In this document: positions 1 through 64,000 of the stretch, piece by piece
Layout: the number at the start of each line of letters is the position of its first letter
Numbering within the stretch: position 1 is the stretch's first letter
Source of the DNA: Patescibacteria group bacterium
Lineage (GTDB): Bacteria > Patescibacteriota > Minisyncoccia > Phycocordibacterales > UBA9973
Reading direction: 5' to 3'
DNA length: 64,000 nucleotides
Assembly: GCA_038061755.1 (NCBI GenBank)
Contig: JBBTYN010000004.1
Location: forward strand, 3,198 to 67,197
Notes under the pieces: model-generated
What the model saw: only the letters and a program-made list of their open reading frames with translations
Database searches by the model: none
Told to the model about the DNA's origin: nothing
Program-made: the position numbers and the translations under genes

Positions 1-1
1 T

Positions 2-421
2 ACACAATCCGATCAAACAAATTATGGTGGAAACGCTGACCATCACAATCTGCACTATCGCCCGCATGCAAAAGAAGAAAGCAAAGAATTGGCTTTATGT
101 AGCGTTCTTTCTACTGACGATGTAAAACCTATTGCTCGCATGGTGTATACTGAAAAAAATTATGATCATAAGCGAGCATCACTTTTTCTTGTGGGTGAAA
201 TGTTTGGTAAAGTGCCAGCGTCGCTTCATGTTATTCTCGACGATGAAGACAGTCCAAATAGTGGTGGTATTGTTGTAGATGCCATTAGAGCTGCTAGAGT
301 TTTGATAGAAAAGAACGCAACAGAAAAAGCCACAGAACTCGGAGCCTCGCTTATGAAAGCACCTTTTAAACAATTATCTGAAGAAGAATCGTATAGAAAA
401 TTTTCTGAAATTTTGGGTTAG
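2..421 (+). CDS. Hypothetical protein, 5'-partial. The ORF stays open to the window edge (the ORF track starts it at TTG 89 only because of that edge). It is GC-richer than its surroundings.
   Basis: Frame 2 has no stop from nt 2 to TAG at 419-421. I see no recognisable motifs. GC is about 40% versus about 32% in flanking DNA. Confidence 0.4.
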   Translation, partial: TQSDQTNYGGNADHHNLHYRPHAKEESKELALCSVLSTDDVKPIARMVYTEKNYDHKRASLFLVGEMFGKVPASLHVILDDEDSPNSGGIVVDAIRAARVLIEKNATEKATELGASLMKAPFKQLSEEESYRKFSEILG

Positions 422-440
422 AATACACTAAAAGGTATTC

Positions 441-1658
441 TTATTCTTTGTTCTTAAGATTACGCCTTATCTCATGAAGATTATTTCCAATATAGCAAAA
501 AAGCCTGTAATAATATCCTAATGACATTTTTGAATCTTTAGCTTCTATTTTAAACTCTTGTGGTAGATGTTTTTTTTTAAAAAGTAATGAAATAATCTGG
601 TCAGGAGGCATGCGCTCGAGTTCATCCCAAAGAGCGTATCCTTTTATGAGAATGATACAGCGTGCAAGTCTGGTAGCGTATTTCTTAAGGTAGGCAAGTT
701 TATATTCAAAACTATGATTGTTTGAATAATATACCTTTCTAACTAATTGTAAGTATTCCACAGAACGTATAAATATACTTTCAATGTATTGTTCTTTTGT
801 TACTTTTTTATACTGTTCGTGTAATATATCTTTTCCATAGATACATAAACCTTTTGTCACATATTCTAAAACAAATTCTCTTGTGAAAAAAGAAAGGTCG
901 TTTTTTATTTCAGTATTGGTATAAATATGAAAATCAAGATTTTCAAAATATTTTTCAAGAAAAACAAGTAAAGGTGTAATATCTACCTTGTCATCCTTAA
1001 TGACAATAGTCATATCGGTATCATGTATGTCGGCCTTGTGTATTTTTTTGTAAATAGAACCATAAAGAAAAATACAAGTAATATTAGATGCACATGGAAA
1101 TTTTGAAATGTCAGCGCTAATTTTTTCTACAGCAATATTAACTAATCTATTTACCTGATTTACTGATTTAATAAATATATTATAGGCTCGCTTAAGTTCA
1201 GTTTTATTAAAAGTGATAACATTTAAGGCGTCCCGATAAGTATACCATTCTGCAGATTCAATCTTTTTATTTACATCATTCCAATCGGCAGATGTTGGAG
1301 CAAGCTTATTCTCTACGCTAAACACATTAATATATAATTCTTTAAATAGAGTATGTTTTTCATCTAGGTCATAGCTATAACTGTCTGTGGCACAAAGGTC
1401 AATATATTTTAGTTGATCATATTCAATTCCAACTTCTTCTTTTATCTCCCTAAAAGCTGCATCAATTTGGCTTTCTTCCGGTTCTAATTTGCCTTTTGGA
1501 ATCCAAATCTCACCATTACTATGCTTTATTAGAAGTATATAAACACAAAAAGTTTCTTTATCCATGTAGAATATAAAACCACCCGAGGAAACTTTCTTTA
1601 CTATTTCTTTTTGTAACCCAGTTTCTTTTTTAGATTTTTTCAACTTATTTTTTTTCAT
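441..1658 (-). CDS. Fusion protein: N-terminal NUDIX hydrolase domain plus C-terminal Pol-beta-superfamily nucleotidyltransferase domain.
   Basis: The Nudix box GKLEPEESQIDAAFREIKEEVGI is a perfect match to G-x5-E-x7-REUxEExGU. A downstream motif, hGS-x11-DTD (LYGSIYKKIHKADIHDTDMTIV), is typical of minimal/CD-NTase-like nucleotidyltransferases. A helical tail of about 180 aa follows. Confidence 0.6.
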   Translation of the reverse strand: MKKNKLKKSKKETGLQKEIVKKVSSGGFIFYMDKETFCVYILLIKHSNGEIWIPKGKLEPEESQIDAAFREIKEEVGIEYDQLKYIDLCATDSYSYDLDEKHTLFKELYINVFSVENKLAPTSADWNDVNKKIESAEWYTYRDALNVITFNKTELKRAYNIFIKSVNQVNRLVNIAVEKISADISKFPCASNITCIFLYGSIYKKIHKADIHDTDMTIVIKDDKVDITPLLVFLEKYFENLDFHIYTNTEIKNDLSFFTREFVLEYVTKGLCIYGKDILHEQYKKVTKEQYIESIFIRSVEYLQLVRKVYYSNNHSFEYKLAYLKKYATRLARCIILIKGYALWDELERMPPDQIISLLFKKKHLPQEFKIEAKDSKMSLGYYYRLFCYIGNNLHEIRRNLKNKE

Positions 1659-1797
1659 GAATGAATTATATCAATGAATCAAAGAAAGTAAATAGCTACA
1701 TATTGCTGAATTCAATAGCAATAAGTTAATATAGTAAATATATATTATTACTGATACAATCTTTATATGCCCAACGAACTCCAAAACCCAATTTCGT

Positions 1798-1846
1798 ACT
1801 AGCAAGGACAGTTCTTACTAGCAAGGACAGTTCTTGCTAGTAAGAA
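1798..1846. repeat. A 19-bp unit (ACTAGCAAGGACAGTTCTT) repeated twice in tandem, followed by its partial inverse. Together they form a hairpin with a 14-bp stem and the near-palindrome AGCAAGgAC-a-GTTCTTGCT.
   Basis: Direct reading of the sequence. It lies in the divergent promoter region between the NUDIX-NTase gene (minus strand) and ORF 1982 (plus strand). Confidence 0.8.
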
Positions 1847-1981
1847 AAACTGGACACATGGTTTCGTATACAAAAATTTAATCTAATAAGCCCTTGAAAT
1901 AATTTCGTGCAAAAGTTATAATTAGATCATTAGAACTAGAAAATATTGTATTTCAGTTATTATTTATTATAATAGATATAT

Positions 1982-2371
1982 ATGGAAAATTCACAACCAC
2001 AAGGGAAAGAAGGCGCTACATCAGATAAGGTTTTTAATAAAAGAAAGGTGTTTGCCGCAGAAGATAGAGCTAATTCATTAATTGAGCAAGCTAAATTTAA
2101 TGAAGCAATAGAAATCGTAGAACAACTTGAGGTAGAAGTGAACAATATGGTAATGCCTGACAGATTTAGTAAAACAGCAAAGCCTTCTGAGGGTGTATAT
2201 AGTTCCTTTAATGGTGGATTAAATGCTGCAATTTTAAAAGGTTTAACAGAGGATGAATACAAAAGACAAATTTTGTTAATTAATTTACGTGATATAAAAA
2301 ATAAAATTCTTCAGGCAATATCTGATCTTGACTCGGTAATAATAGATATTGAAGCGACAAAACAGGAGTAA
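1982..2371 (+). CDS. Hypothetical protein.
   Basis: ORF of 129 aa with no recognisable motifs. It is transcribed divergently from the NUDIX-NTase gene. Confidence 0.4.
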   Translation: MENSQPQGKEGATSDKVFNKRKVFAAEDRANSLIEQAKFNEAIEIVEQLEVEVNNMVMPDRFSKTAKPSEGVYSSFNGGLNAAILKGLTEDEYKRQILLINLRDIKNKILQAISDLDSVIIDIEATKQE

Positions 2372-2440
2372 TTGTTTAAAATTTGCATCTGAAATATTTT
2401 TCATTTATACTATAAGAAAGGCTAAACACCTTTTATTTTT

Positions 2441-2734
2441 GTGAGTAAAATAGAAAACAATCAAAATAGTTCTGGTCCGTGGTGGAAACCAGCGATGGAG
2501 ATACTGGGTGAAGTTTCGACATGGATTGTCGTGCCTATTGTGTTGGCATTAGTTTTTGGCAAAATGCTTGATGTGCGTTTCGGAACAAAGCCAGTTATAT
2601 TTTTAGTGTTTGCCGGAATTGGTTTTTTAGTCACTTGTTTTGGTATGTATAGGGTTGTAAAGAATTATATAAAAAAATTACAAGACATTAGTCCCGACAA
2701 AAGTCGGGATCTCGACAAAAGTCGGGAAATATAA
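2441..2734 (+). CDS. atpZ: AtpZ/AtpI-like small membrane protein; putative F0F1-ATPase-associated subunit.
   Basis: Two TM helices with the pattern W...G..LD.RFGTKP. It sits immediately upstream of atpB and uses a GTG start. Confidence 0.55.
   Translation: MSKIENNQNSSGPWWKPAMEILGEVSTWIVVPIVLALVFGKMLDVRFGTKPVIFLVFAGIGFLVTCFGMYRVVKNYIKKLQDISPDKSRDLDKSREI
2692..2727 (+). repeat. Two tandem 18-bp hairpin units (tcccgacaaaagtcggga / tctcgacaaaagtcggga) at the 3' end of atpZ. They encode the repeated peptide PDKSRDLDKSRE.
   Basis: Seen directly: a 6-7 bp stem, CCCGAC/GTCGGG, with an AAAA loop, present twice. Confidence 0.75.
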
Positions 2735-2737
2735 TAT

Positions 2738-3583
2738 ATGGAAAAGATATCTCAAGAAATTACACTTTTTGCCGAACCAATATTTCATGCTGGAAGTTTT
2801 ACTGTTACCAATGCTCTTCTAACTTCTTGGGTTGTTGTTGCTATTATTATAATTTTATCTTTCGTTTTACGTTCAAGACTTAAAACAGTTCCTGGTAAAT
2901 TGCAAAATATTTTTGAATTAATAATTGAAAATGCTCTTGGTCTTTGTGACCAAGTTACAAATAGCAGAGCTCTCTCTGTAAAAATTTTTCCAATCGCTAT
3001 ATCAGTTTTTTTCTTTATTTTAATTAATAATTGGTTGGGGATACTTCCTTTCGGTGGTTTTGGAATCATAGAAAAAAGCGAGGAAGGTCTGGCATTTATT
3101 CCATTTCTTCGTGGAGGTACAGCTGATGTAAATACCACAATCGCGCTTGCAGTAATGGCAGTTGTTGGGGCAAATGTCTTTGGTGTTTTTTCGATCGGCC
3201 TATGGAAAACTTTTAATAAATATGTTAATCTAAAGGTGCTCGGGCAAATATTTACAAAAATAAGAGAAGACAAAACTGTAATTATTGTAGCTCCAATCAC
3301 GTTCTTTGTTGGTTTAATTGAAATTATTGGTGAATTTGCAAAAGTTGCTTCGCTTTCATTTCGTCTTTTTGGAAATGTATTTGCTGGAGAAGTCCTTTTG
3401 GTATCGATGGCAGCCCTAGTGGCTTATATCGTTCCGATACCTTTTCTTTTTCTAGAATTACTTGTGGGAGTTATCCAAGCATTGATTTTTTCAATTTTAT
3501 TGGTGGTTTATTTTACTATTGGAGCTACGGACCATGATGAGCATGAATCTGAACACAAGAAACATGCAATAGCCACAGTTTAA
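2738..3583 (+). CDS. atpB: ATP synthase F0 subunit a.
   Basis: Conserved SLSFRLFGNVFAGE motif containing the essential Arg, multiple TM helices, and operon context. Confidence 0.9.
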   Translation: MEKISQEITLFAEPIFHAGSFTVTNALLTSWVVVAIIIILSFVLRSRLKTVPGKLQNIFELIIENALGLCDQVTNSRALSVKIFPIAISVFFFILINNWLGILPFGGFGIIEKSEEGLAFIPFLRGGTADVNTTIALAVMAVVGANVFGVFSIGLWKTFNKYVNLKVLGQIFTKIREDKTVIIVAPITFFVGLIEIIGEFAKVASLSFRLFGNVFAGEVLLVSMAALVAYIVPIPFLFLELLVGVIQALIFSILLVVYFTIGATDHDEHESEHKKHAIATV

Positions 3584-3647
3584 TTTATTATAAATTATTA
3601 GTCGAAATTATTAGCTTGATTAACCCGCTTTGCCGAGGCTTCGGTGA

Positions 3648-3899
<252 letters not shown>

Positions 3900-3910
3900 A
3901 ATTATTATTT

Positions 3911-4024
3911 GAAAATTTAAAATAGTTTCTTTCAAAAAGCAATCTATCTAGCAAAGCTTTGCTAGCGAACTGCTCGGCTCGTCAGCCTGCGCAAGGCTTT
4001 TCTTAAGAACTATTTTAAATTTTC
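3911..4024. repeat. A ~114-bp intergenic element bounded by perfect 17-bp inverted repeats (gaaaatttaaaatagtt / aactattttaaattttc). Inside it is the perfect 18-bp palindrome ctagcaaagctttgctag (3948..3965).
   Basis: Direct reading of the sequence. It fills the atpE-atpF intergenic region. Confidence 0.7.
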
Positions 4025-4035
4025 AAAAACTACCC

Positions 4036-4482
4036 ATGGATTCAATTATTTCAACATTTCATATAGATTGGAAAATTATTATTGCTCAAGCAATCAATTT
4101 CGGAGTTGTTTTTGTTGTTTTATATATTTTTGCTCTTAAGCCACTTTCCAAGCTGATGGTAGAACGTAGTGAAAGAATTTCTAAAGGAATTGATGATGCA
4201 AAAAAATCTAATGAATTGTTGCAACAATCTGCCGAAGAATATAAACAAAATACAATAAAATTAAGACAGATAGCAATTGATTCTCAAAAAGAACTTACTA
4301 AAGAGTTAGATCAATTGAGAGTAAAAAATCTAGATAGAATAAAAGCAGATAATAATGAATGGACAAAAAAGAGAGCGGAGCAGATGGAAATTGATAAAAA
4401 AGTTTTGGTTGAATCAGCAAAAAACGAACTCGTTACACTTGCGATGCTAGCCGTTAAAAAAATTATGGCAGAAAAAAAATAA
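4036..4482 (+). CDS. atpF: ATP synthase F0 subunit b.
   Basis: N-terminal TM helix followed by a long charged coiled coil, plus operon position. Confidence 0.85.
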   Translation: MDSIISTFHIDWKIIIAQAINFGVVFVVLYIFALKPLSKLMVERSERISKGIDDAKKSNELLQQSAEEYKQNTIKLRQIAIDSQKELTKELDQLRVKNLDRIKADNNEWTKKRAEQMEIDKKVLVESAKNELVTLAMLAVKKIMAEKK

Positions 4483-4500
4483 GTAAAAACAAATAAAATA

Positions 4501-4911
4501 ATGGCAAAAATTTCTCCCAAAAATATAGCAGAAGCAGTGTATGAGGCAACAAAAAACAAGTCGGGACAGGGCTTGGCGTTTGTACTTAAACGCTCGGCTC
4601 AAATAATAAAAGAGAAAAGAATGTTGGGTAAGTCTAATGAAGTCTTAAGTGCTTTGCAAAATATTTTTGATAAAAAAACTGGTACTGTTAGAATGAAAGT
4701 AACAACTACGAATAATATAGGGATAGAGGAGAAAAGTAAATTAGAGAGTGAAATTAAAGAAAAATATAAGGCGCAAATTGTGATAGGTGAATTTTTTAAA
4801 AAAGAAGAATTATTAGGCGGAATGAAGATTGAGGTTGGAGATGAAATATTGGATAATACATACAAAAATAAACTTCAGAAATTAGAAAAATTTTTAATAC
4901 AAGAAAAATAA
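4501..4911 (+). CDS. atpH: ATP synthase delta (OSCP) subunit, short form.
   Basis: C-terminal motif ELLGGMKIEVGDEILDNTYKNKLQKL matches the delta C-terminus, plus operon position. At 136 aa it is shorter than typical delta subunits. Confidence 0.75.
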   Translation: MAKISPKNIAEAVYEATKNKSGQGLAFVLKRSAQIIKEKRMLGKSNEVLSALQNIFDKKTGTVRMKVTTTNNIGIEEKSKLESEIKEKYKAQIVIGEFFKKEELLGGMKIEVGDEILDNTYKNKLQKLEKFLIQEK

Positions 4912-4920
4912 AATAAATAT

Positions 4921-6415
4921 ATGTCAAACCATATCGTAGAAATTTTAAAAAAAGAAATAGAAAATTTTAAAACAGAAATTAAGGTTGAAAAAGTGGGTAA
5001 AGTATTAGAAGTTTTTGATGGCATTGCAAAAGTTTCTGGACTTTCAGATATTAAATCTTCTGAAATGGTAACTTTTTTGAATGGTGAGACGGGGGTGGCT
5101 CTTAACTTAGAGGAAGATACAGTCGGGGTAATTATTTTCGGGGAATTTTCTGCTATTAAAGAAGGGGATGAAGTAAAAGCTACTGGAAAAATTCTTGAAA
5201 TTCCAGTTTCTGATAGTATTTTAGGGAGAGTAGTAAATGCCATTGGTGTTCCTATTGATGGCAAGGGCGCTATAAAAGCCGGAAAAAACGGTTTGCAAAC
5301 TTATCCAATTGAAAAAGTGGCTTCAGGTGTTATTACTCGCTTATCTGTCTCAGAACCAGTTTCTACTGGTATAAAGGTTATTGATGCGATTATTCCTATT
5401 GGTCGTGGGCAACGCGAACTTATTATTGGTGATCGCCAAACTGGAAAAACCGCAATCGTTATTGATACAATTCTTAATCAAAAAGGTCAAGATATGATAT
5501 GCGTGTATGTCTCTATTGGTCAAAAAGATTCTAAATTGAGAAAGATTGAAGCGCGATTAGAAGAAGGCGGAGCGATGGCTTATACAGTTATCGTATCAGC
5601 TGGCGCTTCAGAAGCTGCTTCACTTTCTTATGTTGCGCCATATACAGGAGTAACTATTGCGGAATATTTTATGGATCAAGGTAAAGACGTTTTGATTATT
5701 TATGATGATCTTTCTAAACACGCTGTCGCTTATCGTGAAATTTCTCTTTTGCTCCGTCGTCCACCAGGTCGCGAGGCATACCCAGGAGATGTTTTTTATT
5801 TGCATTCTCGTTTGCTTGAACGCGCTTGTCGTAGAAATAAAGAATATGGCGGAGGTTCCATCACAGCTTTGCCTATTATTGAAACACAGGCTGGCGATGT
5901 GTCAGCATATATTCCAACAAATGTTATTTCTATTACTGATGGACAAATTTTTCTAGAAACTGATCTTTTTTATAAAGGTATTAGGCCTGCGGTAAATGTT
6001 GGTCTTTCTGTTTCTCGTGTTGGTTCTAGTGCTCAGATTAAAGCAATGAAAAAAGTGGCTGGGACATTAAAACTCGATTTAGCGCAGTTTCGTGAGCTTG
6101 AAGCATTTGCTCAATTTGGTTCTGATCTTGATGATGCCACCAAGCGCCAGCTTGAACGCGGAAAGAGAGCGGTAGAAGTATTAAAACAGCTTCAATATGC
6201 GCCAGTAAAAATTGAACACCAAATTGTCACGCTTTATGCTCTTACTAAAGGTTTTATGGATGATGTAGCAATTGATAAAATAAAAGAATTTGAACAAGGA
6301 TTCATGGAATATAGTGAACGTAATGCAAAAGTTTTTTATAAACAAATTGCTGAGAAAAAAATGTGGGATGATAAAGGCGAGGAGGAATTAAAAAAAGCAA
6401 TTGAGGATTTTAAAA

Positions 6416-6429
<14 letters not shown>
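4921..6429 (+). CDS. atpA: ATP synthase F1 alpha subunit.
   Basis: Walker A GDRQTGKT and the conserved alpha-subunit core. Confidence 0.95.
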
Positions 6430-8729
<2,300 letters not shown>

Positions 8730-8730
<1 letters not shown>

Positions 8731-8840
8731 AAATTTTGAATAGTTACTTTTAAAAACCCGCATAAAATTCTACTGAATTTTTGCTTAGACTTTGGCCCGT
8801 CGGCCTTCGTATGATTTTAAAAAGTACTATTCAAAATTTT
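8730..8840. repeat. A ~110-bp intergenic element bounded by 15-bp perfect inverted repeats (aaaattttgaatagt / actattcaaaatttt). The ends are related to those of the element at 3911..4024.
   Basis: Direct reading of the sequence. It fills the atpD-atpC intergenic region. Confidence 0.7.
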
Positions 8841-8849
8841 AAAAAATAT

Positions 8850-9296
8850 ATGTCAAAACAATTAAAACTTAAAATAGTAACTCCAGAACGTCTCGTCTTA
8901 GAAGAAATTGTAGACCAAGTAAGTTTGCCGACCACTCTTGGTGAGATAACAGTTTTGCCAGACCATATCTCTTTGATTACTGGTCTTGTGTCTGGAGATG
9001 TTGTTGCGTTCATAAACGGTGAGCATGTGCCAATGGCTGTTGTTGGTGGATTTGTGGAAATAAAGAAGAATAAAGAAGACCAAACAGAAGTTGCTGTACT
9101 AGCAGACTTTGCTGAACATATTACTGAAATTTCAGATATTGCAATAGAGAAAGCAAAAACTCGCGCGGAAGAGTTGAAGAAGTTGATGGAAAATAAAGAA
9201 CATGTGGACTTTGAACACTTTGAAGCTGAACTCGAACGCTCACTTACTCGTGTAAAAATTGCAGACAAATGGAGAACTAGGAAGTATAGGAAATAA
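8850..9296 (+). CDS. atpC: ATP synthase F1 epsilon subunit.
   Basis: Starts MSKQLKLKIVTPERLV, a beta-sandwich plus C-terminal helices. I chose ATG 8850 over the upstream in-frame ATG 8781 of the ORF track. Confidence 0.85.
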   Translation: MSKQLKLKIVTPERLVLEEIVDQVSLPTTLGEITVLPDHISLITGLVSGDVVAFINGEHVPMAVVGGFVEIKKNKEDQTEVAVLADFAEHITEISDIAIEKAKTRAEELKKLMENKEHVDFEHFEAELERSLTRVKIADKWRTRKYRK

Positions 9297-9339
9297 ATTT
9301 ATATTGAGTTATATTTTAAAATTGAGTAGAATTAGGTGA

Positions 9340-9540
9340 GTGAAAAAGGGAAAATTAAAATTTAAAAAAATCATTAAAGATAGAATAGAAAGATCGTGTG
9401 TTGTTTGTGGTAAAAAAATTAAAATTATTTTATACAATGATTATTCATATAGAGGCGGACATTATTTTGCGTTTGGGGACAAAAAACCTAAAGACCCTAA
9501 AAAAGAATATTGGGAATGTTCAAAATGTTATAAAAATTAA
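9340..9540 (+). CDS. Small zinc-ribbon protein with two CxxC pairs.
   Basis: CVVCGKK...CSKCYKN in a 66-aa ORF with a GTG start. Confidence 0.4.
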   Translation: MKKGKLKFKKIIKDRIERSCVVCGKKIKIILYNDYSYRGGHYFAFGDKKPKDPKKEYWECSKCYKN

Positions 9541-9556
9541 ATCTAATTAATAATTT

Positions 9557-10270
9557 ATGTCTAAATTTTATGTGGTGGCGACACCGATAGGAAATATGGG
9601 AGACATTACACTCCGAGCTATCGAAACACTAAAAAGTGTGGATTTGATATTGTGTGAAGATACTCGAGAGACTAAGAAGATTTTAGATAAATATGGTATC
9701 AGTAAAATAACTATGAGTTATCCATCCGATGATGTAATCGGAAAAAACTACAGACAAAGTAAGCTTGCAAAGATTTTAAGATTACTAGAAGAAGGGAAAA
9801 ATTTAGCATTAGTTTCAGACGCTGGTACACCAGGGATTTCTGATCCGGGAGCTTTACTTGTTTCTCAAATCAAAGAGCATTTTAATCCAGCAAGGGGAGT
9901 CCTTGCTGGAAAAGTGCAAGTTATTCCAATTCCGGGTCCTTCAGCCGTTATCGCTGCGCTCTCGGCCTCAGGATTACCAATTCATGAATTCACTTTTCTA
10001 GGTTTTTTGCCACACAAAAAAGGTAGGGAAACATTATTTAAAGAAATTTCGCAAGCAAAAAGAACGATGGTATTTTATGAATCTCCGCATAGAATATTAA
10101 AAACGCTAGAATCTCTTATAAAATATACCCCAAATAAAAAAGTCTGTATTGCTCGAGAATTGACAAAAATTTATGAAGAATTTAAAACAGGTACACCTGT
10201 TGAAGTTTTGGAATATTTTCAAAAGAATAAAGAGAAGCAAAGAGGGGAGTTTGTTGTTATAGTTTCTTGA
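9557..10270 (+). CDS. rsmI: 16S rRNA (cytidine1402-2'-O)-methyltransferase; tetrapyrrole-methylase fold.
   Basis: N-terminus LYVVATPIGNMGDITLRAIETLKSVDLILCEDTRETKKIL is diagnostic of RsmI. Confidence 0.85.
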   Translation: MSKFYVVATPIGNMGDITLRAIETLKSVDLILCEDTRETKKILDKYGISKITMSYPSDDVIGKNYRQSKLAKILRLLEEGKNLALVSDAGTPGISDPGALLVSQIKEHFNPARGVLAGKVQVIPIPGPSAVIAALSASGLPIHEFTFLGFLPHKKGRETLFKEISQAKRTMVFYESPHRILKTLESLIKYTPNKKVCIARELTKIYEEFKTGTPVEVLEYFQKNKEKQRGEFVVIVS

Positions 10271-10273
10271 AAA

Positions 10274-10317
10274 GCCAAAGGGCATCTTTGACACACTTGT
10301 CAAAGATGCCCTTTGGC
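10274..10317. repeat. Nested palindromic element, copy 1, variant A: gccaaagggcatctttgaca-cact-tgtcaaagatgccctttggc. It lies between the convergent genes rsmI and priA.
   Basis: Perfect 20-bp arms. Sits between two converging genes. Confidence 0.9.
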
Positions 10318-10322
10318 AGGAT

Positions 10323-12275
10323 TTACAACAAATCTTCGGGATCTACAAATATTTCAAAAGATGATGGAAGAGAAAGAAGTTTAGCTAGAAGATTTTTATC
10401 TATAGAAGAATTAGTGGAAATTTCTGGAAGAGACCATTCTTGAGTATTTATTTTTATTAATGTGTTTGTTACATATTTATTTTTATTTTTAGTTATAAAT
10501 CCACTGAAGATTTCAGGATTGTATTCTTTAAAAAGTTCTTTTAATGTTTTTTTAGCTTCAATAGACTCTTCTTTATCACCAAAATAGGTAATTTTTATAA
10601 AACGTTTATATGGTGGATAGAATAATTTACGTCTATCTTCTAATTCTTCTCGCACAAAAGATAATAAATTTCCTGCTTTAATTGCAAGGATTGCTGGATC
10701 ATTCTCATTTTTTATTTGGATGATAAGTAATTCTTTTGTGTTATTAATTATTGAAAGTACAATTTGGATAATTTTTTCACTCATTTTAAAATTTGGTATG
10801 CTCCAAAGTGAATCAAAAGAAGCGATAATTGAAAGTGACACTTTGTTTTTTAAGTAGAAAAATGCCATTTCTGTACCTATTAATATTGACCCCTGATTAT
10901 CTTCAAATTCTTTTATGATTTTTTTGGCACCACTTTCTGTTTTTGCAGATTCTTTGTCTAATCTAAAAATTTTTGTTTTTGGAAATTTATTTTTAATTTC
11001 TTCGAAAACAGTTTCTGTTCCTATTCCAAGAGGCATTAAATTCCAACTTCCACAAGTTGCACAAGCAATGTCTCCGTCTATATTTATTTCACATCTATTA
11101 CATACGAACGCCCTTTTTTTATTTTGGTGTGACATATAAAGTACTAATGGTGCTCCACATTTTTCACAGCTCATTGTTTCATTGCAGTCTTTACAAAGAG
11201 TCATAGTTGCTAAACCTTTCCTTAATGAGAAAATAAAAATACTTTTTTTATTTTCTAATGTAGATTTTATTTCTTTTATACTTTCATCATTTAATATTTG
11301 GAATTTTTTATTACCTCTCCCCCCATCGCCTGGTAATTGGCGGGCAGGCTTACCTAAAACTTCTATTTTTCCATCAAAATCAATTCTAAAAGATAACGGA
11401 TATAAGGGATTTAAATTATCCATATCTTTTCTTCCAATTGTCTCGTAGCGTAATATTTCATCAGCTATAATAAATCTAGCATTTATTTTTGAAGCATAAA
11501 TCTCTACAAAAACTCTTAAATCAATATGTGTTTTCGTAATTATTTTATAAATATTAGAATTTTCGTGTTCTAAAATTATAGTGCCAATATTTTTTTTAGG
11601 AATAGACAAAAATGGCGGAGTGCTGATGATTAAGACTGGGTGAGTGGAATTTATTATTTTTTCATAAGTTATTAATTTTTTTTTTGCATTTATTCCACCA
11701 TGTATAGAAAAAGTAAATTTTTCAATTCCTTTTGATAATTGAAGAGTAAATTTTTCTATATCAAACTGAGTTGGTAAAACCAAAAAAATAGATTTATTTC
11801 TTGCAAAAGATTCTCGAACAAGTGTTTTGTATATAGATATGCGATCTTGTAATGGATATTGAAATAATAATTTTTCAGATTTTAGATTTTGTTGTTTTTC
11901 AAGCGAGGTAAAAGGTGGGGTAAGGTGCATTATCTTATCATATTTTTCTATAAAAATATTTGGAATTAATGAAGCAATGGCACTGTTTTTATTTTGGGCA
12001 AAATATTTACTTGTATCAAAAATTGTATCAAGAAATTCTTTTAAAAAAAAAGAACTTCCTTTGTCTTTTGTAACTTTTTTTAAGTTAAAATCCATATTTT
12101 TTACATTGCTTTTTTCCCCTTTTAGTTCTTCACTAGAAGTAACTAGCGCCAGGGTTTCCTTGTTTCTTATTGGAACAGATACAATATTTCCAACAGCTAT
12201 GTTCAAACTGGTAAAATAAGTTAAATCACCTTTCAATATACATTTTTTTAGTGGTATGACGGATATTATTTTCAT
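10323..12275 (-). CDS. priA: Primosomal protein N' (PriA)-like. The Cys-rich zinc region and C-terminal lobe are intact, but the Walker A and DEEH motifs are degenerate.
   Basis: Cys-rich region CKDCNETMSCEKCGAPL...CNRCEINIDGDIACATCGS and lobe-2 motifs are present. No GxGKT is seen, and the DEEH position reads IILEHENS. Confidence 0.7.
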   Translation of the reverse strand: MKIISVIPLKKCILKGDLTYFTSLNIAVGNIVSVPIRNKETLALVTSSEELKGEKSNVKNMDFNLKKVTKDKGSSFFLKEFLDTIFDTSKYFAQNKNSAIASLIPNIFIEKYDKIMHLTPPFTSLEKQQNLKSEKLLFQYPLQDRISIYKTLVRESFARNKSIFLVLPTQFDIEKFTLQLSKGIEKFTFSIHGGINAKKKLITYEKIINSTHPVLIISTPPFLSIPKKNIGTIILEHENSNIYKIITKTHIDLRVFVEIYASKINARFIIADEILRYETIGRKDMDNLNPLYPLSFRIDFDGKIEVLGKPARQLPGDGGRGNKKFQILNDESIKEIKSTLENKKSIFIFSLRKGLATMTLCKDCNETMSCEKCGAPLVLYMSHQNKKRAFVCNRCEINIDGDIACATCGSWNLMPLGIGTETVFEEIKNKFPKTKIFRLDKESAKTESGAKKIIKEFEDNQGSILIGTEMAFFYLKNKVSLSIIASFDSLWSIPNFKMSEKIIQIVLSIINNTKELLIIQIKNENDPAILAIKAGNLLSFVREELEDRRKLFYPPYKRFIKITYFGDKEESIEAKKTLKELFKEYNPEIFSGFITKNKNKYVTNTLIKINTQEWSLPEISTNSSIDKNLLAKLLSLPSSFEIFVDPEDLL

Positions 12276-12369
12276 AAATTTTTTGTGGCGTTAAGCTCGT
12301 AGTTTTTGTGACATTAAGCTAGTAGTTTATACATTTCATTCTAGCATAAATGTGTGTTATATTACTTCC

Positions 12370-13383
12370 ATGAGATTTTTTTCACGTAAATTAGGAATAG
12401 ATTTAGGTACAGCCAATACTTTAGTATTTATACCTGGTAAGGGTATTGTTTTAAATGAGCCTTCAGTTGTGGCAGTTTCTGAACAGGATAATAAAATTAT
12501 AGCGATTGGTTTTGAGGCGAAAGACATGATAGGCAAAACTCCAGATTCAATAATTACTTATTGTCCTATGAAAGATGGAGTTATTGCAGATTATAGAGTG
12601 ACCGAAGCAATGCTTCGTTATTTTATAAGTAAGGCAATGGGTAAATTTAGTTTTTTTAAGCCAGATGTAATGGTTTCTGTTCCTGCTGGTGTTACCTCTA
12701 CTGAAAGACGAGCTGTGATTGAAGCAGCAATACGCGCGGGCGCTAAAAATGCTTATGTGGTTAAGGAGCCAATATTGGCAGCGATTGGCGCTGGAATTCC
12801 TATTTATGAATCAAAAGGTTATATGGTAGTTGATATTGGCGGAGGCACAACAGATGTAGCTGTAATATCCTTAGGTGGGATTGTCGCATCAACTTCAGTT
12901 AAATTTGCTGGAAATAAAATAGATATTGCGATAGCAGATTATATTAAAAAAACTTTTAATCTTGCAATTGGCGATAGGACAGCCGAAGAAGTTAAAATTA
13001 AAATTGGTGCGGCGGTACCTTTAGAAGAAGAGCTTCGTGTGACAATCAAGGGTAGAGATTTTATTCAAGGATTACCTCGAAGCGCTCAAGTAGGAACTAA
13101 TGAAATAGTAAAAGCCATAGATGCAGAATTAAGGCAAATTATAAAAGCAATCAAAGATGTCTTACAAGAAATTCCACCAGAGCTTGCTTCCGACATTATT
13201 GATCATGGAATTATTATGACGGGTGGTTCTTCTCAATTACGAAATCTTACAGATTTGGTTTATAGAAAAACTGGAGTTAAAGCTACTTTAGCTGAAGATC
13301 CTCTTTTTTGTGTGGTTAAAGGCACAGGTATTGCTTTGGAACATTTAAGTGTTTATAAGAAAACAGTTTTAAGTAAGAAATGA
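12370..13383 (+). CDS. mreB: Rod-shape-determining protein MreB.
   Basis: Actin-fold signature GIDLGTANTLVF... Start chosen at MRFFSRKLGIDLG. Confidence 0.9.
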   Translation: MRFFSRKLGIDLGTANTLVFIPGKGIVLNEPSVVAVSEQDNKIIAIGFEAKDMIGKTPDSIITYCPMKDGVIADYRVTEAMLRYFISKAMGKFSFFKPDVMVSVPAGVTSTERRAVIEAAIRAGAKNAYVVKEPILAAIGAGIPIYESKGYMVVDIGGGTTDVAVISLGGIVASTSVKFAGNKIDIAIADYIKKTFNLAIGDRTAEEVKIKIGAAVPLEEELRVTIKGRDFIQGLPRSAQVGTNEIVKAIDAELRQIIKAIKDVLQEIPPELASDIIDHGIIMTGGSSQLRNLTDLVYRKTGVKATLAEDPLFCVVKGTGIALEHLSVYKKTVLSKK

Positions 13384-14165
13384 TTTCAAAACATTTAGAT
13401 AAGAATAATTTACACCATGCGTACTTGATAGAAGGCGCACAAAGTAAAATTATTCCGGATATCATAAAATTTTTAAAAAGTTTAGGTATAAACACTGTTG
13501 GTAATCCTGATTTTGTTAATATCTCAATTGATAATTTTAAAATTGATGAGGCTTTTAGTTTACGTTCCATGTCATCAGATAAAGGATTTTCTTCTGCTCT
13601 ATCTGCGCAGGCAGGAAAAAAGATATTTATGATTTGCGTTAACAATGTATCTTTAGATGCTCAAAATGTATTGCTAAAAATGTTTGAAGAGCCAATAGAA
13701 AATACACACTTTTTTTTGATAGTACCAGACGTTAATGCTCTTCTAAAAACTTTAGTCTCTAGATTTTATTTTGTTTCAGCTAGGCAAGATCTAGCTGAAA
13801 CAGAAGAAACGAGAAAGGCAGAAAAATTTATTACTATGTCGTTAAAAAGCAGAATTGATTTCATTAAAGAATTATTAGTAGAAGAGGAAACAGAAGATGA
13901 AGATGGAAATGAAATAGTTGTTTTAAATTCCACTCGTTCTAAAGCTTTAAAGTTTTTAAATGCGCTAGAGTTTGTTTTGCATAAAAAAATCTTAGATGTG
14001 TCCTTTAATATAAGTTTCTTTGAACATTTTTTTAAAGTTCGTAAATATTTACGTATGCCAGGTTCGTCCGCTAAAAGTTTAATGGAGTCAGTGGCATTAA
14101 TTATACCAAATATGTTACAATATGGAGTACCATATAAAAATGGCATTCGGACATTAAACAAATAA
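13380..14165 (+). CDS. holB: DNA polymerase III delta' subunit.
   Basis: HAYLIEG, LLKMFEEP and TLVSR motifs of the clamp-loader delta' subunit. Confidence 0.75.
   Translation: MISKHLDKNNLHHAYLIEGAQSKIIPDIIKFLKSLGINTVGNPDFVNISIDNFKIDEAFSLRSMSSDKGFSSALSAQAGKKIFMICVNNVSLDAQNVLLKMFEEPIENTHFFLIVPDVNALLKTLVSRFYFVSARQDLAETEETRKAEKFITMSLKSRIDFIKELLVEEETEDEDGNEIVVLNSTRSKALKFLNALEFVLHKKILDVSFNISFFEHFFKVRKYLRMPGSSAKSLMESVALIIPNMLQYGVPYKNGIRTLNK
13773..13801. repeat. Inverted repeat gtttcagctag-gcaagat-ctagctgaaac (11-bp arms) inside the holB coding region.
   Basis: Seen directly. It shares the core AGCTAGGCAAGAyCTAGC with the palindrome at 28161..28208. Confidence 0.7.
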
Positions 14166-14200
14166 ATTTGTTTATGCTCCTCATTTAATTTTATAAAACT

Positions 14201-14752
14201 ATGCAATATAATTTTTCAAATTTTAAAAATGAACTTAAAAAAGTAGAAGAATTTTTGAGTAAAGAATACAGTCAGTTGAATATCGGACGGGCATCGCCGA
14301 TGATTTTGGACGGAGTGTTCGTTGAATCATACGGTTCTTATGTTCCACTTAAGAATGTAGCTTCTGTGTCTATTGAAGATCCTAAGACATTGCGTATTGC
14401 ACCTTGGGATAAAAGTCAGGTAAAAGGTATTGAAAAGGCTATTGTTGATTCAAATTTAGGATTATCTGTGGCGACTGATGACTTAGGTATAAGAGTTATT
14501 TTTCCACAATTAACGACTGATACAAGAAAAACTCTTGTAAAAGTTTTAAAAGAAAAATTAGAAGAACAAAGAATTACTGTGCGTAAAGAACGTGAGGTGG
14601 TGTTTCGTGACATAGAAGTGAAAGAAAAAGAAGGCAAAATGACTGAAGACGAGTTGTTTCGCGCAAAAGAAGAATTACAAAAAATTATTAATGAAACCAA
14701 TGACAATCTTGAAGCAATTTTTGAGAAAAAAGAAAAAGAAGTAATGGGTTAA
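14201..14752 (+). CDS. frr: Ribosome recycling factor.
   Basis: LNIGRASPMILDGV...RIAPWD and the Frr helical bundle. Confidence 0.9.
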   Translation: MQYNFSNFKNELKKVEEFLSKEYSQLNIGRASPMILDGVFVESYGSYVPLKNVASVSIEDPKTLRIAPWDKSQVKGIEKAIVDSNLGLSVATDDLGIRVIFPQLTTDTRKTLVKVLKEKLEEQRITVRKEREVVFRDIEVKEKEGKMTEDELFRAKEELQKIINETNDNLEAIFEKKEKEVMG

Positions 14753-14756
14753 TGAT

Positions 14757-15911
14757 ATGAGCATTATAATTTTTATCATAATACTTTTGGTGCTGGTGTT
14801 GGTTCATGAGTTTGGACATTTTTTTACAGCGAAAAAATTTGGTATTAGGGTGGATGAATTTGGTTTTGGTTTTCCGCCTAAATTATTTAGTTTTAAGAAA
14901 GGGGAAACAGAATATTCTTTTAATTTATTGCCACTAGGCGGTTTTGTAAAAATATTTGGCGAGAATGTTGATGAAGCTGATTTTGTGGAAGTTGGGTTTT
15001 TAGATAAAAAAGAAACTTCTGAAAAAATTGAATTAGCAAAAAGAAGTTTAGCAAACAAACCAAAATGGCAACAAGCCATAGTACTTTTTGCTGGGATTTT
15101 TGCTAATTTTTTATTGGCATGGATTTTATTTTCTATTGGTTTTATGTCCGGACTTCCGACATCGGTTGGTAGTGAAGTTGCTGGTTATAAACTTCAAGAT
15201 GTGCATTTAGTAATTGTTTCTATTTTGCCAAAATCCCCCGCTGAAAATGCCGGACTTAAAATTGGTGATAAAATAATAAATATACAGAGTTTACCCGCCG
15301 GAGGCGTCAGTGGTGGTAATTTCACTACTTACATAAACCCTGAAATTATAAAAGATTTTATAGTTTCAGGGAAAGGCAAAGAAATTGATATTGGATATAT
15401 TCGAGGAAAAAATTCTGAAGTAAATATTGCTAAAGTAAGTCCAAAAGAAAATAATGGACAATTTACTATTGGAATTTCAATGGACGAGATTGGTACGGCT
15501 AAATTACCCTTTTTTACGGCACTTTGGGAAGGAATGAAGTTGAACTGGTTTATGATTAAAAATACTGCTGTAGGGCTTTATACGCTTATAAAAGAAGGCA
15601 TACAAGGAAAAGGAAGCTTCGCTTCCGTTACTGGTCCTGTCGGCATAGTGGGTATTGTTGGTGATGCTTATCAGTTTGGTTTTGTTTACCTTTTGTCTTT
15701 TACCGCCCTAATTTCAATAAATCTCGCAATTATAAATTTAATACCATTTCCAGCTCTTGATGGTGGAAGACTTTTCTTTCTATTGATTGAAAAAATAAAA
15801 GGATCACGTATTAGTCCAAAAATTGCAAATACTGTAAACATGATTGGTTTTGGTATTTTGATATTGCTTATGGTTGTTATTACTTTTCATGATGTAGCTA
15901 AGTTGTTTTAG
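14757..15911 (+). CDS. rseP: Site-2 protease of the RseP family (zinc metalloprotease with a PDZ domain).
   Basis: HEFGHFF zinc motif, PDZ region, and LNLIPFPALDGG. Confidence 0.85.
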   Translation: MSIIIFIIILLVLVLVHEFGHFFTAKKFGIRVDEFGFGFPPKLFSFKKGETEYSFNLLPLGGFVKIFGENVDEADFVEVGFLDKKETSEKIELAKRSLANKPKWQQAIVLFAGIFANFLLAWILFSIGFMSGLPTSVGSEVAGYKLQDVHLVIVSILPKSPAENAGLKIGDKIINIQSLPAGGVSGGNFTTYINPEIIKDFIVSGKGKEIDIGYIRGKNSEVNIAKVSPKENNGQFTIGISMDEIGTAKLPFFTALWEGMKLNWFMIKNTAVGLYTLIKEGIQGKGSFASVTGPVGIVGIVGDAYQFGFVYLLSFTALISINLAIINLIPFPALDGGRLFFLLIEKIKGSRISPKIANTVNMIGFGILILLMVVITFHDVAKLF

Positions 15912-15912
15912 T

Positions 15913-16881
15913 ATGAAAAAGAAAAAAATAAAAATCGGGGTGCTTTTTGGGGGAAAATCAGCAGAACATGAGGTGTCGCTTAAATCTGCCAGCAATGTAA
16001 TTAAAGCTCTAGATAAAACAAAATATCACATAACCTCAATAAAAATAAATAAAGACGGAAAATTTGATTTTAATAATCTCAAGAATTTTGATGTGATTTT
16101 TCCAGTGATGCATGGACCTTTTGGCGAAGATGGTAGTATGCAAGGGCTTTTAAAGCTTGCAAATATTCCTTTTGTGGGACCTGGTGTGTTAGGTTCAGCG
16201 GTTGGAATGGACAAAGATGTTACAAAAAGACTTTTACAAGATGCTGGTATTCCTATTGGAAAATTCACTACTTTTAAATTTGGCGATAAAATAAATTTTA
16301 GTAAAGCAAAAAAAGAACTTGGTTTACCACTTTTTATAAAACCGGCAAACATGGGTTCGTCAGTTGGAGTCAGTAAAGTGCGAAATGAAAAAGAATTTAA
16401 AAAAGGTATTAACGAAGCTTTTAAATTTGACACAAAAGTAATTATTGAAGAATTCATCGATGGACGGGAAATAGAATGTGCATTACTTGGCAACGATACA
16501 CCTATGGTATCTATCCCGGGTGAAATTATCGCCAATCAGGATTTTTATTCTTACGACGCAAAATATATAGATGAAGGATCGGTCGCAGAAATTCCAGCAA
16601 AAATTAATAAAAAAATAATAAAAAGAATTCAGGAATTGGCAATTAAGACATTCCAGGCGCTTAATTGCGAAGGGATGAGTCGGGTAGATTTTTTTCTTAA
16701 AAAAAATGGAGATATTTTTGTAAATGAAATAAATACAATTCCAGGATTTACTGATATTAGTATGTATCCAAAATTATGGGAAACGAGCGGTATTTCTGTA
16801 TCAAAACTTTTAGATAGGTTGATTGAATTAGCAATAGAGCGATTTGAAAAAGAACAAAAATTACAAACAACAGTTAAATAA
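15913..16881 (+). CDS. ddl: D-alanine--D-alanine ligase.
   Basis: KIGVLFGGKSAEHEVSL N-terminus and ATP-grasp motifs, next to alr. Confidence 0.9.
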   Translation: MKKKKIKIGVLFGGKSAEHEVSLKSASNVIKALDKTKYHITSIKINKDGKFDFNNLKNFDVIFPVMHGPFGEDGSMQGLLKLANIPFVGPGVLGSAVGMDKDVTKRLLQDAGIPIGKFTTFKFGDKINFSKAKKELGLPLFIKPANMGSSVGVSKVRNEKEFKKGINEAFKFDTKVIIEEFIDGREIECALLGNDTPMVSIPGEIIANQDFYSYDAKYIDEGSVAEIPAKINKKIIKRIQELAIKTFQALNCEGMSRVDFFLKKNGDIFVNEINTIPGFTDISMYPKLWETSGISVSKLLDRLIELAIERFEKEQKLQTTVK

Positions 16882-16883
16882 TT

Positions 16884-18020
16884 GTGAAGAATAATTTATC
16901 CCTATCTTATCTTGAGCTATCTAAAAAGAACCTGATTTATAATATCAAGCAGTTTAAAAATTTAGCCAAAAAAGGCACAAGATTTTCTGTGGCTATAAAG
17001 GGGAACGCTTACGGTCATGGACAAAATGAGATAGCTCAGATTCTTGATCCGTATGTAGATTATTTTCAAGTGGATAGTTTTGAAGAGTTGAAATTATTAA
17101 GAAAAGTAAGTAAAAAAGAAACTTTAGTTTTAGGATATGTACAAAAGTCAAACTTAAAGGAAGTTTTTAAACTAAAATGTATTTTATCTGTTTTTTCTAT
17201 AGAGCAATTACAAGCAATCTCCGCTATGGCGGAGATTGCTGAAAAAGTTCAAGAAATTCATTTACCTATAGATGCATACCTTGGACGGGAAGGATTTTTA
17301 TTAAATGAATTACTTAAAGTTTTTAAAGAAATAAAAAAGTGTAAGTTTATAAAAATTACTGGTATTTATGCACATTTTGCAAACATAGAAGATACTTCGA
17401 ATTTTATTCATGCGCAGAAACAAATCAAAGAATATCAGAAAGCTTTAATGTTGGCAAAAGAATTTGATTTTAAAAATTTACAGACTCATATTTCAGCCAC
17501 TTCTGGACTTTTAGTTTATGAAAAAAATCAGGGAATTAATTCAATCATACGTTTGGGTATTGGAATTTATGGTATTTGGCCTTCAGTAGATTTAAAATCT
17601 AGGTACAACAATAAAATTAATTTAAAACCAGTACTTGCGTGGAAAACAAAAATCGCACAAATTAAAACTTTACCAAAGGAGAGAACTATTGGTTACGGGT
17701 TAACTTATAAAACAAAAAAAGAAACTAAAATTGCCATTATTCCGCAAGGTTATGCAGACGGATTTGATCGAGGTTTTTCCAATAACGGTTTTGTTTTAAT
17801 TGGTGGTACTAGATGTAAAATATTGGGTAGAGTTTCTATAAATATGTTTGTGGTAGATATAAGCCATTTAAATAAAGTTAAAATTGAAGATGAAGTGATA
17901 ATTTTAGGTAAGCAGAAAAAAGAGGAAATCACTGCAGAAGAGATGGCAGGAAGAATAAATACTATTAACTATGAGATAACGACGCGCATTAGCACTCTAT
18001 TGCCGAGAGTTATTGTATAG
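16884..18020 (+). CDS. alr: Alanine racemase.
   Basis: PLP-binding motif SVAIKGNAYGHG. Confidence 0.85.
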   Translation: MKNNLSLSYLELSKKNLIYNIKQFKNLAKKGTRFSVAIKGNAYGHGQNEIAQILDPYVDYFQVDSFEELKLLRKVSKKETLVLGYVQKSNLKEVFKLKCILSVFSIEQLQAISAMAEIAEKVQEIHLPIDAYLGREGFLLNELLKVFKEIKKCKFIKITGIYAHFANIEDTSNFIHAQKQIKEYQKALMLAKEFDFKNLQTHISATSGLLVYEKNQGINSIIRLGIGIYGIWPSVDLKSRYNNKINLKPVLAWKTKIAQIKTLPKERTIGYGLTYKTKKETKIAIIPQGYADGFDRGFSNNGFVLIGGTRCKILGRVSINMFVVDISHLNKVKIEDEVIILGKQKKEEITAEEMAGRINTINYEITTRISTLLPRVIV

Positions 18021-18023
18021 CCC

Positions 18024-18064
18024 TGCCCCGTACTGAGTTTGCTCTAGTTCGGGGTTGCTTTTTA
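18024..18064 (+). terminator. Putative intrinsic terminator after alr.
   Basis: Stem CCCCG...CGGGG followed by TTGCTTTTT. Confidence 0.45.
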
Positions 18065-18089
18065 GGCTTTTTTATACTAATCTATATAT

Positions 18090-18248
18090 ATGTCACAAGA
18101 TAGACTTATAAAACTTGCCTGTGGAACTTGCAAACGCATAAATTACTGGTCCAGTAAGAACAAAAAACTCGTCACAAAAAAGATTGAGCTTAAAAAATTC
18201 TGCAAATGGTGCCGAAAGCAGACTAAACATAAAGAGACCAAAAAGTAG
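18090..18248 (+). CDS. rpmG: 50S ribosomal protein L33. This 52-aa gene is absent from the ORF track because it falls below the track's size cutoff.
   Basis: MSQDRLIKLACGTCKRINYWSSKNKK...IELKKFCKWCRKQTKHKETKK; zinc ribbon with two CxxC pairs. Confidence 0.85.
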   Translation: MSQDRLIKLACGTCKRINYWSSKNKKLVTKKIELKKFCKWCRKQTKHKETKK

Positions 18249-18313
18249 ATTTTCTCTGTTTTTCTGTTATACTAAAGACGGCCATTGGTCGTTTTTTTAT
18301 TTAGTTATTATAA

Positions 18314-18386
18314 GGGCGATTAGTTTAGTGGTAGAACGAAGGCCTCCAAATCCTTTGGCGGGGGTTCGATTCCCTCATCGCCCGCA
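18314..18386 (+). tRNA. tRNA-Trp (anticodon CCA).
   Basis: Cloverleaf: acceptor GGGCGAT/ATCGCCC, T-loop TTCGATT, anticodon loop CTCCAAA. One C-U mismatch at the loop-closing pair. No 3' CCA is encoded. Confidence 0.7.
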
Positions 18387-18455
18387 TGCAAAAAAATTAT
18401 AAATATTTAAGCGCAATTTTTAATCCGTTTGCAATAAAAGAATAATTTTTAAAAA

Positions 18456-18797
18456 TTATTCCTCTCTGTCAAATATTTCCAAAATCCAGTTTACTATTGC
18501 AAGTACTATACCAAATAAAAGTGCATACCAGAAACTATCTACTGTAAATCCGAGTACGATATAGCTTGCAAGCATAACAAGTAGTCCATTGATAACTAAT
18601 ACAAAAAGTCCAAGCGTTAAGATTGTAATAGGCAAGGTTAAAAATATAAGTATTGGACGCAAAATTAGATTAATAGCTCCAAGAACAACTGCCAGAACAA
18701 ATGCCGCAAGTAAACTACTTACATGAACTCCGGGTAAAATATAAGCTGTTATTAATATAGCGATAGTCGAAACAATAAAATGTATAAATGTTTTCAT
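18456..18797 (-). CDS. DUF360/YvlD-family small membrane protein (phage_holin_4_2-like).
   Basis: 113 aa with four TM helices in the pattern typical of this family. Confidence 0.6.
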   Translation of the reverse strand: MKTFIHFIVSTIAILITAYILPGVHVSSLLAAFVLAVVLGAINLILRPILIFLTLPITILTLGLFVLVINGLLVMLASYIVLGFTVDSFWYALLFGIVLAIVNWILEIFDREE

Positions 18798-19645
18798 AGT
18801 TTATTTATTGTAGCAGATTTTGATGCGTCAATCCACTTTATTTCTTTATCTCGTTTAAACCACGTCATTTGACGTTTGGCGTATTTAAGAGTTTCTGAAA
18901 TTACTTTTTCTGGCGTTGGATTATAATATTCAAAACCTAATTCTTTTAACCTTTTTTTCGAGACACCGGAACGTTTTAATTTTTTTATTTCATTAAGTAA
19001 ACCCATTTTGAACATTTTTTTTACTCTTTTTTCTACTTTTTTCTTTAATTTTTCTTCTGGTAAATATAATCCAATTTTTATAAATTTATACGGAGGAGTT
19101 TTTTCCGTAATTTTTGGGACTTTACCGAGAGCCTTTGCTATTTCAATCGCCCTAATTATCCTGACCTTATTATTTTGTTCATTTTTATTTTTTATATTTT
19201 TTGCTCGAGTCTTATCTAATTTAAATAATATATGAAATAATGCGGTCGCATCTTTTCGTAGCATCTCTTTGCGAAGTTTTATATCTGGCGGGACTTCTGG
19301 GAAAATTATTCCTTTAGTTATTGCATCAATATAAAATCCTGTGCCTCCGCAAATTATAGGAATATTACTGCGAGCTAATATTTCTTTTATTTTTTCTTCT
19401 GCAAGTTTTTTATATTCTGCAACTGTAAATCTATGCCTAGGATTTACCACATCAAGCAAGTGATGAGGTACACCCTTCATTTCTTTTTTGGTAATTTTAC
19501 CGGTGCCAATATCAAGACTTTTATATACTTGTCTAGAATCAGCAGAGATAATTTCCCCATTTATTTTTCGGGCGATTTTAACCGCTAAATTACTTTTACC
19601 AGTAGCGGTTTGACCTAGAATTATTATTACTTTTGGCTTTTGCAT
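18794..19645 (-). CDS. miaA: tRNA dimethylallyltransferase.
   Basis: P-loop GQTATGKS followed by ADSRQVYKSLDIGTGK. Confidence 0.9.
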   Translation of the reverse strand: MQKPKVIIILGQTATGKSNLAVKIARKINGEIISADSRQVYKSLDIGTGKITKKEMKGVPHHLLDVVNPRHRFTVAEYKKLAEEKIKEILARSNIPIICGGTGFYIDAITKGIIFPEVPPDIKLRKEMLRKDATALFHILFKLDKTRAKNIKNKNEQNNKVRIIRAIEIAKALGKVPKITEKTPPYKFIKIGLYLPEEKLKKKVEKRVKKMFKMGLLNEIKKLKRSGVSKKRLKELGFEYYNPTPEKVISETLKYAKRQMTWFKRDKEIKWIDASKSATINKL

Positions 19646-19647
19646 GT

Positions 19648-20970
19648 TTACTTTAAAATCTTAATATCTGCACCGATAGAGTTTAGTCTTTGAGCTATTT
19701 CTTCATAACCACGATTTATCATATACACATTACGAAGGATTGAGGTTCCTTGAGCTGCTAACATAGAAATAAGAATAACCATTGATGGGCGAAGGGCTGG
19801 TGGACATACTACTTGAGCCGCTTTGAGTGGTGTACCACCTTGAATATAAACTCTATGAGGATCTGCAAGAGTAATATTGGCACCTAGGCGATTTAACTCG
19901 GTAAAATAAATTGCGCGATCTTCGTAAACCCAATCGTGAATCATGGTTTGACCTTTTGCTCGAATAGCTATAGGCACAAAAAAAGGCAGATTGTCTATAT
20001 TTATTCCAGGATAAGGGTTTGAGTGAATTTTATCATCTAAGGCTTTTAACTTACTGGGGAATATTTCAATATCGGCGAGTTTAGTGCGACCATTGTATGA
20101 ATAATATTTTTTTAGTATTTTATATTTTAAATTCATTCTTTTTAATTTTTCAAGTTCTAAAGAAAGAAAATCTATTGGGCATCTAGTTATTGTGAGTTTT
20201 GAATCTGTAACAATGCAAGCAGAAATAAACATCATAGATTCAATTGGGTCTTCACTATTCCAATATTCAATATCTTTATTTATTTCTTTTATTCCATGAA
20301 CAACTAAGGTAGCTGTACCTATGCCATCTATTTTTACTCCTAATGCTTCAAGGAAGAAACAAATTTCTTGAACCATGTAGTTTGCGCTGGCAAAAGAAAC
20401 AGTTGTAATTCCAGGGATTAGAGCTGCTGCTGTTAAAATATTTTCACAAGCAGTATCTCCAGATTCATACATAACTATTTCGGCTGGCTTTAATTTTTTT
20501 GCAGTAATTTCATAATTTTTTGCTGTAGTTTTTATATTTACTCCTAAAGTTTCTAAAGCGTAAATATGAGCAGCAACTGTGCGTTTTCCTAGATTACACC
20601 CTTGCGCATGAGGTAAAGAAAAAAAAGAAAGGGCATGGATTAATGGCCCCATCAACATAACCACTGAACGTGTCTTAATAGCTGACTCAATATTTATTTT
20701 TTTTAAATTAAATTGTTTAGGAGGCGTGATTATCACTGTATTTTGATCTTGCCATTTGATTTTTACACCGATACTTTCTAGTATTTCAATTACCCTGTTT
20801 ACTTCTTCAATCCTAGCAATACCATGGAGGGTAGTAGTGCCTTTGTTTAATAAAGAAGCGCAAAGAAGCCCCACTGAGCCATTTTTAGAAAAATTTGTTT
20901 TTATAGTTCCACTCAATTTTTTCCCGCCATTTACCTGAAAATCAATTGAATCATTTCGTTGTAATTTCAT
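19648..20970 (-). CDS. murA: UDP-N-acetylglucosamine 1-carboxyvinyltransferase.
   Basis: Enolpyruvate-transferase fold with an active-site Cys region; 440 aa. Confidence 0.85.
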   Translation of the reverse strand: MKLQRNDSIDFQVNGGKKLSGTIKTNFSKNGSVGLLCASLLNKGTTTLHGIARIEEVNRVIEILESIGVKIKWQDQNTVIITPPKQFNLKKINIESAIKTRSVVMLMGPLIHALSFFSLPHAQGCNLGKRTVAAHIYALETLGVNIKTTAKNYEITAKKLKPAEIVMYESGDTACENILTAAALIPGITTVSFASANYMVQEICFFLEALGVKIDGIGTATLVVHGIKEINKDIEYWNSEDPIESMMFISACIVTDSKLTITRCPIDFLSLELEKLKRMNLKYKILKKYYSYNGRTKLADIEIFPSKLKALDDKIHSNPYPGINIDNLPFFVPIAIRAKGQTMIHDWVYEDRAIYFTELNRLGANITLADPHRVYIQGGTPLKAAQVVCPPALRPSMVILISMLAAQGTSILRNVYMINRGYEEIAQRLNSIGADIKILK

Positions 20971-20997
20971 TTTTTTAACATTTTTTTATTATTAATG

Positions 20998-21081
20998 TGC
21001 CCAAGGAGAGAATCGAACTCTCATGATGTTGCCATCAATAGATTTTGAGTCTATCGCGTCTACCAATTCCGCCACCTGGGC
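20998..21081 (-). tRNA. tRNA-Leu (anticodon CAA), class II with a long variable arm.
   Basis: Reverse complement begins GCCCAGGTGGCGGAATTGGTAGACGC. Anticodon loop CTCAAAA, a 15-nt variable arm, and T-loop TTCGATT. Confidence 0.85.
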
Positions 21082-21127
21082 TTTTCCACATTTACACTTT
21101 ACTAAATTTTTGTGTTAAAATCAATCC

Positions 21128-22138
21128 ATGTCAAATCTATATTCCAATTCAATTTTTTGGATTGATACTGATAAAATAAAACCAAATCCTTTTCAACCAA
21201 GACGAGATTTTGATGAAGCTCGTTTGCAAGACTTAGCTGATTCAATAAAACAATATGGAGTTCTTCAGCCACTTATAGTTTCTCGAGTAGAGGTAGAAAA
21301 AGATGGTGGCGGACTTGTAACTGAATATGAATTAATAGCTGGAGAGCGCAGGCTTCGAGCTGCTAAGATTGCAATGGTATCGCAAGTGCCAGCTGTAATT
21401 CGTGCAGGAGATACAGCTTTAATGAAACTTGAGCTTGCGATTATTGAAAATTTACAGCGCGAAGATTTAAACGTCATTGATAGGGCTCGAGCTTTTTTTC
21501 GCTTAGTTACTGAATTTAAATTTACCCACAATGAAGTAGCAAAAAAGATGGGCAGAAGCAGGGAATATGTTTCAAATACTTTGCGTATTTTAACCCTACC
21601 AGAAGAAATTTTAAATGGTTTATCCGAAGGAAAAATTTCCGAAGGACATACTAGGCCTATTTTGATGCTCGCAGACCATCCTCAAGAACAATTAGTTTTA
21701 TTTAAAGAAATTGTTTACAAAAAAATTACCGTACGTGAGGCAGAAAGATTAGCGAGAAAAATAGCTTATGATCGTGTACGCAAGAAAGAATTTATGCCAG
21801 ATCCAGAAATTACGGAACTGGAAGAAGAATTTCAAGAAAAATTAGGCACTCGTGTTCACATAGATAGAAAAGAATTAGGTGGACAAATTAAAATTGATTT
21901 TTTTTCTACCGAAGATTTGCGAACAATTTTAGATTTAATTCATAAAGGAGAAGTTGAAAAAAAACCTGAAGAAATGATGGATAATTATATTACAAATTCA
22001 GAGGTTAAATCTTTGGAGTTTGGACGTCCAGAATCCGAATTTTTAACATCAAAAGAAGCTCCAGTTGACGACAGATCCAAAGAAGAAGCAGAAAAAGACG
22101 AGACTGATTTATATAATATTTCTAATTTTAGCGTTTAA
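21128..22138 (+). CDS. parB: ParB/Spo0J chromosome-partitioning protein.
   Basis: ParB box GERRLRAAK plus an HTH, with an acidic C-terminal extension. Confidence 0.85.
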   Translation: MSNLYSNSIFWIDTDKIKPNPFQPRRDFDEARLQDLADSIKQYGVLQPLIVSRVEVEKDGGGLVTEYELIAGERRLRAAKIAMVSQVPAVIRAGDTALMKLELAIIENLQREDLNVIDRARAFFRLVTEFKFTHNEVAKKMGRSREYVSNTLRILTLPEEILNGLSEGKISEGHTRPILMLADHPQEQLVLFKEIVYKKITVREAERLARKIAYDRVRKKEFMPDPEITELEEEFQEKLGTRVHIDRKELGGQIKIDFFSTEDLRTILDLIHKGEVEKKPEEMMDNYITNSEVKSLEFGRPESEFLTSKEAPVDDRSKEEAEKDETDLYNISNFSV

Positions 22139-22154
22139 GTAAATTGCCAAAGAT

Positions 22155-22199
22155 GCCAAAGATGCCCTTTGACACTGAGTGTCAAAGGGCATCTTTGGC
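22155..22199. repeat. Nested palindromic element, copy 2, variant B: gccaaagatgccctttgacac-tga-gtgtcaaagggcatctttggc. It is preceded by a partial direct duplicate, gccaaagat. It lies between the convergent genes parB and rel.
   Basis: Perfect 21-bp arms. Confidence 0.9.
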
Positions 22200-22204
22200 A
22201 AACA

Positions 22205-23674
22205 TTAGCTACGACCAAAAGACATCAGCTTTGAGAGAAGACTATTTTTTTCTAAATATGATTTTATATGTTTTTTTGCAACAGAGGTTTTAACATACTC
22301 AAGCCATTTACTGGATGGCCTTGAATCTTTTTTTGTGATTATCTCAACTATATCTCCATTTTTTAATTTTGTAAAAATATGAGACATTTTACTGTTTATT
22401 TTAGCCCCAGAAATATGATTTCCAATATCTGTATGTATTGAATAAGCAAAATCTATTGGGCTTGAGTCTTCTGGTAAGTCTACAACATCTCCCTTTGGTG
22501 TAAAAATAAAGATACGATTATTAAAAAAATCCATTTTTAGGTGGTCGATAAAACTTTTCGGATCACCCGGAGAATAATTTAATTCTTTTAATTCCTCAAT
22601 CCATTTGAATTTATCTTTATCGTCCTTAGTTTTTTTTACGCCTTGTTCTTTGTAGGCGAAATGCGCAGCTATACCATAGGCTGCTTCAGTATGCATTTCT
22701 TTTGTCCTTATTTGTATTTCTGCAACACCTCCTAAACCAGTAAAAACAGTTGTGTGAATAGAGCGATAGCCATTTGGCTTTGGAATAGCAATAAAATCTT
22801 TTATTCTTCCAGGCAATGGATTCCAAATAGAATGTATTAATCCTAAAACTCGATAACAATCTTCGATACTGTCTACGACAACACGAAGTGCAACAACATC
22901 GTAAATTTTATCCAAATCCATACCATATTTTAATAATTTTTTATATAAACTATATTTATGTTTGATTCGATAATCAATTTCCACAACTTTTATATTATTT
23001 CTTAATAGTTCTTTTTTCAACACTTCACTGACTTCTGCAAGATTTTTTTCGTATGAATCTTTTTTTTCTTTAATTATTTCTTCTACTTGTGCATATTCTT
23101 TTGGGTAAGCATATGGAAAAGCAGCATTTTCCAAATCACCTTTTAATTTACCCATTCCTAGACGATCAGCTAAACGAGCGTGAATCTCAATTGTCTCCAA
23201 AGCTATACGTTTTTGTTTTTCTGGTTTTTTGTATTCCAGAGTTTGTGCATTATGTAATCTGTCGGCAAGCTTGATAATCACCACCCGAAGATCTCTTGCC
23301 ATCGCCAGGAAGAATTTTCGCAAACTTTCTACGTGGCGGTCGTCTCCTCGGTATTTTATATTACTTAATTTGGTAATTCCTTTTACCAAAAAAGCAATTT
23401 CTTCGCCGAATTCTTTTTTTATATCTTCTTCGGTTGTTTCTGTGTCTTCAACTGTGTCGTGCAAAAAACCGGCGGCAATCGTTTCCGCATCCATTTGAAG
23501 TTTGGTTAGATTCTTCGCAGTTTCAAAAGCATGTGTAAAGTATAGTTCTCCAGAATCACGTTTCTGTCCAGCGTGTGCATTTACAGCAAAATCATAAGCT
23601 TTTTTTAAAAGAACTTTTTCGCCTTCGGTAAATGGTTGCTTTTTTAGTTTATATAATTCCTCAATGTTATTCAT
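22205..23674 (-). CDS. rel: Bifunctional (p)ppGpp synthetase/hydrolase Rel, short form (HD, synthetase and TGS domains; no ACT domain).
   Basis: HD motif HDTVEDT, the synthetase domain, and a TGS region. Confidence 0.85.
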   Translation of the reverse strand: MNNIEELYKLKKQPFTEGEKVLLKKAYDFAVNAHAGQKRDSGELYFTHAFETAKNLTKLQMDAETIAAGFLHDTVEDTETTEEDIKKEFGEEIAFLVKGITKLSNIKYRGDDRHVESLRKFFLAMARDLRVVIIKLADRLHNAQTLEYKKPEKQKRIALETIEIHARLADRLGMGKLKGDLENAAFPYAYPKEYAQVEEIIKEKKDSYEKNLAEVSEVLKKELLRNNIKVVEIDYRIKHKYSLYKKLLKYGMDLDKIYDVVALRVVVDSIEDCYRVLGLIHSIWNPLPGRIKDFIAIPKPNGYRSIHTTVFTGLGGVAEIQIRTKEMHTEAAYGIAAHFAYKEQGVKKTKDDKDKFKWIEELKELNYSPGDPKSFIDHLKMDFFNNRIFIFTPKGDVVDLPEDSSPIDFAYSIHTDIGNHISGAKINSKMSHIFTKLKNGDIVEIITKKDSRPSSKWLEYVKTSVAKKHIKSYLEKNSLLSKLMSFGRS

Positions 23675-23732
23675 TCATTTGATTATACTACAAATATAGT
23701 TTTTGTGATCATAAAATTGTAGGACTATAAAT

Positions 23733-25946
23733 TTAAGCTTCTATTTTTGGTATTTTATGAGGATTGTGCATTTTGCAAGCTTTGTTTGAACAACGTTCCG
23801 GAATAGTTTTTGTGCCTTCCATCATTAAACTTCCACATTCTTTACATATATTGCCAGTGGGTTTTGCTTTAATTGCAAATTTGCAATCTGGATAATTTGA
23901 ACAAGAATAAAAAATTCCAAAGCGTCCGCGCCTCTCTGAAATGTCTCCTTTTTTGCAAATTGGACAAATAATTCCAGTACGTTTTTTTGCCTCTTCGGCT
24001 TCATCTTTTTTTATAAATTTACATTTAGGATAACGTGAACAAGAGATGAAGGTACCTGTACCGTCACGTCTTTCTTTTATAACCAATTTTCCCCCACCGG
24101 ATTTACCTTTCTTTTCGCCACACTCTGGACATATTTCACCAGTTTCTTCAGGGCCCTTTAGCTCTGTGCCATCGAGCATTAAAGCCCCTTCACAATCTGG
24201 GTATTTTGAACAGGAATAAAATTTTCCTCCCCGAGAAAGTTTGATAATCATAGAATTACCACATTTCGGGCATTTTATATTTTCTGGCGCATCACCTAAA
24301 TTTGTCGCTTTTTCTAATTTTTCTTTTAACTTTACATCTTTTGAAAAAGGTATATAAAAATCTTTTAATGTTTTTTCATATTCACGTTCGCCTCTAGATA
24401 TTTCATCTAATTCATCTTCCATTTCAGCAGTAAATGTATCAGAAATATAGTTAGCAAAATGTTTTTCAAGAAAATCTGATACTACTTCGCCGACATCGGT
24501 TGGAAATAGTGTTTTGCCTTCTTTTCTAACATACCCTCTGTCTTCGATTGTCCTCATTATAGATGCATAAGTCGAAGGTCTTCCAATACCTCTTGCTTCA
24601 AGTTCTTTAATTAGTCCTGCTTCAGAATATCTGCCAAGAGGTTCAGTAAATTTTTCTTCTCCATTTAATTCTATGAGTTTTAATTTTTCTCCTGGTGTGC
24701 AAAGTGGAAGTTCTAGATCTTCACCTCGTGCGCCAGTATCTACAGCTAACCAACCAGGAAAAAGTAAACGGGAACCAGTTGCTGTAAAATCGGGAATTTT
24801 TGCTTCCGCAATGTTCGCAGTTATTTTTGTTTTAAGTAATTTTGCATCAGCCATTTGGGACGATATAGCGCGTTCCCATATCAACCGATAAAGCTTGCTT
24901 TGATCATCTGTTCCGGCATGTAATTTTTCTATATGAGTCGGACGAATAGCTTCGTGAGCTTCTTGAGCATTTTTTGATTTTGTTTTATAAATGTGCATTT
25001 CCGCATATTTATCTCCATATTCCTTTTTTACAAATGATATGATTTGAGCTTGAGCGGTAGATGAAAGGTTAGTACTATCTGTTCGCACATAGGTGATGTG
25101 TCCAGCTTCGTAAAGTTTTTGAGCTATTTGCATTGTGCGTGAAGGGGAATATCCAAGTCGTGAAGATGCTGTTTGTTGTAATGTAGAAGTAGTAAAAGGT
25201 GCGCGAGGAGAGCGTTTTTGTTCAGATTCTTTTACACCATTTATAATCCAAGAACCTTTTTTACCCTCAGTCATTATTTTCTCAAATAATTTTTCGTCTC
25301 GTGGTTCTTCGGAGCAAGCTAGAGTAATTTTTTCTTTTTTTAGTGTTTCAAATAATCCTAATATTTTCCAAAATTTTTCAGGAAGAAAAGCGCGAATTTC
25401 ACGTTCACGCTCCATTATTATGCGAAGCGCAGGGGATTGGACACGTCCAGCAGAAAGTCCATATCTTACTTTTTTCCAAATAAGTCCGCTTAAATCGTAT
25501 CCTACCAATCTATCAAGTACTCGACGCGCTTCTTGAGCTTTGCGTAAATTTGTATCAATTTTTCGTGGATGTTTTAATGCTTCTTCTACTGCTTCTTTAG
25601 TAATTTCATGAAAGGCAACTCTTGAGATTGGAGCTTTAATCTTTTTGTCTTGATTAAGAAGCGTTTCTATGTGCCAAGCAATAGCTTCTCCTTCACGGTC
25701 GGGGTCTGTCGCTAAAAGTATTTCATTTGCTTTTTCCGCAAGTCCCTGAAGCTCATGCACAATTTTTTCTTTACCTTTTGAAATTTCATAATGCGGAATA
25801 AATCCTCCCTCAATATCTATCGCTTGTTTATTTGATTTTGGCAAATCACGAATATGTCCGACAGATGCACGCACAGTAAATGCGCCTTCAAGATATTTCT
25901 CAATAGTTTTCGCTTTTGATGGAGATTCAACAATTAATAATTTCAT
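23733..25946 (-). CDS. topA: DNA topoisomerase I.
   Basis: TOPRIM N-terminus (LLIVESPSKAKTI), an active-site Tyr region, and C-terminal Cx2C zinc ribbons. Confidence 0.95.
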   Translation of the reverse strand: MKLLIVESPSKAKTIEKYLEGAFTVRASVGHIRDLPKSNKQAIDIEGGFIPHYEISKGKEKIVHELQGLAEKANEILLATDPDREGEAIAWHIETLLNQDKKIKAPISRVAFHEITKEAVEEALKHPRKIDTNLRKAQEARRVLDRLVGYDLSGLIWKKVRYGLSAGRVQSPALRIIMEREREIRAFLPEKFWKILGLFETLKKEKITLACSEEPRDEKLFEKIMTEGKKGSWIINGVKESEQKRSPRAPFTTSTLQQTASSRLGYSPSRTMQIAQKLYEAGHITYVRTDSTNLSSTAQAQIISFVKKEYGDKYAEMHIYKTKSKNAQEAHEAIRPTHIEKLHAGTDDQSKLYRLIWERAISSQMADAKLLKTKITANIAEAKIPDFTATGSRLLFPGWLAVDTGARGEDLELPLCTPGEKLKLIELNGEEKFTEPLGRYSEAGLIKELEARGIGRPSTYASIMRTIEDRGYVRKEGKTLFPTDVGEVVSDFLEKHFANYISDTFTAEMEDELDEISRGEREYEKTLKDFYIPFSKDVKLKEKLEKATNLGDAPENIKCPKCGNSMIIKLSRGGKFYSCSKYPDCEGALMLDGTELKGPEETGEICPECGEKKGKSGGGKLVIKERRDGTGTFISCSRYPKCKFIKKDEAEEAKKRTGIICPICKKGDISERRGRFGIFYSCSNYPDCKFAIKAKPTGNICKECGSLMMEGTKTIPERCSNKACKMHNPHKIPKIEA

Positions 25947-25996
25947 AACTCATCAAGTATTACACGAAATAGTTTTTCAATGCAAATTTTTTTAAT

Positions 25997-26857
25997 TTAA
26001 GCCAATCTTATTTCTCCTAGTTCTTCTTTAATTAATCCTTTAATTTCCATTACTGACAAAAGTGCATTGGCATTTGGTGTTGGCATTTTCATTGCGCGGA
26101 TTAAATCATCTCGAGGTATCGGTTCACGTAAAAAACTCACAACTTTTTTTTCTTCAGGCAATAAATCTAAAAATAATTTAGCTTGTTTTTCTTTGTTTTC
26201 TGGAAGCTCAAAACCTAATGCTTCTAAAACATCTTCTGCGCAAGTAACAGGTGTTGCGCCTTGATGTAGTAATTTATTTACGCCTTTTGAATTTGGAGAA
26301 AAAATTGATCCAGGCACTACTAACAGATCTCTATTATATTCTGTCGTAAGTCGCGCAGTGATAAGGGTTCCAGATCTTTCTTCTGCTTCTATTATAAGCA
26401 CTGCTTTTGAAATCCCAGCCATGAGTCTATTTCTCATCGGGAAGCTCCATTGGGTCGCTTTGAAATCAGGTTCAAATTCTGAAATTAAACATCCGCCATT
26501 TTCTACAATCTCACTTATCAGTCTGACATTAGTTTTTGGATACATTGCTTCATTTGATAATCCTGAACCAGGAAAAACTAAAGTTTTTAATCCCACTTGC
26601 ATCGCTTTTTTGTGAGCAATAGTATCTATGCCCATAGCAAAACCAGAAACTATTACTATTGGATAACCCTTTAGGCCAGCAATTATTTTTTCGCAGGCTT
26701 CGCGTCCATAAGATGTAAATTTTCTTGAACCTACGACACAAAGATATATTAAATTTTCCGAAAGCATTTCACCGATAACCCAGAGATCTTCTGGCGGTTG
26801 GGGAATTTCTAATAGCGCTTTAGGAAATTTATTTTTTGGTAATTTCTTGATTTGCAT
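25997..26857 (-). CDS. dprA: DNA processing protein DprA (Smf).
   Basis: Rossmann-like DprA core (GxARGID-like region GFAMGID). Confidence 0.8.
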   Translation of the reverse strand: MQIKKLPKNKFPKALLEIPQPPEDLWVIGEMLSENLIYLCVVGSRKFTSYGREACEKIIAGLKGYPIVIVSGFAMGIDTIAHKKAMQVGLKTLVFPGSGLSNEAMYPKTNVRLISEIVENGGCLISEFEPDFKATQWSFPMRNRLMAGISKAVLIIEAEERSGTLITARLTTEYNRDLLVVPGSIFSPNSKGVNKLLHQGATPVTCAEDVLEALGFELPENKEKQAKLFLDLLPEEKKVVSFLREPIPRDDLIRAMKMPTPNANALLSVMEIKGLIKEELGEIRLA

Positions 26858-26899
26858 AAAAGTTTTGTATTTGTAATTATTTTATTGTATACTATTTAT

Positions 26900-28171
26900 A
26901 TGTTAGACATCAAATTTATTCGTGAAAATAAAGATATTGTGCAGGCGGGTGCGAAGAAAAAAAATATTGAGATAGATATTGATGCTTTGATTGTGCTTGA
27001 TGATAATCGCTTAAAAGAACTTAAAGAAGTAGAAGAACTTCGTAGTGAAGTAAATAGAGTTTCAAATGATATATCTCGCGATCAAGATCCAGCATCCAAA
27101 ATTCAACTAATTGAAGAAATGCGCGCAGTGAAAGAAGACATTAAAGCAAAAGAAGAAAAATTAAAAATAACCATAGAAGAATGGCAGAAAATTATGGTGC
27201 AAGTGCCTAATGTGCCAGATATGTCTGTACCAGATGGAAAAACAGATGTGGAAAACAAAGAAGTAAAAGTTTGGGGTGAAATTCCAAAATTTGATTTTAC
27301 TCCTAAAAATCATATTGAGCTTATGGAAAATTTAGGAATACTTGATATGGCTAGAGGTGTAAAAGTTGCTGGTTTTCGTGGATATTTTTTAAAGGGTGAT
27401 GGAGCTCTTCTTGAATTTGCTTTATGGCAGTTTGTGCAGGATTTCTTTTCTAAAAAAGGAGGCTTTATTCCGATGATTGTTCCTTCTCTTTTGAAACGAG
27501 AAGTATTTTTAGGTACTGGTTATCTTCCGCAAGGTGAAGAAGATTTATACAAAACGCAAGATGGCGAGTATTTATCAGGTACAGCAGAAGTTGCAATGAT
27601 GGGGCACTATATGGGTGAAATTTTAGAAAAAAAAGATCTGCCAATAAAAATGCTTGGATTTTCTTCTGCTTTTCGTCGTGAGGCGGGAAGTCATGGTAAA
27701 GATACAAAAGGTATTCTTAGAGTTCATGAATTTTTTAAATTTGAACAAGTTGTACTTTGTGAAGCACAACATACAGAATCAGTAAAATTTCATGAAGAAA
27801 TACAACGTAATACTGAAGAAATTATGGAGGCATTAGGATTGCCTTATCATGTGGTAATAAACTGTGCTGGAGATCTTGGTTTGGGTCAAGTTAAAAAATA
27901 TGACATTGAAGCTTATTTGCCATCTGAAAATACCTATCGGGAAACTGGTTCTGCTAGTTATTTTCATGATTTTCAAACAAGACGATTAAATATCCGTTAT
28001 CGTGATGAAAATGGTAAATTAAAATTTGTTCACTCTTTAAATAATACTGCTCTTTCTGGTAGACCACTCATTATGATAGTAGAAAACTACCAACAAGCAG
28101 ACGGATCTATAAAAATTCCAGAAGTTTTACGCAAATACATGGGAGGTAAGGAATTTATAAAAAATAGCTAG
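26900..28171 (+). CDS. serS: Seryl-tRNA synthetase.
   Basis: N-terminal coiled coil MLDIKFIREN and class II motifs. ATG 26900 preferred as the start. Confidence 0.9.
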   Translation: MLDIKFIRENKDIVQAGAKKKNIEIDIDALIVLDDNRLKELKEVEELRSEVNRVSNDISRDQDPASKIQLIEEMRAVKEDIKAKEEKLKITIEEWQKIMVQVPNVPDMSVPDGKTDVENKEVKVWGEIPKFDFTPKNHIELMENLGILDMARGVKVAGFRGYFLKGDGALLEFALWQFVQDFFSKKGGFIPMIVPSLLKREVFLGTGYLPQGEEDLYKTQDGEYLSGTAEVAMMGHYMGEILEKKDLPIKMLGFSSAFRREAGSHGKDTKGILRVHEFFKFEQVVLCEAQHTESVKFHEEIQRNTEEIMEALGLPYHVVINCAGDLGLGQVKKYDIEAYLPSENTYRETGSASYFHDFQTRRLNIRYRDENGKLKFVHSLNNTALSGRPLIMIVENYQQADGSIKIPEVLRKYMGGKEFIKNS

Positions 28172-28208
28172 GCAAGACCTAGCATGCTAGGTCTTGCCTA
28201 GCTATTTT
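28161..28208. repeat. Perfect 48-bp palindrome aaaatagctaggcaagacctagcatgctaggtcttgcctagctatttt. It overlaps the serS stop codon.
   Basis: Seen directly. Likely a terminator or attenuator hairpin between serS and the downstream gene. Confidence 0.85.
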
Positions 28209-28213
28209 ACACA

Positions 28214-29101
28214 ATGCAAAAAAGAAATGTTTTAAATTCTCCTGGTCTTTTAGAATTAAAAAAAAGAAGGCATAGAGTTTTTTTTAATAAAGTTTTAATT
28301 TTTTTGTTTGGAGTTTTAGTAATTTTCTTATTATTAGTTTATCTTTCTTGTCTTAATAAATTAAATATTAGTGAAGTGGAGATTCTTGGTAATAAAGTTT
28401 TAGATACAGAAAAATTAAATAATGCAGTAGAAAAGCAAATTGCTGGAAAATATTTATGGCTTTTCCCTAAGACTAATATTTTAATATATCCCCAAAATAC
28501 TATTAAGAACGAACTTCAAAATGAGTTTAAGAGAATTAAAGATATTAATTTGAAGATTAAAAATACTAAAATATTAGAAGTATTATTGACTGAAAGAGAA
28601 GCGAAATATACTTGGTGCGGGATAATTTTTTCTGGTGTTGGAATCCCACAGGGAAGTCCAATACCCGAAAAAAAAGAAGAAAATTGTTATTTTATGGATG
28701 AAGATGGTTATATTTTTGATGAAGCGCCATATTTTTCTGGTGAAATTTATTTTAGGTTTTATGGTCAGGTAAATAGTAATCCTATTGGATTTTATTTTTT
28801 TGAACAAAATTTTAAACAATTAGTTGCTTTTAGAGATATTCTTATTAGTATTGGATTAAAACCTATAGCATTAAATATTTTGAATATTGAAGACGCAGAA
28901 ATTATTCTTTCAAGTGAAACTTCTTTAATAAATGAACCTAAAATTATTTTTAGATTAAATGCTGATTTTCAAAATGTTGCAGAAAATTTACAAACAGCTT
29001 TAAATACCGAACCCCTAAAATCAAAATTTAAAAATAAATATTCAATGTTGCAATATATTGATTTGCGATTCAAAAATAAAGTTTATGACAAATTCCAATA
29101 A
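28214..29101 (+). CDS. ftsQ: FtsQ/DivIB-like cell-division protein (TM helix plus POTRA domain).
   Basis: N-terminal TM helix and a POTRA-like segment (ISEVEILGNKVL...LLTEREAKYTW). Confidence 0.5.
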   Translation: MQKRNVLNSPGLLELKKRRHRVFFNKVLIFLFGVLVIFLLLVYLSCLNKLNISEVEILGNKVLDTEKLNNAVEKQIAGKYLWLFPKTNILIYPQNTIKNELQNEFKRIKDINLKIKNTKILEVLLTEREAKYTWCGIIFSGVGIPQGSPIPEKKEENCYFMDEDGYIFDEAPYFSGEIYFRFYGQVNSNPIGFYFFEQNFKQLVAFRDILISIGLKPIALNILNIEDAEIILSSETSLINEPKIIFRLNADFQNVAENLQTALNTEPLKSKFKNKYSMLQYIDLRFKNKVYDKFQ

Positions 29102-30137
29102 AAAAAATTTCTGGAAAAATCTTGAAAAACCATTTTTTTGTTTAGCGCCAATGTCGGACGTTACCGATATTGCTTTCCGCTCCATATTGATGAAATATAG
29201 CAAGGATAGAGAAAATAAAAACAGTGTTGTTTTTTGGACAGAATTTGTTGCAGCTGATGGTTTGTGCAATAAACTTGCTAGAAAAAAACTAGCGCATATA
29301 TTAAAATTTAAAGAGAGCGAAAGACCAATTGTAGCTCAAGTTTTTGGTGCTAATCCTGATAATATGAAGTATGCTTGCCAATATATTGCTAGCCTTGGTT
29401 TTGATGGGATAGATATAAATATGGGTTGTCCAGATAAATCTGTGGTAAGCCAAGGAGCAGGTTCTGGTTTGATTAAAAATCCATTACTTGCCAGAAAAAT
29501 TATACAGGCGGCACACGCTGGGATAGATTCTGCTGGTCTACATATCCCAGTATCTATTAAAACAAGAATTGGTTTTAATAAAGAAGAAATTGATATTTGG
29601 ATAGGGGAATTGTTAAAAGAGGATATTTCTGCTTTAACAATTCATTTGCGTACCACTAAGGAATTATCACTTGCACCGGCACATTGGGATTTAATGAAAA
29701 GAATTATTGAATTACGAAATAAAATAAGCCCAGAGACTTTAATAATTGGCAATGGAGATGTAAAAGATTTAAAAGATGGGGAGGAAAAAGCTCTAAAGTA
29801 TGGTTGTGATGGAGTTATGATCGGTCGTGGAGTTTTTGGTAATCCTTGGTTTTTTAAAAGCCAAAGGGCACCTTTGACACACTTGTCAAAGGTGCCCTTT
29901 GGCAATGAGGAATCAAATGTTAAAGAAAAATTAAAAATTTTAGTAGAGCACACACAGATTTTCGAAAAGGAACTTTCAGGACCTAAACATAAAAGTTTTG
30001 CCGTTATGAAAAAGCATTTTAAAGCGTATGTGAATGGTTTTGAAGATGCAAAAGAGCTTCGAGTAAAATTAATGGAAACAGAAAATGCTAAAGAAGTTGA
30101 GAAGATAGTTAATGATTTTTTAACTCGCCTACATTAA
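29058..30137 (+). CDS. dus: tRNA-dihydrouridine synthase. It carries an in-frame copy of the palindromic element at 29860..29903.
   Basis: FFCLAPMSDVTD, VAQVFG, INMGCP and GVMIGRG motifs of Dus. The start may instead be ATG 29085. Confidence 0.85.
   Translation: MICDSKIKFMTNSNKKNFWKNLEKPFFCLAPMSDVTDIAFRSILMKYSKDRENKNSVVFWTEFVAADGLCNKLARKKLAHILKFKESERPIVAQVFGANPDNMKYACQYIASLGFDGIDINMGCPDKSVVSQGAGSGLIKNPLLARKIIQAAHAGIDSAGLHIPVSIKTRIGFNKEEIDIWIGELLKEDISALTIHLRTTKELSLAPAHWDLMKRIIELRNKISPETLIIGNGDVKDLKDGEEKALKYGCDGVMIGRGVFGNPWFFKSQRAPLTHLSKVPFGNEESNVKEKLKILVEHTQIFEKELSGPKHKSFAVMKKHFKAYVNGFEDAKELRVKLMETENAKEVEKIVNDFLTRLH
29860..29903. repeat. Nested palindromic element, copy 3, variant A. It lies inside the dus ORF and is translated as QRAPLTHLSKVPFG.
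   Basis: Perfect palindrome with the ORF left open. Relative to copy 1 it has the compensatory change t/a to c/g. Confidence 0.9.
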
Positions 30138-30177
30138 AACTATGGCGAGGCAAGATAAAATTTGATATAGTAAACTT

Positions 30178-31212
30178 ATGCATGATTTAGCTTTATATCG
30201 CAAATACAGACCGAAAAGCTTCGCTGAAGTTTTAGGGCAGGATCATATTGTAAAGGTCTTAGAAAGTTCAGTAGAAACGAATAAAGTCTCCCACGCTTAT
30301 CTTTTTGTCGGTAGCCGCGGTACGGGCAAAACTTCTGTTGCCAGAATTTTTGCGGAAAATATCGGTGTATCGGTTAATGATCTTTATGAAATAGATGCCG
30401 CTTCCAACCGAGGGATTGAAAACATCAAAGAATTGAGAGATGGCACACGAGTTTTGCCTTTTGATTCAAAATATAAAGTTTACATCATAGACGAGGTGCA
30501 TATGCTTTCTAAAGACGCTTGGGGAGCTCTTTTGAAGACTCTGGAAGAGCCACCCAAGCATGTTATTTTTATCTTAGCCACGACCGAATTTCATAAAGTT
30601 CCTGAAACAATCATTTCTCGCTGTCAGATTTTTACATTTAAAAAAGCTTCTGACGCAGTATGTAGGAAAATGTTGCTTGATGTTGCAAAGTCTGAAGGGT
30701 TTGAATTAGATGCTGGAAGCGCGGAGCTTTTATCTATTTTAGCTGATGGATCATTTCGGGATGGCTTAGGAGAACTGCAAAAAATTCTTAATTTTAGCAA
30801 GAGTAAAAAAATTAAAAAAGAAGATGTGGAGAAGATAACTGGCGCGCCGAAAACGACCTTGGTAAATGATTTTATTTCCGCTATTGCAGAAAAAGATTTA
30901 GAGAAGGGTATTGAGGCTGTGCGAATGGCCGCCGGGGAAAATTTGGATATGAAATTATATTTAAAACTTATAATTCAAAAATTTCGAATGGCAATAATTT
31001 TACGTTATGCGCCGAAATTAGAAAAAGAAATGACAGGGGATTTGGGAGAAACTGATTTAGAATTTTTGAAAGCCTTAATTAAAAAAGATTCAGAGGGAAT
31101 GCTCCGTTCTGGGGCTCTGGCTGTGCTCCTAGAAGCGTATCAAAATATGGACAATGCTTTTATTACTGAATTACCACTAGAGCTTGCATTGGTGGAAATA
31201 ATAGGGAAATAA
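30178..31212 (+). CDS. dnaX: DNA polymerase III gamma/tau subunit, short gamma-like form.
   Basis: Walker A GSRGTGKTS and a clamp-loader AAA+ core. At 344 aa it has no tau C-terminal domains. Confidence 0.85.
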   Translation: MHDLALYRKYRPKSFAEVLGQDHIVKVLESSVETNKVSHAYLFVGSRGTGKTSVARIFAENIGVSVNDLYEIDAASNRGIENIKELRDGTRVLPFDSKYKVYIIDEVHMLSKDAWGALLKTLEEPPKHVIFILATTEFHKVPETIISRCQIFTFKKASDAVCRKMLLDVAKSEGFELDAGSAELLSILADGSFRDGLGELQKILNFSKSKKIKKEDVEKITGAPKTTLVNDFISAIAEKDLEKGIEAVRMAAGENLDMKLYLKLIIQKFRMAIILRYAPKLEKEMTGDLGETDLEFLKALIKKDSEGMLRSGALAVLLEAYQNMDNAFITELPLELALVEIIGK

Positions 31213-31391
31213 AAAAGTGTGCAAAATTGATAAAAATATGATAATCTTCAATATATTTCTTCACCAGACTCATAAAAATAAAGTGGAAGAAGTAAGACAA
31301 TATTGGTCTAAAGTTACAGGCTTTTCTTTAAATAATTTTTCTACGGTATATTGGAAAAAGTAAAAGATATGCAATGAATTGTCGCTACTGC

Positions 31392-31462
31392 TGGGAGATC
31401 GTCTAATGGTAGGACACCTCCCTTTGAAGGAGGTTATCTTGGTTCGAATCCAAGCCTCCCAG
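31392..31462 (+). tRNA. tRNA-Gln (anticodon UUG).
   Basis: U1-A72 pair as in bacterial tRNA-Gln. Anticodon stem CCTCC/GGAGG with loop CTTTGAA, T-arm CTTGG-TTCGAAT-CCAAG, one A-C mismatch at positions 7-66. Confidence 0.75.
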
Positions 31463-31497
31463 CAGTGGTGAGAATTAACAAGATCTTTGAAGCCGTG

Positions 31498-31534
31498 GTA
31501 TAGCAAGGTATAGCAAGAACGGTTCTTGCTATAC
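31498..31534. repeat. Perfect 27-bp palindrome gtatagcaagaac-g-gttcttgctatac, preceded by a direct duplicate of its first 10 nt.
   Basis: Seen directly. It has the same AGCAAGAAC half-site as the repeat at 1798..1846. Confidence 0.85.
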
Positions 31535-31542
31535 CAAATAAT

Positions 31543-32088
31543 TTATTTATTAATTTCCTCCATAAGACTTTCAACACTTTGTCCTGTATAAAGAATAGTC
31601 TTTAAATTTGGATATTTTTTAAAATCAAGATTTTCAAAGTGCTTTACTTTATCATCAATAAATATTACCTTTTCATTTTTATGTTTTGCGCATATTTTTT
31701 CTACAGATTCCTTTTTGCTTCCTTGAACGACAATAATTTTAGAAAATAGGGAAGTAATATCTGTTTTTTTTATTTTATCTAATTGCCATTCCTCGCCTCC
31801 ATGGGTTACGATATAGCAATTTTCTTTTCCTAATTTCTTTATTTCATTTACTAAATCTTTATTCAAAAAATTCTCACTCCTTTCTAAAATTTTTTCATAC
31901 CAATCTTCTTTAAGAGAAAAATGACTTAGCATTTCTTTTAACCAAAATCCACTTATCCTTACTCCTTTATAATATTCTTTGGCTTGAGTACGAGGTATAC
32001 CTGCTTTTTCTAAACACGCATACATATGATCCTTAAATTGTTTTGTATTATTAAACAAGACATCATCAAAATCAAAAATATATTTCAT
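31543..32088 (-). CDS. HAD-superfamily hydrolase.
   Basis: N-terminal DxD motif (FDFDDVLF), a C-terminal Asp motif (IFIDDK), and an overall HAD topology. Confidence 0.6.
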   Translation of the reverse strand: MKYIFDFDDVLFNNTKQFKDHMYACLEKAGIPRTQAKEYYKGVRISGFWLKEMLSHFSLKEDWYEKILERSENFLNKDLVNEIKKLGKENCYIVTHGGEEWQLDKIKKTDITSLFSKIIVVQGSKKESVEKICAKHKNEKVIFIDDKVKHFENLDFKKYPNLKTILYTGQSVESLMEEINK

Positions 32089-32094
32089 ATTGTA

Positions 32095-33081
32095 TTAAGG
32101 CTGTTTGTTTATTATTCTTTTAATACAATTAGCCAATTTTGTAGAATTATGACGTATGAAAGATCTATGTTTGGCTATAGCATCTCTAGGGTTTTCCGTA
32201 TAAATTAAATCCGAAATAAGAGAAGTTCTTATTATTTTTTTATCATTACTAAAATCATCTTTAATTAAAACTCCGTCACCTTCCTTTATTTTATATTTTT
32301 TTATCTGTTTTTTAGAAGGACTCTTGTTATTTATAATAATAAAGTCAATTTTTTTATCTAGATATTTTTCTATATCTTTTACATAATCACTTGCTTTCCA
32401 ATTAGTTGTTTGACCTAATTTATTGGTAAGATTAACAGGCATTATAATTTGCGCCCTACTTTTTCTAAGTGCTTCTTTGAAACCACTTACGATCAAATTT
32501 GGCAACAAAGAACAATAATAATTTCCAGGACCTAATATTATATAATCTGCTTTTAAAATTGCGTTCTTCGCATGGGTATTTAATTTTACTTTATTTTTAT
32601 AAAATATTTTTTTAACAGGTAAATCTCGTAAACCATTTCTATATATATTGTCTTCTCCTACAATTATTGATCCGTCTATTAGTTCAACTACAAGTTTTGC
32701 CTTATCCCTAGTAATAGGTACTACTTTACCTTTAACCTTAAGTATTTCAGAAGCTATCTCTACTCCTTTATTAAAATTACCAGTCATTTTTTCCAAAGCT
32801 GCAAGAAAAATATTTCCAAAACTATGCCCCTTTAACCCTCCGTTAGTAAACCTATAATTCATGAGTTCTCGTACAACATCACTGTGTTCAGAAAGGGCAA
32901 CAAGGCATTGCCTGACATCTCCTGGAGGCAAAACCCCAAGCTCATCCATGAGTACACCAGTTGAACCACCATCATCTGCCATAGAAACAAGAGCAGTCAA
33001 AGAAACATCAGGAATGTTTTTAAGTCCAGATAAAACAGTATAGCTTCCAGTCCCTCCACCAATAGTTACAATATTTTTCAT
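32095..33081 (-). CDS. YvcK/CofD-family protein (UPF0052; gluconeogenesis-factor-like).
   Basis: TIGGGTGSYTVLSGLK...SMADDGGSTG N-terminal signature. Confidence 0.7.
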   Translation of the reverse strand: MKNIVTIGGGTGSYTVLSGLKNIPDVSLTALVSMADDGGSTGVLMDELGVLPPGDVRQCLVALSEHSDVVRELMNYRFTNGGLKGHSFGNIFLAALEKMTGNFNKGVEIASEILKVKGKVVPITRDKAKLVVELIDGSIIVGEDNIYRNGLRDLPVKKIFYKNKVKLNTHAKNAILKADYIILGPGNYYCSLLPNLIVSGFKEALRKSRAQIIMPVNLTNKLGQTTNWKASDYVKDIEKYLDKKIDFIIINNKSPSKKQIKKYKIKEGDGVLIKDDFSNDKKIIRTSLISDLIYTENPRDAIAKHRSFIRHNSTKLANCIKRIINKQP

Positions 33082-33139
33082 GATATTAATATGTTAACGT
33101 AAACTACTAAATTTTACTAATAGCTTATTAAAAACAAAG

Positions 33140-33175
33140 AACCCACTTTACGACGACTAAATCGTAAGGTGGGTT
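33140..33175 (-). terminator. Long hairpin (14-bp stem) followed by a T-run on the minus strand, downstream of the GT2 gene.
   Basis: aacccactttacga...tcgtaaggtgggtt, then ttctttgttttt on the minus strand. Confidence 0.6.
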
Positions 33176-33191
33176 TTAAGATAATGACAGA

Positions 33192-33986
33192 TTACCTCAT
33201 TTTCTCTCGCCTTTTTGACATTTCCTGATCTACGCCAGGATAGTGTCGTTTTACATCTTCGATAGCCTGGAGGATATGGAGAGCATGGGTACCGAACCTC
33301 TCTACGCGTGCCTCTTGGTTACTAGGGGAATACTCCCGAGTAAGGAGAGGAAGATTTCCGTGGTTTCCGTAGATTGCCGGGTGGGCCACCTCTACCAACT
33401 TTGGTCGAGGATTGCTAAGATACCAGAATTTCACCAAGTGTTCAAGGTGAATTCCGTACCTCTCCTGATTTCCATGCTCGAGAGCAAACTCGAAGCAATG
33501 GCGACGCATCATCCAGAAACCAGACAATGGATCAGTGGTCTCCCAGCCAGTTGCAACCTGCATCTGAGCAGTAACTGCTACGTTTAGGAAGTCCCGATCA
33601 AGTGGTACCTGAATCCGTTCTGAATCTGGATGATATCGTGATGCAATCACAATATCGGCACCATCCTTAATCTTTTCGAACATCGTTATGAGAAAATTCT
33701 CATCATGCTGTCCGTCAGCATCCATAGTGGCCACTAAATCATAACTACCTTTTACTGCTTCATGATAACCTCGACGAAGACTATTACCTATACCCTTATT
33801 CTCGTGGTTTTGTAAAACTATGCATTCATGTTTCCTACAAATCACAGCAGTATTGTCTAACGATCCGTCGTCGATCACAAGGATATCAGACAGTAAATAG
33901 TCTGCAACTTTTTGAAGCCTAGGTAAAAACTGATCAAGCGACGCTGCTTCATTACAAGCAGCAATAACTATCAACATTTTTAACAT
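33192..33986 (-). CDS. Family-2 glycosyltransferase (DPM1-like). It is markedly GC-rich and probably horizontally acquired.
   Basis: GT-A fold with a DxD motif (VIDDGSLD ... MDADGQHD). GC is about 50% versus about 30% in neighbouring genes. Confidence 0.75.
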   Translation of the reverse strand: MLKMLIVIAACNEAASLDQFLPRLQKVADYLLSDILVIDDGSLDNTAVICRKHECIVLQNHENKGIGNSLRRGYHEAVKGSYDLVATMDADGQHDENFLITMFEKIKDGADIVIASRYHPDSERIQVPLDRDFLNVAVTAQMQVATGWETTDPLSGFWMMRRHCFEFALEHGNQERYGIHLEHLVKFWYLSNPRPKLVEVAHPAIYGNHGNLPLLTREYSPSNQEARVERFGTHALHILQAIEDVKRHYPGVDQEMSKRREKMR

Positions 33987-34061
33987 ACTCGTAATCCTCC
34001 TTTTTATTAATTAAGAACAATTTTTTTGTTAGCTTTTATCATAACATATTTTTAGTCATTG

Positions 34062-34910
34062 TCAAAATTTTTTGGTTAAGATTTTTATTTTGGTAACTGC
34101 CCGTTCTATATCATCATTAATTATAAGGATAACATCAATTTTTTTATTTATAGAATCTAATACTGATTTAAATTCACTTAATTGTCTTGTGCCCAAAGTT
34201 GAAACAATAGCTGACCTAAAGTCATCGTTCGTTTTTTGACACCTATCAGCTAGTCGTGCCGCGAGATGGAGTAAAATAGGTGCAGGAGGTAAAATATAAA
34301 CCAAAATAAATTCATAATCTTTATAAATTTTGAAATATTCAGCTAAGCTTGTTAGGTTGATCGGATTTTCTTCAATTAATATTATTTGTGATTTTTGCAA
34401 AACTTTTTCTATATCATGTTTTTGAATTCCATATTTTCCTCTTTTTTTTCTATTCATACATATTGCAAAACCATTTTGAGCAGCAATTTTTTTAAATTGA
34501 GCTTCATCAATGAAGTGGTAGTTTTTACCGTTTTTTTCATTCTTTCTTTTTTTTCGTGTAGTTGTATTAACAACTGTATTAAAACCCAAAGCATTTTTTA
34601 TAGTTTCCTTACCAACTGCACCAGGTCCAGCTATTCCAAAAATAATTTTTTTAATATTTGTTTTAAATAATTTTTTTTGAACTTTATTAAATAAAACTTG
34701 TTCAAGTTTATAAGGAATCTCATTAATATTACTATTCTTAATTCCTAATTCTTTTGCAAAAACATAAAGTGCTTGTTCCCAAGCCCTATAATGTATTAAT
34801 AATAAATCTATATTGTCTTCAACTAACCTAAAAACCTCTCTAGAATAAATATTCTCTAAAACCAGTAAATCCTTTTCGAAAGAAGATTTTAATGTTGGCT
34901 TTTTTCTCAT
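34062..34910 (-). CDS. gmk: Guanylate kinase-like protein with an N-terminal extension of about 95 aa.
   Basis: P-loop GPGAVGKET and TTRKKRKNEKNGKNYHFID (compare the canonical TTRPPRPGEVDGVDYHF). Confidence 0.6.
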   Translation of the reverse strand: MRKKPTLKSSFEKDLLVLENIYSREVFRLVEDNIDLLLIHYRAWEQALYVFAKELGIKNSNINEIPYKLEQVLFNKVQKKLFKTNIKKIIFGIAGPGAVGKETIKNALGFNTVVNTTTRKKRKNEKNGKNYHFIDEAQFKKIAAQNGFAICMNRKKRGKYGIQKHDIEKVLQKSQIILIEENPINLTSLAEYFKIYKDYEFILVYILPPAPILLHLAARLADRCQKTNDDFRSAIVSTLGTRQLSEFKSVLDSINKKIDVILIINDDIERAVTKIKILTKKF

Positions 34911-34979
34911 TATTAAATGTTTATATCATAAAAAATACTATTTGTCTTTAATTCTCACATATTATAATATATCTATATT

Positions 34980-37886
34980 ATGATTTCCCGAATATATGTG
35001 ACACCTAAAGGCAAAGCTAATTTCATTAATTCTTATTTAATTTCACATAAATTTGCAAGTGATCAAAGAGATAAAATCCTTAAAATAGCCAAGGCTTTAA
35101 CTAACCCCATCCTCGAAGAATTTTTTATAAATAAATTCCCAAAAACAAAGAAATTTACTTATGTAATAGAAATAGGTTTTAAACCTGGGGTCACAGACAA
35201 TGTCGGGCATACTGTAGAAGAAACTATAATTGATTTACTGGGTGTTGTCGGGTGTCCAACACCCGACAACATAGCAGTCTATACTTCTAAGATTTTTTTA
35301 GTTTCCAATTCTAAATTAGAAGAAGTAAAAAAGATTGCTCTCTCGCTTCACAATCCTCTCATTGAGCGTTCTTATGTCGCGAGTTTTGCTGAAATAAAAA
35401 AAAATGGCTTACCCTTAAAGGTTCCTAAGGTTATTTTAAAAAAGGCTATTCCTGTAATTAATGTTTCTCTTAATGTGTCTGATGAAGAACTTAAAAAAAT
35501 CGGAAAAGAGGGGATAATGGACGAAACAAATATTAGACGAGGTCCTTTGGCTCTTGATTTGACATCAATGAAAGTAATCCAAGAACATTTTAAAAAATTT
35601 AAAAGAGATCCGACCGATATTGAGCTGGAGTCTCTTGCGCAGACTTGGTCTGAACATTGTAAACATACTATTTTTGCAAATCCTATTGACGACATCAAAG
35701 ACGGTTTATATAAAACATACATAAAAAGCGCAACAAATCTAATCAGAAAAAATAAAGGCAAAAATGATTTTTGTATTTCTGTATTTTCTGATAATTCTGG
35801 AGGAATAATTTTTGATAAAGATTATTTAATAACGCATAAAGTTGAAACACACAACAGCCCTTCAGCCTTAGATCCATTTGGAGGTGCTATCACAGGTATT
35901 GTGGGTGTAAATCGAGACACGATAGGTTTTGGCTTAGGTGCTAAACCAGTAGCTAATGTTTATGGTTTTTGTTTTGGAAACCCAGAAGATAAAAGCTTAC
36001 TTTTTCGCGACAAAAATTTAACACAAAAAATGCTTTCACCAAAAAGAATAATGGAAGGGGTGGTAAAAGGTATAAATGTAGGAGGAAACTGTTCCGGAAT
36101 ACCGACTCTTTCTGGTTTTGTTCATTATGATGATAGATATAGGGGCAAGCCTCTAGTTTTTGCTGGCACAGTCGGATTAATTCCAAGAAAAATACAAGGA
36201 AAATTATCACACAAAAAACAGGCACAAGTTGGAGATTATATCGTTGTTGTTGGCGGAAGAGTAGGGCTTGATGGTATTCATGGGGCAACTTTTTCTTCTG
36301 TGGTAATGGATTCAAGTTCCCCAGCGACCGCAGTGCAAATCAGTGACCCAATTACTCAAAAAAAATTAAGTGATGCAATAATTAAAGAAGCGCGTTATAT
36401 GAATTTATATAATAGTATTACTGATAATGGTGCTGGTGGAATTTCTTGTTCAGTTGCTGAAATGGCAAAAGAATGCGGGGGAGCAAAAGTTTTTTTGGAA
36501 AAAGTACCACTAAAATACCTGAGTCTTCGTCCATGGGAAATTTGGATTTCAGAATCACAAGAACGTATGACTTTATCGGTGCCAAAGAAAAAGTGGAGTA
36601 CATTCAAAAAATTAATGGAGAAAAGGGGAGTGGAAGCGACAGTAATAGGTGAATTTACAAATTCTAAAAAATGTATTGTAGAATATAGTGGTAAAAAAAT
36701 CATGGATATTGATATGGAATTTTTACATGAAGGACTTCCAAAACAACATTTAATTACTTCTTCAGTTATTTATAAAAATATTGAACCAATACTTGAAATA
36801 AAAAAATCTTTTACTGCAATTCTAGAAAAATTACTAAGTAATAAAAATCTTAGTGGATTTTCTTTTATTTCCGAACAATATGACCATGAAGTGCAAGGGT
36901 CTTCTGTTCTAAAACCACTTTCTGGGAGAGGTCGTATAAATACCGATGCACAAGTTTTTCAACCAGTTTTAAATTCAAATAAAGGAGTTATTTTGTCTTC
37001 TAGTACTTATCCTTCATATGGAGATATTAGCACTTATCATATGGCTTCTTGCGCGATAGATACTGCTATTAGAAATACTGTTTGTTCTGGTGGAACACTT
37101 TCGCATTTAGCAATTTTAGATAATTTTTGTTGGTGTTCATCCAATGACCCAAAACGTTTAGCGCAGTTAGTAGATTCAGTGAAAGCTTGTTATGAATATG
37201 CTGTAGGTTTTGGTACACCTTTTATTTCTGGCAAAGACAGTATGTTTAATGATTTTAAAGGTTATGATGAAAAAGGGGAGCCTATGGCTGTTTCTATACC
37301 ACCGACACTTCTTATTTCAGCGATCAGCGTTATGCCTGACTTAAATAAAACTGTTTCTCCAGAATTTAAAAAAATTGGCGATATAATTTATTTATTAGGA
37401 GAAACGAATGATGAACTTGGTGGGGGAGAATATTATAAAACACTTGGCGTTGTTGGTAGTAATGTACCAAAAGTAGATTTAAAGAAAAATATAAAAACTT
37501 ATCGCGCTTTAGAAAAAGCAATTCAAAAAGAATTAATAGCTTCGGCAATATCTGTAAATTCTGGCGGACTTGCAATAGCACTCGCCAAAGCCTGTGTGGG
37601 AGGAATGGTAGGTTGTAATGTTTCCCTAAAGAGCCAGATAGCGCCTAAGGCGCTATCTGTAGAAGTAAAATTATTTTCTGAAAGTCAGGGAAGAATTTTA
37701 GTTTCTGTTTCCCATCAAAATGTTGCTAAATTTGAGCAAATAACCGCTACTTTACCAAGGGTTACCCTTGGTAAAGTAATAAAAGATGGGAAATTTATAA
37801 TTACCAATGGTAAAAATAAAGTAGTAGAAACAAATATTAAAAAGTTGTATGATGCATACCATAAATTTTCTAACTCACAAAAATGA
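34980..37886 (+). CDS. purL: Phosphoribosylformylglycinamidine synthase, a PurS-like N-terminal domain and linker fused to a PurL synthetase. The glutaminase is encoded separately downstream.
   Basis: PurS-like segment VIEIGFKPGVTDNVGHTVEETI, then PTDIELESLAQTWSEHCKHTIF and the AIR-synthase-related FGAM domains. 968 aa. Confidence 0.85.
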   Translation: MISRIYVTPKGKANFINSYLISHKFASDQRDKILKIAKALTNPILEEFFINKFPKTKKFTYVIEIGFKPGVTDNVGHTVEETIIDLLGVVGCPTPDNIAVYTSKIFLVSNSKLEEVKKIALSLHNPLIERSYVASFAEIKKNGLPLKVPKVILKKAIPVINVSLNVSDEELKKIGKEGIMDETNIRRGPLALDLTSMKVIQEHFKKFKRDPTDIELESLAQTWSEHCKHTIFANPIDDIKDGLYKTYIKSATNLIRKNKGKNDFCISVFSDNSGGIIFDKDYLITHKVETHNSPSALDPFGGAITGIVGVNRDTIGFGLGAKPVANVYGFCFGNPEDKSLLFRDKNLTQKMLSPKRIMEGVVKGINVGGNCSGIPTLSGFVHYDDRYRGKPLVFAGTVGLIPRKIQGKLSHKKQAQVGDYIVVVGGRVGLDGIHGATFSSVVMDSSSPATAVQISDPITQKKLSDAIIKEARYMNLYNSITDNGAGGISCSVAEMAKECGGAKVFLEKVPLKYLSLRPWEIWISESQERMTLSVPKKKWSTFKKLMEKRGVEATVIGEFTNSKKCIVEYSGKKIMDIDMEFLHEGLPKQHLITSSVIYKNIEPILEIKKSFTAILEKLLSNKNLSGFSFISEQYDHEVQGSSVLKPLSGRGRINTDAQVFQPVLNSNKGVILSSSTYPSYGDISTYHMASCAIDTAIRNTVCSGGTLSHLAILDNFCWCSSNDPKRLAQLVDSVKACYEYAVGFGTPFISGKDSMFNDFKGYDEKGEPMAVSIPPTLLISAISVMPDLNKTVSPEFKKIGDIIYLLGETNDELGGGEYYKTLGVVGSNVPKVDLKKNIKTYRALEKAIQKELIASAISVNSGGLAIALAKACVGGMVGCNVSLKSQIAPKALSVEVKLFSESQGRILVSVSHQNVAKFEQITATLPRVTLGKVIKDGKFIITNGKNKVVETNIKKLYDAYHKFSNSQK

Positions 37887-38635
37887 AAAAGCCAAAAATA
37901 ATAATAATATCAGGATATGGATTAAATTGCGAAGAGGAAACAAAATTCGCTTTTGAGTTGGCGGGAGGGATTGCAAATATAGTACATATCAATGATTTAA
38001 TAAAAAAACCGAAAATGCTTAAAGAATATCAAATCTTAGTTTTTCCTGGAGGATTTTCTTATGGAGATGATACTGGTAGTGGAAAAGCCTATGCGAATAA
38101 ATTTAAAAATCATTTAGCGAAAGAGTTAACAGAATTTTTATCTCGCAATACTCTCACAATTGGTATTTGTAATGGATTTCAAATTATAACTAATTTAGGA
38201 ATTTTGCCTGGCGGGCTTACCTATAATAAAAATGGAAAATATATAGACAGATGGGTTGATTTAGAAGCAAAAGGAAACAGTCCCTGGCTCAAAGGTATTA
38301 AAAAAATATCACTGCCAATAGCGCATGGCGAAGGACATTATGTTATTTCCAAAAAAGAATACAAAAAAATGAGAAAAAATAAAGAAATTGCTTTTGTTTA
38401 TACAAATGGAGAAATTTGTAAGTTTCAAAATCTTGAAAAAAACCCAAACGGATCAGAATATGACATCGCAGGAGTTTTAGCATATAATGGCAGAGTGCTA
38501 GGTATGATGCCACATCCAGAACGTGCAATGTTTTCGCACCAAAGTCCAATATGGCAGATGGATAAGAATGTTCAAAAAGAGGGGGTAGGATTACAGATTT
38601 TTAAAAACGCAATTAATTATTTTTTAAATTCATGA
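37883..38635 (+). CDS. purQ: Phosphoribosylformylglycinamidine synthase glutaminase subunit.
   Basis: Class-I glutamine amidotransferase motif GICNGFQ and an HPE triad region. Confidence 0.85.
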   Translation: MKKPKIIIISGYGLNCEEETKFAFELAGGIANIVHINDLIKKPKMLKEYQILVFPGGFSYGDDTGSGKAYANKFKNHLAKELTEFLSRNTLTIGICNGFQIITNLGILPGGLTYNKNGKYIDRWVDLEAKGNSPWLKGIKKISLPIAHGEGHYVISKKEYKKMRKNKEIAFVYTNGEICKFQNLEKNPNGSEYDIAGVLAYNGRVLGMMPHPERAMFSHQSPIWQMDKNVQKEGVGLQIFKNAINYFLNS

Positions 38636-40029
38636 GCGAACTAAAAGAAAAATGTGGAATCGTAGGAATATACGGTAAAGATTTACCTATTTCTCGGTTA
38701 GCTTTTTTTGCTTTATTTGCATTACAACACAGAGGACAAGAAGCATCAGGCATCACCACTAATGATGGAAAAAAATTTCGTACTCATAAAGGCGCAGGAC
38801 TCGTATCTCAAGTATATACAGAAAAAACAATAAAAAAACTGACAGGGTATATAGCCATAGGGCACAATAGATACTCCACTTCCAAAGGGGGAGCACTTCA
38901 TCATGCTCAGCCAGTTGTAAACAAGGATGCTTCTTTTGCCTTAGCGCATAATGGCAACTTACCAAGTATAAAAGCATTAGAAAATTTTCTTTCTTCAAAA
39001 AAAATATTAAAAAAAGATCGTAATGACTCAGAACTTATAGCTGATGCTATAGATTTTTATATAAAAGAGGGTAACTCACTACCAAAATCTATTGAAAAAG
39101 CTTTTCCTTTATTTACTGGGTCTTTTTCTTTAATAATGATGAGTAAAGATACCTTAGTTGCTGTGCGAGACACTTATGGAATGCGTCCACTTGCGATAGG
39201 GAAACTTAATAAAGGTTATGTTATAGCTTCAGAAACATGCGCAATCCAAACTATCGGCGCAACATTTTTAAGAGAAGTAAAACCAGGAGAAATGATTATT
39301 ATAAATAAGGCTGGAATAAAAAGTATACAGTTAGCGCCATCAAATCCAAAACATGACATATTTGAATATGTTTATTTCGCTCGACCAGACAGCTCACTAA
39401 ATGGTAAATTAATTTATGAAGTCAGAAAAAACTTTGGAAAAGCACTTGCTCATGAGTTTAAGAAAAAAGTCGACATTATTGTACCTGTGCCTGATACAGC
39501 AATGCCTGTTGCCTTAGGGTATAGTCAAGCATCTGGCATTCCAATAGAAATGGCTTTGGTGAAAAATCGCTATGTCCATAGAACTTTTATTGAACCCGAT
39601 CAAAAATCTCGCCGGAATAGTGTTGCGCTTAAACTTATACCACTTCCACAAATTTTAAAAGGTAAAAAAATAGTAGTGATAGATGATTCTATAGTTAGGG
39701 GACACACGTGTAAAAAATTAGTTAAAACGTTTTTTAAAGCAGGCGCCAAAGAAGTGCATCTTTTGATCTCTTCTCCACCTATCCGTTATCCAGATTTTTA
39801 TGGTATGGACACACCTAATCAAAATGAATTAATTGCATCATATAAAACAGTAGAGGAAGTTCGTAAATTCATGGGAGCTACATCACTACATTATCTTTCA
39901 CTTGAAGGTTTAATAAAAGCTATTGGCTTACCTAAAGATAAATTATCCACATCATGCTTTACAGGTATTTACCCTATTGATTTAAAAGAACGAAAAAGTG
40001 AAGTACGATACGATGTCTCAACAAAATAA
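38632..40029 (+). CDS. purF: Amidophosphoribosyltransferase.
   Basis: Ntn-hydrolase N-terminus MSELKEKCGIVGIYG and a PRTase domain. Confidence 0.9.
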   Translation: MSELKEKCGIVGIYGKDLPISRLAFFALFALQHRGQEASGITTNDGKKFRTHKGAGLVSQVYTEKTIKKLTGYIAIGHNRYSTSKGGALHHAQPVVNKDASFALAHNGNLPSIKALENFLSSKKILKKDRNDSELIADAIDFYIKEGNSLPKSIEKAFPLFTGSFSLIMMSKDTLVAVRDTYGMRPLAIGKLNKGYVIASETCAIQTIGATFLREVKPGEMIIINKAGIKSIQLAPSNPKHDIFEYVYFARPDSSLNGKLIYEVRKNFGKALAHEFKKKVDIIVPVPDTAMPVALGYSQASGIPIEMALVKNRYVHRTFIEPDQKSRRNSVALKLIPLPQILKGKKIVVIDDSIVRGHTCKKLVKTFFKAGAKEVHLLISSPPIRYPDFYGMDTPNQNELIASYKTVEEVRKFMGATSLHYLSLEGLIKAIGLPKDKLSTSCFTGIYPIDLKERKSEVRYDVSTK

Positions 40030-40633
40030 ACTAAAATTAGTTATATTAATTTCTAATACTGGTACAGGTACCAATCTAAAAGCTATAATTGATGAAGTTA
40101 ATTCTGGTACAATTAAAGCTGAGATTTGTGCGATAATTTCAGATACAAAAGAAGCTCAAGGACTAGAACATGCGCGAAAAAATAATTTAAAAATTGAAAT
40201 TTGTGAAGCCAAAGAAGACCTATTGTCACTTTTAAATAAAATAAGTCCAAATTATATTTGCCTAGCTGGCTGGAAACAAATTATTACAGACGAAGTAATT
40301 TTGGCTTTTCCAAATAAAATTTTAAATTTGCATCCTGGCTTAATTCCAGACATAATTAATGAAAGTGTAAAAAATCCTGATGACACAGAAGCTCTTTGGA
40401 ATAAAGGAATGATGACCATTAAAGCGATCCAGAATTTCTTAGATAAAAAAGCCACCTTCGCTGGTTCTAGTGTTCATTTTTTAACTTTAGAATTTGATTT
40501 TGGTCCTGTGCTGGGAAGAACTTTTGAAAAAATTGAAGATAATGATGATATTGAATCTTTATATGGAAGACTAAAGAAAAAAGAAAATAAGTTATATGTA
40601 GAAGTATTAGAAAAATTGTGTCAAAATAAATAA
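40013..40633 (+). CDS. purN: Phosphoribosylglycinamide formyltransferase.
   Basis: Formyltransferase fold (LVILISNTGTGTNLKAI ... NLHPGLIP). Confidence 0.8.
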   Translation: MSQQNKLKLVILISNTGTGTNLKAIIDEVNSGTIKAEICAIISDTKEAQGLEHARKNNLKIEICEAKEDLLSLLNKISPNYICLAGWKQIITDEVILAFPNKILNLHPGLIPDIINESVKNPDDTEALWNKGMMTIKAIQNFLDKKATFAGSSVHFLTLEFDFGPVLGRTFEKIEDNDDIESLYGRLKKKENKLYVEVLEKLCQNK

Positions 40634-40634
40634 T

Positions 40635-41930
40635 ATGCAAAAACAAAAAATTTTAATAATAGGTTCCGGTGGAAGGGAACATGCTATAGGGTGGAAAGTA
40701 GCGCAATCACCCAAGGCGGGACAAATTTTCTTTGCGCCTGGAAATGGGGGGACAAGTAAAATAGGAATTAATGTAGATATAAAAGCAAATGATATAAAAG
40801 GATTGTTAGAATTTGCAAAAAAAGAAAAAATAGATTTAACATTGGCTTTACCTGACGACCCACTTGCGCTTGGAATTGTAGACGAATTTAAAAAAAATAA
40901 TTTACGTATTTTTGGCCCGACAAAACAAGCTAGTAAAATTGAATGGTCTAAAGCTTTTTCAAAAAATTTTATGCATCAACACAATTTATTAACAGCAAAA
41001 TTTGAAATATTTAATAATTTTGAAAAAGCAAAAAAATATATATCAGAACAATCTTTCCCAGTTGTTATAAAAGCAAGTGGTTTAGCATTGGGAAAAGGTG
41101 TAATCATTTGCCAAAATCTAGAGGAAGCGAATGAAGCGCTAGAAAATATGTTTATAAAAAAAGTTTTTGGGGATGCTGGCAGTATTGTAGTAATAGAAGA
41201 ATTTTTAACTGGTCCAGAAATTTCTATTCATGCATTTTCAGATGGGAAAAATTACAAAATGTTTCCAACTTCTCAGGACCATAAAAAGATAGGAGAAAAT
41301 AATACTGGTTTAAACACTGGTGGAATGGGCACGATCGCTCCGCTCCCTTTTGTGACTGATAAACTTTTAAAAAATATTGAAAAAGATATTGTTATTCCAA
41401 CTATTGAATCAATGAATAAAGATGATAATCCATTTTTAGGTGTGATTTATCCAGGATTAATGCTAACAAAAGATGGCCCAAAAATTCTTGAATACAATGC
41501 GCGTTTTGGCGACCCAGAAACTCAAACATATATGCGACTTTTAGATACAGATATTTTGGATATTTTTAATGCATGTGTTGATGAAAAACTTGATCAAATA
41601 GAGATAAATTGGAGTAAAAAATTCGCTTGCACAATAGTGCTTGCTTCAGGAGGATATCCAGAAAATTATGAAAAAGGTAAAGTAATTTCAGGTATTGAAG
41701 AAGCAGAAATGCAATCTGATATAGTTGTCTTCCACGCTGGCACAAAAATTGTGAGGCAAGACCTCACAACTAATGGCGGGCGAGTATTAGGAGTTTCAGC
41801 TATTGGAAATACTCTAGAAGAAGCACTACAAAAAGCTTACAAAGCTATAGAAAAAATTTCTTTTGAAGGTATGCAATACCGCAAAGATATCGGTCAATCT
41901 GCATTAAAAATACCTATTTATCCCAATTAA
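40635..41930 (+). CDS. purD: Phosphoribosylamine--glycine ligase.
   Basis: ATP-grasp GARS domains (ILIIGSGGREHAIGWK). Confidence 0.9.
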   Translation: MQKQKILIIGSGGREHAIGWKVAQSPKAGQIFFAPGNGGTSKIGINVDIKANDIKGLLEFAKKEKIDLTLALPDDPLALGIVDEFKKNNLRIFGPTKQASKIEWSKAFSKNFMHQHNLLTAKFEIFNNFEKAKKYISEQSFPVVIKASGLALGKGVIICQNLEEANEALENMFIKKVFGDAGSIVVIEEFLTGPEISIHAFSDGKNYKMFPTSQDHKKIGENNTGLNTGGMGTIAPLPFVTDKLLKNIEKDIVIPTIESMNKDDNPFLGVIYPGLMLTKDGPKILEYNARFGDPETQTYMRLLDTDILDIFNACVDEKLDQIEINWSKKFACTIVLASGGYPENYEKGKVISGIEEAEMQSDIVVFHAGTKIVRQDLTTNGGRVLGVSAIGNTLEEALQKAYKAIEKISFEGMQYRKDIGQSALKIPIYPN

Positions 41931-43263
41931 AGAATTGTTCTCGATCTGGTCCTGTACCAACGGAGATGATTTTTATATTTAGGTCAGAAAGTTTATTTTT
42001 TATATATTTCAAATAAGAGATAAGTTCTTTGGAAACCTTTTTTTTATTATTCACCCCATAATTTTTCTCACCCCAGCCATTTATATTATCTGTTACCACT
42101 TCTGTCACCTGATTTAAATAAAGTGGAAATTCTTTTAGAGTTTTTGTTTTATTTTTTTCTTTAGTTTTATATCCAGTTACAACTTTTATTTTATCACTCA
42201 AACAAATATCAGCTTTATTGATAAAAATTCTATTAGCGCCAGAAAGTTCTATGGCATAACGTAAAGCAAATAAATCAAGCCAACCACACATTCGCGGACG
42301 GCCAGTGGTCGATCCAAATTCCTGCCCAGCATTTTGAAAAAGTTTCTCTAAAGTTTCGTCTTTTATTCTAGCTGGAAAACTTCCACCACCTACTTTTGTT
42401 GTGTAAGCTTTTATCACACCATATATATTCCGTATGTAAGTATGAGGAACACCCAAGCCTAAACATACACTAGCTGGTAGGGTATTAGAACTTGTCACAT
42501 TTGGATAATCTCCAAAATCAATATCAAGCATCACAGCCTGCGCGCCTTCAGCTAAAATATTTTTTCCTTCTTTCAGCTTTTTTTGTATTAAAGAAGATAA
42601 AATACAAATCTTAAGTTTCTTTATTTCTTTTACAGCTTTCCACCATTTTTCCTTTGCTTCTTTTATTTTTTTAAAATCAATTTCAAAACCATATTTTTCT
42701 TGATACATCTTTAAAACATTAATATGAAATTCTGACAAAATTTCTTCTTTTTGTTTAAAATCTGGTGACAATATATCGCCAATTAAAAACGCTCTTCTTG
42801 CTCGGACATCACTATAAGCTGGGCCTATGCCCCTTAAAGTAGTTCCTACTTTTGTTTCTAATTTTCCACTCAATTTACCTCTGCGATATTCCTCTGCTTG
42901 ATCTAAAAATGGATGCAAATATGAGACTAACTTTGCGCGGTTTGAAATATAAAGACGAGAAATAACATTGAACCCCAGACTTTTTAATTGGGAAATTTCT
43001 TCGACTAAAGATACTGCATCCACCACAACACCATTACCGATATATAATTCTATATCCTTATGGAGACAACCAGACGGAAGAATATGTCCAATAAAAGTAG
43101 TCTTGCCTAATTTAAGAGTGTGTCCTGCATTTGCCCCTCCTTGAAAACGCGCTACCCCGGAATAAATACCAGAAGACAAAAGTTGATCTATATTTTTACC
43201 TTTTCCTTCATCTCCCCACTGAAGACCTACAACCACATCTATAAAACCATTTTTATTATTCAT
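41914..43263 (-). CDS. purA: Adenylosuccinate synthetase.
   Basis: GDEGKGK P-loop and GGANAGHT motif. Confidence 0.9.
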   Translation of the reverse strand: MNNKNGFIDVVVGLQWGDEGKGKNIDQLLSSGIYSGVARFQGGANAGHTLKLGKTTFIGHILPSGCLHKDIELYIGNGVVVDAVSLVEEISQLKSLGFNVISRLYISNRAKLVSYLHPFLDQAEEYRRGKLSGKLETKVGTTLRGIGPAYSDVRARRAFLIGDILSPDFKQKEEILSEFHINVLKMYQEKYGFEIDFKKIKEAKEKWWKAVKEIKKLKICILSSLIQKKLKEGKNILAEGAQAVMLDIDFGDYPNVTSSNTLPASVCLGLGVPHTYIRNIYGVIKAYTTKVGGGSFPARIKDETLEKLFQNAGQEFGSTTGRPRMCGWLDLFALRYAIELSGANRIFINKADICLSDKIKVVTGYKTKEKNKTKTLKEFPLYLNQVTEVVTDNINGWGEKNYGVNNKKKVSKELISYLKYIKNKLSDLNIKIISVGTGPDREQFFNWDK

Positions 43264-43277
43264 ATAAAAAATAAAAA

Positions 43278-44780
43278 TTACTGTCCTACACTATAATTAG
43301 GAGACTCTTTGGTAATTATAACATCATGAGGATGACTTTCTTTTATACCAGAATTAGTAATCCTGACAAATCTTGCTTTATCTTGAAGAGTTTTTATATT
43401 TTCCGCTCCGCAATATCCCATACCAGCTCGAAATCCTCCCACAAGCTGATAAATTACTTCTGAAAGTCCGCCCTTAAAAGAAACTCTACCAACAATTCCT
43501 TCTGGCACAAGTTTTTTTATGTCATCTTCCATATCTTGAAAATATCTATCTTTAGAACCTAGTTGCATAGCCTCAATAGAACCCATCCCGCGATAAGTTT
43601 TATATTTTCTAGATTCAAAAATGATTACCTCCCCAGGAGATTCTTCAACTCCAGCAAATAAGGAACCAACCATAACAGAACTTGCTCCTGCTGCTATTGC
43701 TTTAGTAATATCTCCTGTGTGTTTTATGCCACCATCAGCGATAACTGGCACACCTGAACCCTTTATAGCTTTCGCTACCTCATACACAGCAGAAAATTGA
43801 GGATAGCCTACACCAGCAATTATCCGAGTAGTACAAATTGAACCTGGGCCAATACCAACTTTTACGGCATCTGCTCCAGCTTTAACTAAAGCTAACGCCG
43901 CTTCTTCTGTAGCGATATTCCCAACAATAACTTCTAATTTAGGAAATTCTTTTTTTATTTTCTTCAACATTTCAATTACTCCTTTTGAGTGACCATGAGC
44001 AGTATCAATAACTATTACATCCACTCCATTTTGCACAAGTGCTTTAACTCTCTCTCCTGTATCATTTGATACTCCTATCGCTGCGCCAACACGCAAACGA
44101 CCTAAATTATCTCGAGAAGATTTTGGGCGAGACCTTACTTTCATTATATCTTTATAAGTAATTAGACCAATAAGTCTGTTTTTATTATCAACTAAAGGCA
44201 ATTTTTCAACTTTATATTCTGTTAAAATCTTTTCAGCTTCTTTTAAATCCGTGCCGATACTACCAGTTATTAAGTTTGTTTTTGTCATCACTTCTCCCAC
44301 AGAAAGTTCTAAATTTTCTTGAAATCTCAAATCACGATTAGTTAAAATTCCCTTTAATTCCATATTTTTACCAACTATTGGAATTCCGCCAATTTTATTT
44401 TCTTTCATTATGGTTAAAGCTTCACGAAGCAAAGCTTCTTCCGTTAAAGTTATAGGGTCATGAATCATCCCGCTCTCAGAACGCTTTACCTTACGCACTT
44501 CAGCTGTCTGTTTTTCAATAGTCATATTCTTATGAATAATTCCTATCCCTCCCTCTTGAGCCATTGCTATTGCCATATCTCCTTCAGTTACCATATCCAT
44601 AGCAGCAGAAACAATCGGAACACTGAGTGTTATTTTTTTAGTAAGCTTTGAAGAAATATCAACATCGCGAGGTAAAACTTCAGAGTATTGTGGCACAAGT
44701 AAAACATCGTCATACGTCAAGCCTTCTTTAAAATTTTCTCGCTGTATTTTTATTTTGTTTTTTTCTACTTTCAAAGCCAT
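43278..44780 (-). CDS. guaB: IMP dehydrogenase.
   Basis: TIM barrel with a CBS pair; active-site loop [11 protein letters not shown]. Confidence 0.95.
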
Positions 44781-44805
44781 AATATATCGTGTATACTACC
44801 ATACT

Positions 44806-46362
44806 ATGAATGATATACAAATCCTTATTGTGGACTATGGGTCGCAATATACACTAATTATCGGTAGAACTTTGCGGGAACTCGGAGTACGAAGCATAAT
44901 ATTACCACTAAACAAAGTTGACGGGTGGCTTAAAAATAATATACCTAAAGCGGTCATTCTCTCTGGTAGTAATTGGAGCGTTCACAACGAAGGTGCGCCA
45001 GAGCTTCCTAAAATACTTAATGCTACTCTCAAAAATAATAACAAAAAATATTTAATTCTAGGAATCTGTTATGGTATGCAACTTCTAGCGCACAAACAGG
45101 ACGGCATCGTCGCAAGACCACTTGATCATCGTGAATATGGACCAGCTACAGTAACATTAAATACAACACATCCTCTTTTTAATGGTGTTCCAAAAAAGAC
45201 CAAAGTCTGGGCAAGCCATGGAGACACTGTCACCAAACTTCCTAAAGGTTTTACTTCTATCGCCACCTCAGGTGGAATTGCTGCTATGAGCAACAAAGAC
45301 AATAATATATTTGGAATCCAATTTCATCCAGAAGTTGTTGATACCAAAGAAGGAAAAAAAATATTACAGAATTTTTTAAATATGGCTAATTGTAAAAAAG
45401 ATTGGAATCCGATAAATTTAATTCATGAAATTCAAAAAGAAGTATTGGATATTGTAGGAGAAAAACCTGCCCGCCGTGGCGGGGAAAAAGTTATCTTAGG
45501 AGTTTCAGGTGGAGTAGATTCCACTACTTTAGCTGCAATCCTTGCACCAGTTTTAGGGCGTAGGCTCATTTGTATAGCCATAGATACTGGGGGACTAAGG
45601 CAAGGTGAGATAATAGAATTAAAAAGTAATACTAAAAGTGCCGGCATAACAAGTCTTAAAATAATTTCTGCTGGAGATAAATTTATAAAAAATATTAGTA
45701 CCACAATTGATGGGGAAGAAAAACGCGCGAAATTTCGTAATGTATATAAAAGAATATTTGAAGAACAAATAAAAAAAGCGGGCGCAAAGTTTATAGTTCA
45801 AGGAACTTTAGCAACAGATATTATTGAGAGTGGAAAAATAGGGGAGTCAGCAATGATTAAGACTCATCACAATGTAGGTCTTAATTGGAAAGTAGAAGAT
45901 TTGCATCCTTTTAGAAATTTATTTAAATATGAAGTACGAGAATTAGCTCGCGTACTAAAACTTCCAAAGGTCATCTCTGAGCGCAATCCCTTTCCTGGTC
46001 CTGGTTTGTTTTTAAGAATTGTTGGCACGCCAGTCTCAAAAGAAAAACTTAATCTTGTACGAGAAGCGGATAAAACTGTAGCAGATATATTAAAAAAATA
46101 TGATATCGACAAAGATATTTCCCAACTCATTGTCGCCCTTCTTGGTGTTAATTCTGTCGGCGTAAAAGGCGACGAACGTGTTTATGGACACTCACTCGCT
46201 ATTCGTGCTGTGCAAACAGTAGATTTTATGACAGCCAAAGGCTATTATTTTCCGGAAGTGGTAATGGAAGAAATTACAAATACTCTCACTAAACATAAAG
46301 ACATAGTTCGTGTATTTTTTGACATGACCCCTAAACCTCCAGCAACAACCGAATTTGAGTAA
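44806..46362 (+). CDS. guaA: GMP synthase (glutamine-hydrolysing).
   Basis: GATase N-terminus (ILIVDYGSQYT...GICYGMQ) and an ATP-PPase SGGVDS motif. Confidence 0.95.
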   Translation: MNDIQILIVDYGSQYTLIIGRTLRELGVRSIILPLNKVDGWLKNNIPKAVILSGSNWSVHNEGAPELPKILNATLKNNNKKYLILGICYGMQLLAHKQDGIVARPLDHREYGPATVTLNTTHPLFNGVPKKTKVWASHGDTVTKLPKGFTSIATSGGIAAMSNKDNNIFGIQFHPEVVDTKEGKKILQNFLNMANCKKDWNPINLIHEIQKEVLDIVGEKPARRGGEKVILGVSGGVDSTTLAAILAPVLGRRLICIAIDTGGLRQGEIIELKSNTKSAGITSLKIISAGDKFIKNISTTIDGEEKRAKFRNVYKRIFEEQIKKAGAKFIVQGTLATDIIESGKIGESAMIKTHHNVGLNWKVEDLHPFRNLFKYEVRELARVLKLPKVISERNPFPGPGLFLRIVGTPVSKEKLNLVREADKTVADILKKYDIDKDISQLIVALLGVNSVGVKGDERVYGHSLAIRAVQTVDFMTAKGYYFPEVVMEEITNTLTKHKDIVRVFFDMTPKPPATTEFE

Positions 46363-46377
46363 TCTAATCAAAATAAA

Positions 46378-47925
46378 ATGATAAAAGAAAATAAAAAAAT
46401 AAAATCAGCTTTAATTTCAGTTTTTAATAAAGATGGACTTGAAGAAATTGTAAAACTTCTTCATAGGCATAATGTAAAAATTATTTCTACTGGTGGTACG
46501 GCAGAATTTATTCGCAAACTTAGTGTACCAGTAACTGAAGTAGAAGAAATCACAAATTATCCTGCCTTATTTGGTGGTAGAGTTAAAACACTGCAACCAC
46601 AAATTTTTGGCGGGATTTTAAATCGCCGAGATAATGTAAATGATATAAAAGAAAAAGTGGAGCACAAAATAGAAGACATTGATTTGGTAATCGTAGACCT
46701 ATATCCATTTGAAGAAACTCTAGCTAGTGGAGCTAATGAGGAAGAAATTATTGAAAAAATAGACATCGGCGGAGTATCTTTAATTCGCGCAGCGGCGAAA
46801 AATTTTAATGATGTCGTAGTGATTCCTTCAAAACATCAATATGAAGAATTAAAAAATATTTTAAAAATAAGTGACACTACGACATTAGAACAACGCAAAA
46901 AATTTGCAGGCAATGCATTTGAAGTGACAAGTATTTACGATAGTGCTATTCGTGGGTATTTTCAACCTTTGCCAAAGATGCCCTTTGACATATTGATGTC
47001 AAAGGGCATCTTTGGCAATATCCCGCTGCGCTATGGAGAAAACCCACACCAAAGAGCAAAATTTATAGGTAATTTAGAAGAGAGTTTTATACAACTTCAT
47101 GGAAAAGAGCTTTCTTATAATAATTTGATGGATACTGAAGCTGCCATTATGACCGTTTATGATTTTAGAGATCCTGCTTTCGCTATTGTTAAACATATGA
47201 ATACTTGCGGTCTGGCTGTTAGGGAAGAAGGACATTTATTTGAGGCGTATCAAGCAGCTTATAATGCCGACCCACTTTCAGCTTTTGGTGGAGTATTAAC
47301 AGCTAATAGAATTATTGAGGAAGACATCGCTAAACTTATCAAGGAACAAAAACTTTTTATAGAAGTAATTATTGCGCCAGATTTTTCAAAAGAAGCTTTA
47401 AATATTTTAATGGAGAAAAAGGATTGTAGAATTTTGAGGTGGAAAAAACCAAACCTTCCGCTAAAACAAAACAAGACTTGCTTTACTGGAATTCTGTCGC
47501 AAGATCGAGATACTCATATAGAAAGTGAGACAGATTTAAAAGTGACAACTAAGCGTGAACCAACAGAGCAAGAGAAAAAGGATTTACTCATTGCTGCAGT
47601 AATAACGAAACATTTAAAATCTAATGCTATCGCTTTAGTAAAAGATGGAACACTTCTTTCAATGGGTTGTGGACAAACTTCACGCATTGATGCATTAAAA
47701 CAAGCTATTGATAAAGCCAAAAAATTTAAATTTTCACTCAAGGGTGCTGTTATGTCATCTGAAGCATTTTTCCCATTTCCTGATTGCGTAGAGATGGCAG
47801 GGGAAGAAGGTATAACTGCTGTACTTCATCCTGGAGGTTCAAAGAATGATCAAACATCCATAGATATGGCAAATAAATACAAAATGGCAATGGTAACAAC
47901 TGGCTTTAGACATTTTAAGCATTGA
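46378..47925 (+). CDS. purH: Bifunctional AICAR transformylase / IMP cyclohydrolase. It carries an in-frame copy of the palindromic element at 46971..47016.
   Basis: MGS-like N-terminal domain and an AICARFT domain (LRYGENPHQ). Confidence 0.9.
   Translation: MIKENKKIKSALISVFNKDGLEEIVKLLHRHNVKIISTGGTAEFIRKLSVPVTEVEEITNYPALFGGRVKTLQPQIFGGILNRRDNVNDIKEKVEHKIEDIDLVIVDLYPFEETLASGANEEEIIEKIDIGGVSLIRAAAKNFNDVVVIPSKHQYEELKNILKISDTTTLEQRKKFAGNAFEVTSIYDSAIRGYFQPLPKMPFDILMSKGIFGNIPLRYGENPHQRAKFIGNLEESFIQLHGKELSYNNLMDTEAAIMTVYDFRDPAFAIVKHMNTCGLAVREEGHLFEAYQAAYNADPLSAFGGVLTANRIIEEDIAKLIKEQKLFIEVIIAPDFSKEALNILMEKKDCRILRWKKPNLPLKQNKTCFTGILSQDRDTHIESETDLKVTTKREPTEQEKKDLLIAAVITKHLKSNAIALVKDGTLLSMGCGQTSRIDALKQAIDKAKKFKFSLKGAVMSSEAFFPFPDCVEMAGEEGITAVLHPGGSKNDQTSIDMANKYKMAMVTTGFRHFKH
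46971..47016. repeat. Nested palindromic element, copy 4, variant B. It lies inside the purH ORF at the inter-domain linker and is translated as LPKMPFDILMSKGIFG.
   Basis: gccaaagatgccctttgacat-attg-atgtcaaagggcatctttggc with 21-bp perfect arms. The ORF is left open. Confidence 0.9.
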
Positions 47926-47974
47926 CATTTCAATAAAAGTGTGACACAATGCTCAGAGAATAGCGATTTGAGAT

Positions 47975-48000
47975 AATCTCAGAAATGAGATTTTATTTTT
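47975..48000 (+). terminator. Intrinsic terminator after purH.
   Basis: aatctca-gaaa-tgagatt followed by ttttattttt. Confidence 0.6.
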
Positions 48001-48028
48001 GTTCTACATAATAAAAAAGGAGAGTGAA

Positions 48029-48613
48029 ATGAAAAAATTATTTTTAACGGTGGTGGTTGTGGCCATATTAGCATTTTCAATTTCTTGCCGGGCGGACGAA
48101 GTGTCACTAGTGAGAATTAATGTTGTCAAAAAAACCGCTGGATTTGTCGCTGGATTTGCGTCCGGATTAGGTTTTCACGAGCTTGGACATGAAGCCATGG
48201 CTAAACTTGAAGGAGCGGAAATGCACTGGAGTGATACGAACTGGAGTACCAATGCATCCCCAGCGACCTTGCGAAACATTGCCATTGCCGGTTTCGGGGC
48301 TCAAATATTGAGCACTGAAGTTATGCTGGGAACTAACATCATCCCAAAAGACAACTCGTTTGTCTTGGGATGGTTGACTTTCAACATACTGAATACCGTA
48401 CAGTATGTTGTAACAGATAATTTGCGAAATGGAGGTTACGGAGATTTTGAGACTCTCCGTAATAACGGAGGAAATACGGATTTGGTAAAAATCGGACTAT
48501 TGGTGCACGCAGTATTGAGCGCCTACCGACTCTATAAAAATCCAAAATTTATTCCGTATGTCAGCGCGACCAAGGATGAGTTTGTCCTTGGACTAGCATG
48601 GAAATGGGATTAA
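48029..48613 (+). CDS. Secreted or lipoprotein-like protein with an HExxH motif (putative Zn-metallopeptidase-like). It is GC-rich and inserted between purH and purE.
   Basis: Strong SD AAAGGAG. Signal peptide with a Cys (MKKLFLTVVVVAILAFSISC) and a HELGHE motif. GC is about 43% versus about 32% locally. Confidence 0.6.
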   Translation: MKKLFLTVVVVAILAFSISCRADEVSLVRINVVKKTAGFVAGFASGLGFHELGHEAMAKLEGAEMHWSDTNWSTNASPATLRNIAIAGFGAQILSTEVMLGTNIIPKDNSFVLGWLTFNILNTVQYVVTDNLRNGGYGDFETLRNNGGNTDLVKIGLLVHAVLSAYRLYKNPKFIPYVSATKDEFVLGLAWKWD

Positions 48614-48709
48614 TCTTAACTATCAAACAGCCAGTACACTCGAAAGGAGGAAAATGTATTGGCTGTTTTAATTTGTTTTATATTGAAAAAATGATAAGAT
48701 AAAATTACT

Positions 48710-49246
48710 ATGAAAAATCTAAAAGTTGGTATAGTTATGGGTTCAGATTCAGATTTGGAAATAATGACGGAAGCGGCAAAAATTCTTGAAGAATTTAATG
48801 TGCATTATGAAATGACTGTAGCTTCTGCGCATCGAAGTCCTGATTTAGTACATAAATACACAACCAGTGCAAAATCTCGCGGATTGAAAATTATTATTGC
48901 TGGTGCAGGTGGAGCAGCGCATTTAGCAGGAGTTATCGCATCACTGACGACTCTTCCTATTATCGGTGTCCCAATTAAATCAAAATATTTAAAAGGACTT
49001 GATTCTTTATTTTCTACTGTCCAAATGCCTCCAGGTGTACCAGTAGCCACTGTCGGAATTAATGCAGGGAAAAATGCTGGACTTTTAGCTTTACAAATAC
49101 TTGCAACAGGTGATAAAAATTTAGAAAAAAAATTAGTTGCCTATAAAAATAAAATGAGTAGTGAAGTGAAAGCAAAAGGAGAAAAACTTTTAAAAGTTGG
49201 ATATAAAAAATATCTATCTGCGCAGGAAAGTTTAGAAAATAAATAA
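48710..49246 (+). CDS. purE: PurE (N5-CAIR mutase or class II AIR carboxylase). No purK is found in the window.
   Basis: [14 protein letters not shown] motif. Confidence 0.9.
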
Positions 49247-49247
49247 G

Positions 49248-50288
49248 ATGAGCGATTTGTATAAACAAGCTGGTGTAAACATAGAAGCTGGTAATGAAGT
49301 CGTAAGACGAATTAAAAAAAAAGTGGCAAGTACTCACACTAGTGCTGTACTTACAAATATCGGACACTTTGGCGGACTATATGATTTAGGAGAAATTATT
49401 AAAAATTACAAACATCCAATCTTAGTTCAAAGTATTGATGGCGTTGGGACAAAACTCTTGGTGGCTAAAATGGCTAACAAGTATGACTCTGTGGGTGAAG
49501 ATATCGTCGGACATAGTTGTGGAGACATTTTAGCAATGGGTGCACGACCTATTACATTTCTAGATTATGTCGCTAATGAAACGCTTATACCAGAAGAAAT
49601 GGAACAAATGGTTTCTGGTATGGTCAAAGCTTGCAAAGAAGCAGGAGTCGCAATTGTTGGTGGTGAAACCGCTGAAATGCCTGGAGTATATATGAAAGGT
49701 GAACATGATATTGCTGGATGCATTACTGGTATAGTTGAAAAAGATAAAATAATAACTGGGGAAAAAATTAAAGAAGGGGATATTTTACTAGGTCTCGCTT
49801 CTTCAGGACTGCATACAAATGGATTCTCTCTTGCTAGAAAATTAATTTTTGAAAAAGCAGGGCATACTATAGGTGAAAAAATTCCTGAACTTGATATGAC
49901 TGTAAGAGAAGCACTTTTACAAGTTCACACGAATTACACTAAGCCAATCTTAGAAATACTTGATTCCGACATTGAAATAAAAGGCATAGCACATATAACC
50001 GGCGGAGGATTTATTGAAAATATTCCACGAATACTTCCTAAAAATCTTGATGCAGAAATTAAAAAAAGGACATGGCCAATCCTTCCAATTTTTCCTTTTA
50101 TGCAAAAAATTGGAAATGTTAGTGAACAGGAAATGTATACCGCCTTTAATATGGGTATTGGAATGGTTTTAGTGTCTCCAGTATCAGAAAAAATAAAAAT
50201 CACAAAAATTTTTAAAAAGTATCCAGATTATAAAATCTATGAAATTGGTAAAATTATTAAAGGTTCAGGCAAAGTACAACTAAAATAA
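49248..50288 (+). CDS. purM: Phosphoribosylformylglycinamidine cyclo-ligase (AIR synthetase).
   Basis: PurM N-terminus YKQAGVNIEAGNE and core. Confidence 0.9.
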   Translation: MSDLYKQAGVNIEAGNEVVRRIKKKVASTHTSAVLTNIGHFGGLYDLGEIIKNYKHPILVQSIDGVGTKLLVAKMANKYDSVGEDIVGHSCGDILAMGARPITFLDYVANETLIPEEMEQMVSGMVKACKEAGVAIVGGETAEMPGVYMKGEHDIAGCITGIVEKDKIITGEKIKEGDILLGLASSGLHTNGFSLARKLIFEKAGHTIGEKIPELDMTVREALLQVHTNYTKPILEILDSDIEIKGIAHITGGGFIENIPRILPKNLDAEIKKRTWPILPIFPFMQKIGNVSEQEMYTAFNMGIGMVLVSPVSEKIKITKIFKKYPDYKIYEIGKIIKGSGKVQLK

Positions 50289-50295
50289 AATATTT

Positions 50296-51225
50296 ATGAA
50301 CATTTTAGAAAAAACAGATTTCAAAAACTTGGGAGAAAAATATACTGGTAAAGTGAGAGATGTATACAGCCAAAAAGATAAAGTTATTATGATTTCTACA
50401 GACCGATATTCAGCTTTTGACCGTAATTTAGCGTTAATATCGTGCAAGGGACAAGTATTAACCCAAGTCAGTAAATTTTGGTTTGAGAATACAAAAGATA
50501 TTGTAAAAAATCATGTCCTAGATTTTCCTGATCCAAATGTGGTGATAGGTAAAAAATGTAAAGTAATACCAATAGAATGGGTAGTACGCGGATACATCAC
50601 AGGAATTACAAGCACATCTCTTTGGACACATTACAAAGAAGGCAAGAGAAACTTTGGTAATTTTGTTTTAACTGAAGGACTTAAAAAAAATCAAAAACTA
50701 GCAGAAATAGTTTTTACTCCGACAACAAAAGATGAACACGATAGGCCGATAACTCCCAAAGAAATTGTGACTGAAGGAATTCTCCCGGAGGAGATGGTAA
50801 TAGAATTAGAAAGAATTGCAAAAACTTTATTTAAAAGAGGACAAGAAATAGCTCTTGCTCATGGATTAATTTTAGTAGATACAAAATATGAGTTTGGTTT
50901 AGATGAAAATAATGAAATAATTTTGATTGATGAAATTCATACCCCGGATTCTTCTAGGTATTGGCAAGCTGATTCATATCAAGCTAGAATAGACCAGGGT
51001 TTAGAGCCAGAGAATTTTGATAAAGAATTTTTACGTTTATGGTTTAAGGAAAATTGCGACCCATATAAAGATGAGATAATACCTGAGGCACCACACGAGT
51101 TAGTTCTTGAATTATCTAGAAGATATATTAAAATTTGTGAACAAATTACTGGAATTCCTTTTATGGTTGAAACTGGAGATATTTCCAAACGAATAGAAAA
51201 TAATTTAAAAAAATATGAAATCTAA
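50296..51225 (+). CDS. purC: SAICAR synthetase, long form (309 aa).
   Basis: GKVRDVY motif and a SAICAR synthetase fold, longer than the ~237-aa bacterial form. Confidence 0.85.
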   Translation: MNILEKTDFKNLGEKYTGKVRDVYSQKDKVIMISTDRYSAFDRNLALISCKGQVLTQVSKFWFENTKDIVKNHVLDFPDPNVVIGKKCKVIPIEWVVRGYITGITSTSLWTHYKEGKRNFGNFVLTEGLKKNQKLAEIVFTPTTKDEHDRPITPKEIVTEGILPEEMVIELERIAKTLFKRGQEIALAHGLILVDTKYEFGLDENNEIILIDEIHTPDSSRYWQADSYQARIDQGLEPENFDKEFLRLWFKENCDPYKDEIIPEAPHELVLELSRRYIKICEQITGIPFMVETGDISKRIENNLKKYEI

Positions 51226-52588
51226 AATTTTAGAAAACACAATAAATCCATTAGACGGAAGATATTTTGATAAAACTCGGGTACTTGTGCCATATTTTTC
51301 AGAAGAGGCATTAATGAAATATCGAATAAGGGTGGAAACAGAATACCTAATTGCTTTATCTGAAAAGAAAATACTTCGCAAATTTACGCCAAATGAAATA
51401 AAAATAATTAGAAATCTTTATGAAAAATTTAACGAAAACTCATACAGAAAAATAAAAAAAATAGAAGCAACAACCAACCATGATGTAAAAGCAGTTGAAT
51501 ATTTAATAAAAAAAGAACTTTCCAAAACATCTTTAAAAGACAGCATTGAGTGGGTACATTTTGCCCTCACTTCCGAGGATACGAACAATCTGGCTTATGC
51601 TTTGATTTTATCTGATTCCTTAGATCAAGTTATTATTCCAGAAATAAATAAAATAATTTCTGAATTAAATGGTCTTGCAAAAAAATACAAAAATTTACCA
51701 ATGCTTGCTCGAACCCATGGGCAACCAGCATCACCAACTACTTTTGGAAAAGAAATGAGAGTTTTCGGAGCTCGTATAGAAAAAAGAGTTACTGGTCTAA
51801 AAAGTATAAAAATACAAGCTAAATTAGATGGAGCAAGCGGAAACTGGAATGCTCATACAGTAGCTTATCTAAATATAAATTGGATTGAATTCAGTAAAAA
51901 ATTTATTGAAAATTTTAATAAAGATCGCTCACAAAAACTCGAAGCAAATTTAATTACCACTCAGATTGAATGTCACGATAGTTATGTCGCAGTTTTCGAT
52001 GCATTAAGAATGATAAACACAATTCTATTAAACTTCAATCAAGACATGTGGAGATATATTTCTGATAATTGGATAACTCAAAAAACAAAGGAAGGGGAGA
52101 TCGGTTCTTCAACCATGCCACACAAAATAAATCCGATTGATTTTGAAAATAGTGAAGGGAATCTCGGTCTCGCAAATGCATTTTTTGAATTTTTTGCTAG
52201 AAAATTACCAATCTCACGTCTTCAACGCGATCTTTCAGATTCTACTGTAGAACGCGCTTTTGGCACGGCTTTTGGGCATTCATATTTATCTTATGTTTCT
52301 CTCCTCAAAGGATTAAGTAAAATCAATATAAATGAAATAAAGATAAAAGAGGATTTAAACAATCATCCAGAAGTAATTACTGAAGCTATTCAAACCATCT
52401 TGCGACGCGAAGGTGTAGCTATGCCATATGAAAAATTAAAAGAATTAACCCAAGGGAAACAAATTACACTTCTTGATATTCATAATTTTATTAATACGCT
52501 TGATGTAAGTGAAAAAATAAAAAAAGAACTTAAAAAAATTACTCCGGAAAATTATACCGGCCTTGCTTCAAAACTTGCTTCAAAGTAA
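51215..52588 (+). CDS. purB: Adenylosuccinate lyase.
   Basis: Fumarase/ASL family with the signature region GSSTMPHKINP. Confidence 0.9.
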   Translation: MKSKILENTINPLDGRYFDKTRVLVPYFSEEALMKYRIRVETEYLIALSEKKILRKFTPNEIKIIRNLYEKFNENSYRKIKKIEATTNHDVKAVEYLIKKELSKTSLKDSIEWVHFALTSEDTNNLAYALILSDSLDQVIIPEINKIISELNGLAKKYKNLPMLARTHGQPASPTTFGKEMRVFGARIEKRVTGLKSIKIQAKLDGASGNWNAHTVAYLNINWIEFSKKFIENFNKDRSQKLEANLITTQIECHDSYVAVFDALRMINTILLNFNQDMWRYISDNWITQKTKEGEIGSSTMPHKINPIDFENSEGNLGLANAFFEFFARKLPISRLQRDLSDSTVERAFGTAFGHSYLSYVSLLKGLSKININEIKIKEDLNNHPEVITEAIQTILRREGVAMPYEKLKELTQGKQITLLDIHNFINTLDVSEKIKKELKKITPENYTGLASKLASK

Positions 52589-52597
52589 GATAAGTAA

Positions 52598-52858
52598 ATG
52601 ATATACAGAATTTTAACTTCTCTTTTACTTTTATTTTCTATACTTTTTATGCCTTTCTGGATATCTGTTATTTTAGCATTAGCAAGTATGATTTATTTCT
52701 CCGTCTTTTGGGAAGTGACTGTTTTATTTCTTTTATCAGATTTACTTTTTGGAGTAAAAGAAGCAAAATTTTCGGGTGCAGTTTTTATTTCTTTTGTTTT
52801 TTCCATAATAATTCTTTTAATAATAGAGATTATAAAAAAGAAAACGCGATTTCGTTAA
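52598..52858 (+). CDS. Small multi-TM membrane protein, possibly MreD-like given its position upstream of PBP2.
   Basis: 86 aa with three predicted TM helices. The call is from context only. Confidence 0.35.
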   Translation: MIYRILTSLLLLFSILFMPFWISVILALASMIYFSVFWEVTVLFLLSDLLFGVKEAKFSGAVFISFVFSIIILLIIEIIKKKTRFR

Positions 52859-52862
52859 ATCA

Positions 52863-54575
52863 ATGATAAAAAATAAATTAAAAAATAAAAATTCTTTTGT
52901 AGAACCCGACGAAATTTTTTTGGACTCAAAAAATTTACAAAATTTTGATCGCCAGCAATTTGAAGGACGAATAGAACGTCCCATCTCAAAAAAAACTATT
53001 TTAATGTTAAGTATTTTGTTTTTATTTTTTACAGGAATTTTTGGGATGCGTCTTTTTTATCTTCAAATACAAAAGGGAGAAATAAATTTTAACCGAAGTC
53101 AAAACAATATATTAGAAAAAACTATTATTTTTACGGATAGAGGGATAATTTACGATCGAAACAAAAAGGAATTAGTATGGAATAAAAAAGAAAATACAGA
53201 AACTGAATTCACCGTTGAAAACACAGCTCCAAACCCTCCCACTCGCGCATATTTATCACCAGGATTTTCACATCTTTTAGGCTACGTTAGCTATCCATCA
53301 AAAGATAGTACAGGAAATTATTGGCAAAGCGACTTTATAGGCAAAGACGGATTAGAAAAACAATATAATAACATATTAAAAGGTGAAAATGGAACAAAAA
53401 TAGTAGAAACAGATGCATTTGGAAAAATATATTCAGAAAATATTGTAAATACTCCAAAACAGGGAACTGATTTAATAACAACAATTGACGCACAATTACA
53501 GAAAGAACTATTTACCATTATTAAAAATCTGTCAGCAGATAGAACTTTTACCGGCGGGTCAGGAATAATAATGAATGCTATAAATGGAGAAATCATAACC
53601 ACTACAAGTTTTCCTGAATATAATTCGGAAGTTTTATCATTAGGAAAAGATGTATCAACAATTAATAACTACCTAACAGATAAAAAAAAAGTTTTTGTGG
53701 ATAAAAATATCTCAGGACTTTACACTCCAGGCTCAATCGTAAAACCTTTTTTTGCCTTAGGAGCTTTAGCAGAAGGGGTAATTGATCCATATAAAAAAAT
53801 CCTTTCAACGGGTTCCATTTCTATTCCAAATCCTTATTTTCTAGACCAAAAAACTGTTTTCAAAGACTGGCAAGTAAATGGTTGGACAAACATGATGGAG
53901 GCAATAGCAGTGTCTTCGGATATTTATTTTTATGAAATCGGAGGAGGATTTGAAAATCAAAAAGGACTTGGAATAACAAATATAGAAAAATATGCAAAAC
54001 TTTTTGGTTTTGGAGACAAAACTGGAATTGATTTACCAGATGAAAAAAAGGGGACAATACCAAACCCAGAATGGAAAGCTTTAAACTTTAAAAATGATCC
54101 TTGGCGCATCGGAGACACTTATCATACCGCCATTGGACAATACGGATTTCAAGTGACTCCGATAGAGATGGTTCGCGCGGTAGCAACTATCGCTAATAAA
54201 GGTAAAATATTAACTCCTCACTTAATATTAAATAACGTAGAAAAAGAAAATCAAAATACTATACTAAATTTAAATAAAGAATATTTTGATATAATTCATC
54301 AAGGGATGAGGTTAGCAGTAACTTCTGGAACTGCTGTATCACTAAACGTACCATACATACAAGTTGCCGCCAAGACTGGTACAGCACAAGTTAATTTGGC
54401 AAAAAATAAAGTGAACTCTTGGGTTATTGGTTTCTTTCCGTACCAAAATCCAAAATATGCTTTTGCAATAATGATGGAATCGGGACCATCCACTACCGGC
54501 AGTAGCGCAGCTACGTCAATTATGCGCCAACTTTTAGACTGGATGTCTGTAAATACTCCAGAATACTTTAAATAA
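52863..54575 (+). CDS. mrdA: Penicillin-binding protein 2-class transpeptidase (PBP2 or FtsI-like).
   Basis: SIVKPF (SxxK), SSD (SxD) and KTGTA motifs; N-terminal TM helix and dimerisation domain. Confidence 0.85.
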   Translation: MIKNKLKNKNSFVEPDEIFLDSKNLQNFDRQQFEGRIERPISKKTILMLSILFLFFTGIFGMRLFYLQIQKGEINFNRSQNNILEKTIIFTDRGIIYDRNKKELVWNKKENTETEFTVENTAPNPPTRAYLSPGFSHLLGYVSYPSKDSTGNYWQSDFIGKDGLEKQYNNILKGENGTKIVETDAFGKIYSENIVNTPKQGTDLITTIDAQLQKELFTIIKNLSADRTFTGGSGIIMNAINGEIITTTSFPEYNSEVLSLGKDVSTINNYLTDKKKVFVDKNISGLYTPGSIVKPFFALGALAEGVIDPYKKILSTGSISIPNPYFLDQKTVFKDWQVNGWTNMMEAIAVSSDIYFYEIGGGFENQKGLGITNIEKYAKLFGFGDKTGIDLPDEKKGTIPNPEWKALNFKNDPWRIGDTYHTAIGQYGFQVTPIEMVRAVATIANKGKILTPHLILNNVEKENQNTILNLNKEYFDIIHQGMRLAVTSGTAVSLNVPYIQVAAKTGTAQVNLAKNKVNSWVIGFFPYQNPKYAFAIMMESGPSTTGSSAATSIMRQLLDWMSVNTPEYFK

Positions 54576-54621
54576 CTTAATAAACTTGCATATGCCCGTA
54601 CTTTATTGATACAATATACTT

Positions 54622-54855
54622 ATGCAAAAAGCACGTATATTTTTATTTTTAGGCATTTGGATAACGGTGTTGCCATATTTAGGTTTTCCATATTCTTGGA
54701 AAGATATATTAACAACTCTTTCTGGACTTGGAATTATTTATATAAGTTTTATGTTATATAAAGAATTTAAAACAGAAGGAACAAAAAAAGAAAAAACTTT
54801 TGATAATTTTAGAGAAAATGATTTTAGAGAAGAATCTAAGAAAGAAGAAATATAA
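54622..54855 (+). CDS. Small two-TM membrane protein, hypothetical.
   Basis: 77-aa ORF with two hydrophobic helices and a charged tail. Confidence 0.35.
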   Translation: MQKARIFLFLGIWITVLPYLGFPYSWKDILTTLSGLGIIYISFMLYKEFKTEGTKKEKTFDNFRENDFREESKKEEI

Positions 54856-54866
54856 TATATAATCTT

Positions 54867-56096
54867 ATGCAAAATTTTTTAAAAACAAAACGTATTGCTA
54901 TTGTTTTTCTTTTTATTTCTTTGTTTTTTCTTACTTTTATTGTAGGTGTTTATACTGGCAACTCAAATCGACCTGAGATAGATAAAATCATAGGTATTTC
55001 TAATAAAGAAACACAAGTTATGACAAAGACAGACTTTTCTCCATTTTGGAAAGTTTGGAATACTATTAATGAGAAAAATCCATCTGCTAGTAAAATAACT
55101 GACCAAGATAAAGTATATGGAGCAATTGGAGGGCTTGTAAGCTCATTAAACGACCCATATAGCGTATTTTTCACACCAAACGAGACAAAGTCTTTTGAGG
55201 AAGAAATAGCTGGTAATTTTGATGGTATTGGTATGGAAGTTGGAATGAAGGATAAAATTCTTACTGTCATCGCTCCACTTAAAAATACTCCTGCCTATAG
55301 GGCAAATATTAAATCTGGTGATAAAATTCTAAAGATTGATACAATTGTTACTTCTGGATTAAATATTGAAAAAGCAATTAAATTGATACGAGGACCCAAA
55401 GGAACAACTGTCACACTCACAATTTTTAGAGAGGGAAGTCAGAAACCAGAAGAAATAAAAATCGTGCGAGATTCTATAAATATACCAACTCTAGATACAG
55501 AATTAAGAAAAGATGGAATTTTTGTGATTAAACTTTATAGTTTTTCTGCTAATTCTACTAATCTTTTCCGTAATGCGATGAAACAATTTGTAGAATCTGG
55601 AACTGATAAACTTTTGCTTGATTTGCGAGGAAATCCTGGTGGCTACCTGGATGCATCTGTGGATATAGCAAGCTGGTTCTTAAAAGAGGGAAAAATTGTA
55701 GTGACTGAAGACTACGGCAATAGTAAAACAGCAGAAATATTTAGAAGTAAGGGTTATAATATTTTTAATGAAAAATTAAAATTTATAATTTTAATTGATA
55801 GTGGTTCTGCCTCAGCTTCTGAAATTCTCGCAGGCGCAATGCGAGACAATGGGCGAGCAAAATTAGTAGGAAGTCAAAGTTTCGGTAAAGGATCAGTACA
55901 AGAAGTTATTAATGTAACTCCAGATACGATTTTGAAAATTACAGTAGCAAAATGGCTAACACCTAATGGAACTTCTATTTCTGAAAAAGGCCTAACTCCA
56001 GACTATCCTGTAGAAATTACTCAAAAAGATCTAGATGCAAAAATAGATCCACAATTAAATAAAGCCGTGCAATTATTACTAGCAACTAGAACCTAG
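54867..56096 (+). CDS. ctpA: Carboxy-terminal processing protease (S41 family).
   Basis: PDZ domain plus an S41 catalytic domain (GSASASEIL...K). Confidence 0.85.
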   Translation: MQNFLKTKRIAIVFLFISLFFLTFIVGVYTGNSNRPEIDKIIGISNKETQVMTKTDFSPFWKVWNTINEKNPSASKITDQDKVYGAIGGLVSSLNDPYSVFFTPNETKSFEEEIAGNFDGIGMEVGMKDKILTVIAPLKNTPAYRANIKSGDKILKIDTIVTSGLNIEKAIKLIRGPKGTTVTLTIFREGSQKPEEIKIVRDSINIPTLDTELRKDGIFVIKLYSFSANSTNLFRNAMKQFVESGTDKLLLDLRGNPGGYLDASVDIASWFLKEGKIVVTEDYGNSKTAEIFRSKGYNIFNEKLKFIILIDSGSASASEILAGAMRDNGRAKLVGSQSFGKGSVQEVINVTPDTILKITVAKWLTPNGTSISEKGLTPDYPVEITQKDLDAKIDPQLNKAVQLLLATRT

Positions 56097-56106
56097 CACC
56101 TAATTT

Positions 56107-56550
56107 ATGAAAGTAATATTTTTACAAGATGTACCAAGAGTTGGTAAAAGACATGCTGTAAAAGATGTTAATGATGGCTACGCCATGAATTTTCTAATTC
56201 CAAGAAAATTAGCTGAACTTGCAACATTAAAAGCAGTGGCAGAACTTGAAATTCAAAAAAAAGAAATTGTTATTGAAAGGGAAGTACAAGAGAGTTTACT
56301 CTTAAAAAATTTAGAAGAAATAAAAGGCAAAACTATCATTATAAAAGCTAAAGCGGATAAAAAAGGGCATTTGTTTTCTGGTATCAAAAATAAAGAAATA
56401 GTGGAAGAAATGAAAAAACAACATCACGCCGACATCAGCGAAGAATTTATTGTCTTAGAAAAACCGATTAAAGAAATAGGGGAGTTTGAAATCCCAATTT
56501 CCATAAAAGACAAAAAGTCTTCATTTAAGCTTATAGTGGAGAAAACTTAA
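56107..56550 (+). CDS. rplI: 50S ribosomal protein L9.
   Basis: [36 protein letters not shown]. Confidence 0.9.
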
Positions 56551-56822
56551 ATTATTACATTTACTACTTTTTTGACAACCATATTGCCGTTGAAGGATGT
56601 TTTGCGTTTAGAGCCGAATTTGACTATGCCGTCTTTGAGTGCGAAAAGGGTATGATCCTTGCCTGTGGATACATTTGTACCAGCCATAATAGCCGTACCA
56701 CGCTGACGAACTATAATAGAGCCAGATTGAGCCTTCTGACCGCCAGAAAGCTTTATTCCAAGGTATTGTGGATTCGAATCTCTTAAGTTTTTCGCGGTTC
56801 CTCCCGCTTTTCTATGTGCCAT
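56547..56822 (-). CDS. rpmA: 50S ribosomal protein L27.
   Basis: [24 protein letters not shown]... Confidence 0.9.
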
Positions 56823-56844
56823 AAAATATAGTATAATTTATTTT

Positions 56845-57225
56845 ATGGAAAAAATCAAGTCATTTATAGAGAGTGAGAAAGGGAAAGATATTTTGATAGT
56901 TCTCATTGTTATTTTGGTTGGTTTAGGATCATTTGAGCTAGGTAGGCTATCAAAAGAAAATGACTCGGGAAGCATAAAAATAGAATATCCGAATCAAGAT
57001 TTCAACCAAGAAGCCAGCACTATTTCAGCTATAAGTAATGTGCCAAAGACAGTCTTTGATACAAATTCATTTAGAAAAACTTTTTTCGCTTCAAGCAAGG
57101 GAACTAAATATTATACAATAAGCTGTTCTGCCGGTAAAACTATCAAACAAGAAAACAGAGTTTATTTTACAACAGGGGAGGAGGCGCAAGCGGCCGGGTA
57201 TACTCTTTCTAGCTCGTGTCAATAA
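56845..57225 (+). CDS. Membrane-anchored protein with a C-terminal Ada-like metal-binding domain.
   Basis: N-terminal TM helix. The C-terminus YYTISCSAGKTIKQENRVYFTTGEEAQAAGYTLSSSCQ resembles the Ada_Zn_binding pattern (YC...C...F.s..eA.aaGyrpC). Confidence 0.45.
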   Translation: MEKIKSFIESEKGKDILIVLIVILVGLGSFELGRLSKENDSGSIKIEYPNQDFNQEASTISAISNVPKTVFDTNSFRKTFFASSKGTKYYTISCSAGKTIKQENRVYFTTGEEAQAAGYTLSSSCQ

Positions 57226-57254
57226 AAATAATATTGTTTGTAGTATGGTAATAA

Positions 57255-58232
57255 TTATTTATTATCAAATTCCTTTCCTCCATGAAATTTTTCATGTATA
57301 TCTCTTAGTCCCTTATTTGTTACGTGAGTATAAATCTGTGTTGTGGCCACATTTTTATGACCTAAAAGCTCCTGCACGCTTCGTAAATCAGCTCCATGAC
57401 TCAAAAGATCAGTAGCATAACTATGGCGAAGTGTGTGAGGTGTTACTTTTTTTGAAATTCCTGCAAGCATTGCACATCTTGAAATCATCTTCTGTATTGA
57501 ACGGGGAGTAAGTCTATGATCATCATCTATATCTTTTCCGTGATAATTTATAAATAAAGGCTTCTGAATATCTGTTCTAGATGCTAGATAGATCCGAAGC
57601 CATAAAGCCGCACGAGGGGAAATAAAAATGGTTCGTATATGTTTTCCTTTTCCAACAATAGAAAGCTCAAAGGTGCGCTTCGGATTTTTATCTTTTAAAA
57701 ATGACATCTGGTCTACATTGATTGCTACCAATTCCGAAATACGCATACCGGATGAAAAAAACAGTTCCATAATTGTACGATCCCGAAGGCCAATAGAGGT
57801 TTTTATGTCAGGAATCTTTAACATCTCTTCAATGTCGCGGACTTCTAGAAAAGAAATAGTTTCGTCGGTTTTTTGCTTGGCTAATTTCACCTTAGAGGAA
57901 GATATTGTCTCTATGTCGCGGTCAGCGAGAAAGTCAAGAAGCGCACGTACTGCAATCAAGTAATAATTTTGAGATTTTTTACCTAAATATTCACCAGAAC
58001 GGGTTTTATAACTTCGAGCTAAATATAATCGATAATCCCAAATATGGTTTGCTGTTAAATCATGCGGGAGTAAATCTTCATTATTAGTTTTCTTTAGCCA
58101 ATCAATAAATAGTTTTAGATACTGTTTATAATTACGTTGTGTATTGCTAGATAATCCTTTTTCAATCTCACAGTAATCAAGAAAGGGAAGGATGTATTTG
58201 ACTATTGGTTGAATCGTTTTCTTTGTCTCCAT
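57255..58232 (-). CDS. xerC: Tyrosine recombinase XerC/XerD-like.
   Basis: R...HxxR...Y catalytic region (HTLRHSYATDLL...LGHKNVATTQIYTHV). I prefer ATG 58232 over the upstream GTG 58256. Confidence 0.8.
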   Translation of the reverse strand: METKKTIQPIVKYILPFLDYCEIEKGLSSNTQRNYKQYLKLFIDWLKKTNNEDLLPHDLTANHIWDYRLYLARSYKTRSGEYLGKKSQNYYLIAVRALLDFLADRDIETISSSKVKLAKQKTDETISFLEVRDIEEMLKIPDIKTSIGLRDRTIMELFFSSGMRISELVAINVDQMSFLKDKNPKRTFELSIVGKGKHIRTIFISPRAALWLRIYLASRTDIQKPLFINYHGKDIDDDHRLTPRSIQKMISRCAMLAGISKKVTPHTLRHSYATDLLSHGADLRSVQELLGHKNVATTQIYTHVTNKGLRDIHEKFHGGKEFDNK

Positions 58233-58261
58233 ATGATATAGTATAGTAGTTCGCACAATAT

Positions 58262-58291
58262 ATGTAAAGCGAATAACTATTCGCTTTACAT
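58262..58291. promoter_or_regulatory. Perfect 30-bp palindrome atgtaaagcgaata-ac-tattcgctttacat immediately upstream of xer; candidate operator or dif-like site.
   Basis: Seen directly. A second, imperfect hairpin lies at 58295..58331. Confidence 0.5.
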
Positions 58292-58395
58292 AACGCAGAT
58301 TTTACGACACCGAAGGTTCGTAATAATCTGCTCAAAGCGAACTTATCCACATATATAAATATATTCTATATATTAACAAGTCCCTTCCCAGATTA

Positions 58396-58725
58396 CTACT
58401 GAATTTTTAGATTATTAGCTGCATTATCAAAATCTGTGGGCTTTCCATCACGAATACGCTCCATGTTGGAAATAAAACCTTTCCAAAAAATATTTACCCA
58501 GACATCATTCCAGAGATACGAAGCCGGCTCCGCTAAATATGTAATCCATAAACTTTTAGTCCCCTCCTTGACATAATTTACATTTTCTTGGCCAGTCGGA
58601 CTATTAACAACAGATTTAATACTTATATTAAAATAACTAAGAATTAAAATAAGAATAATCCCAAAAACAAGAAATCCTAATATACTTATTCCATCTTGCT
58701 TGTTATTATTGTTTTTCATAAGCAT
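58396..58725 (-). CDS. Hypothetical membrane-anchored protein.
   Basis: 109 aa with an N-terminal TM helix (ISILGFLVFGIILILILSYF). Confidence 0.4.
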   Translation of the reverse strand: MLMKNNNNKQDGISILGFLVFGIILILILSYFNISIKSVVNSPTGQENVNYVKEGTKSLWITYLAEPASYLWNDVWVNIFWKGFISNMERIRDGKPTDFDNAANNLKIQ

Positions 58726-58728
58726 AAT

Positions 58729-58884
58729 TTATTTTAAAACACTTCCAAAAAACGATGAAAACCAATTGAAAACTCCAGAAATAGTTATCCCGAAATATTT
58801 CATTATAAGTAAAGCAACAATAATAAGAATTATAATTTGTAAAAAACCACTTTGTTTCCCACCACGGCAAGTAAAATTTTTCAT
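58729..58884 (-). CDS. Small membrane protein (51 aa), not in the ORF track. Likely co-transcribed with the 58396..58725 gene.
   Basis: ATG-initiated ORF MKNFTCRGGKQSGFLQIIILIIVALLIMKYFGITISGVFNWFSSFFGSVLK, ending 3 nt before the next gene's start. Confidence 0.3.
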   Translation of the reverse strand: MKNFTCRGGKQSGFLQIIILIIVALLIMKYFGITISGVFNWFSSFFGSVLK

Positions 58885-58929
58885 ACTTTTATTTTATCAC
58901 ATTAAATTTGATTAAGACAATGTTGTAAG

Positions 58930-60231
58930 TTATTTAAACATGCTTGGATTTGTAAAAGGTAAATAATACATTGGGTCAAGATAAGCATTTATAGGAGCAA
59001 GAGGCTGAGTTAATATCCTTCCAGGACAAGATTTACTAGGAATACTTTTCACCTCAACAGCATTAGGAGCATAGACTGTAACATGTAGATGTGGCCCCGT
59101 AGAATAGCCTGTATTGCCACTATAACCTACTTCTGTGCCCCTTTCTACTCTATTCCCCACCCCTACTTTAATCAAAGATAAATGCCCATAAGCACTAGAT
59201 AAGCCATTGTCATATTTAATAAAGACAAATTTACCAAAAGAAACACCCGGACATTGTGCATCAGTATCTCCAGTTCCAGCCACCACCCCTCCTGCCATAG
59301 ATTTAACGGGTGTACCAATGGCAGCTCTAAAATCTACTCCACCATGAGAACCAGAAACATATAGCCTTTTTGAATCTACGGTTCTTCCGAAAAGTTGGGT
59401 TATAAAAATGTAATCAAATGGCCAAGAAAATACTCCAGCATTAGGTAATTTAGATGGGTCTAAAATATATTTAAGTTGTGACTCATAATCACGCAGTTCT
59501 TTTTCTAATGCGTCTTTTTGAGCTAACCGATCTTTTAAAATCTTTTGGTAATTAGCTTCGCTATTCTTTGTTTGTTTCAAAAGTTTATTCTTTTCATTTG
59601 TATTTTGCACAACTATTTTCCGCTGATCAGAAAGTTGGGAATAAAGCTTAGTAAGTTGGTTTTTAGCATTAATAGTTTGCTGTCGGGTATTTTCTAATTC
59701 ACTTTTAACTTGTTTTAAATTAAAAATGTTTTCTCTGATTTTATTGCGCACGCTCACAATATTATCAATATCGTTCCAGACAACAGTAAAATTATTTTGG
59801 GATAATAGTGTTTGCAGTATCCCATTCTGTTCTGTTTCGTTCATTTGCTTAATACCCAGCCTAATTGCTTCTGTATCATTGTTTATATGATCTTGCTTGT
59901 TGCCTATATCAGAACTTAGGTTTTGTATTGTAAGATTTGTTTTATCAATTTTATTTTGGGTAACGGCAATGTCCGCATTTAATTTTTTTTTAGTTAAATC
60001 AAGTTGTTTTAAAGAGCTATTTAAAGAAGTTTTCTGCTGACCTAGATCGTTTAGTTGTGCTTGATAAGCAACTATTTCTTGTTCTAATTTTTGGATGTCA
60101 GAATCTTTTTGATTTATTTTATTTTGAATTTCCTGAGCAGTTACTGCATAAGAAAAAGCTATCGGAATTAGAAGTAATGAAAATAAAACTATTATATTAA
60201 ATAGCTTTTTGTAATCTGGAAATAGTTTCAT
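58930..60231 (-). CDS. M23 peptidase with an N-terminal coiled coil (EnvC/LytM-like murein hydrolase activator).
   Basis: HGGVDF...GHLSLIKVG...GPHLHV M23 motifs and a long Q/K/E-rich coiled coil. Confidence 0.8.
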   Translation of the reverse strand: MKLFPDYKKLFNIIVLFSLLLIPIAFSYAVTAQEIQNKINQKDSDIQKLEQEIVAYQAQLNDLGQQKTSLNSSLKQLDLTKKKLNADIAVTQNKIDKTNLTIQNLSSDIGNKQDHINNDTEAIRLGIKQMNETEQNGILQTLLSQNNFTVVWNDIDNIVSVRNKIRENIFNLKQVKSELENTRQQTINAKNQLTKLYSQLSDQRKIVVQNTNEKNKLLKQTKNSEANYQKILKDRLAQKDALEKELRDYESQLKYILDPSKLPNAGVFSWPFDYIFITQLFGRTVDSKRLYVSGSHGGVDFRAAIGTPVKSMAGGVVAGTGDTDAQCPGVSFGKFVFIKYDNGLSSAYGHLSLIKVGVGNRVERGTEVGYSGNTGYSTGPHLHVTVYAPNAVEVKSIPSKSCPGRILTQPLAPINAYLDPMYYLPFTNPSMFK

Positions 60232-61624
60232 TTTTTCCTATAATAGAGGCTATAATAAACGGATCCGGAGATTTATCAAGCCCTGACAGAGCAAAACGCA
60301 CCGGATGAAGGAGCTCTCCCCTGCTATCTAGTTTGTCAGCAACAGTCATCAATGCATTTTTAATATTTTCTTGACTAAAATTATTTTCATCTAAATCTGT
60401 TAATATTTTTATAGCTAATTCTAAATTTTTTTTAATTTTTTCTATCGGGGTATTTTTATAAATTAGTTTGCTTTTATCATATTCCGGTGCCTTGAAGAAA
60501 AGGTTCAACTCCCCTCTCGCAATCATATCTTTCACGTCTCCCCATTTTGAAATTCGTTCTAAAATTAAAGGAACAAGTTTTAGATTACGCATATTTTCTG
60601 GAAGTTGTTCTAAAATATTTTTTTCAATTTCTTCTTTAGGAAGCAATTTTATATGCTCTTTGTTCAGCCAATTCAGTTTATCATCACTCCACTGCGCCCC
60701 AGAACGCTGAATTTTAGTTAAATCAAATACTTTAATTAATTCTTCTCTTGTATACACTTCCTTTTCTCCACCGGGATTAAAACCAAGAAATGTTAAATAA
60801 TTTACCATTGCGTCTGGTAGATATCCTTCTTTTTCATAATCTAAAACATCTTTAGCGCCGTCACGTTTGCCAAGTTTCTTCTTTCCATCAATTCCCATTA
60901 TCGGTGGAGTGGTTACAAAATGTGGTGGCGTAACACCAAGTGCTTCATAAATAGATAAAAATTTCGGAGTGGAAGAAATAAATTCTTGTCCTCTCACCAC
61001 ATGAGTCACACCCATCTCTATATCATCCACAATGTGCGCAAAATTATACGTCGGATATCCGTCGCTTTTTATTAAAATAAAATCATCCAACGCTTCGGAG
61101 CCAGCAGATAGTTCTCCCCAAACAATATCATTCCAAACAGTTTGCCTTAACTCCAAAATCTTAAATCGTAATGGTGTAGTTCCATCCCAAACAGGTGGAT
61201 TCGTAGGTCTGTACTCACGATATAAAAAAGGTTTTTTTTCTAGTTCAGCTTTTTGTCTAAATTTTTCAATTTCTTCTTCTGTATAAGGATCTGCATATGC
61301 TAAACCTTTTTTTATTAAAATTTCTGCATATTTTTTATATAATTCAAGTCTCTCTGATTGAATATATGGCGCATATAACCCTCCAATATCCGGCCCTTGA
61401 TCCCAATTTAAACCAAGCCATTTTAATGATTTTTGAATATGTTCAATTGAACCCACCACTTCCCTTTCCTTATCAGTGTCTTCAATTCGTAAAATAAATT
61501 GACCATTGTTTTTTCTCGCTAAAAGCCATGCATAAAGGGCAGTCCGAATATTTCCAACATGAATAAAGCCCGTCGGACTTGGCGCAAATCTAGTCACAAC
61601 TTTTTCTGTAGTTTTTCCTAGCAT
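60197..61624 (-). CDS. gltX: Glutamyl-tRNA synthetase.
   Basis: Class I HIGH-like motif FAPSPTGFIHVGNIRTALYAW and a KMSKS-like KLGKRDG. Confidence 0.9.
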   Translation of the reverse strand: MLGKTTEKVVTRFAPSPTGFIHVGNIRTALYAWLLARKNNGQFILRIEDTDKEREVVGSIEHIQKSLKWLGLNWDQGPDIGGLYAPYIQSERLELYKKYAEILIKKGLAYADPYTEEEIEKFRQKAELEKKPFLYREYRPTNPPVWDGTTPLRFKILELRQTVWNDIVWGELSAGSEALDDFILIKSDGYPTYNFAHIVDDIEMGVTHVVRGQEFISSTPKFLSIYEALGVTPPHFVTTPPIMGIDGKKKLGKRDGAKDVLDYEKEGYLPDAMVNYLTFLGFNPGGEKEVYTREELIKVFDLTKIQRSGAQWSDDKLNWLNKEHIKLLPKEEIEKNILEQLPENMRNLKLVPLILERISKWGDVKDMIARGELNLFFKAPEYDKSKLIYKNTPIEKIKKNLELAIKILTDLDENNFSQENIKNALMTVADKLDSRGELLHPVRFALSGLDKSPDPFIIASIIGKNETISRLQKAI

Positions 61625-61646
61625 GCTATTATTTTAGCATATTTTT

Positions 61647-62777
61647 CTATTTTTCGTGACTCAAAGCTATGTCTACTAATTCACGAGCTATTTTTTCGGC
61701 AGCACCTTCTTTACTGAAAGCTTTTGCATTTTCTGCCATTTTTTTATAATCTTCCTTATTTTCTATTATTCTATCAATCTCTGAACTTAAAATATTAGCT
61801 GTCATATTCGCCTCTTCGATTACACTGCAAGCCCCAGCTCGCGCATAATTGAAAGCATTTTTTCTTGAGTGATCAGCATTCGAATTTTTAAAAGGAATTA
61901 AAATTGATGGTACGCCCCAAGAAGCTATTTCAAATAAAGTTGATCCAGCGCGAGAAATAATAATAGTTGCAGCACCAGCAACCATTTTCAGTTGTAAAGA
62001 ATTTAAAAAAGGTAAAGGTAAGTATCTTGTCTTATATTTATTTTCTATTAAAATAACTTCAGCTTGCCCAGAAACTGTTTTAAATTTCTTAATCCCAGTT
62101 TGGTGAATAATCTGATAATTTTTTATTAATGTTGGTAATGCGTCCAGAACAACATTATTTATAAGTTCTGCTCCTTGAGAACCACCAAGTATAACAATTA
62201 TAGGTGTTCTTTCTTCTAATTTAAAATATTCAAATGCTTCTTTCCGCGGTGACCCATGCTCTATTTCAGTTCTTATTGGTTGTCCTATCCAAGCAACAGT
62301 TTTTTTAGGAAAAAAAACGGCAGCCTCCGAAAAAGACACAGCAACTTTTTTAGCAAAATGTCCAGCCCAAAGATTTACACGTCCAGGGGCAGAATCTGAT
62401 TCGTGGATTAAAACAGGAATACGTAAAATTCTAGCTGCAAAAATTGTCGAAAAAGATGCATATCCTCCTTTACCAAAAACAACATCTGGATAAATTGAAT
62501 ACAATTTATAAATTGCATTAATTGTGCCAAAGAAAATTTTGAAAATATCAAAAAAATTTTGAAATGAAAAGTAAGTACGTATTTTCCCGGCGCTTATTTC
62601 TTCATACAAAAGTTCATTTTCAACAAGCATTTTTTTATCATAAGGACTATCAGAAAAATAATAGAGTTTTGCCCCTATAATATGTTCATGATCTATTATT
62701 TGATTAACTTTTTGGGCGACAGCAATAATTGGATAAAAATGCCCGCCCGTCCCTCCGCCTGTAAAAACTATTTTCAT
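61647..62777 (-). CDS. murG: Undecaprenyl-PP-MurNAc-pentapeptide-UDPGlcNAc GlcNAc transferase.
   Basis: GT-B fold with N-terminus FTGGGTGGHFYPIIAV. Confidence 0.9.
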   Translation of the reverse strand: MKIVFTGGGTGGHFYPIIAVAQKVNQIIDHEHIIGAKLYYFSDSPYDKKMLVENELLYEEISAGKIRTYFSFQNFFDIFKIFFGTINAIYKLYSIYPDVVFGKGGYASFSTIFAARILRIPVLIHESDSAPGRVNLWAGHFAKKVAVSFSEAAVFFPKKTVAWIGQPIRTEIEHGSPRKEAFEYFKLEERTPIIVILGGSQGAELINNVVLDALPTLIKNYQIIHQTGIKKFKTVSGQAEVILIENKYKTRYLPLPFLNSLQLKMVAGAATIIISRAGSTLFEIASWGVPSILIPFKNSNADHSRKNAFNYARAGACSVIEEANMTANILSSEIDRIIENKEDYKKMAENAKAFSKEGAAEKIARELVDIALSHEK

Positions 62778-62786
62778 AAATTTAAT

Positions 62787-63890
62787 TTAACTATTTTTAC
62801 GCTGAAATTTTGATATATTAAACACAATACCTATTGCCATCATATAAACCATAAGCGCAGTGCCTCCTTGGCTCATAAATACTAATGGGACCCCCGTTAA
62901 AGGAAAAACTCCAACCACAGAAGCAATATGCATAAATGATTGCGCTGTAATTAGTATAACAATTCCATAAACTAAAAGTCCACTAAAAGCATCTGGAGAG
63001 CGATTGGCAATACGGAAACCGCGTAAAATAAAAAATAAATAAAGAAATATTGTAATAGTTGATCCAACAAAACCTAATTCTTCGCCCAAAACTGCAAAGA
63101 TAGAATCTCCTTGCGGTTCAGGAAGATAACTAAATTTTTGAATACTTTGACCAAATCCATGCCCCCAAATACCACCTGACCCTAAAGCAATAAGCGATTG
63201 TTGAATTTGATAAGAAGACCCTTGCGCGTCTTGCGATGGATTTATAAAAGTTTTTACTCGTTCTTGTAGATAAGGCGTAAAATAAACAAGAGTTCCGAGT
63301 AGTAATACTGTCCCTAAAATTGAACCGAAAATATATCTAACGGGAACACTTGAAATAAAAAGCATCGATATTCCAACAATAGTAATCAAAATGAAACTTT
63401 TTGTATCTGGCTGTTTAAATAAAATAAAAGCAATAACTCCAATCATTACTAAAAATGGTAAAATTCCAAATTTAAAATCTTGCACTCTATTTTTTGCCCA
63501 CGACAGCCATGCTGCAAAATAAATTACAAAAGCAAATTTTAAAAATTCCACTGGTTGGAAATTAAATCCACCTATGTGTATCCATCTTTGCGCTCCGCCA
63601 TGACTCCACCCAATAGAAGGAATAAAAACCGCTGCTGTTAATAATATAGATCCTAAAAAAAAGAAAAAAGAAAATTTACGCCAAAATTTATAATTTATCT
63701 TAGAACAAAAATACATACCTACTAAACCGAAACCGAGACCAAGAACTAATTGACTAAAAAGCACTGAATAAAAAATTTTCTCATTTTTTGCCAAAATTCC
63801 CAAAGATGCAGAAATAAACATAGCAACTCCAAATGTTAATAAAAGAAATATAATTATAAGAAAAAATTTATCTACTTTTTTTTCTGTCAT
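62787..63890 (-). CDS. ftsW: SEDS-family peptidoglycan glycosyltransferase (FtsW/RodA).
   Basis: Ten-TM SEDS topology with a conserved C-terminal region, located between mraY and murG. Confidence 0.85.
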   Translation of the reverse strand: MTEKKVDKFFLIIIFLLLTFGVAMFISASLGILAKNEKIFYSVLFSQLVLGLGFGLVGMYFCSKINYKFWRKFSFFFFLGSILLTAAVFIPSIGWSHGGAQRWIHIGGFNFQPVEFLKFAFVIYFAAWLSWAKNRVQDFKFGILPFLVMIGVIAFILFKQPDTKSFILITIVGISMLFISSVPVRYIFGSILGTVLLLGTLVYFTPYLQERVKTFINPSQDAQGSSYQIQQSLIALGSGGIWGHGFGQSIQKFSYLPEPQGDSIFAVLGEELGFVGSTITIFLYLFFILRGFRIANRSPDAFSGLLVYGIVILITAQSFMHIASVVGVFPLTGVPLVFMSQGGTALMVYMMAIGIVFNISKFQRKNS

Positions 63891-63893
63891 GTT

Positions 63894-64000
63894 TTACCGG
63901 CTAATAATTACTAAAATTATACCAATAATAGCAAACACAACTGAAAGAATCCAAAAACGCATTACTACCTTATAAGATGGCCAGCCAAGTGCTTCAAAAT
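63894..64000 (-). CDS. mraY: Phospho-N-acetylmuramoyl-pentapeptide transferase, 3' end only; continues beyond the window.
   Basis: C-terminal sequence ...MRFWILSVVFAIIGIILVIISR* resembles the MraY C-terminus, and it is in the mraY-ftsW-murG order. Confidence 0.55.
   Translation of the reverse strand, partial: FEALGWPSYKVVMRFWILSVVFAIIGIILVIISR

Follow-up and report, generated by a model that had tools for sequence, protein, structure and literature searches.

In methanogens, the FGAM synthase includes a PurL variant named mdPurL, which is encoded with a separate purQ gene and without purS (Brown et al. 2011, Biol Direct 6:63; PMC3261824). A PurS nature of the mdPurL extension was no more than suspected in that study, which also describes class I-like PurE proteins without PurK in methanogens, Desulfurococcales and some Thermococci and gives a CO2 rationale for them. 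In groundwater CPR bacteria, a full de novo purine (IMP) pathway is found in ∼32% of the genomes (PMC11608272). Proteins of the mdPurL type are annotated in JGI/IMG as "subunit PurSL". A KEGG orthologue entry presumably exists for PurSL as well. The architecture of PurSL with PurQ is an already known family and not a new one, and a class I PurE without PurK is likewise already documented and not new.

The DNA analyzed here, termed the window, is a 64,000-nucleotide stretch from a very small Paceibacteria/Nomurabacteria-type Patescibacterium of Hainich groundwater. Its purine locus is very probably explained by a two-gene FGAM synthase, consisting of mdPurL/PurSL and PurQ, and by a PurE that functions as a class I mutase without a purK gene at the usual position.

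The purine and GMP biosynthesis cluster

Positions 34062–52588 of the window constitute an intact de novo purine, AMP and GMP biosynthesis cluster. Fourteen purine and GMP genes (gmk-like, purL, purQ, purF, purN, purD, purA, guaB, guaA, purH, purE, purM, purC and purB) were assigned using Pfam and NCBIfam (Table 1), and the exact boundaries of the span are the gmk-like gene end and the purB stop codon. The gene set and coordinates agree with the first-pass annotation, which had recognized an ∼18-kb run of 14 purine-related genes. The pathway had also been described as complete; all 14 genes are present, but the description requires that the pathway can dispense with the PurK step. The clustering, which had been considered unusual, is not unusual for the lineage because an equivalent cluster recurs in dozens of relatives.

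Table 1. Coordinates of the cluster features in the window and the matches that identify them
Feature	Product	Position	Strand	Match
gmk-like	kinase, 282 aa	34062..34910	-	Pfam Guanylate_kin E=6e-14, residues 93-252
purL	mdPurL/PurSL type, 968 aa	34980..37886	+	
PurL N-domain	residues 1-140	34980..35399	+	
purQ	glutaminase subunit, 250 aa	37883..38635	+	GATase_5 E=6e-72; TIGR01737 184.7 bits vs cutoff 177.8
purF	amidophosphoribosyltransferase	38632..40029	+	TIGR01134 446 bits vs cutoff 350
purN	GAR formyltransferase	39998..40633	+	Pfam Formyl_trans_N 101 bits
purD	GAR synthetase	40635..41930	+	TIGR00877 523 bits
purA	adenylosuccinate synthase	41914..43263	-	Pfam Adenylsucc_synt E=8e-122; NF002223 399 bits vs cutoff 402
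guaB	IMP dehydrogenase with CBS pair	43278..44780	-	TIGR01302 611 bits
guaA	GMP synthase	44806..46362	+	NF000848 480 bits, residues 6-518 (translation from 44806)
purH	AICAR formyltransferase + IMP cyclohydrolase	46378..47925	+	NF002049 610 bits
membrane ORF	194 aa, not purine-related	between purH and purE		
purE	class I (N5-CAIR mutase type), 178 aa	48710..49246	+	TIGR01162 214 bits vs cutoff 149.6
purM	AIR synthetase	49248..50288	+	TIGR00878 375 bits
purC	SAICAR synthetase, 309 aa	50296..51225	+	NF009251 415 bits vs cutoff 371
purB	adenylosuccinate lyase	51215..52588	+	NF006764 618 bits

The gmk-like gene and purL are divergently transcribed and separated by a 69-bp gap. The gmk-like product is a divergent guanylate kinase with an N-terminal extension of ∼90 residues; it scores 78 bits against TIGR03263, under the cutoff of 160, and displays a visible TTRxxRxxExxGxxYxF motif. 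PurN is also divergent (TIGR00639 115 bits, under the cutoff of 150) and contains an insertion of ∼25 residues, with the NLHP and FDFGP motifs retained. PurC matches the long form NF009251 (PRK12607) over residues 2–307. Its length of ∼309 residues had been read correctly as the long form, and this 309-residue form is a standard NCBIfam equivalog family. The guaA gene likely starts at the ATG at 44806, and the mechanical ORF begins at a TTG codon at 44755, within guaB.

An Rfam search of the window for RNA regulators and riboswitches matched only three tRNAs, none of which is located inside the cluster. A promoter and terminator scan yielded no more sites than were obtained in shuffled sequence. 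The membrane ORF between purH and purE was considered as a PurK substitute and rejected. Its homologues in other genomes adjoin ribosomal-protein and EF-P genes, or UvrD, and none of the related pur loci contains a match to it.

Class I PurE and the position of purK

Class I PurE proteins contain SAHR in the 40s loop and AGGAAHL in the 70s loop, whereas class II proteins contain SAHK and an AGRSNGLGP-type sequence, as illustrated by E. coli PurE and human PAICS, respectively. The window PurE, which the first-pass annotation had proposed to classify by active-site residues, exhibits the GSDSD (from residue 11), SAHRSP (39) and AGGAAHLAG (66) motifs and belongs to class I by these motifs and by its TIGR01162 match. 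The class II motifs are not observed in the window PurE, in contrast to one relative (L064) that has SAHK and AGRSNALGG. The 70s loop continues as HLAGV in the window protein and as HLPGM in E. coli PurE and in the PurE proteins of purK-positive relatives.

The purE gene lacks an adjacent purK, as had been noted before, and is preceded by purH and the unrelated ORF. A tblastn search of the 64-kb window with E. coli PurK gave no match. A purK gene located outside the window would place PurE in the ordinary two-step route of PurK and class I PurE. This arrangement is conceivable but rather unlikely. The window is a minor part of the genome, PurE is a canonical class I enzyme, and purK is found in four mdPurL-bearing relatives (L026, L029, L035 and L068). 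In all four, however, purK lies directly upstream of purE, a position that purH and the unrelated ORF occupy in the window. Moreover, purK is not adjacent to purE in 34 of the 38 relatives with purE in range, even though these relatives cluster nearly all of their other pur genes, and for anaerobes of CO2-rich habitats there is ample documentation of purK loss beside a class I-like PurE (PMC3261824).

If PurE functions as a class I mutase without PurK, its substrate N5-CAIR would most likely form non-enzymatically from AIR and CO2 or bicarbonate, in a CO2-rich or host-associated setting.

A fused PurS pair in PurL and a separate PurQ

PurL of the window is arranged into a tandem PurS-like N-domain (residues 1–∼140), a linker (residues ∼140–230) and a small-PurL-like FGAM synthetase core (residues ∼230–968). 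In the N-domain, repeat 1 (residues 1–56) has a β-β-α-β arrangement without helix α1, and repeat 2 (residues 58–137) adopts the full β-α-β-β-α-β fold of PurS. The PurS family PF02700 matches residues 62–129 with 16.1 bits (E=0.013), under the gathering score of 22.2, and the FGAR-AT linker family matches residues 189–229. At the fold level, the match between the N-domain and PurS is positive, and by fold the PurL extension is a fused PurS pair. The earlier description of a PurS-like N-terminus and a long linker on the synthetase, with PurQ as a separate protein, is upheld by the domain searches, the N-domain fold and the purQ ORF, but PF02700 itself, one of the families named for the search, stays sub-threshold.

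The core of PurL is of the small-PurL type because it scores 517 bits on the small-PurL equivalog TIGR01736, compared with 305 bits for the highest-scoring large-PurL model. The TIGR01736 match covers residues 197–963, is preceded by ∼190 residues and falls just below the cutoff of 525.75; all mdPurL family members checked score 467–517 bits on this model. The large-PurL models TIGR01735, NF003672 and TIGR01857 give 305, 276 and 261 bits against cutoffs of 783, 1057 and 1123, respectively. No GATase domain was found in the 968-residue protein with Pfam. PurL aligns colinearly with Salmonella large PurL (query residues 166–907, chain residues 166–937), and three residues with catalytic or gate roles (H226, H291 and T305; roles from PMC7124931) are invariant. 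In the canonical E[ST]HNHP[ST] motif, the second histidine is replaced by serine, alanine or threonine across the mdPurL family (ETHN[S/A/T]PS). An AF2 model of full-length PurL built with 40 homologues is poor (pLDDT 51, pTM 0.34) and is therefore unsuited to judging how the N-domain packs onto the core or PurQ.

The window PurL exhibits 51–55% full-length identity to versions from Methanospirillum, DPANN, Nitrospirota and Spirochaetota. Against the Methanospirillum and Methanospirillaceae proteins, the identity is 51–53% over ∼950 residues and 35–37% in the N-domain. An N-domain query also retrieved loci of Methanoregula, which like Methanospirillum is among the published mdPurL genera, and the domain is encoded in at least 586 GTDB species genomes. 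When representative proteins were searched with the N-domain, most matches were metagenomic fragments, and the lengths are informative for the few full-length matches only. Judged by its sequence, the window PurL is a correctly read, ordinary member of the known mdPurL family. Its characterization as an intermediate between three-protein and single-protein FGAM synthases is apt as a description, but the implied novelty is not sustained given mdPurL in PMC3261824, PurSL in IMG and the 586 or more species genomes.

PurQ retains intact motifs, with the cysteine in GICNGFQ (from residue 94) and HPER (from residue 211). The purL and purQ reading frames share 4 nt (ATGA) at their junction, and purQ is therefore probably translationally coupled to purL. 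That the two genes are halves of a large PurL gene split by a frameshift, through sequencing error or pseudogenisation, is extremely improbable: the ORFs overlap by just 4 nt and fused md+PurQ proteins exist in the family (L039, 1256 aa; P0158, 1274 aa), but of the 66 relatives whose purL is complete, 61 encode purQ separately, mostly immediately downstream of purL, and only two have a fusion, the purL–purQ distance varies from −7 to ∼+3000 bp, PurQ has its own Met and aligns with PurQ HMMs from model positions 2–3, the PurL core matches the small-PurL HMM far better than the large-PurL HMMs, and 11 independent contigs carry the identical protein.

Six-frame translation of the 64-kb window revealed no PurS-like ORF, and HMMs of both N-domain repeats match only PurL itself in the window. 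A tblastn search of the window and 83 related loci with an approximate B. subtilis PurS query gave no match, which is a weak negative. The N-terminal ∼200 residues could also represent an unrelated regulatory or interaction domain, in which case a free PurS from elsewhere in the genome would still be required. The sub-threshold Pfam PurS match is compatible with such a domain, and the purS search covered 64 kb; the PurS fold of the N-domain points to a fused PurS pair, and an unrelated domain is very unlikely.

As a fused PurS pair, the two repeats would correspond, in covalently linked form, to the PurS dimer of the Thermotoga PurS2-PurL-PurQ complex, and likewise to the N-domain of large PurL. 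PurL would form a complex with PurQ and function independently of PurS. PurQ would hydrolyse glutamine, and the fused N-domain, by analogy with the N-domain of Salmonella large PurL, may bridge PurQ and the synthetase core and transmit the allosteric signal for opening the ammonia path. Ammonia would then pass the conserved end-gate residues His291 and Thr305 to reach the FGAR/ATP site, and free PurS would not be needed.

A broader scheme can be drawn from the family, although it is unlikely to hold jointly in all its parts. The md-type FGAM synthase would be a distinct third lineage, defined by a tandem-PurS-PurL fusion with PurQ and by ETHN[S/A/T]PS in place of ETHNHP, and would have been exchanged horizontally among CPR, DPANN and methanogens, repeatedly yielding fusions (md+PurQ, PurD+md and PurD+md+PurQ). 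In these genomes, loss of purK would have occurred repeatedly together with replacement of HLPGM by HLAGV in the PurE 70s loop, which would mark a class I subtype adapted to the absence of PurK. The relationships among small, md and large PurL are based on HMM bit scores and pairwise identities.

Comparison with known FGAM synthases and PurE proteins

The fold evidence backs the suspicion of Brown et al. (PMC3261824) that the mdPurL extension contains PurS, here as a fused pair, and the family reaches well past methanogens, into CPR, DPANN, Nitrospirota and Spirochaetota, at identities above 50%. Because mdPurL proteins narrowly miss the NCBIfam PurL cutoff, many are labelled "AIR synthase-related protein" by PGAP, and this mislabelling can give CPR purine pathways an incomplete appearance. 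A natural two-chain enzyme with a covalent adaptor domain would also be convenient for studying how the ammonia channel between PurQ and PurL forms. The practical value is modest, and the current understanding of purine biosynthesis is unchanged.

Similar to PurE proteins of methanogens, Desulfurococcales and some Thermococci, the window PurE combines class I motifs (SAHR and AGGAAHL) with no purK nearby in the window. It differs from the PurK-less cases in PMC3261824 in its bacterial CPR host, and its 70s loop has HLAGV in place of the HLPGM of E. coli and the purK-positive relatives.

The window PurL resembles methanogen mdPurL in its N-terminal extension of ∼200 residues, which occupies the PurS position, its small-PurL-like core, the adjacent separate purQ, the lack of a purS nearby and the ETHN[S/A/T]PS motif. 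Unlike large PurL (Salmonella 1T3T and 4LGY; human PFAS 9N9W), it has no fused glutaminase domain. E. coli large PurL shares ∼26% identity with the window protein, and BLAST detects no similarity between the N-domains of large PurL and the window PurL. In Pfam, the window N-domain is reported under the PurS family alone, weakly, and under no large-PurL N-domain family. The PurS2-smPurL-PurQ systems of Thermotoga maritima (3D54) and Bacillus subtilis differ from the window system in that the window PurS modules are fused together and to PurL via an extra linker of ∼60 residues and no free purS was found in the 64-kb window. However, they share with it a small-PurL-type core (29% identity between Thermus small PurL and the window PurL) and a separate PurQ, and the two PurS-like modules of the window PurL match the PurS dimer.

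Domain architecture and family of the window PurL

The 968-aa PurL of the window contains an FGAR-AT linker (residues 189–229) followed by two AIRS/AIRS_C modules (Pfam). Its best NCBIfam model is that of small PurL (TIGR01736), which matches residues 197–963 with a score of 517 bits (cutoff, 525.75). Large-PurL models score 261–305 bits, and their alignments start at model positions 165–168, or 308 for TIGR01857. In comparison with solved structures, residues 166–907 align colinearly to residues 166–937 of the Salmonella large PurL chain, and BLAST detects no resemblance to E. coli large PurL in residues 1–∼165.

The Pfam PurS match in the N-terminal domain is weak (E=0.013, residues 62–129). 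An AlphaFold2 model of this domain is confident (mean pLDDT 87.9, pTM 0.78); that of full-length PurL is poor (pLDDT 51). The modeled N-terminal domain forms two repeats, a β-β-α-β unit (residues 1–56) and a full PurS-type β-α-β-β-α-β unit (residues 58–137), which share an IAxxLxNPxxE helix-strand motif in a profile comparison (E=1.7e-5). In an alignment of the first 178 residues of the window PurL and those of 31 homologues, the helix absent from repeat 1 is restored in some homologues by a 22-residue insertion. Moreover, distant family members exceed the Pfam PurS threshold in repeat 1 (P0231 and P0234) or repeat 2 (P0244). Given the model fold, the repeat-repeat match, the insertion and the PurS matches of distant members, the N-terminal domain is, as modeled, a fused PurS pair. 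The PurS-like domain claimed in the first-pass annotation is thus borne out at the level of the predicted fold.

The window PurL is a member of the published and database-recognised mdPurL family. The architecture was named and described by Brown et al. (PMC3261824) in Methanospirillum hungatei, Methanoculleus marisnigri, Methanocella, Methanoregula boonei and two Methanococcus species, and purS is absent from five of the six organisms reported (PMC3261824). In JGI/IMG, proteins of this kind are annotated as 'phosphoribosylformylglycinamidine synthase subunit PurSL'; the term mdPurL is not used outside Brown et al. in the literature searched. The 'intermediate architecture' of the first-pass annotation therefore holds as a description, not as a novelty.

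An N-domain alignment scan gave confirmed matches in at least 586 GTDB species genomes, the best 80 of which cover many CPR lineages, Methanoregula, Methanospirillum, DPANN archaea, one Nitrospirota and one Spirochaetota genome. The closest PurL homologues (up to 82% identity) come from Candidatus Paceibacterota, Nomurabacteria and 'Patescibacteria group' MAGs, and an identical protein is found on 11 contigs, including a 143-kb one (ENA sample ERZ1292626, Hain_H43; Hainich groundwater). Full-length identity is 59% to a Roizmanbacteria protein and 51–55% to Methanospirillum, Methanospirillaceae, Diapherotrites, Nanoarchaeia, Nitrospirota and Spirochaetota proteins. All family members scored with TIGR01736 (window, P0158, P0231, P0251, L062, L039 and L068) reach 467–517 bits and miss the 525.75-bit cutoff, which probably explains the label 'AIR synthase-related protein' in many NCBI records. 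GTDB records with a CPR-type pur cluster also occur under 'uncultured Candidatus Saccharibacteria' or 'uncultured Gammaproteobacteria' (loci L008, L014, L021, L026, L039, L040, L060 and others). Because their N-terminal domains are 40–64% identical to Paceibacteria proteins, these labels look, from sequence, like automated misassignments.

Split and fused arrangements of purL and purQ

Among related loci with a complete purL, purQ is separate in 61, absent from the range covered in 3 and fused in 2 (L039 and L068), and the purL–purQ gap varies from −7 to about +3000 bp; these counts and gaps exclude a frameshifted large PurL in the window. Several close relatives carry an extra ORF between purL and purQ. 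In L001, this ORF (12967–14676, 569 aa) has no Pfam match; the gaps are ∼1750 bp in L019, L022 and L023 and ∼2900–3000 bp in L007 and L020.

Higher-order fusions of mdPurL combine it with PurQ in L039 (9899–13669, 1256 aa) and P0158 (1274 aa), with PurD and PurQ in L068 (8666–13717, 1683 aa) and with PurD in P0172 (1443 aa, 7 member sequences). The small-PurL HMM remains the best-scoring model for their cores, so these fusions seem to have re-created a large-PurL-like architecture independently.

The pur cluster and its PurE

As described in the first-pass annotation, 14 purine, AMP and GMP genes lie within 18.5 kb (34062–52588), mostly with gaps of ≤25 nt or slight overlaps; the widest gaps are 69–103 nt. 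Most genes exceed their NCBIfam equivalog cutoffs, and purA (by 3 bits), purN, the gmk-like gene and purL miss theirs. An Rfam scan found no riboswitch in the cluster, and the GC content of the window is 28–37%.

Features of the pur cluster and its flank in sequence order (genes assigned by ORF map, Pfam and NCBIfam)
Feature	Position	Strand	Remark
gmk-like	34062–34910	minus	282 aa
purL	34980–37886	plus	
ETHN[S/A/T]PS motif of PurL	35844–35864	plus	residues 289–295
purQ		plus	
purF		plus	
purN	39998–40633	plus	
purD		plus	
purA		minus	
guaB		minus	
guaA	from 44755 (TTG) or 44806 (ATG)	plus	
purH		plus	
194-aa ORF	47999–48613	plus	likely start ATG 48029
purE		plus	
70s loop of PurE	48905–48931	plus	residues 66–74
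purM		plus	
purC		plus	
purB		plus	
86-aa ORF and PBP2-type transpeptidase	52598–54575		ORF directly upstream

The gmk-like protein scores 78 bits with TIGR03263 (cutoff, 160), retains the GMP-binding TTRxxRxxExxGxxYxF motif and has an ∼90-aa N-terminal extension; its gene adjoins purL solely in the closest relatives (L002, L003 and L006). PurN is divergent (TIGR00639, 115 bits; cutoff, 150), with ∼25 aa inserted between its NLHPGLIP and GSSVHF segments; NLHP and FDFGP are kept, as are the motifs of the catalytic Asn, His and Asp. The TTG start of the mechanical guaA ORF lies within the divergent guaB; the true start is probably the ATG, which leaves just 25 bp between the guaB and guaA start codons. 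The 194-aa ORF has a signal- or lipoprotein-like N-terminal segment, carries an HELGH motif and is hydrophobic in several stretches, with no match in Pfam or NCBIfam. Its family is small and confined to Patescibacteria (25 clusters, 37–72% identity). Because homologues elsewhere lie in unrelated contexts, beside rpsF-ssb-rpsR and efp or beside uvrD, this ORF is probably an incidental insertion rather than a gene of purine synthesis. The very hydrophobic 86-aa ORF has no family match and, judged by position, could encode a small MreD-like membrane protein.

PurE is class I by its GSDSD, SAHRSP and AGGAAHLAG hallmarks and its TIGR01162 score (214 bits). As previously noted, purE has no adjacent purK: tblastn with E. 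coli PurK (NC_000913.3) found no match within the 64-kb window. Adjacent purK is likewise absent from 34 of the 38 related loci with purE in range; in the other four, a true purK (32% identity, E=1e-39 to 1e-43) lies directly upstream of purE. The PurE 70s loop is AGGAAHLPGM, as in E. coli, in all four purK-bearing relatives; in the window and most purK-negative relatives, Pro is replaced by Ala or Gly and Met by Val. In a neighbour-joining tree of this small sample (38 related loci, no support values), the change appears in several sub-clades beside purK-positive, Pro-bearing sisters. PurE of L064, from an md-bearing genome labelled 'Gammaproteobacteria', is class II-like (SAHKTP and AGRSNALGG), and Ala replaces the 70s-loop His in L043 and L069 (AAALPG). 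Class I-like PurE without PurK has been discussed for methanogens and other archaea, with high CO2, non-enzymatic N5-CAIR formation and the rescue of purK mutants by overexpressed PurE as explanations (PMC3261824).

Given this precedent, the lack of purK in the window, noted earlier together with the long PurC and the clustering, is ordinary. PurC is an ordinary NF009251 member, and the clustering is typical for the lineage, because its order or near-order is kept in dozens of relatives and complete de novo IMP synthesis occurs in 32% of CPR MAGs in one groundwater study (PMC11608272). None of the side observations (the motif shared by the family, the larger fusions, the missed HMM cutoff and the link between PurE loop and purK) alters this picture.

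Comparison with small and large PurL

The window PurL shares 29% identity with Thermus small PurL and 26% with E. coli large PurL. The E[ST]HNHP[ST] site of small and large PurL reads ETHN[S/A/T]PS in all 81 md family members with a readable motif (loci L001–L083): the first His is kept, and the second is always replaced by a small residue. The first His corresponds to H296 of Salmonella large PurL, which serves the ammonia channel as its end gate (PMC7124931). Throughout the family alignment there is no variation at this His, at its partner Thr (T305 in the window PurL, T310 in large PurL) or at the SEHC His.

In Salmonella large PurL, the N-terminal domain is an indispensable bridge without catalytic activity that transmits the C-loop signal of the FGAR site to the glutaminase site and helps open a transient ammonia tunnel (PMC7124931). 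The mdPurL N-terminal domain, as a fused PurS pair, is the counterpart both of the PurS dimer in the three-protein complex and of the N-terminal domain in large PurL. Homology of fold, position and conserved gate residues makes it most likely that this role falls in mdPurL to the fused PurS pair, acting as a bridge or relay towards the separately encoded PurQ, so that a free PurS would be unnecessary.

Follow-up and report, generated by a model that had tools for sequence, protein, structure and literature searches.

The purH gene of this Patescibacteria group bacterium contains a perfect palindrome which is, in our assessment, probably one copy of a family of miniature hairpins of the REP/REPIN type, linked to a RAYT and fixed in frame in a linker that tolerates it. 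Relative to most PurH orthologs the palindrome is an insertion; nearly identical copies of the repeat are spread over this genome, in contexts unrelated to each other; and in related genomes a RAYT-like Y1/HUH gene is flanked by hairpins of the purH type. The family is widespread in Patescibacteria, where it occurs in Paceibacteria and Nomurabacteria-like lineages. Coordinates are those of the window, by which we mean the whole 64-kb stretch of DNA that was analysed, and those of the main features are collected in Table 1.

Table 1. Positions of purH, of the repeat copies in the window and of the RAYT-like gene in a related genome
Feature	Position	Strand	Description
purH (IMP cyclohydrolase / AICAR transformylase)	46378..47925	+	515 aa, intact; MGS and AICARFT_IMPCHas domains
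Copy 4, REPIN-like inverted doublet in purH	46969..47018		left unit 46969-46991, loop 46992-46995, right unit 46996-47018
Copy 1, intergenic doublet	10274..10317		core GGCAT/ATGCC, loop CACT
Copy 2, intergenic doublet	22144..22201		core ATGCC/GGCAT, same type as the purH copy
Copy 3, doublet in frame in dus	29860..29903		core GGCAC/GTGCC, loop CACT; ORF 29058..30137, dihydrouridine synthase
Single unit GCCAAAGACAGTCTTTGAT	57042..57060		in frame in ORF 56845..57225 (Ada-type zinc-binding domain)
RAYT-like Y1/HUH gene, 207 aa	locus L023, 1763..2386		flanked by one doublet and one singlet of the family

The palindrome in purH and its orthologs

The PurH protein encoded in the window matches solved PurH structures at E = 1e-99, and its intact ORF keeps every residue that is invariant among the orthologs. 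An earlier note on this DNA had placed a palindrome at 46971-47016; it is present as described, with perfect arms that reach slightly further (46969-47018). The order of the doublet is TTGCCAAAGATGCCCTTTGACAT-ATTG-ATGTCAAAGGGCATCTTTGGCAA, i.e. two 23-nt arms with 100 % complementarity around a loop of 4 nt, giving a total of 50 bases, with the core ATGCC in the left unit and GGCAT in the right. As a single strand, the region has a minimum-free-energy structure that consists of one 23-bp hairpin, whose predicted energy is -41.5 kcal/mol when computed for RNA (z = -9.7) and -28.6 kcal/mol for DNA (z = -10.3). With 3 mismatches or fewer allowed, the 23-nt arm has five matches in the window compared with none in 100 shuffles, whilst the motif CAAAG-N5-CTTTG occurs nine times in the 64 kb against an expectation of 0.12. 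As such, the repeat is not a chance match.

According to the predicted translation, the doublet adds 17 residues, LPKMPFDILMSKGIFGN, directly ahead of LRYGENPHQ. The reading through the insert is ...YFQPLPKMPFDILMSKGIFGNIPLRYGENPHQ, exactly as the earlier note had translated it, and the junction reads YFQ-PLPKMPFDILMSKGIFGN-IPLRYGENPHQ. The insert corresponds to about residues 197-216 and LRYGENPHQ to residues 217-225. In ATIC/PurH structures the boundary between the IMPCH and AICARFT domains presumably lies a few residues ahead of the LRYG motif, and the proposed placement of the insert in a linker is borne out by the AlphaFold model, in which residues 194-230 have a pLDDT below 50 and residues 196-222 are without secondary structure; this disordered stretch separates the final helix of the N-terminal domain (residues 180-195) from LRYGENPHQ. 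Downstream, between purH and purE, the window contains an ORF of 204 aa (47999-48613), where the syntenic locus L034 instead shows two ORFs of smaller size, with no Pfam hit on record.

We assembled 120 PurH orthologs (75-100 % identity), whose sources are without exception MAGs and metagenomes of Patescibacteria type. In 92 of these (77 %) the linker is short, YF(Q)G-xx-LRYGENPHQ, and represents an empty site; 21 carry related units in the same linker, with cores and junctions that differ (18 have one unit, read as (M/V)SKxxFD, and three have two units), and seven hold unrelated short inserts. The closest orthologs (P0002, P0004 and P0005, 85-88 % identity) are empty, and the window PurH is 17 residues longer than the short-linker orthologs at exactly this point. 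At the DNA level, the empty site of L034 reads TTCCAAGGCAAAAAACTTCGT and contains no hairpin; the linker of L035 holds a doublet with the same core as in the window, that of L036 two different units in tandem, and that of L037 one unit. A PurH ortholog with the same peptide and no repeat, which the earlier note had named as the sign of an ancestral sequence, was not found, since the orthologs with the similar SKxxFD peptide (L035, L036 and L037) do carry hairpin DNA.

The ortholog alignment rules out the reading of the insert as ancestral PurH linker peptide, and for any account without an insertion, an assembly artefact included, we see practically no room. Such an account can draw on the similar linker length at this point in distant PurH proteins such as that of Campylobacter (4EHI). 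The peptide is, however, missing from the closest orthologs and from the empty majority as a whole, and near-identical DNA is present in intergenic sites and in dus. Furthermore, the identical PurH protein was found on 15 contigs, which excludes an assembly artefact as the source of the palindrome.

Occupancy of the linker is scattered over the similarity tree of the orthologs, and the occupied sequences show at least four junction positions (after YF, after YFQ/H, after YFQG/N/S and further downstream) and many cores; together, these differences argue for several independent events or for replacement in place. Compared with the nearest empty site (85 % protein identity), no target-site duplication, target motif or exact junction is definable at purH. 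Additionally, other inserts were seen among the orthologs (P0002-P0120), in the same linker or in other loops, including SSFAKASADKQ and CPQVRPVEPTGQTCGQQ, as well as AKYENEPSFAKASEGE after LYPFEETL and CLPAGEAGKNP after RILKW.

Copies in the window and in other genomes

With the purH copy included, the window contains four doublets (two intergenic, one in dus and one in purH) and one in-frame singlet. Copy 1 occupies the 52 nt that separate the stop codons of two convergent genes (9557..10270, +, and 10323..12275, -), and copy 2 takes up nearly all of the space between the likewise convergent genes parB (21128..22138, +) and relA/spoT (22205..23674, -). Copy 3 is the other in-frame copy that had been reported alongside that in purH. 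It reads SQRAPLTHLSKVPFGN and stands directly after GNPWFF (in GRGVFGNPWFF), where the TIM barrel ends, and ahead of the helical domain; as the earlier note had stated, the two in-frame copies encode similar peptides, with SK(V/G)xFGN in dus shared with MSKGIFGN in PurH. The singlet reads VPKTVFD, or NVPKTVFDT when taken over 57040-57062, and its core, GACAG, is the one found in purH of ortholog P0003. Thus, the purH, dus and 57042 copies all lie in frame inside ORFs and are not extragenic.

Copies 1 and 3 are identical, loop included, apart from one compensatory change of a T/A to a C/G pair, whilst copies 2 and 4 have the arm TTGCCAAAGATGCCCTTTGACA in common and all four doublets share outer GCC...GGC ends. 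As a result, the window copies are more like one another than like the copies found at the same gene positions in other genomes. The flipped core ascribed to the purH copy is likewise present: the left-arm core is GGCA(T/C) in copies 1 and 3 and ATGCC in copies 2 and 4, i.e. the 5-nt loop of the unit is read in the other orientation between symmetric stems (CAAAG/CTTTG).

At the left end of copy 2 (22145-22162) there is a 9-nt tandem duplication, TGCCAAAGA twice, which creates a second, outer palindrome register (22144-22157 / 22188-22201). The window also contains several palindromes, perfect or almost so, whose sequences have no relation to the purH repeat family, namely one of 24+24 nt across the stop codon of ORF 26852..28171 (28161-28208), one with CTAGCAAGGACAGTTCTT in tandem plus inverted (1792-1847), one of 15+15 nt in ORF 34980..37886 (37748-37778) and an intergenic one of 15+15 nt (58261-58292). 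These may be further hairpin-repeat families.

The location of both intergenic copies in gaps between convergent genes, a few bases from stop codons, would suit a selected cis-acting signal, be it a terminator or mRNA-processing hairpin, a site bound by a conserved protein, a DNA-uptake sequence or a translational pause that aids PurH folding at the domain boundary. The same can be said of the great stability of the RNA hairpin, of the position of the purH and dus copies exactly at domain boundaries, and of an 8-bp stem that is kept across distant lineages whilst the core varies. In disagreement with this, no T-run follows the hairpin at any copy in the window and a terminator scan of copy 1 returned no terminator-like site, so a canonical intrinsic terminator was rejected; a known RNA family was rejected as well, because the Rfam scan of the window gave three tRNAs as its sole matches and no family at the repeats. 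We also considered the TTGACA in each unit as a -35 box, but by eye no properly spaced -10 box follows it. Moreover, the element is absent from the 92 empty PurH orthologs and varies in junction and copy number in the occupied ones, whilst the unrelated palindromes in the same linker point to tolerance rather than to a specific signal. The conservation of the stem, for its part, is explained by the association with a transposase described below. A selected signal is in our view very improbable, and a mobile hairpin family remains the preferred reading.

Beyond this genome, the unit of the family is a 21-nt hairpin, TGTCAAAG-N5-CTTTGACA. A search for the doublet pattern in a species-level genome collection returned 33 stretches, nearly all of them from Patescibacteria MAGs. 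The 8-bp stem of the unit is conserved across lineages and the 5-nt core is variable; cores such as GGCAT, GGCAC, AGACA, GACTC and GGCGG, amongst others, tend to be uniform within one MAG, and a few recur. For 25 of 34 doublets the location is within a stop-free stretch that spans 100 codons or more. TGA closes one frame of the unit, and the two open ones, which give CQRxxLT and SKxxFD, are the sole frames seen. Amongst the hosts, which were assigned by Pfam, in-frame doublets stand after the wedge domain of RecG (two MAGs), directly after the GTPase domain of TypA/BipA (three MAGs), just ahead of the anticodon-binding domain of LeuRS and just ahead of the interaction domain of UvrA; further hosts are PurD, ATP synthase gamma, MnmA and a glycosyltransferase. 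From the positions in RecG, TypA, LeuRS and UvrA, several insert sites are domain boundaries, as in PurH and Dus. The earlier proposal of selection for tolerated linkers is supported by this, given that in-frame doublets elsewhere than in purH are mostly found at such boundaries (Dus, RecG, TypA, LeuRS and UvrA).

The dus site shows a similar range of states. Of the 120 Dus orthologs, roughly half are short in the linker where the insert stands, 14 carry doublets of the purH repeat family, read as CQRxxLT...SKxxFD, and many others have other short inserts. Inserts of other sequence in the Dus orthologs (P0121-P0240), in the same linker or in other loops, include RQDLxxSKRS, SPPTPLLDKERG, KPGFRNLEKPGFGE and VLSEVEG.

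Two observations concern the collected loci themselves. A composite element between the two doublets of L018 was considered and rejected, as the five enclosed genes are housekeeping genes (L9, NUDIX, S41 protease, EPSP synthase and PEGA). Additionally, the family seen in Nomurabacteria/Paceibacteria MAGs occurs in MAGs that bear the titles 'uncultured Gammaproteobacteria' or 'Candidatus Saccharibacteria', and these titles may mislead on lineage; the loci in question are L006, L015, L018, L023, L028 and L031 (CAZGDX01), and L007-L014, L024 and L029-L032 (L014 being CAZKPK010000003.1).

A RAYT-like gene in related genomes

The hairpins that flank the RAYT-like gene of L023 are identical in type to copies dispersed in the same MAG, including those inside ORFs at L015 and L031; at least eight copies with the core GGCAC are present in this MAG, some of them in ORFs. 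The encoded protein matches the Pfam family Y1_Tnp (E = 1.9e-10), and its sole NCBIfam match is NF047646, REP-associated tyrosine transposase, at 55.3 bits, which is below the equivalog cut-off of 80. It contains the motifs NHFH (HUH) and YVHQNP (Y-x-x-x-NP), and across 33 homologs neither H-F-H nor Y...NP varies. Sequence and profile searches against the PDB returned no match for this protein; for its AlphaFold model (pLDDT 87.6), the best fold match in the PDB is 4er8_A, the E. coli RAYT with a REP hairpin (E = 3.5e-6), followed by the IS608, IS200 and ISDra2 transposases. Thousands of members of this family, of ~205 aa, exist in Patescibacteria, and some are labelled RayT by JGI. Directly upstream of the L023 gene there is a tyrosine recombinase gene (2464-3303, -; Phage_integrase with an N-terminal SAM-like domain, XerC/D-like), the two being separated by a doublet alone.

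At all seven further loci inspected by eye (L038/L039 and L040-L044), related hairpins or doublets were found on either side of the gene, at a distance of up to about 60 nt. An example from a Yanofskybacteria MAG is ACAATGGGCATCTTTGCA-aggat-TGCAAAGATGCCCATTGT, and the flank units of L040-L042 begin with TTAC. On a larger scale, 51 of the 66 metagenome RAYT-like loci with usable flanks have at least 11 nt in common between the upstream and downstream flanks; by a rough estimate, the probability of this arising by chance is a few per cent for each locus. Units of the form TGTCAAAG-N5-CTTTGACA stand at the RAYT-like genes of L056, L058 and L069, those of L056 being exactly ATGTCAAAG-agaca-CTTTGACAT and the others similar. 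As the metagenome genes are flanked by many different hairpin families, the PurH and Dus inserts of other sequence may be REPs of other RAYT lineages. The sole gene type found in association with the repeats is a Y1 transposase, not a DDE transposase. Since no RAYT-like gene was detected in the 64-kb window by tblastn, the link between repeat and transposase is drawn from related genomes; the same search found no second copy of the gene in the loci that it covered. Even for the E. coli enzyme, transposition by a RAYT is not known to have been shown in vivo.

These data also bear on whether the repeat could be a selfish palindromic element of the type of the Rickettsia palindromic elements (RPEs) that spreads independently of the RAYT-like protein, through recombination or gene conversion between copies or by means of another enzyme, with the hairpins around the Y1 gene being the ends of an autonomous IS200-like element. 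A window without a RAYT would agree with this, as would the 15 of 66 RAYT-like loci that have no shared flanking sequence; in-frame insertion in housekeeping genes is, moreover, a hallmark of RPEs, and the compensatory changes by which the arms stay perfectly paired are in line with conversion, or with correction templated by the hairpin. We nevertheless consider it unlikely, in view of the fact that the 21-nt units around the transposase gene are also found scattered through the MAG that contains it, and that the best family and fold matches are to RAYT and not to IS200 TnpA. The categories themselves overlap, with some RPEs already equated with REP families (Di Nocera et al., PMC3733652). 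We therefore continue with the RAYT-linked REP/REPIN-type family as the favoured reading.

Proposed mechanism and comparison with known systems

In the mechanism that we propose, a RAYT-like enzyme encoded elsewhere in this genome would bind the hairpin in single-stranded DNA, and would cut and rejoin it such that doublets and singlets are copied to new sites. Because intergenic space is very small, many of these insertions would land in genes, and those surviving there would have a length that is a multiple of three, avoid the TGA frame and lie in loops or inter-domain linkers. Translation of the purH copy would lengthen the linker by 17 disordered residues, with probably little effect on the enzyme, so that the insert would be near-neutral. 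The flipped core would correspond to the orientation of the unit's loop between the symmetric stems, and might most simply arise from loop inversion by intrastrand template switching, or from head-to-head as opposed to tail-to-tail pairing of units.

A wider reading is possible, although we lean somewhat against it: REPIN-RAYT systems of Patescibacteria may have largely moved into coding sequence, with inter-domain linkers of essential proteins (PurH, Dus, TypA, RecG, LeuRS and UvrA) acting as heritable landing pads that are time and again re-occupied and overwritten by the hairpin repeats of several RAYT lineages. If true, this would mean that insertion or conversion within genes is targeted to hairpins or REPs, and that linkers and loops in otherwise minimal proteomes receive new variation steadily.

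The purH case is a further example of a known phenomenon, namely mobile DNA tolerated inside essential genes, as intragenic REPs and RPEs have already been described. It means that the ultra-small Patescibacteria genomes have REP/REPIN-type repeats and domesticated transposases, and that, where there is almost no intergenic space, the repeats are tolerated in essential genes. For annotation, palindrome-encoded inserts of 8-17 residues are to be expected in Patescibacteria proteins, along with inflated divergence and length variants. The repeatedly occupied linkers, in turn, map naturally where conserved enzymes tolerate insertions, and the case provides a tractable system for the study of target choice by enzymes of the RAYT type. 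In the literature we found no description of such repeats in Patescibacteria, the candidate phyla radiation or Parcubacteria, which is absence of evidence only.

The small dispersed repeats (SDRs) of Nostoc and other cyanobacteria are hairpin repeats of 21-27 nt that also occur within conserved sequences, and no transposase is known to be associated with them. They would resemble the present family in being very small dispersed hairpin units, and would differ from it in having unrelated sequences and a different phylum as host. MITEs, as derivatives of IS elements with DDE transposases, have terminal inverted repeats that match an IS as well as a target-site duplication; against the divergent empty site no duplication is definable at purH, and the associated gene found here is of the Y1 type.

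Amongst the closest known systems are the REP/REPIN systems with a RAYT, as in E. coli (TnpA-REP, 4ER8) and P. fluorescens, which are well described, e.g. for the REPINs of Pseudomonas fluorescens (PMC3116915). In common with these, the present family has a short palindromic unit in many copies per genome, inverted doublets that fold into one long hairpin (with arms of 23+23 nt in purH), and a Y1/HUH gene flanked by the same hairpins, here in related genomes. Furthermore, REPs have been described between convergent genes, next to stop codons (PMC3733652), which is the situation of the intergenic copies in the window. In contrast to REPs, the Patescibacteria units lack a GTAG or CGTC tag and have the ends TGTC/GACA, which in the window copies are GCC/GGC; a unit measures no more than 21 nt, with a perfect 8-bp stem, a free 5-nt core and spacers of 4-12 nt; about two thirds of the sampled doublets lie inside ORFs; and the host phylum is Patescibacteria, with a divergent transposase of ~205 aa that falls below the NCBIfam equivalog cut-off.

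Intragenic REPs have been reported too, and were proposed to be tolerated in flexible linkers and loops (Di Nocera et al. 2013, PMC3733652). Intragenic REPs and RPEs are like the present repeats in that they are in-frame palindromic inserts, single or dimeric, of ~8-30 residues, proposed to be neutral in linkers or loops, and in that their hosts include DNA repair genes such as uvrA, to which UvrA and RecG correspond here. The REP families of that study (PMC3733652) carry GTAG or CGTC tags, unlike those described here, and RPE-1, with 100-150 bp and an occurrence in Rickettsiales only, is set apart by length and host from the 50-bp purH element of Patescibacteria. A further difference from both intragenic REPs and RPEs is that many orthologous linkers are occupied repeatedly here, by different cores and by other palindromic families. 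What is distinct in the present case is thus the phylum, the tag, the size of the unit, the high coding fraction and the repeated occupation of orthologous linkers.

Follow-up and report, generated by a model that had tools for sequence, protein, structure and literature searches.

A probable horizontally acquired cassette between purH and purE encodes a putative minimal M50-like zinc metalloprotease in a Patescibacteria genome

We analysed a 64,000-nt stretch of DNA from a Patescibacteria group bacterium (the window), an AT-rich region with a GC content of 33%. The ORF list and the Pfam and NCBIfam assignments place a near-complete purine pathway between positions 34980 and 52588, in the order purL-purQ-purF-purN-purD, purA and guaB (both on the minus strand), guaA-purH and then purE-purM-purC-purB. 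The last gene of the guaA-purH unit, purH (46378–47925, plus strand), encodes AICAR formyltransferase/IMP cyclohydrolase (Pfam PF01808, E 1e-98; NCBIfam purH). The purE-purM-purC-purB unit opens with purE at 48710–49246 on the same strand (Pfam AIRC, E 4e-65; TIGR01162). Between the two lies an ATG-initiated plus-strand ORF (48029–48613) for a 194-aa protein with a HELGHE motif at residues 50–55. The original prediction had taken this ORF for a foreign lipoprotein gene, and the ORF list and domain assignments verify the coordinates, length, motif and purH/purE neighbours that it gave.

The ORF differs from its surroundings in base composition. The raised GC content that had been noted (about 43%) is real, at 0.432 against 0.33 for the window, and GC3 reaches 0.426 compared with 0.216 ± 0.05 for the other 53 window ORFs (z +5.1). 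The excess sits at third codon positions; GC1 (z 0.7) and GC2 (z 1.5) are within 1.5 standard deviations, and amino-acid composition is therefore not its cause. Part of it may be intrinsic to the protein family, because homologous genes in several other genomes are also somewhat GC-richer than their neighbours (GC3 up to +0.10–0.12). The GC3 excess in the window (+0.21) is about twice the largest found elsewhere. Translation signals set the gene apart as well. The strong Shine–Dalgarno (SD) sequence described upstream is present as AAGGAG at 48017–48022, with a 6-nt spacer to the ATG. GGAG or GAGG occurs at −18 to −4 in only 3 of the 54 window ORFs, and a strong SD precedes just two of them, the HELGHE gene and a GT2 glycosyltransferase gene, which are also the two GC3 outliers. 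That glycosyltransferase gene (33192–33986; GC3 0.40) is the sole other marked GC3 outlier in the window. Native operon-first genes of the window carry a TGnTAnnnT −10 box that ends 4–9 nt 5′ of the ATG, a leaderless-type arrangement.

The best match to a sigma-70-type promoter in a 4-kb scan, TTGACA-17-TGaCACAAT with the TG extension, lies on the plus strand at 47922–47950. This promoter-like site scores 10/12 plus TG and overlaps the end of purH, whose TGA stop codon (47923–47925) falls within the −35 hexamer. The predicted 5′ UTR of about 75–80 nt (47951–48028, plus strand) holds a weak hairpin with a T-run (47970–48004) ahead of the SD. This hairpin (47970–47999) had been read as a terminator upstream of the ORF. 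With its T-run it folds at −9.1 kcal/mol (z −1.6), 17 of 200 shuffled sequences fold equally well, and it lies 3′ of the best promoter-like site and is therefore part of the cassette 5′ UTR. A 23-nt promoter block, TTGACATTTCAATAAAAGTGTGA, recurs with two substitutions (21/23) on the unrelated contig L101, ahead of the gene for the nearest homologue (72% aa identity); the two versions together read TTGACATTT[C/T]AATAAAAGT[G/A]TGA. Elsewhere among the fetched loci the block was found only in copies of this same locus.

Past the ORF, a hairpin begins 12 nt after the stop codon. Its 14-bp stem (48625–48638 with 48655–48668) has arms that are 93% complementary and folds at −21.4 kcal/mol (z −5.05), an energy matched by 0 of 200 shuffled sequences. 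The stem is followed by a U-rich tract, TTTTAATTTGTTTT, with UUUUAAUUUGUUUU directly 3′ of the stem. A stable stem-loop and a U-tract 3′ of a stop codon define a predicted Rho-independent terminator at 48625–48683 on the plus strand; a simple terminator scan had passed over the 48625–48668 hairpin owing to its rule on loop size. Homologous cassettes carry an equally strong terminator at the same position, of unrelated sequence. Both the promoter and the terminator of the cassette are predictions from the DNA sequence.

A word-indexed search with the protein recovered 25 clusters of 193–245 aa, none with a precomputed Pfam domain and, where named, called 'hypothetical protein'; the two NCBI-named clusters among them are labelled Patescibacteria. 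An exhaustive profile search extended the family to 407 clusters at E ≤ 1e-3, the distant ones including a Desulfobacterota group of 220–240 aa and a Ghiorsea-type group of 190–210 aa. We found no literature specific to this protein family. Residues G42, H50, H54 and D139 are invariant in 64 diverse members, and E51, G88, E97, G114, Y126 and R167 are conserved at 90% or more. The two His of the motif HExGHxxxAxxxG (H50, H54) never vary across the 25 close and the 64 diverse relatives, among which its E51 is kept at 90% or more.

The HExxH motif aligns with positions 2–30 of the Pfam M50 model (PF02163) and with the RseP encoded in the window itself, and has the form of the M50 motif. In its HExxH segment the window protein scores 13.4 bits against PF02163 (E 0.05), below the gathering score of 27.2, and it has no match to PF13398 (Peptidase_M50B-like) at E ≤ 1. 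Among the 64 relatives, 16 match M50 (best E 6.8e-4) and 7 match M50B. Protein P0113, named 'M50 family metallopeptidase' by NCBI, reaches 31.3 bits against PF13398 (gathering score 26), and an alignment of the window subfamily matches it over the full length (hhalign 99.1%). The same subfamily alignment matches an alignment of 14 PF13398-annotated proteins over 157 columns (hhalign 99.4%, E 8.7e-22), pairing HELGH, E97 and D139, which makes the homology to PF13398 full-length. Against the window's own RseP, hhalign aligns the 20-residue HExxH motif alone (probability 52%), which by itself is no proof of homology. A sequence search of the PDB with the protein and with the subfamily profile returned only a spurious match to the transmembrane (TM) helix of PsbY. 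The folds first suggested for the protein, SprT/WLM and DUF4157, gave no match, nor did other soluble zincins, in a Pfam scan at E ≤ 1 and among the 64 relatives; family signals came from M50 and M50B alone. The ORF product is most likely a divergent M50/M50B-like putative zinc metalloprotease of the site-2-protease (S2P) superfamily.

The AlphaFold2 (AF2) model (pLDDT 86.8) contains an N-terminal helix (2–17), the HExxH helix (23–60), helices 78–101, 110–132, 138–145 and 150–170, and two β-hairpins, one at 65–74 and one at the C terminus; it has the S2P core fold. Foldseek searches of this model against the PDB and BFVD gave nothing significant (best PDB E 0.23). In the published S2P architecture, the core of RseP and MjS2P has a characteristic order of elements. 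The model appears to mirror it, with the HExxH helix, a hairpin, a helix, a short external loop, a further helix and an Asp in turn. That residue, the invariant D139, lies in a G-[YF]-G-D motif where a short helix begins; the LDG motif is absent. D139 is the likely candidate for the third zinc ligand.

A hydrophobic, signal-like segment is present at the N terminus, in line with the original prediction: residues 1–22 alone exceed the usual TM level on the Kyte-Doolittle (KD) scale, 1.6, in 19-residue windows, and later helices peak at about 1.0. Because these peaks are moderate, membrane embedding is uncertain and is taken from homology. The N terminus reads ...AFSIS-C20, a sequence that would fit a relaxed lipobox, and NCBIfam lipoprotein signal models match weakly (E 0.012). 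The cysteine occurs in 13 of 25 family members, and the conserved feature is a small residue-x-Ala followed by Asp or Glu. The lipoprotein call is thus unsupported by conservation, and a signal-peptidase-I signal or an uncleaved TM helix is likelier than a lipobox; this particular protein may still be a lipoprotein, though that is less likely.

These features bear on whether the product belongs in the membrane at all. It might instead be an extracytoplasmic zincin, exported and either soluble or lipid-anchored, or it might bind metal without catalysis, rather than being an intramembrane S2P-type enzyme. The signal-like N terminus with Cys20 after small residues, the weak lipoprotein-model matches, the moderate hydrophobicity of the post-signal helices and the A-x-A then D/E consensus, which is typical of signal-peptidase I cleavage, would all suit such a protein. 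We nevertheless consider it unlikely, because intramembrane M50/M50B proteases are its sole relatives in sequence and fold, the order of elements resembles the published S2P core, helix 110–129 is a run of 20 uncharged residues that resembles the PsbY TM helix, and the cysteine is not conserved. On the S2P-type reading, an N-terminal signal or anchor helix would be followed by the HExGHxxxAxxxG helix, a β-hairpin and three more helices with D139, and by homology the protein would most likely be a zinc endopeptidase associated with the membrane, with a membrane or exported peptide as its substrate. We give even chances to its being an active membrane-embedded protease, the zinc binding, embedding and proteolysis all being extrapolated from relatives. 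A second protease gene, for a classical RseP, lies in the window at 14757–15911. Since the window already has that enzyme, the HELGHE protein is not the housekeeping S2P.

We then compared the locus with those of relatives. The closest syntenic relative, a Candidatus Nomurabacteria MAG (L022), has the order purA and guaB (both minus strand), guaA, purH, a gap, purE, purM, purC, purB, a small ORF and PBP2, with pur proteins 71–80% identical in amino acids to those of the window. The purH C terminus GFRHFKH is the same in both, with a TAA stop codon in L022. A homologue of the HELGHE protein is absent from the purH–purE site of L022, and the gene is missing from all six Patescibacteria pur loci compared (0/6). 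The 415-bp purH–purE gap of L022 holds no remnant of the gene; similarity to the window is confined to the last ~30 bp, the purE promoter, and the idea of a decayed copy of the gene was therefore rejected. An identical protein occurs on 19 contigs from several samples, and every locus displayed has purH, this gene and purE in that order, loci not displayed having been grouped as similar to those displayed; we conclude that the insertion has gone to fixation in this population.

At least six different neighbourhoods, that of the window included, harbour a family member as a lone gene: between rpsR and efp, between a ksgA-containing segment and uvrD, between nrdD and ftsZ, between uvrA and rmuC, between a Cas4-like gene and an HhH-GPD gene, and between purH and purE. 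Those examined are monocistronic: a TTGACA promoter and a UTR of ~60–130 nt lead to a strong SD and the ORF, and a strong intrinsic terminator closes the unit. Among the homologue loci examined, no conserved neighbour gene points to a substrate. A distant homologue in Thermodesulfobacteriota lies near purH-like genes, a placement that we judged coincidental. An insertion sequence (IS) adjoins the homologue in locus L020, which we judged a separate event. Around the cassette in the window, we found no IS, integrase or other mobile-element machinery, and its borders gave only chance-level short matches when searched for flanking direct or inverted repeats, a target-site duplication or terminal repeats. 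PHROGs, PADLOC, tblastn against phages and plasmids, an IMG/VR scan and Foldseek against BFVD returned no phage, plasmid, viral or defence-system relatives, so that a phage or defence origin is not supported.

The idea of a foreign insertion with its own expression signals, put forward in the original prediction, is supported because five observations agree: GC3, SD usage, absence from L022, the varied contexts of homologues and a promoter block in common with the nearest homologue. With its own predicted promoter and terminator, deviant composition, absence from the syntenic relative and varied contexts, the gene has the features of a moron-like autonomous cassette. The gene could also be ancestral at this site and have been lost or replaced in relatives, its odd GC content and SD reflecting constraint on the family rather than transfer. 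In most genomes examined the family gene does exceed its flanks in GC content, synteny is stable in some lineages (the ksgA–uvrD context, with uvrD identities of 73–100%, and the nrdD–ftsZ context), and L022 and a second relative (L021) also hold small ORFs at the same spot. We regard ancestry as improbable, since the GC3 excess of +0.21 (z +5) is about double the +0.10–0.12 reached elsewhere, the SD-led layout with its long UTR is alien to a window whose other genes mostly lack an SD, the L022 gap carries no gene remnant, the promoter block is common to a homologue in a different context, and none of the six relatives' pur loci has the gene.

Where the acquired cassette ends, purE has a start region of its own. 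A promoter-like region at 48684–48709 (plus strand) contains TGATAAGAT at 48692–48700 and TAAAAT at 48700–48705, 4–9 nt before the ATG, and the −10-like box abuts the ATG as in other operon-first genes of the window. The 26 nt preceding the purE ATG, aaTGaTAAGATAAAATtact, are conserved in L022 and L021 (90% over 30 nt), and purE lacks an SD in all three genomes, a leaderless-type start. In both relatives a strong terminator precedes the purE element and closes a small ORF, the two ORFs being different (about 51 and 59 codons), and the purH–purE gap in relatives without the insert is 330–415 bp. Relatives without the insert thus have the terminator, gap and purE element too, which makes the junction a pre-existing boundary between transcription units, and apparently a variable one. 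The proposal that the cassette interrupts a contiguous pur operon does not hold, as the two units were already separate. With a conserved promoter-like element of its own, purE also has no need of a re-coupling leader.

That leader had been seen in a second strong SD and a five-codon ORF, MYWLF, ahead of purE. Both exist as sequence, AAAGGAGG at 48643–48650 and the ORF from its ATG at 48654 to its TAA at 48671, with a 3-nt spacer between them. The SD-like element, however, lies in the apical region of the terminator hairpin and the ORF is the 3′ arm, and the combination of AGGAGG, a start codon and a tiny ORF recurs at several other window positions, for example inside genes, which is no more than chance. 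MYWLF-like ORFs were found neither in homologous cassettes nor in relatives' purE upstream regions, and an Rfam search of the 34–54 kb region and of the whole window returned three tRNAs and no riboswitch or leader. Unconserved, without an Rfam match and with a 3-nt spacer, MYWLF does not have the marks of a leader peptide or attenuation uORF. A translated leader regulating or coupling purE-purB expression is very improbable. In its favour, the SD-like AAAGGAGG is perfect, the ATG stands 56 nt upstream of purE and AGGAGG is scarce, with 18 window sites counting both strands. Against it, the spacer is just 3 nt, the five codons, ATG included, all fall in the 3′ arm of a hairpin of −21 kcal/mol with a U-tract behind it, the unrelated terminators of homologous cassettes hold no such ORF, the host genes of this window do not start behind an SD, chance combinations of the same kind lie inside other genes, Rfam is silent, and the purE element is conserved in relatives without any mini-ORF. 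MYWLF would have no function of its own and would simply be the 3′ arm of the cassette terminator.

We propose that this Patescibacteria lineage acquired, by horizontal transfer, an autonomous cassette of ~750 bp (about 47922–48683) in which a promoter, a 5′ UTR carrying a strong SD, an ORF of 194 codons and an intrinsic terminator follow one another. The cassette would have landed in a pre-existing gap separating the guaA-purH and purE-purM-purC-purB units. Directly 3′ of it, purE would be transcribed from its own leaderless-type promoter, as in relatives without the insert. It is probable that the gene was acquired, is independently transcribed, encodes a minimal M50-superfamily zinc peptidase, terminates before the purE promoter and is neutral to pur expression. 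As an overall account of the locus, a horizontally acquired cassette with a minimal M50/M50B-like protease, leaving purE on its own promoter, is the best explanation, and one we hold with good confidence.

The locus would be a well-delimited case in which a reduced Patescibacteria (CPR) genome gained a single gene by horizontal transfer, with three independent acquisition signatures (GC3, SD usage and promoter/UTR style) readable from the sequence alone. Through the analysis, a family of ~400 'hypothetical protein' clusters, nearly all of them missed by Pfam, also gains a fold and a probable chemistry, that of an M50-superfamily zinc protease. The analysis further corrects two misreadings, in that an apparent SD with a mini-ORF is really a terminator and a supposedly interrupted operon was already two transcription units. 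The acquired gene is a poorly annotated new member of a known protease superfamily on a moron-like cassette and no new kind of biology; its use lies in annotation and as an example of horizontal transfer in a CPR genome, and it will not surprise the specialist. A broader and rather doubtful reading is that an unannotated minimal S2P/M50B-like family, with a core of ~170 residues, spreads as bare cassettes without recognisable mobile-element machinery, and that the gap upstream of purE is a recurrent landing pad, the latter because three relatives each have a different small gene at that spot. The hosts would then be Patescibacteria, with spread into Desulfobacterota and Zetaproteobacteria. Here the cassette would be expressed through its SD in a host whose window genes mostly lack one and whose operon-first genes look leaderless. 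If true, such spread would imply a function that is both portable and selectable, for example the processing of peptides or bacteriocins, or immunity, at the episymbiont cell envelope.

Three known systems offer comparison. The M50 site-2 proteases (MjS2P, 3b4r; RseP of E. coli, Aquifex and Kangiella; SpoIVFB of B. subtilis) carry LDG or NxxPxxxxDG, whereas the window protein has G-x-G-D. It is also far smaller (~170 mature residues), lacks a PDZ or CBS domain, has less hydrophobic helices and a signal-like N terminus, and scores below the Pfam gathering score, and its gene has no linked anti-sigma or pro-sigma substrate gene. Set against PF13398 proteins, the window protein falls below the threshold, as do nearly all members of its subfamily, and identity to the PF13398-positive subfamily is ~28%; size and architecture are alike, and homology to the Ghiorsea-type subfamily is full-length. 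We know of no function-tested member of either the window subfamily or the PF13398-positive group. The cassette as a whole recalls the morons of lambdoid phage genomics, a concept that denotes autonomous promoter-gene-terminator insertions. Unlike phage morons, it sits in a chromosomal biosynthetic cluster and not in a prophage, and no integrase, IS or repeats mark its borders. Like them, it is a single gene with its own promoter and terminator, placed between two transcription units and deviant in base composition.

The native genes of the window lack Shine–Dalgarno (SD) sequences: across all gene starts (positions 1–64000), GGAG or GAGG occurs at −18 to −4 in just 3 of 54 ORFs. At many operon-first genes, a TGnTAnnnT −10 box ends 4–9 nt 5′ of the ATG, as seen at the gene starts at 441(−), 1982, 12370, 21128, 22205(−), 26900, 48710, 56845, and 57255(−), where (−) marks the minus strand. 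Together, the rarity of SD motifs and these −10 boxes abutting the start codon suggest that leaderless mRNAs are widespread in this Patescibacterium. A strong SD (AAGGAGG) precedes a family-2 glycosyltransferase gene on the minus strand (33192–33986; PF00535, E 6e-24), and no other gene of the window besides the cassette gene has a strong SD. The glycosyltransferase gene is also the sole marked outlier besides the cassette gene in GC at third codon positions (0.40 versus 0.22); like the cassette gene, it was probably acquired by horizontal transfer.

The cassette 5′ UTR (47970–47992) can fold into either of two small hairpins that exclude each other, with stems of GAGA/TCTC or TCTCA/TGAGA, the latter followed by a T-run. 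In L101, the contig with the nearest homologue of the cassette protein, the corresponding segments (~310–345) read GGGA/TCCC and TCCCA/TGGGA. This compensatory change, seen between two sequences with very short stems, hints that the 5′ UTR could act as an attenuator-like switch. Inside the ORF, a 12-nt tandem duplication (48136–48159; CGCTGGATTTGT / CGCTGGATTTGC) encodes a repeated AGFV/AGFA directly before the HExxH helix. The window already encodes a classical RseP-type M50 protease of 384 aa with HEFGH near its N-terminus (14757–15911, plus strand), within a plus-strand series of closely packed ORFs with gaps of 1–35 bp; the acquired cassette gene is therefore an additional M50-superfamily protein.

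At the cassette-equivalent site 5′ of purE, two relatives without the cassette gene carry small ORFs of ~51 and ~59 codons (within L022 5586–6000 and L021 5668–5994, respectively). These ORFs differ from each other, and a strong terminator lies 3′ of each (−24 kcal/mol in L022 and −15 kcal/mol in L021); the L022 ORF is GC-rich (0.52 versus 0.41). Small genes may have inserted repeatedly at this site 5′ of purE. At L020, a locus with another homologue, an IS (rve-family transposase; 28–1020) takes the place of nrdD immediately 5′ of the homologue's promoter in one sample, which shows that local rearrangement beside the cassette occurred in another lineage. In a Thermodesulfobacteriota MAG (L104 2258–5669), a distant homologue is divergent from split purH-like genes (AICARFT_IMPCHas) 800 bp away; the resemblance to the purH neighbor in the window is probably a coincidence.

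Within the window's own purH, a near-perfect palindromic hairpin (46965–47022) gave rise to spurious microRNA-family matches on both strands in a permissive Rfam search. The surrounding region (34980–52588) clusters a near-complete de novo purine pathway with guaA, guaB, and purA. Nucleotide biosynthesis is usually absent from Patescibacteria; comparable purine clusters, with shuffled gene order, are found in MAGs labelled Nomurabacteria, Minisyncoccia, Parcubacteria, and Saccharibacteria.
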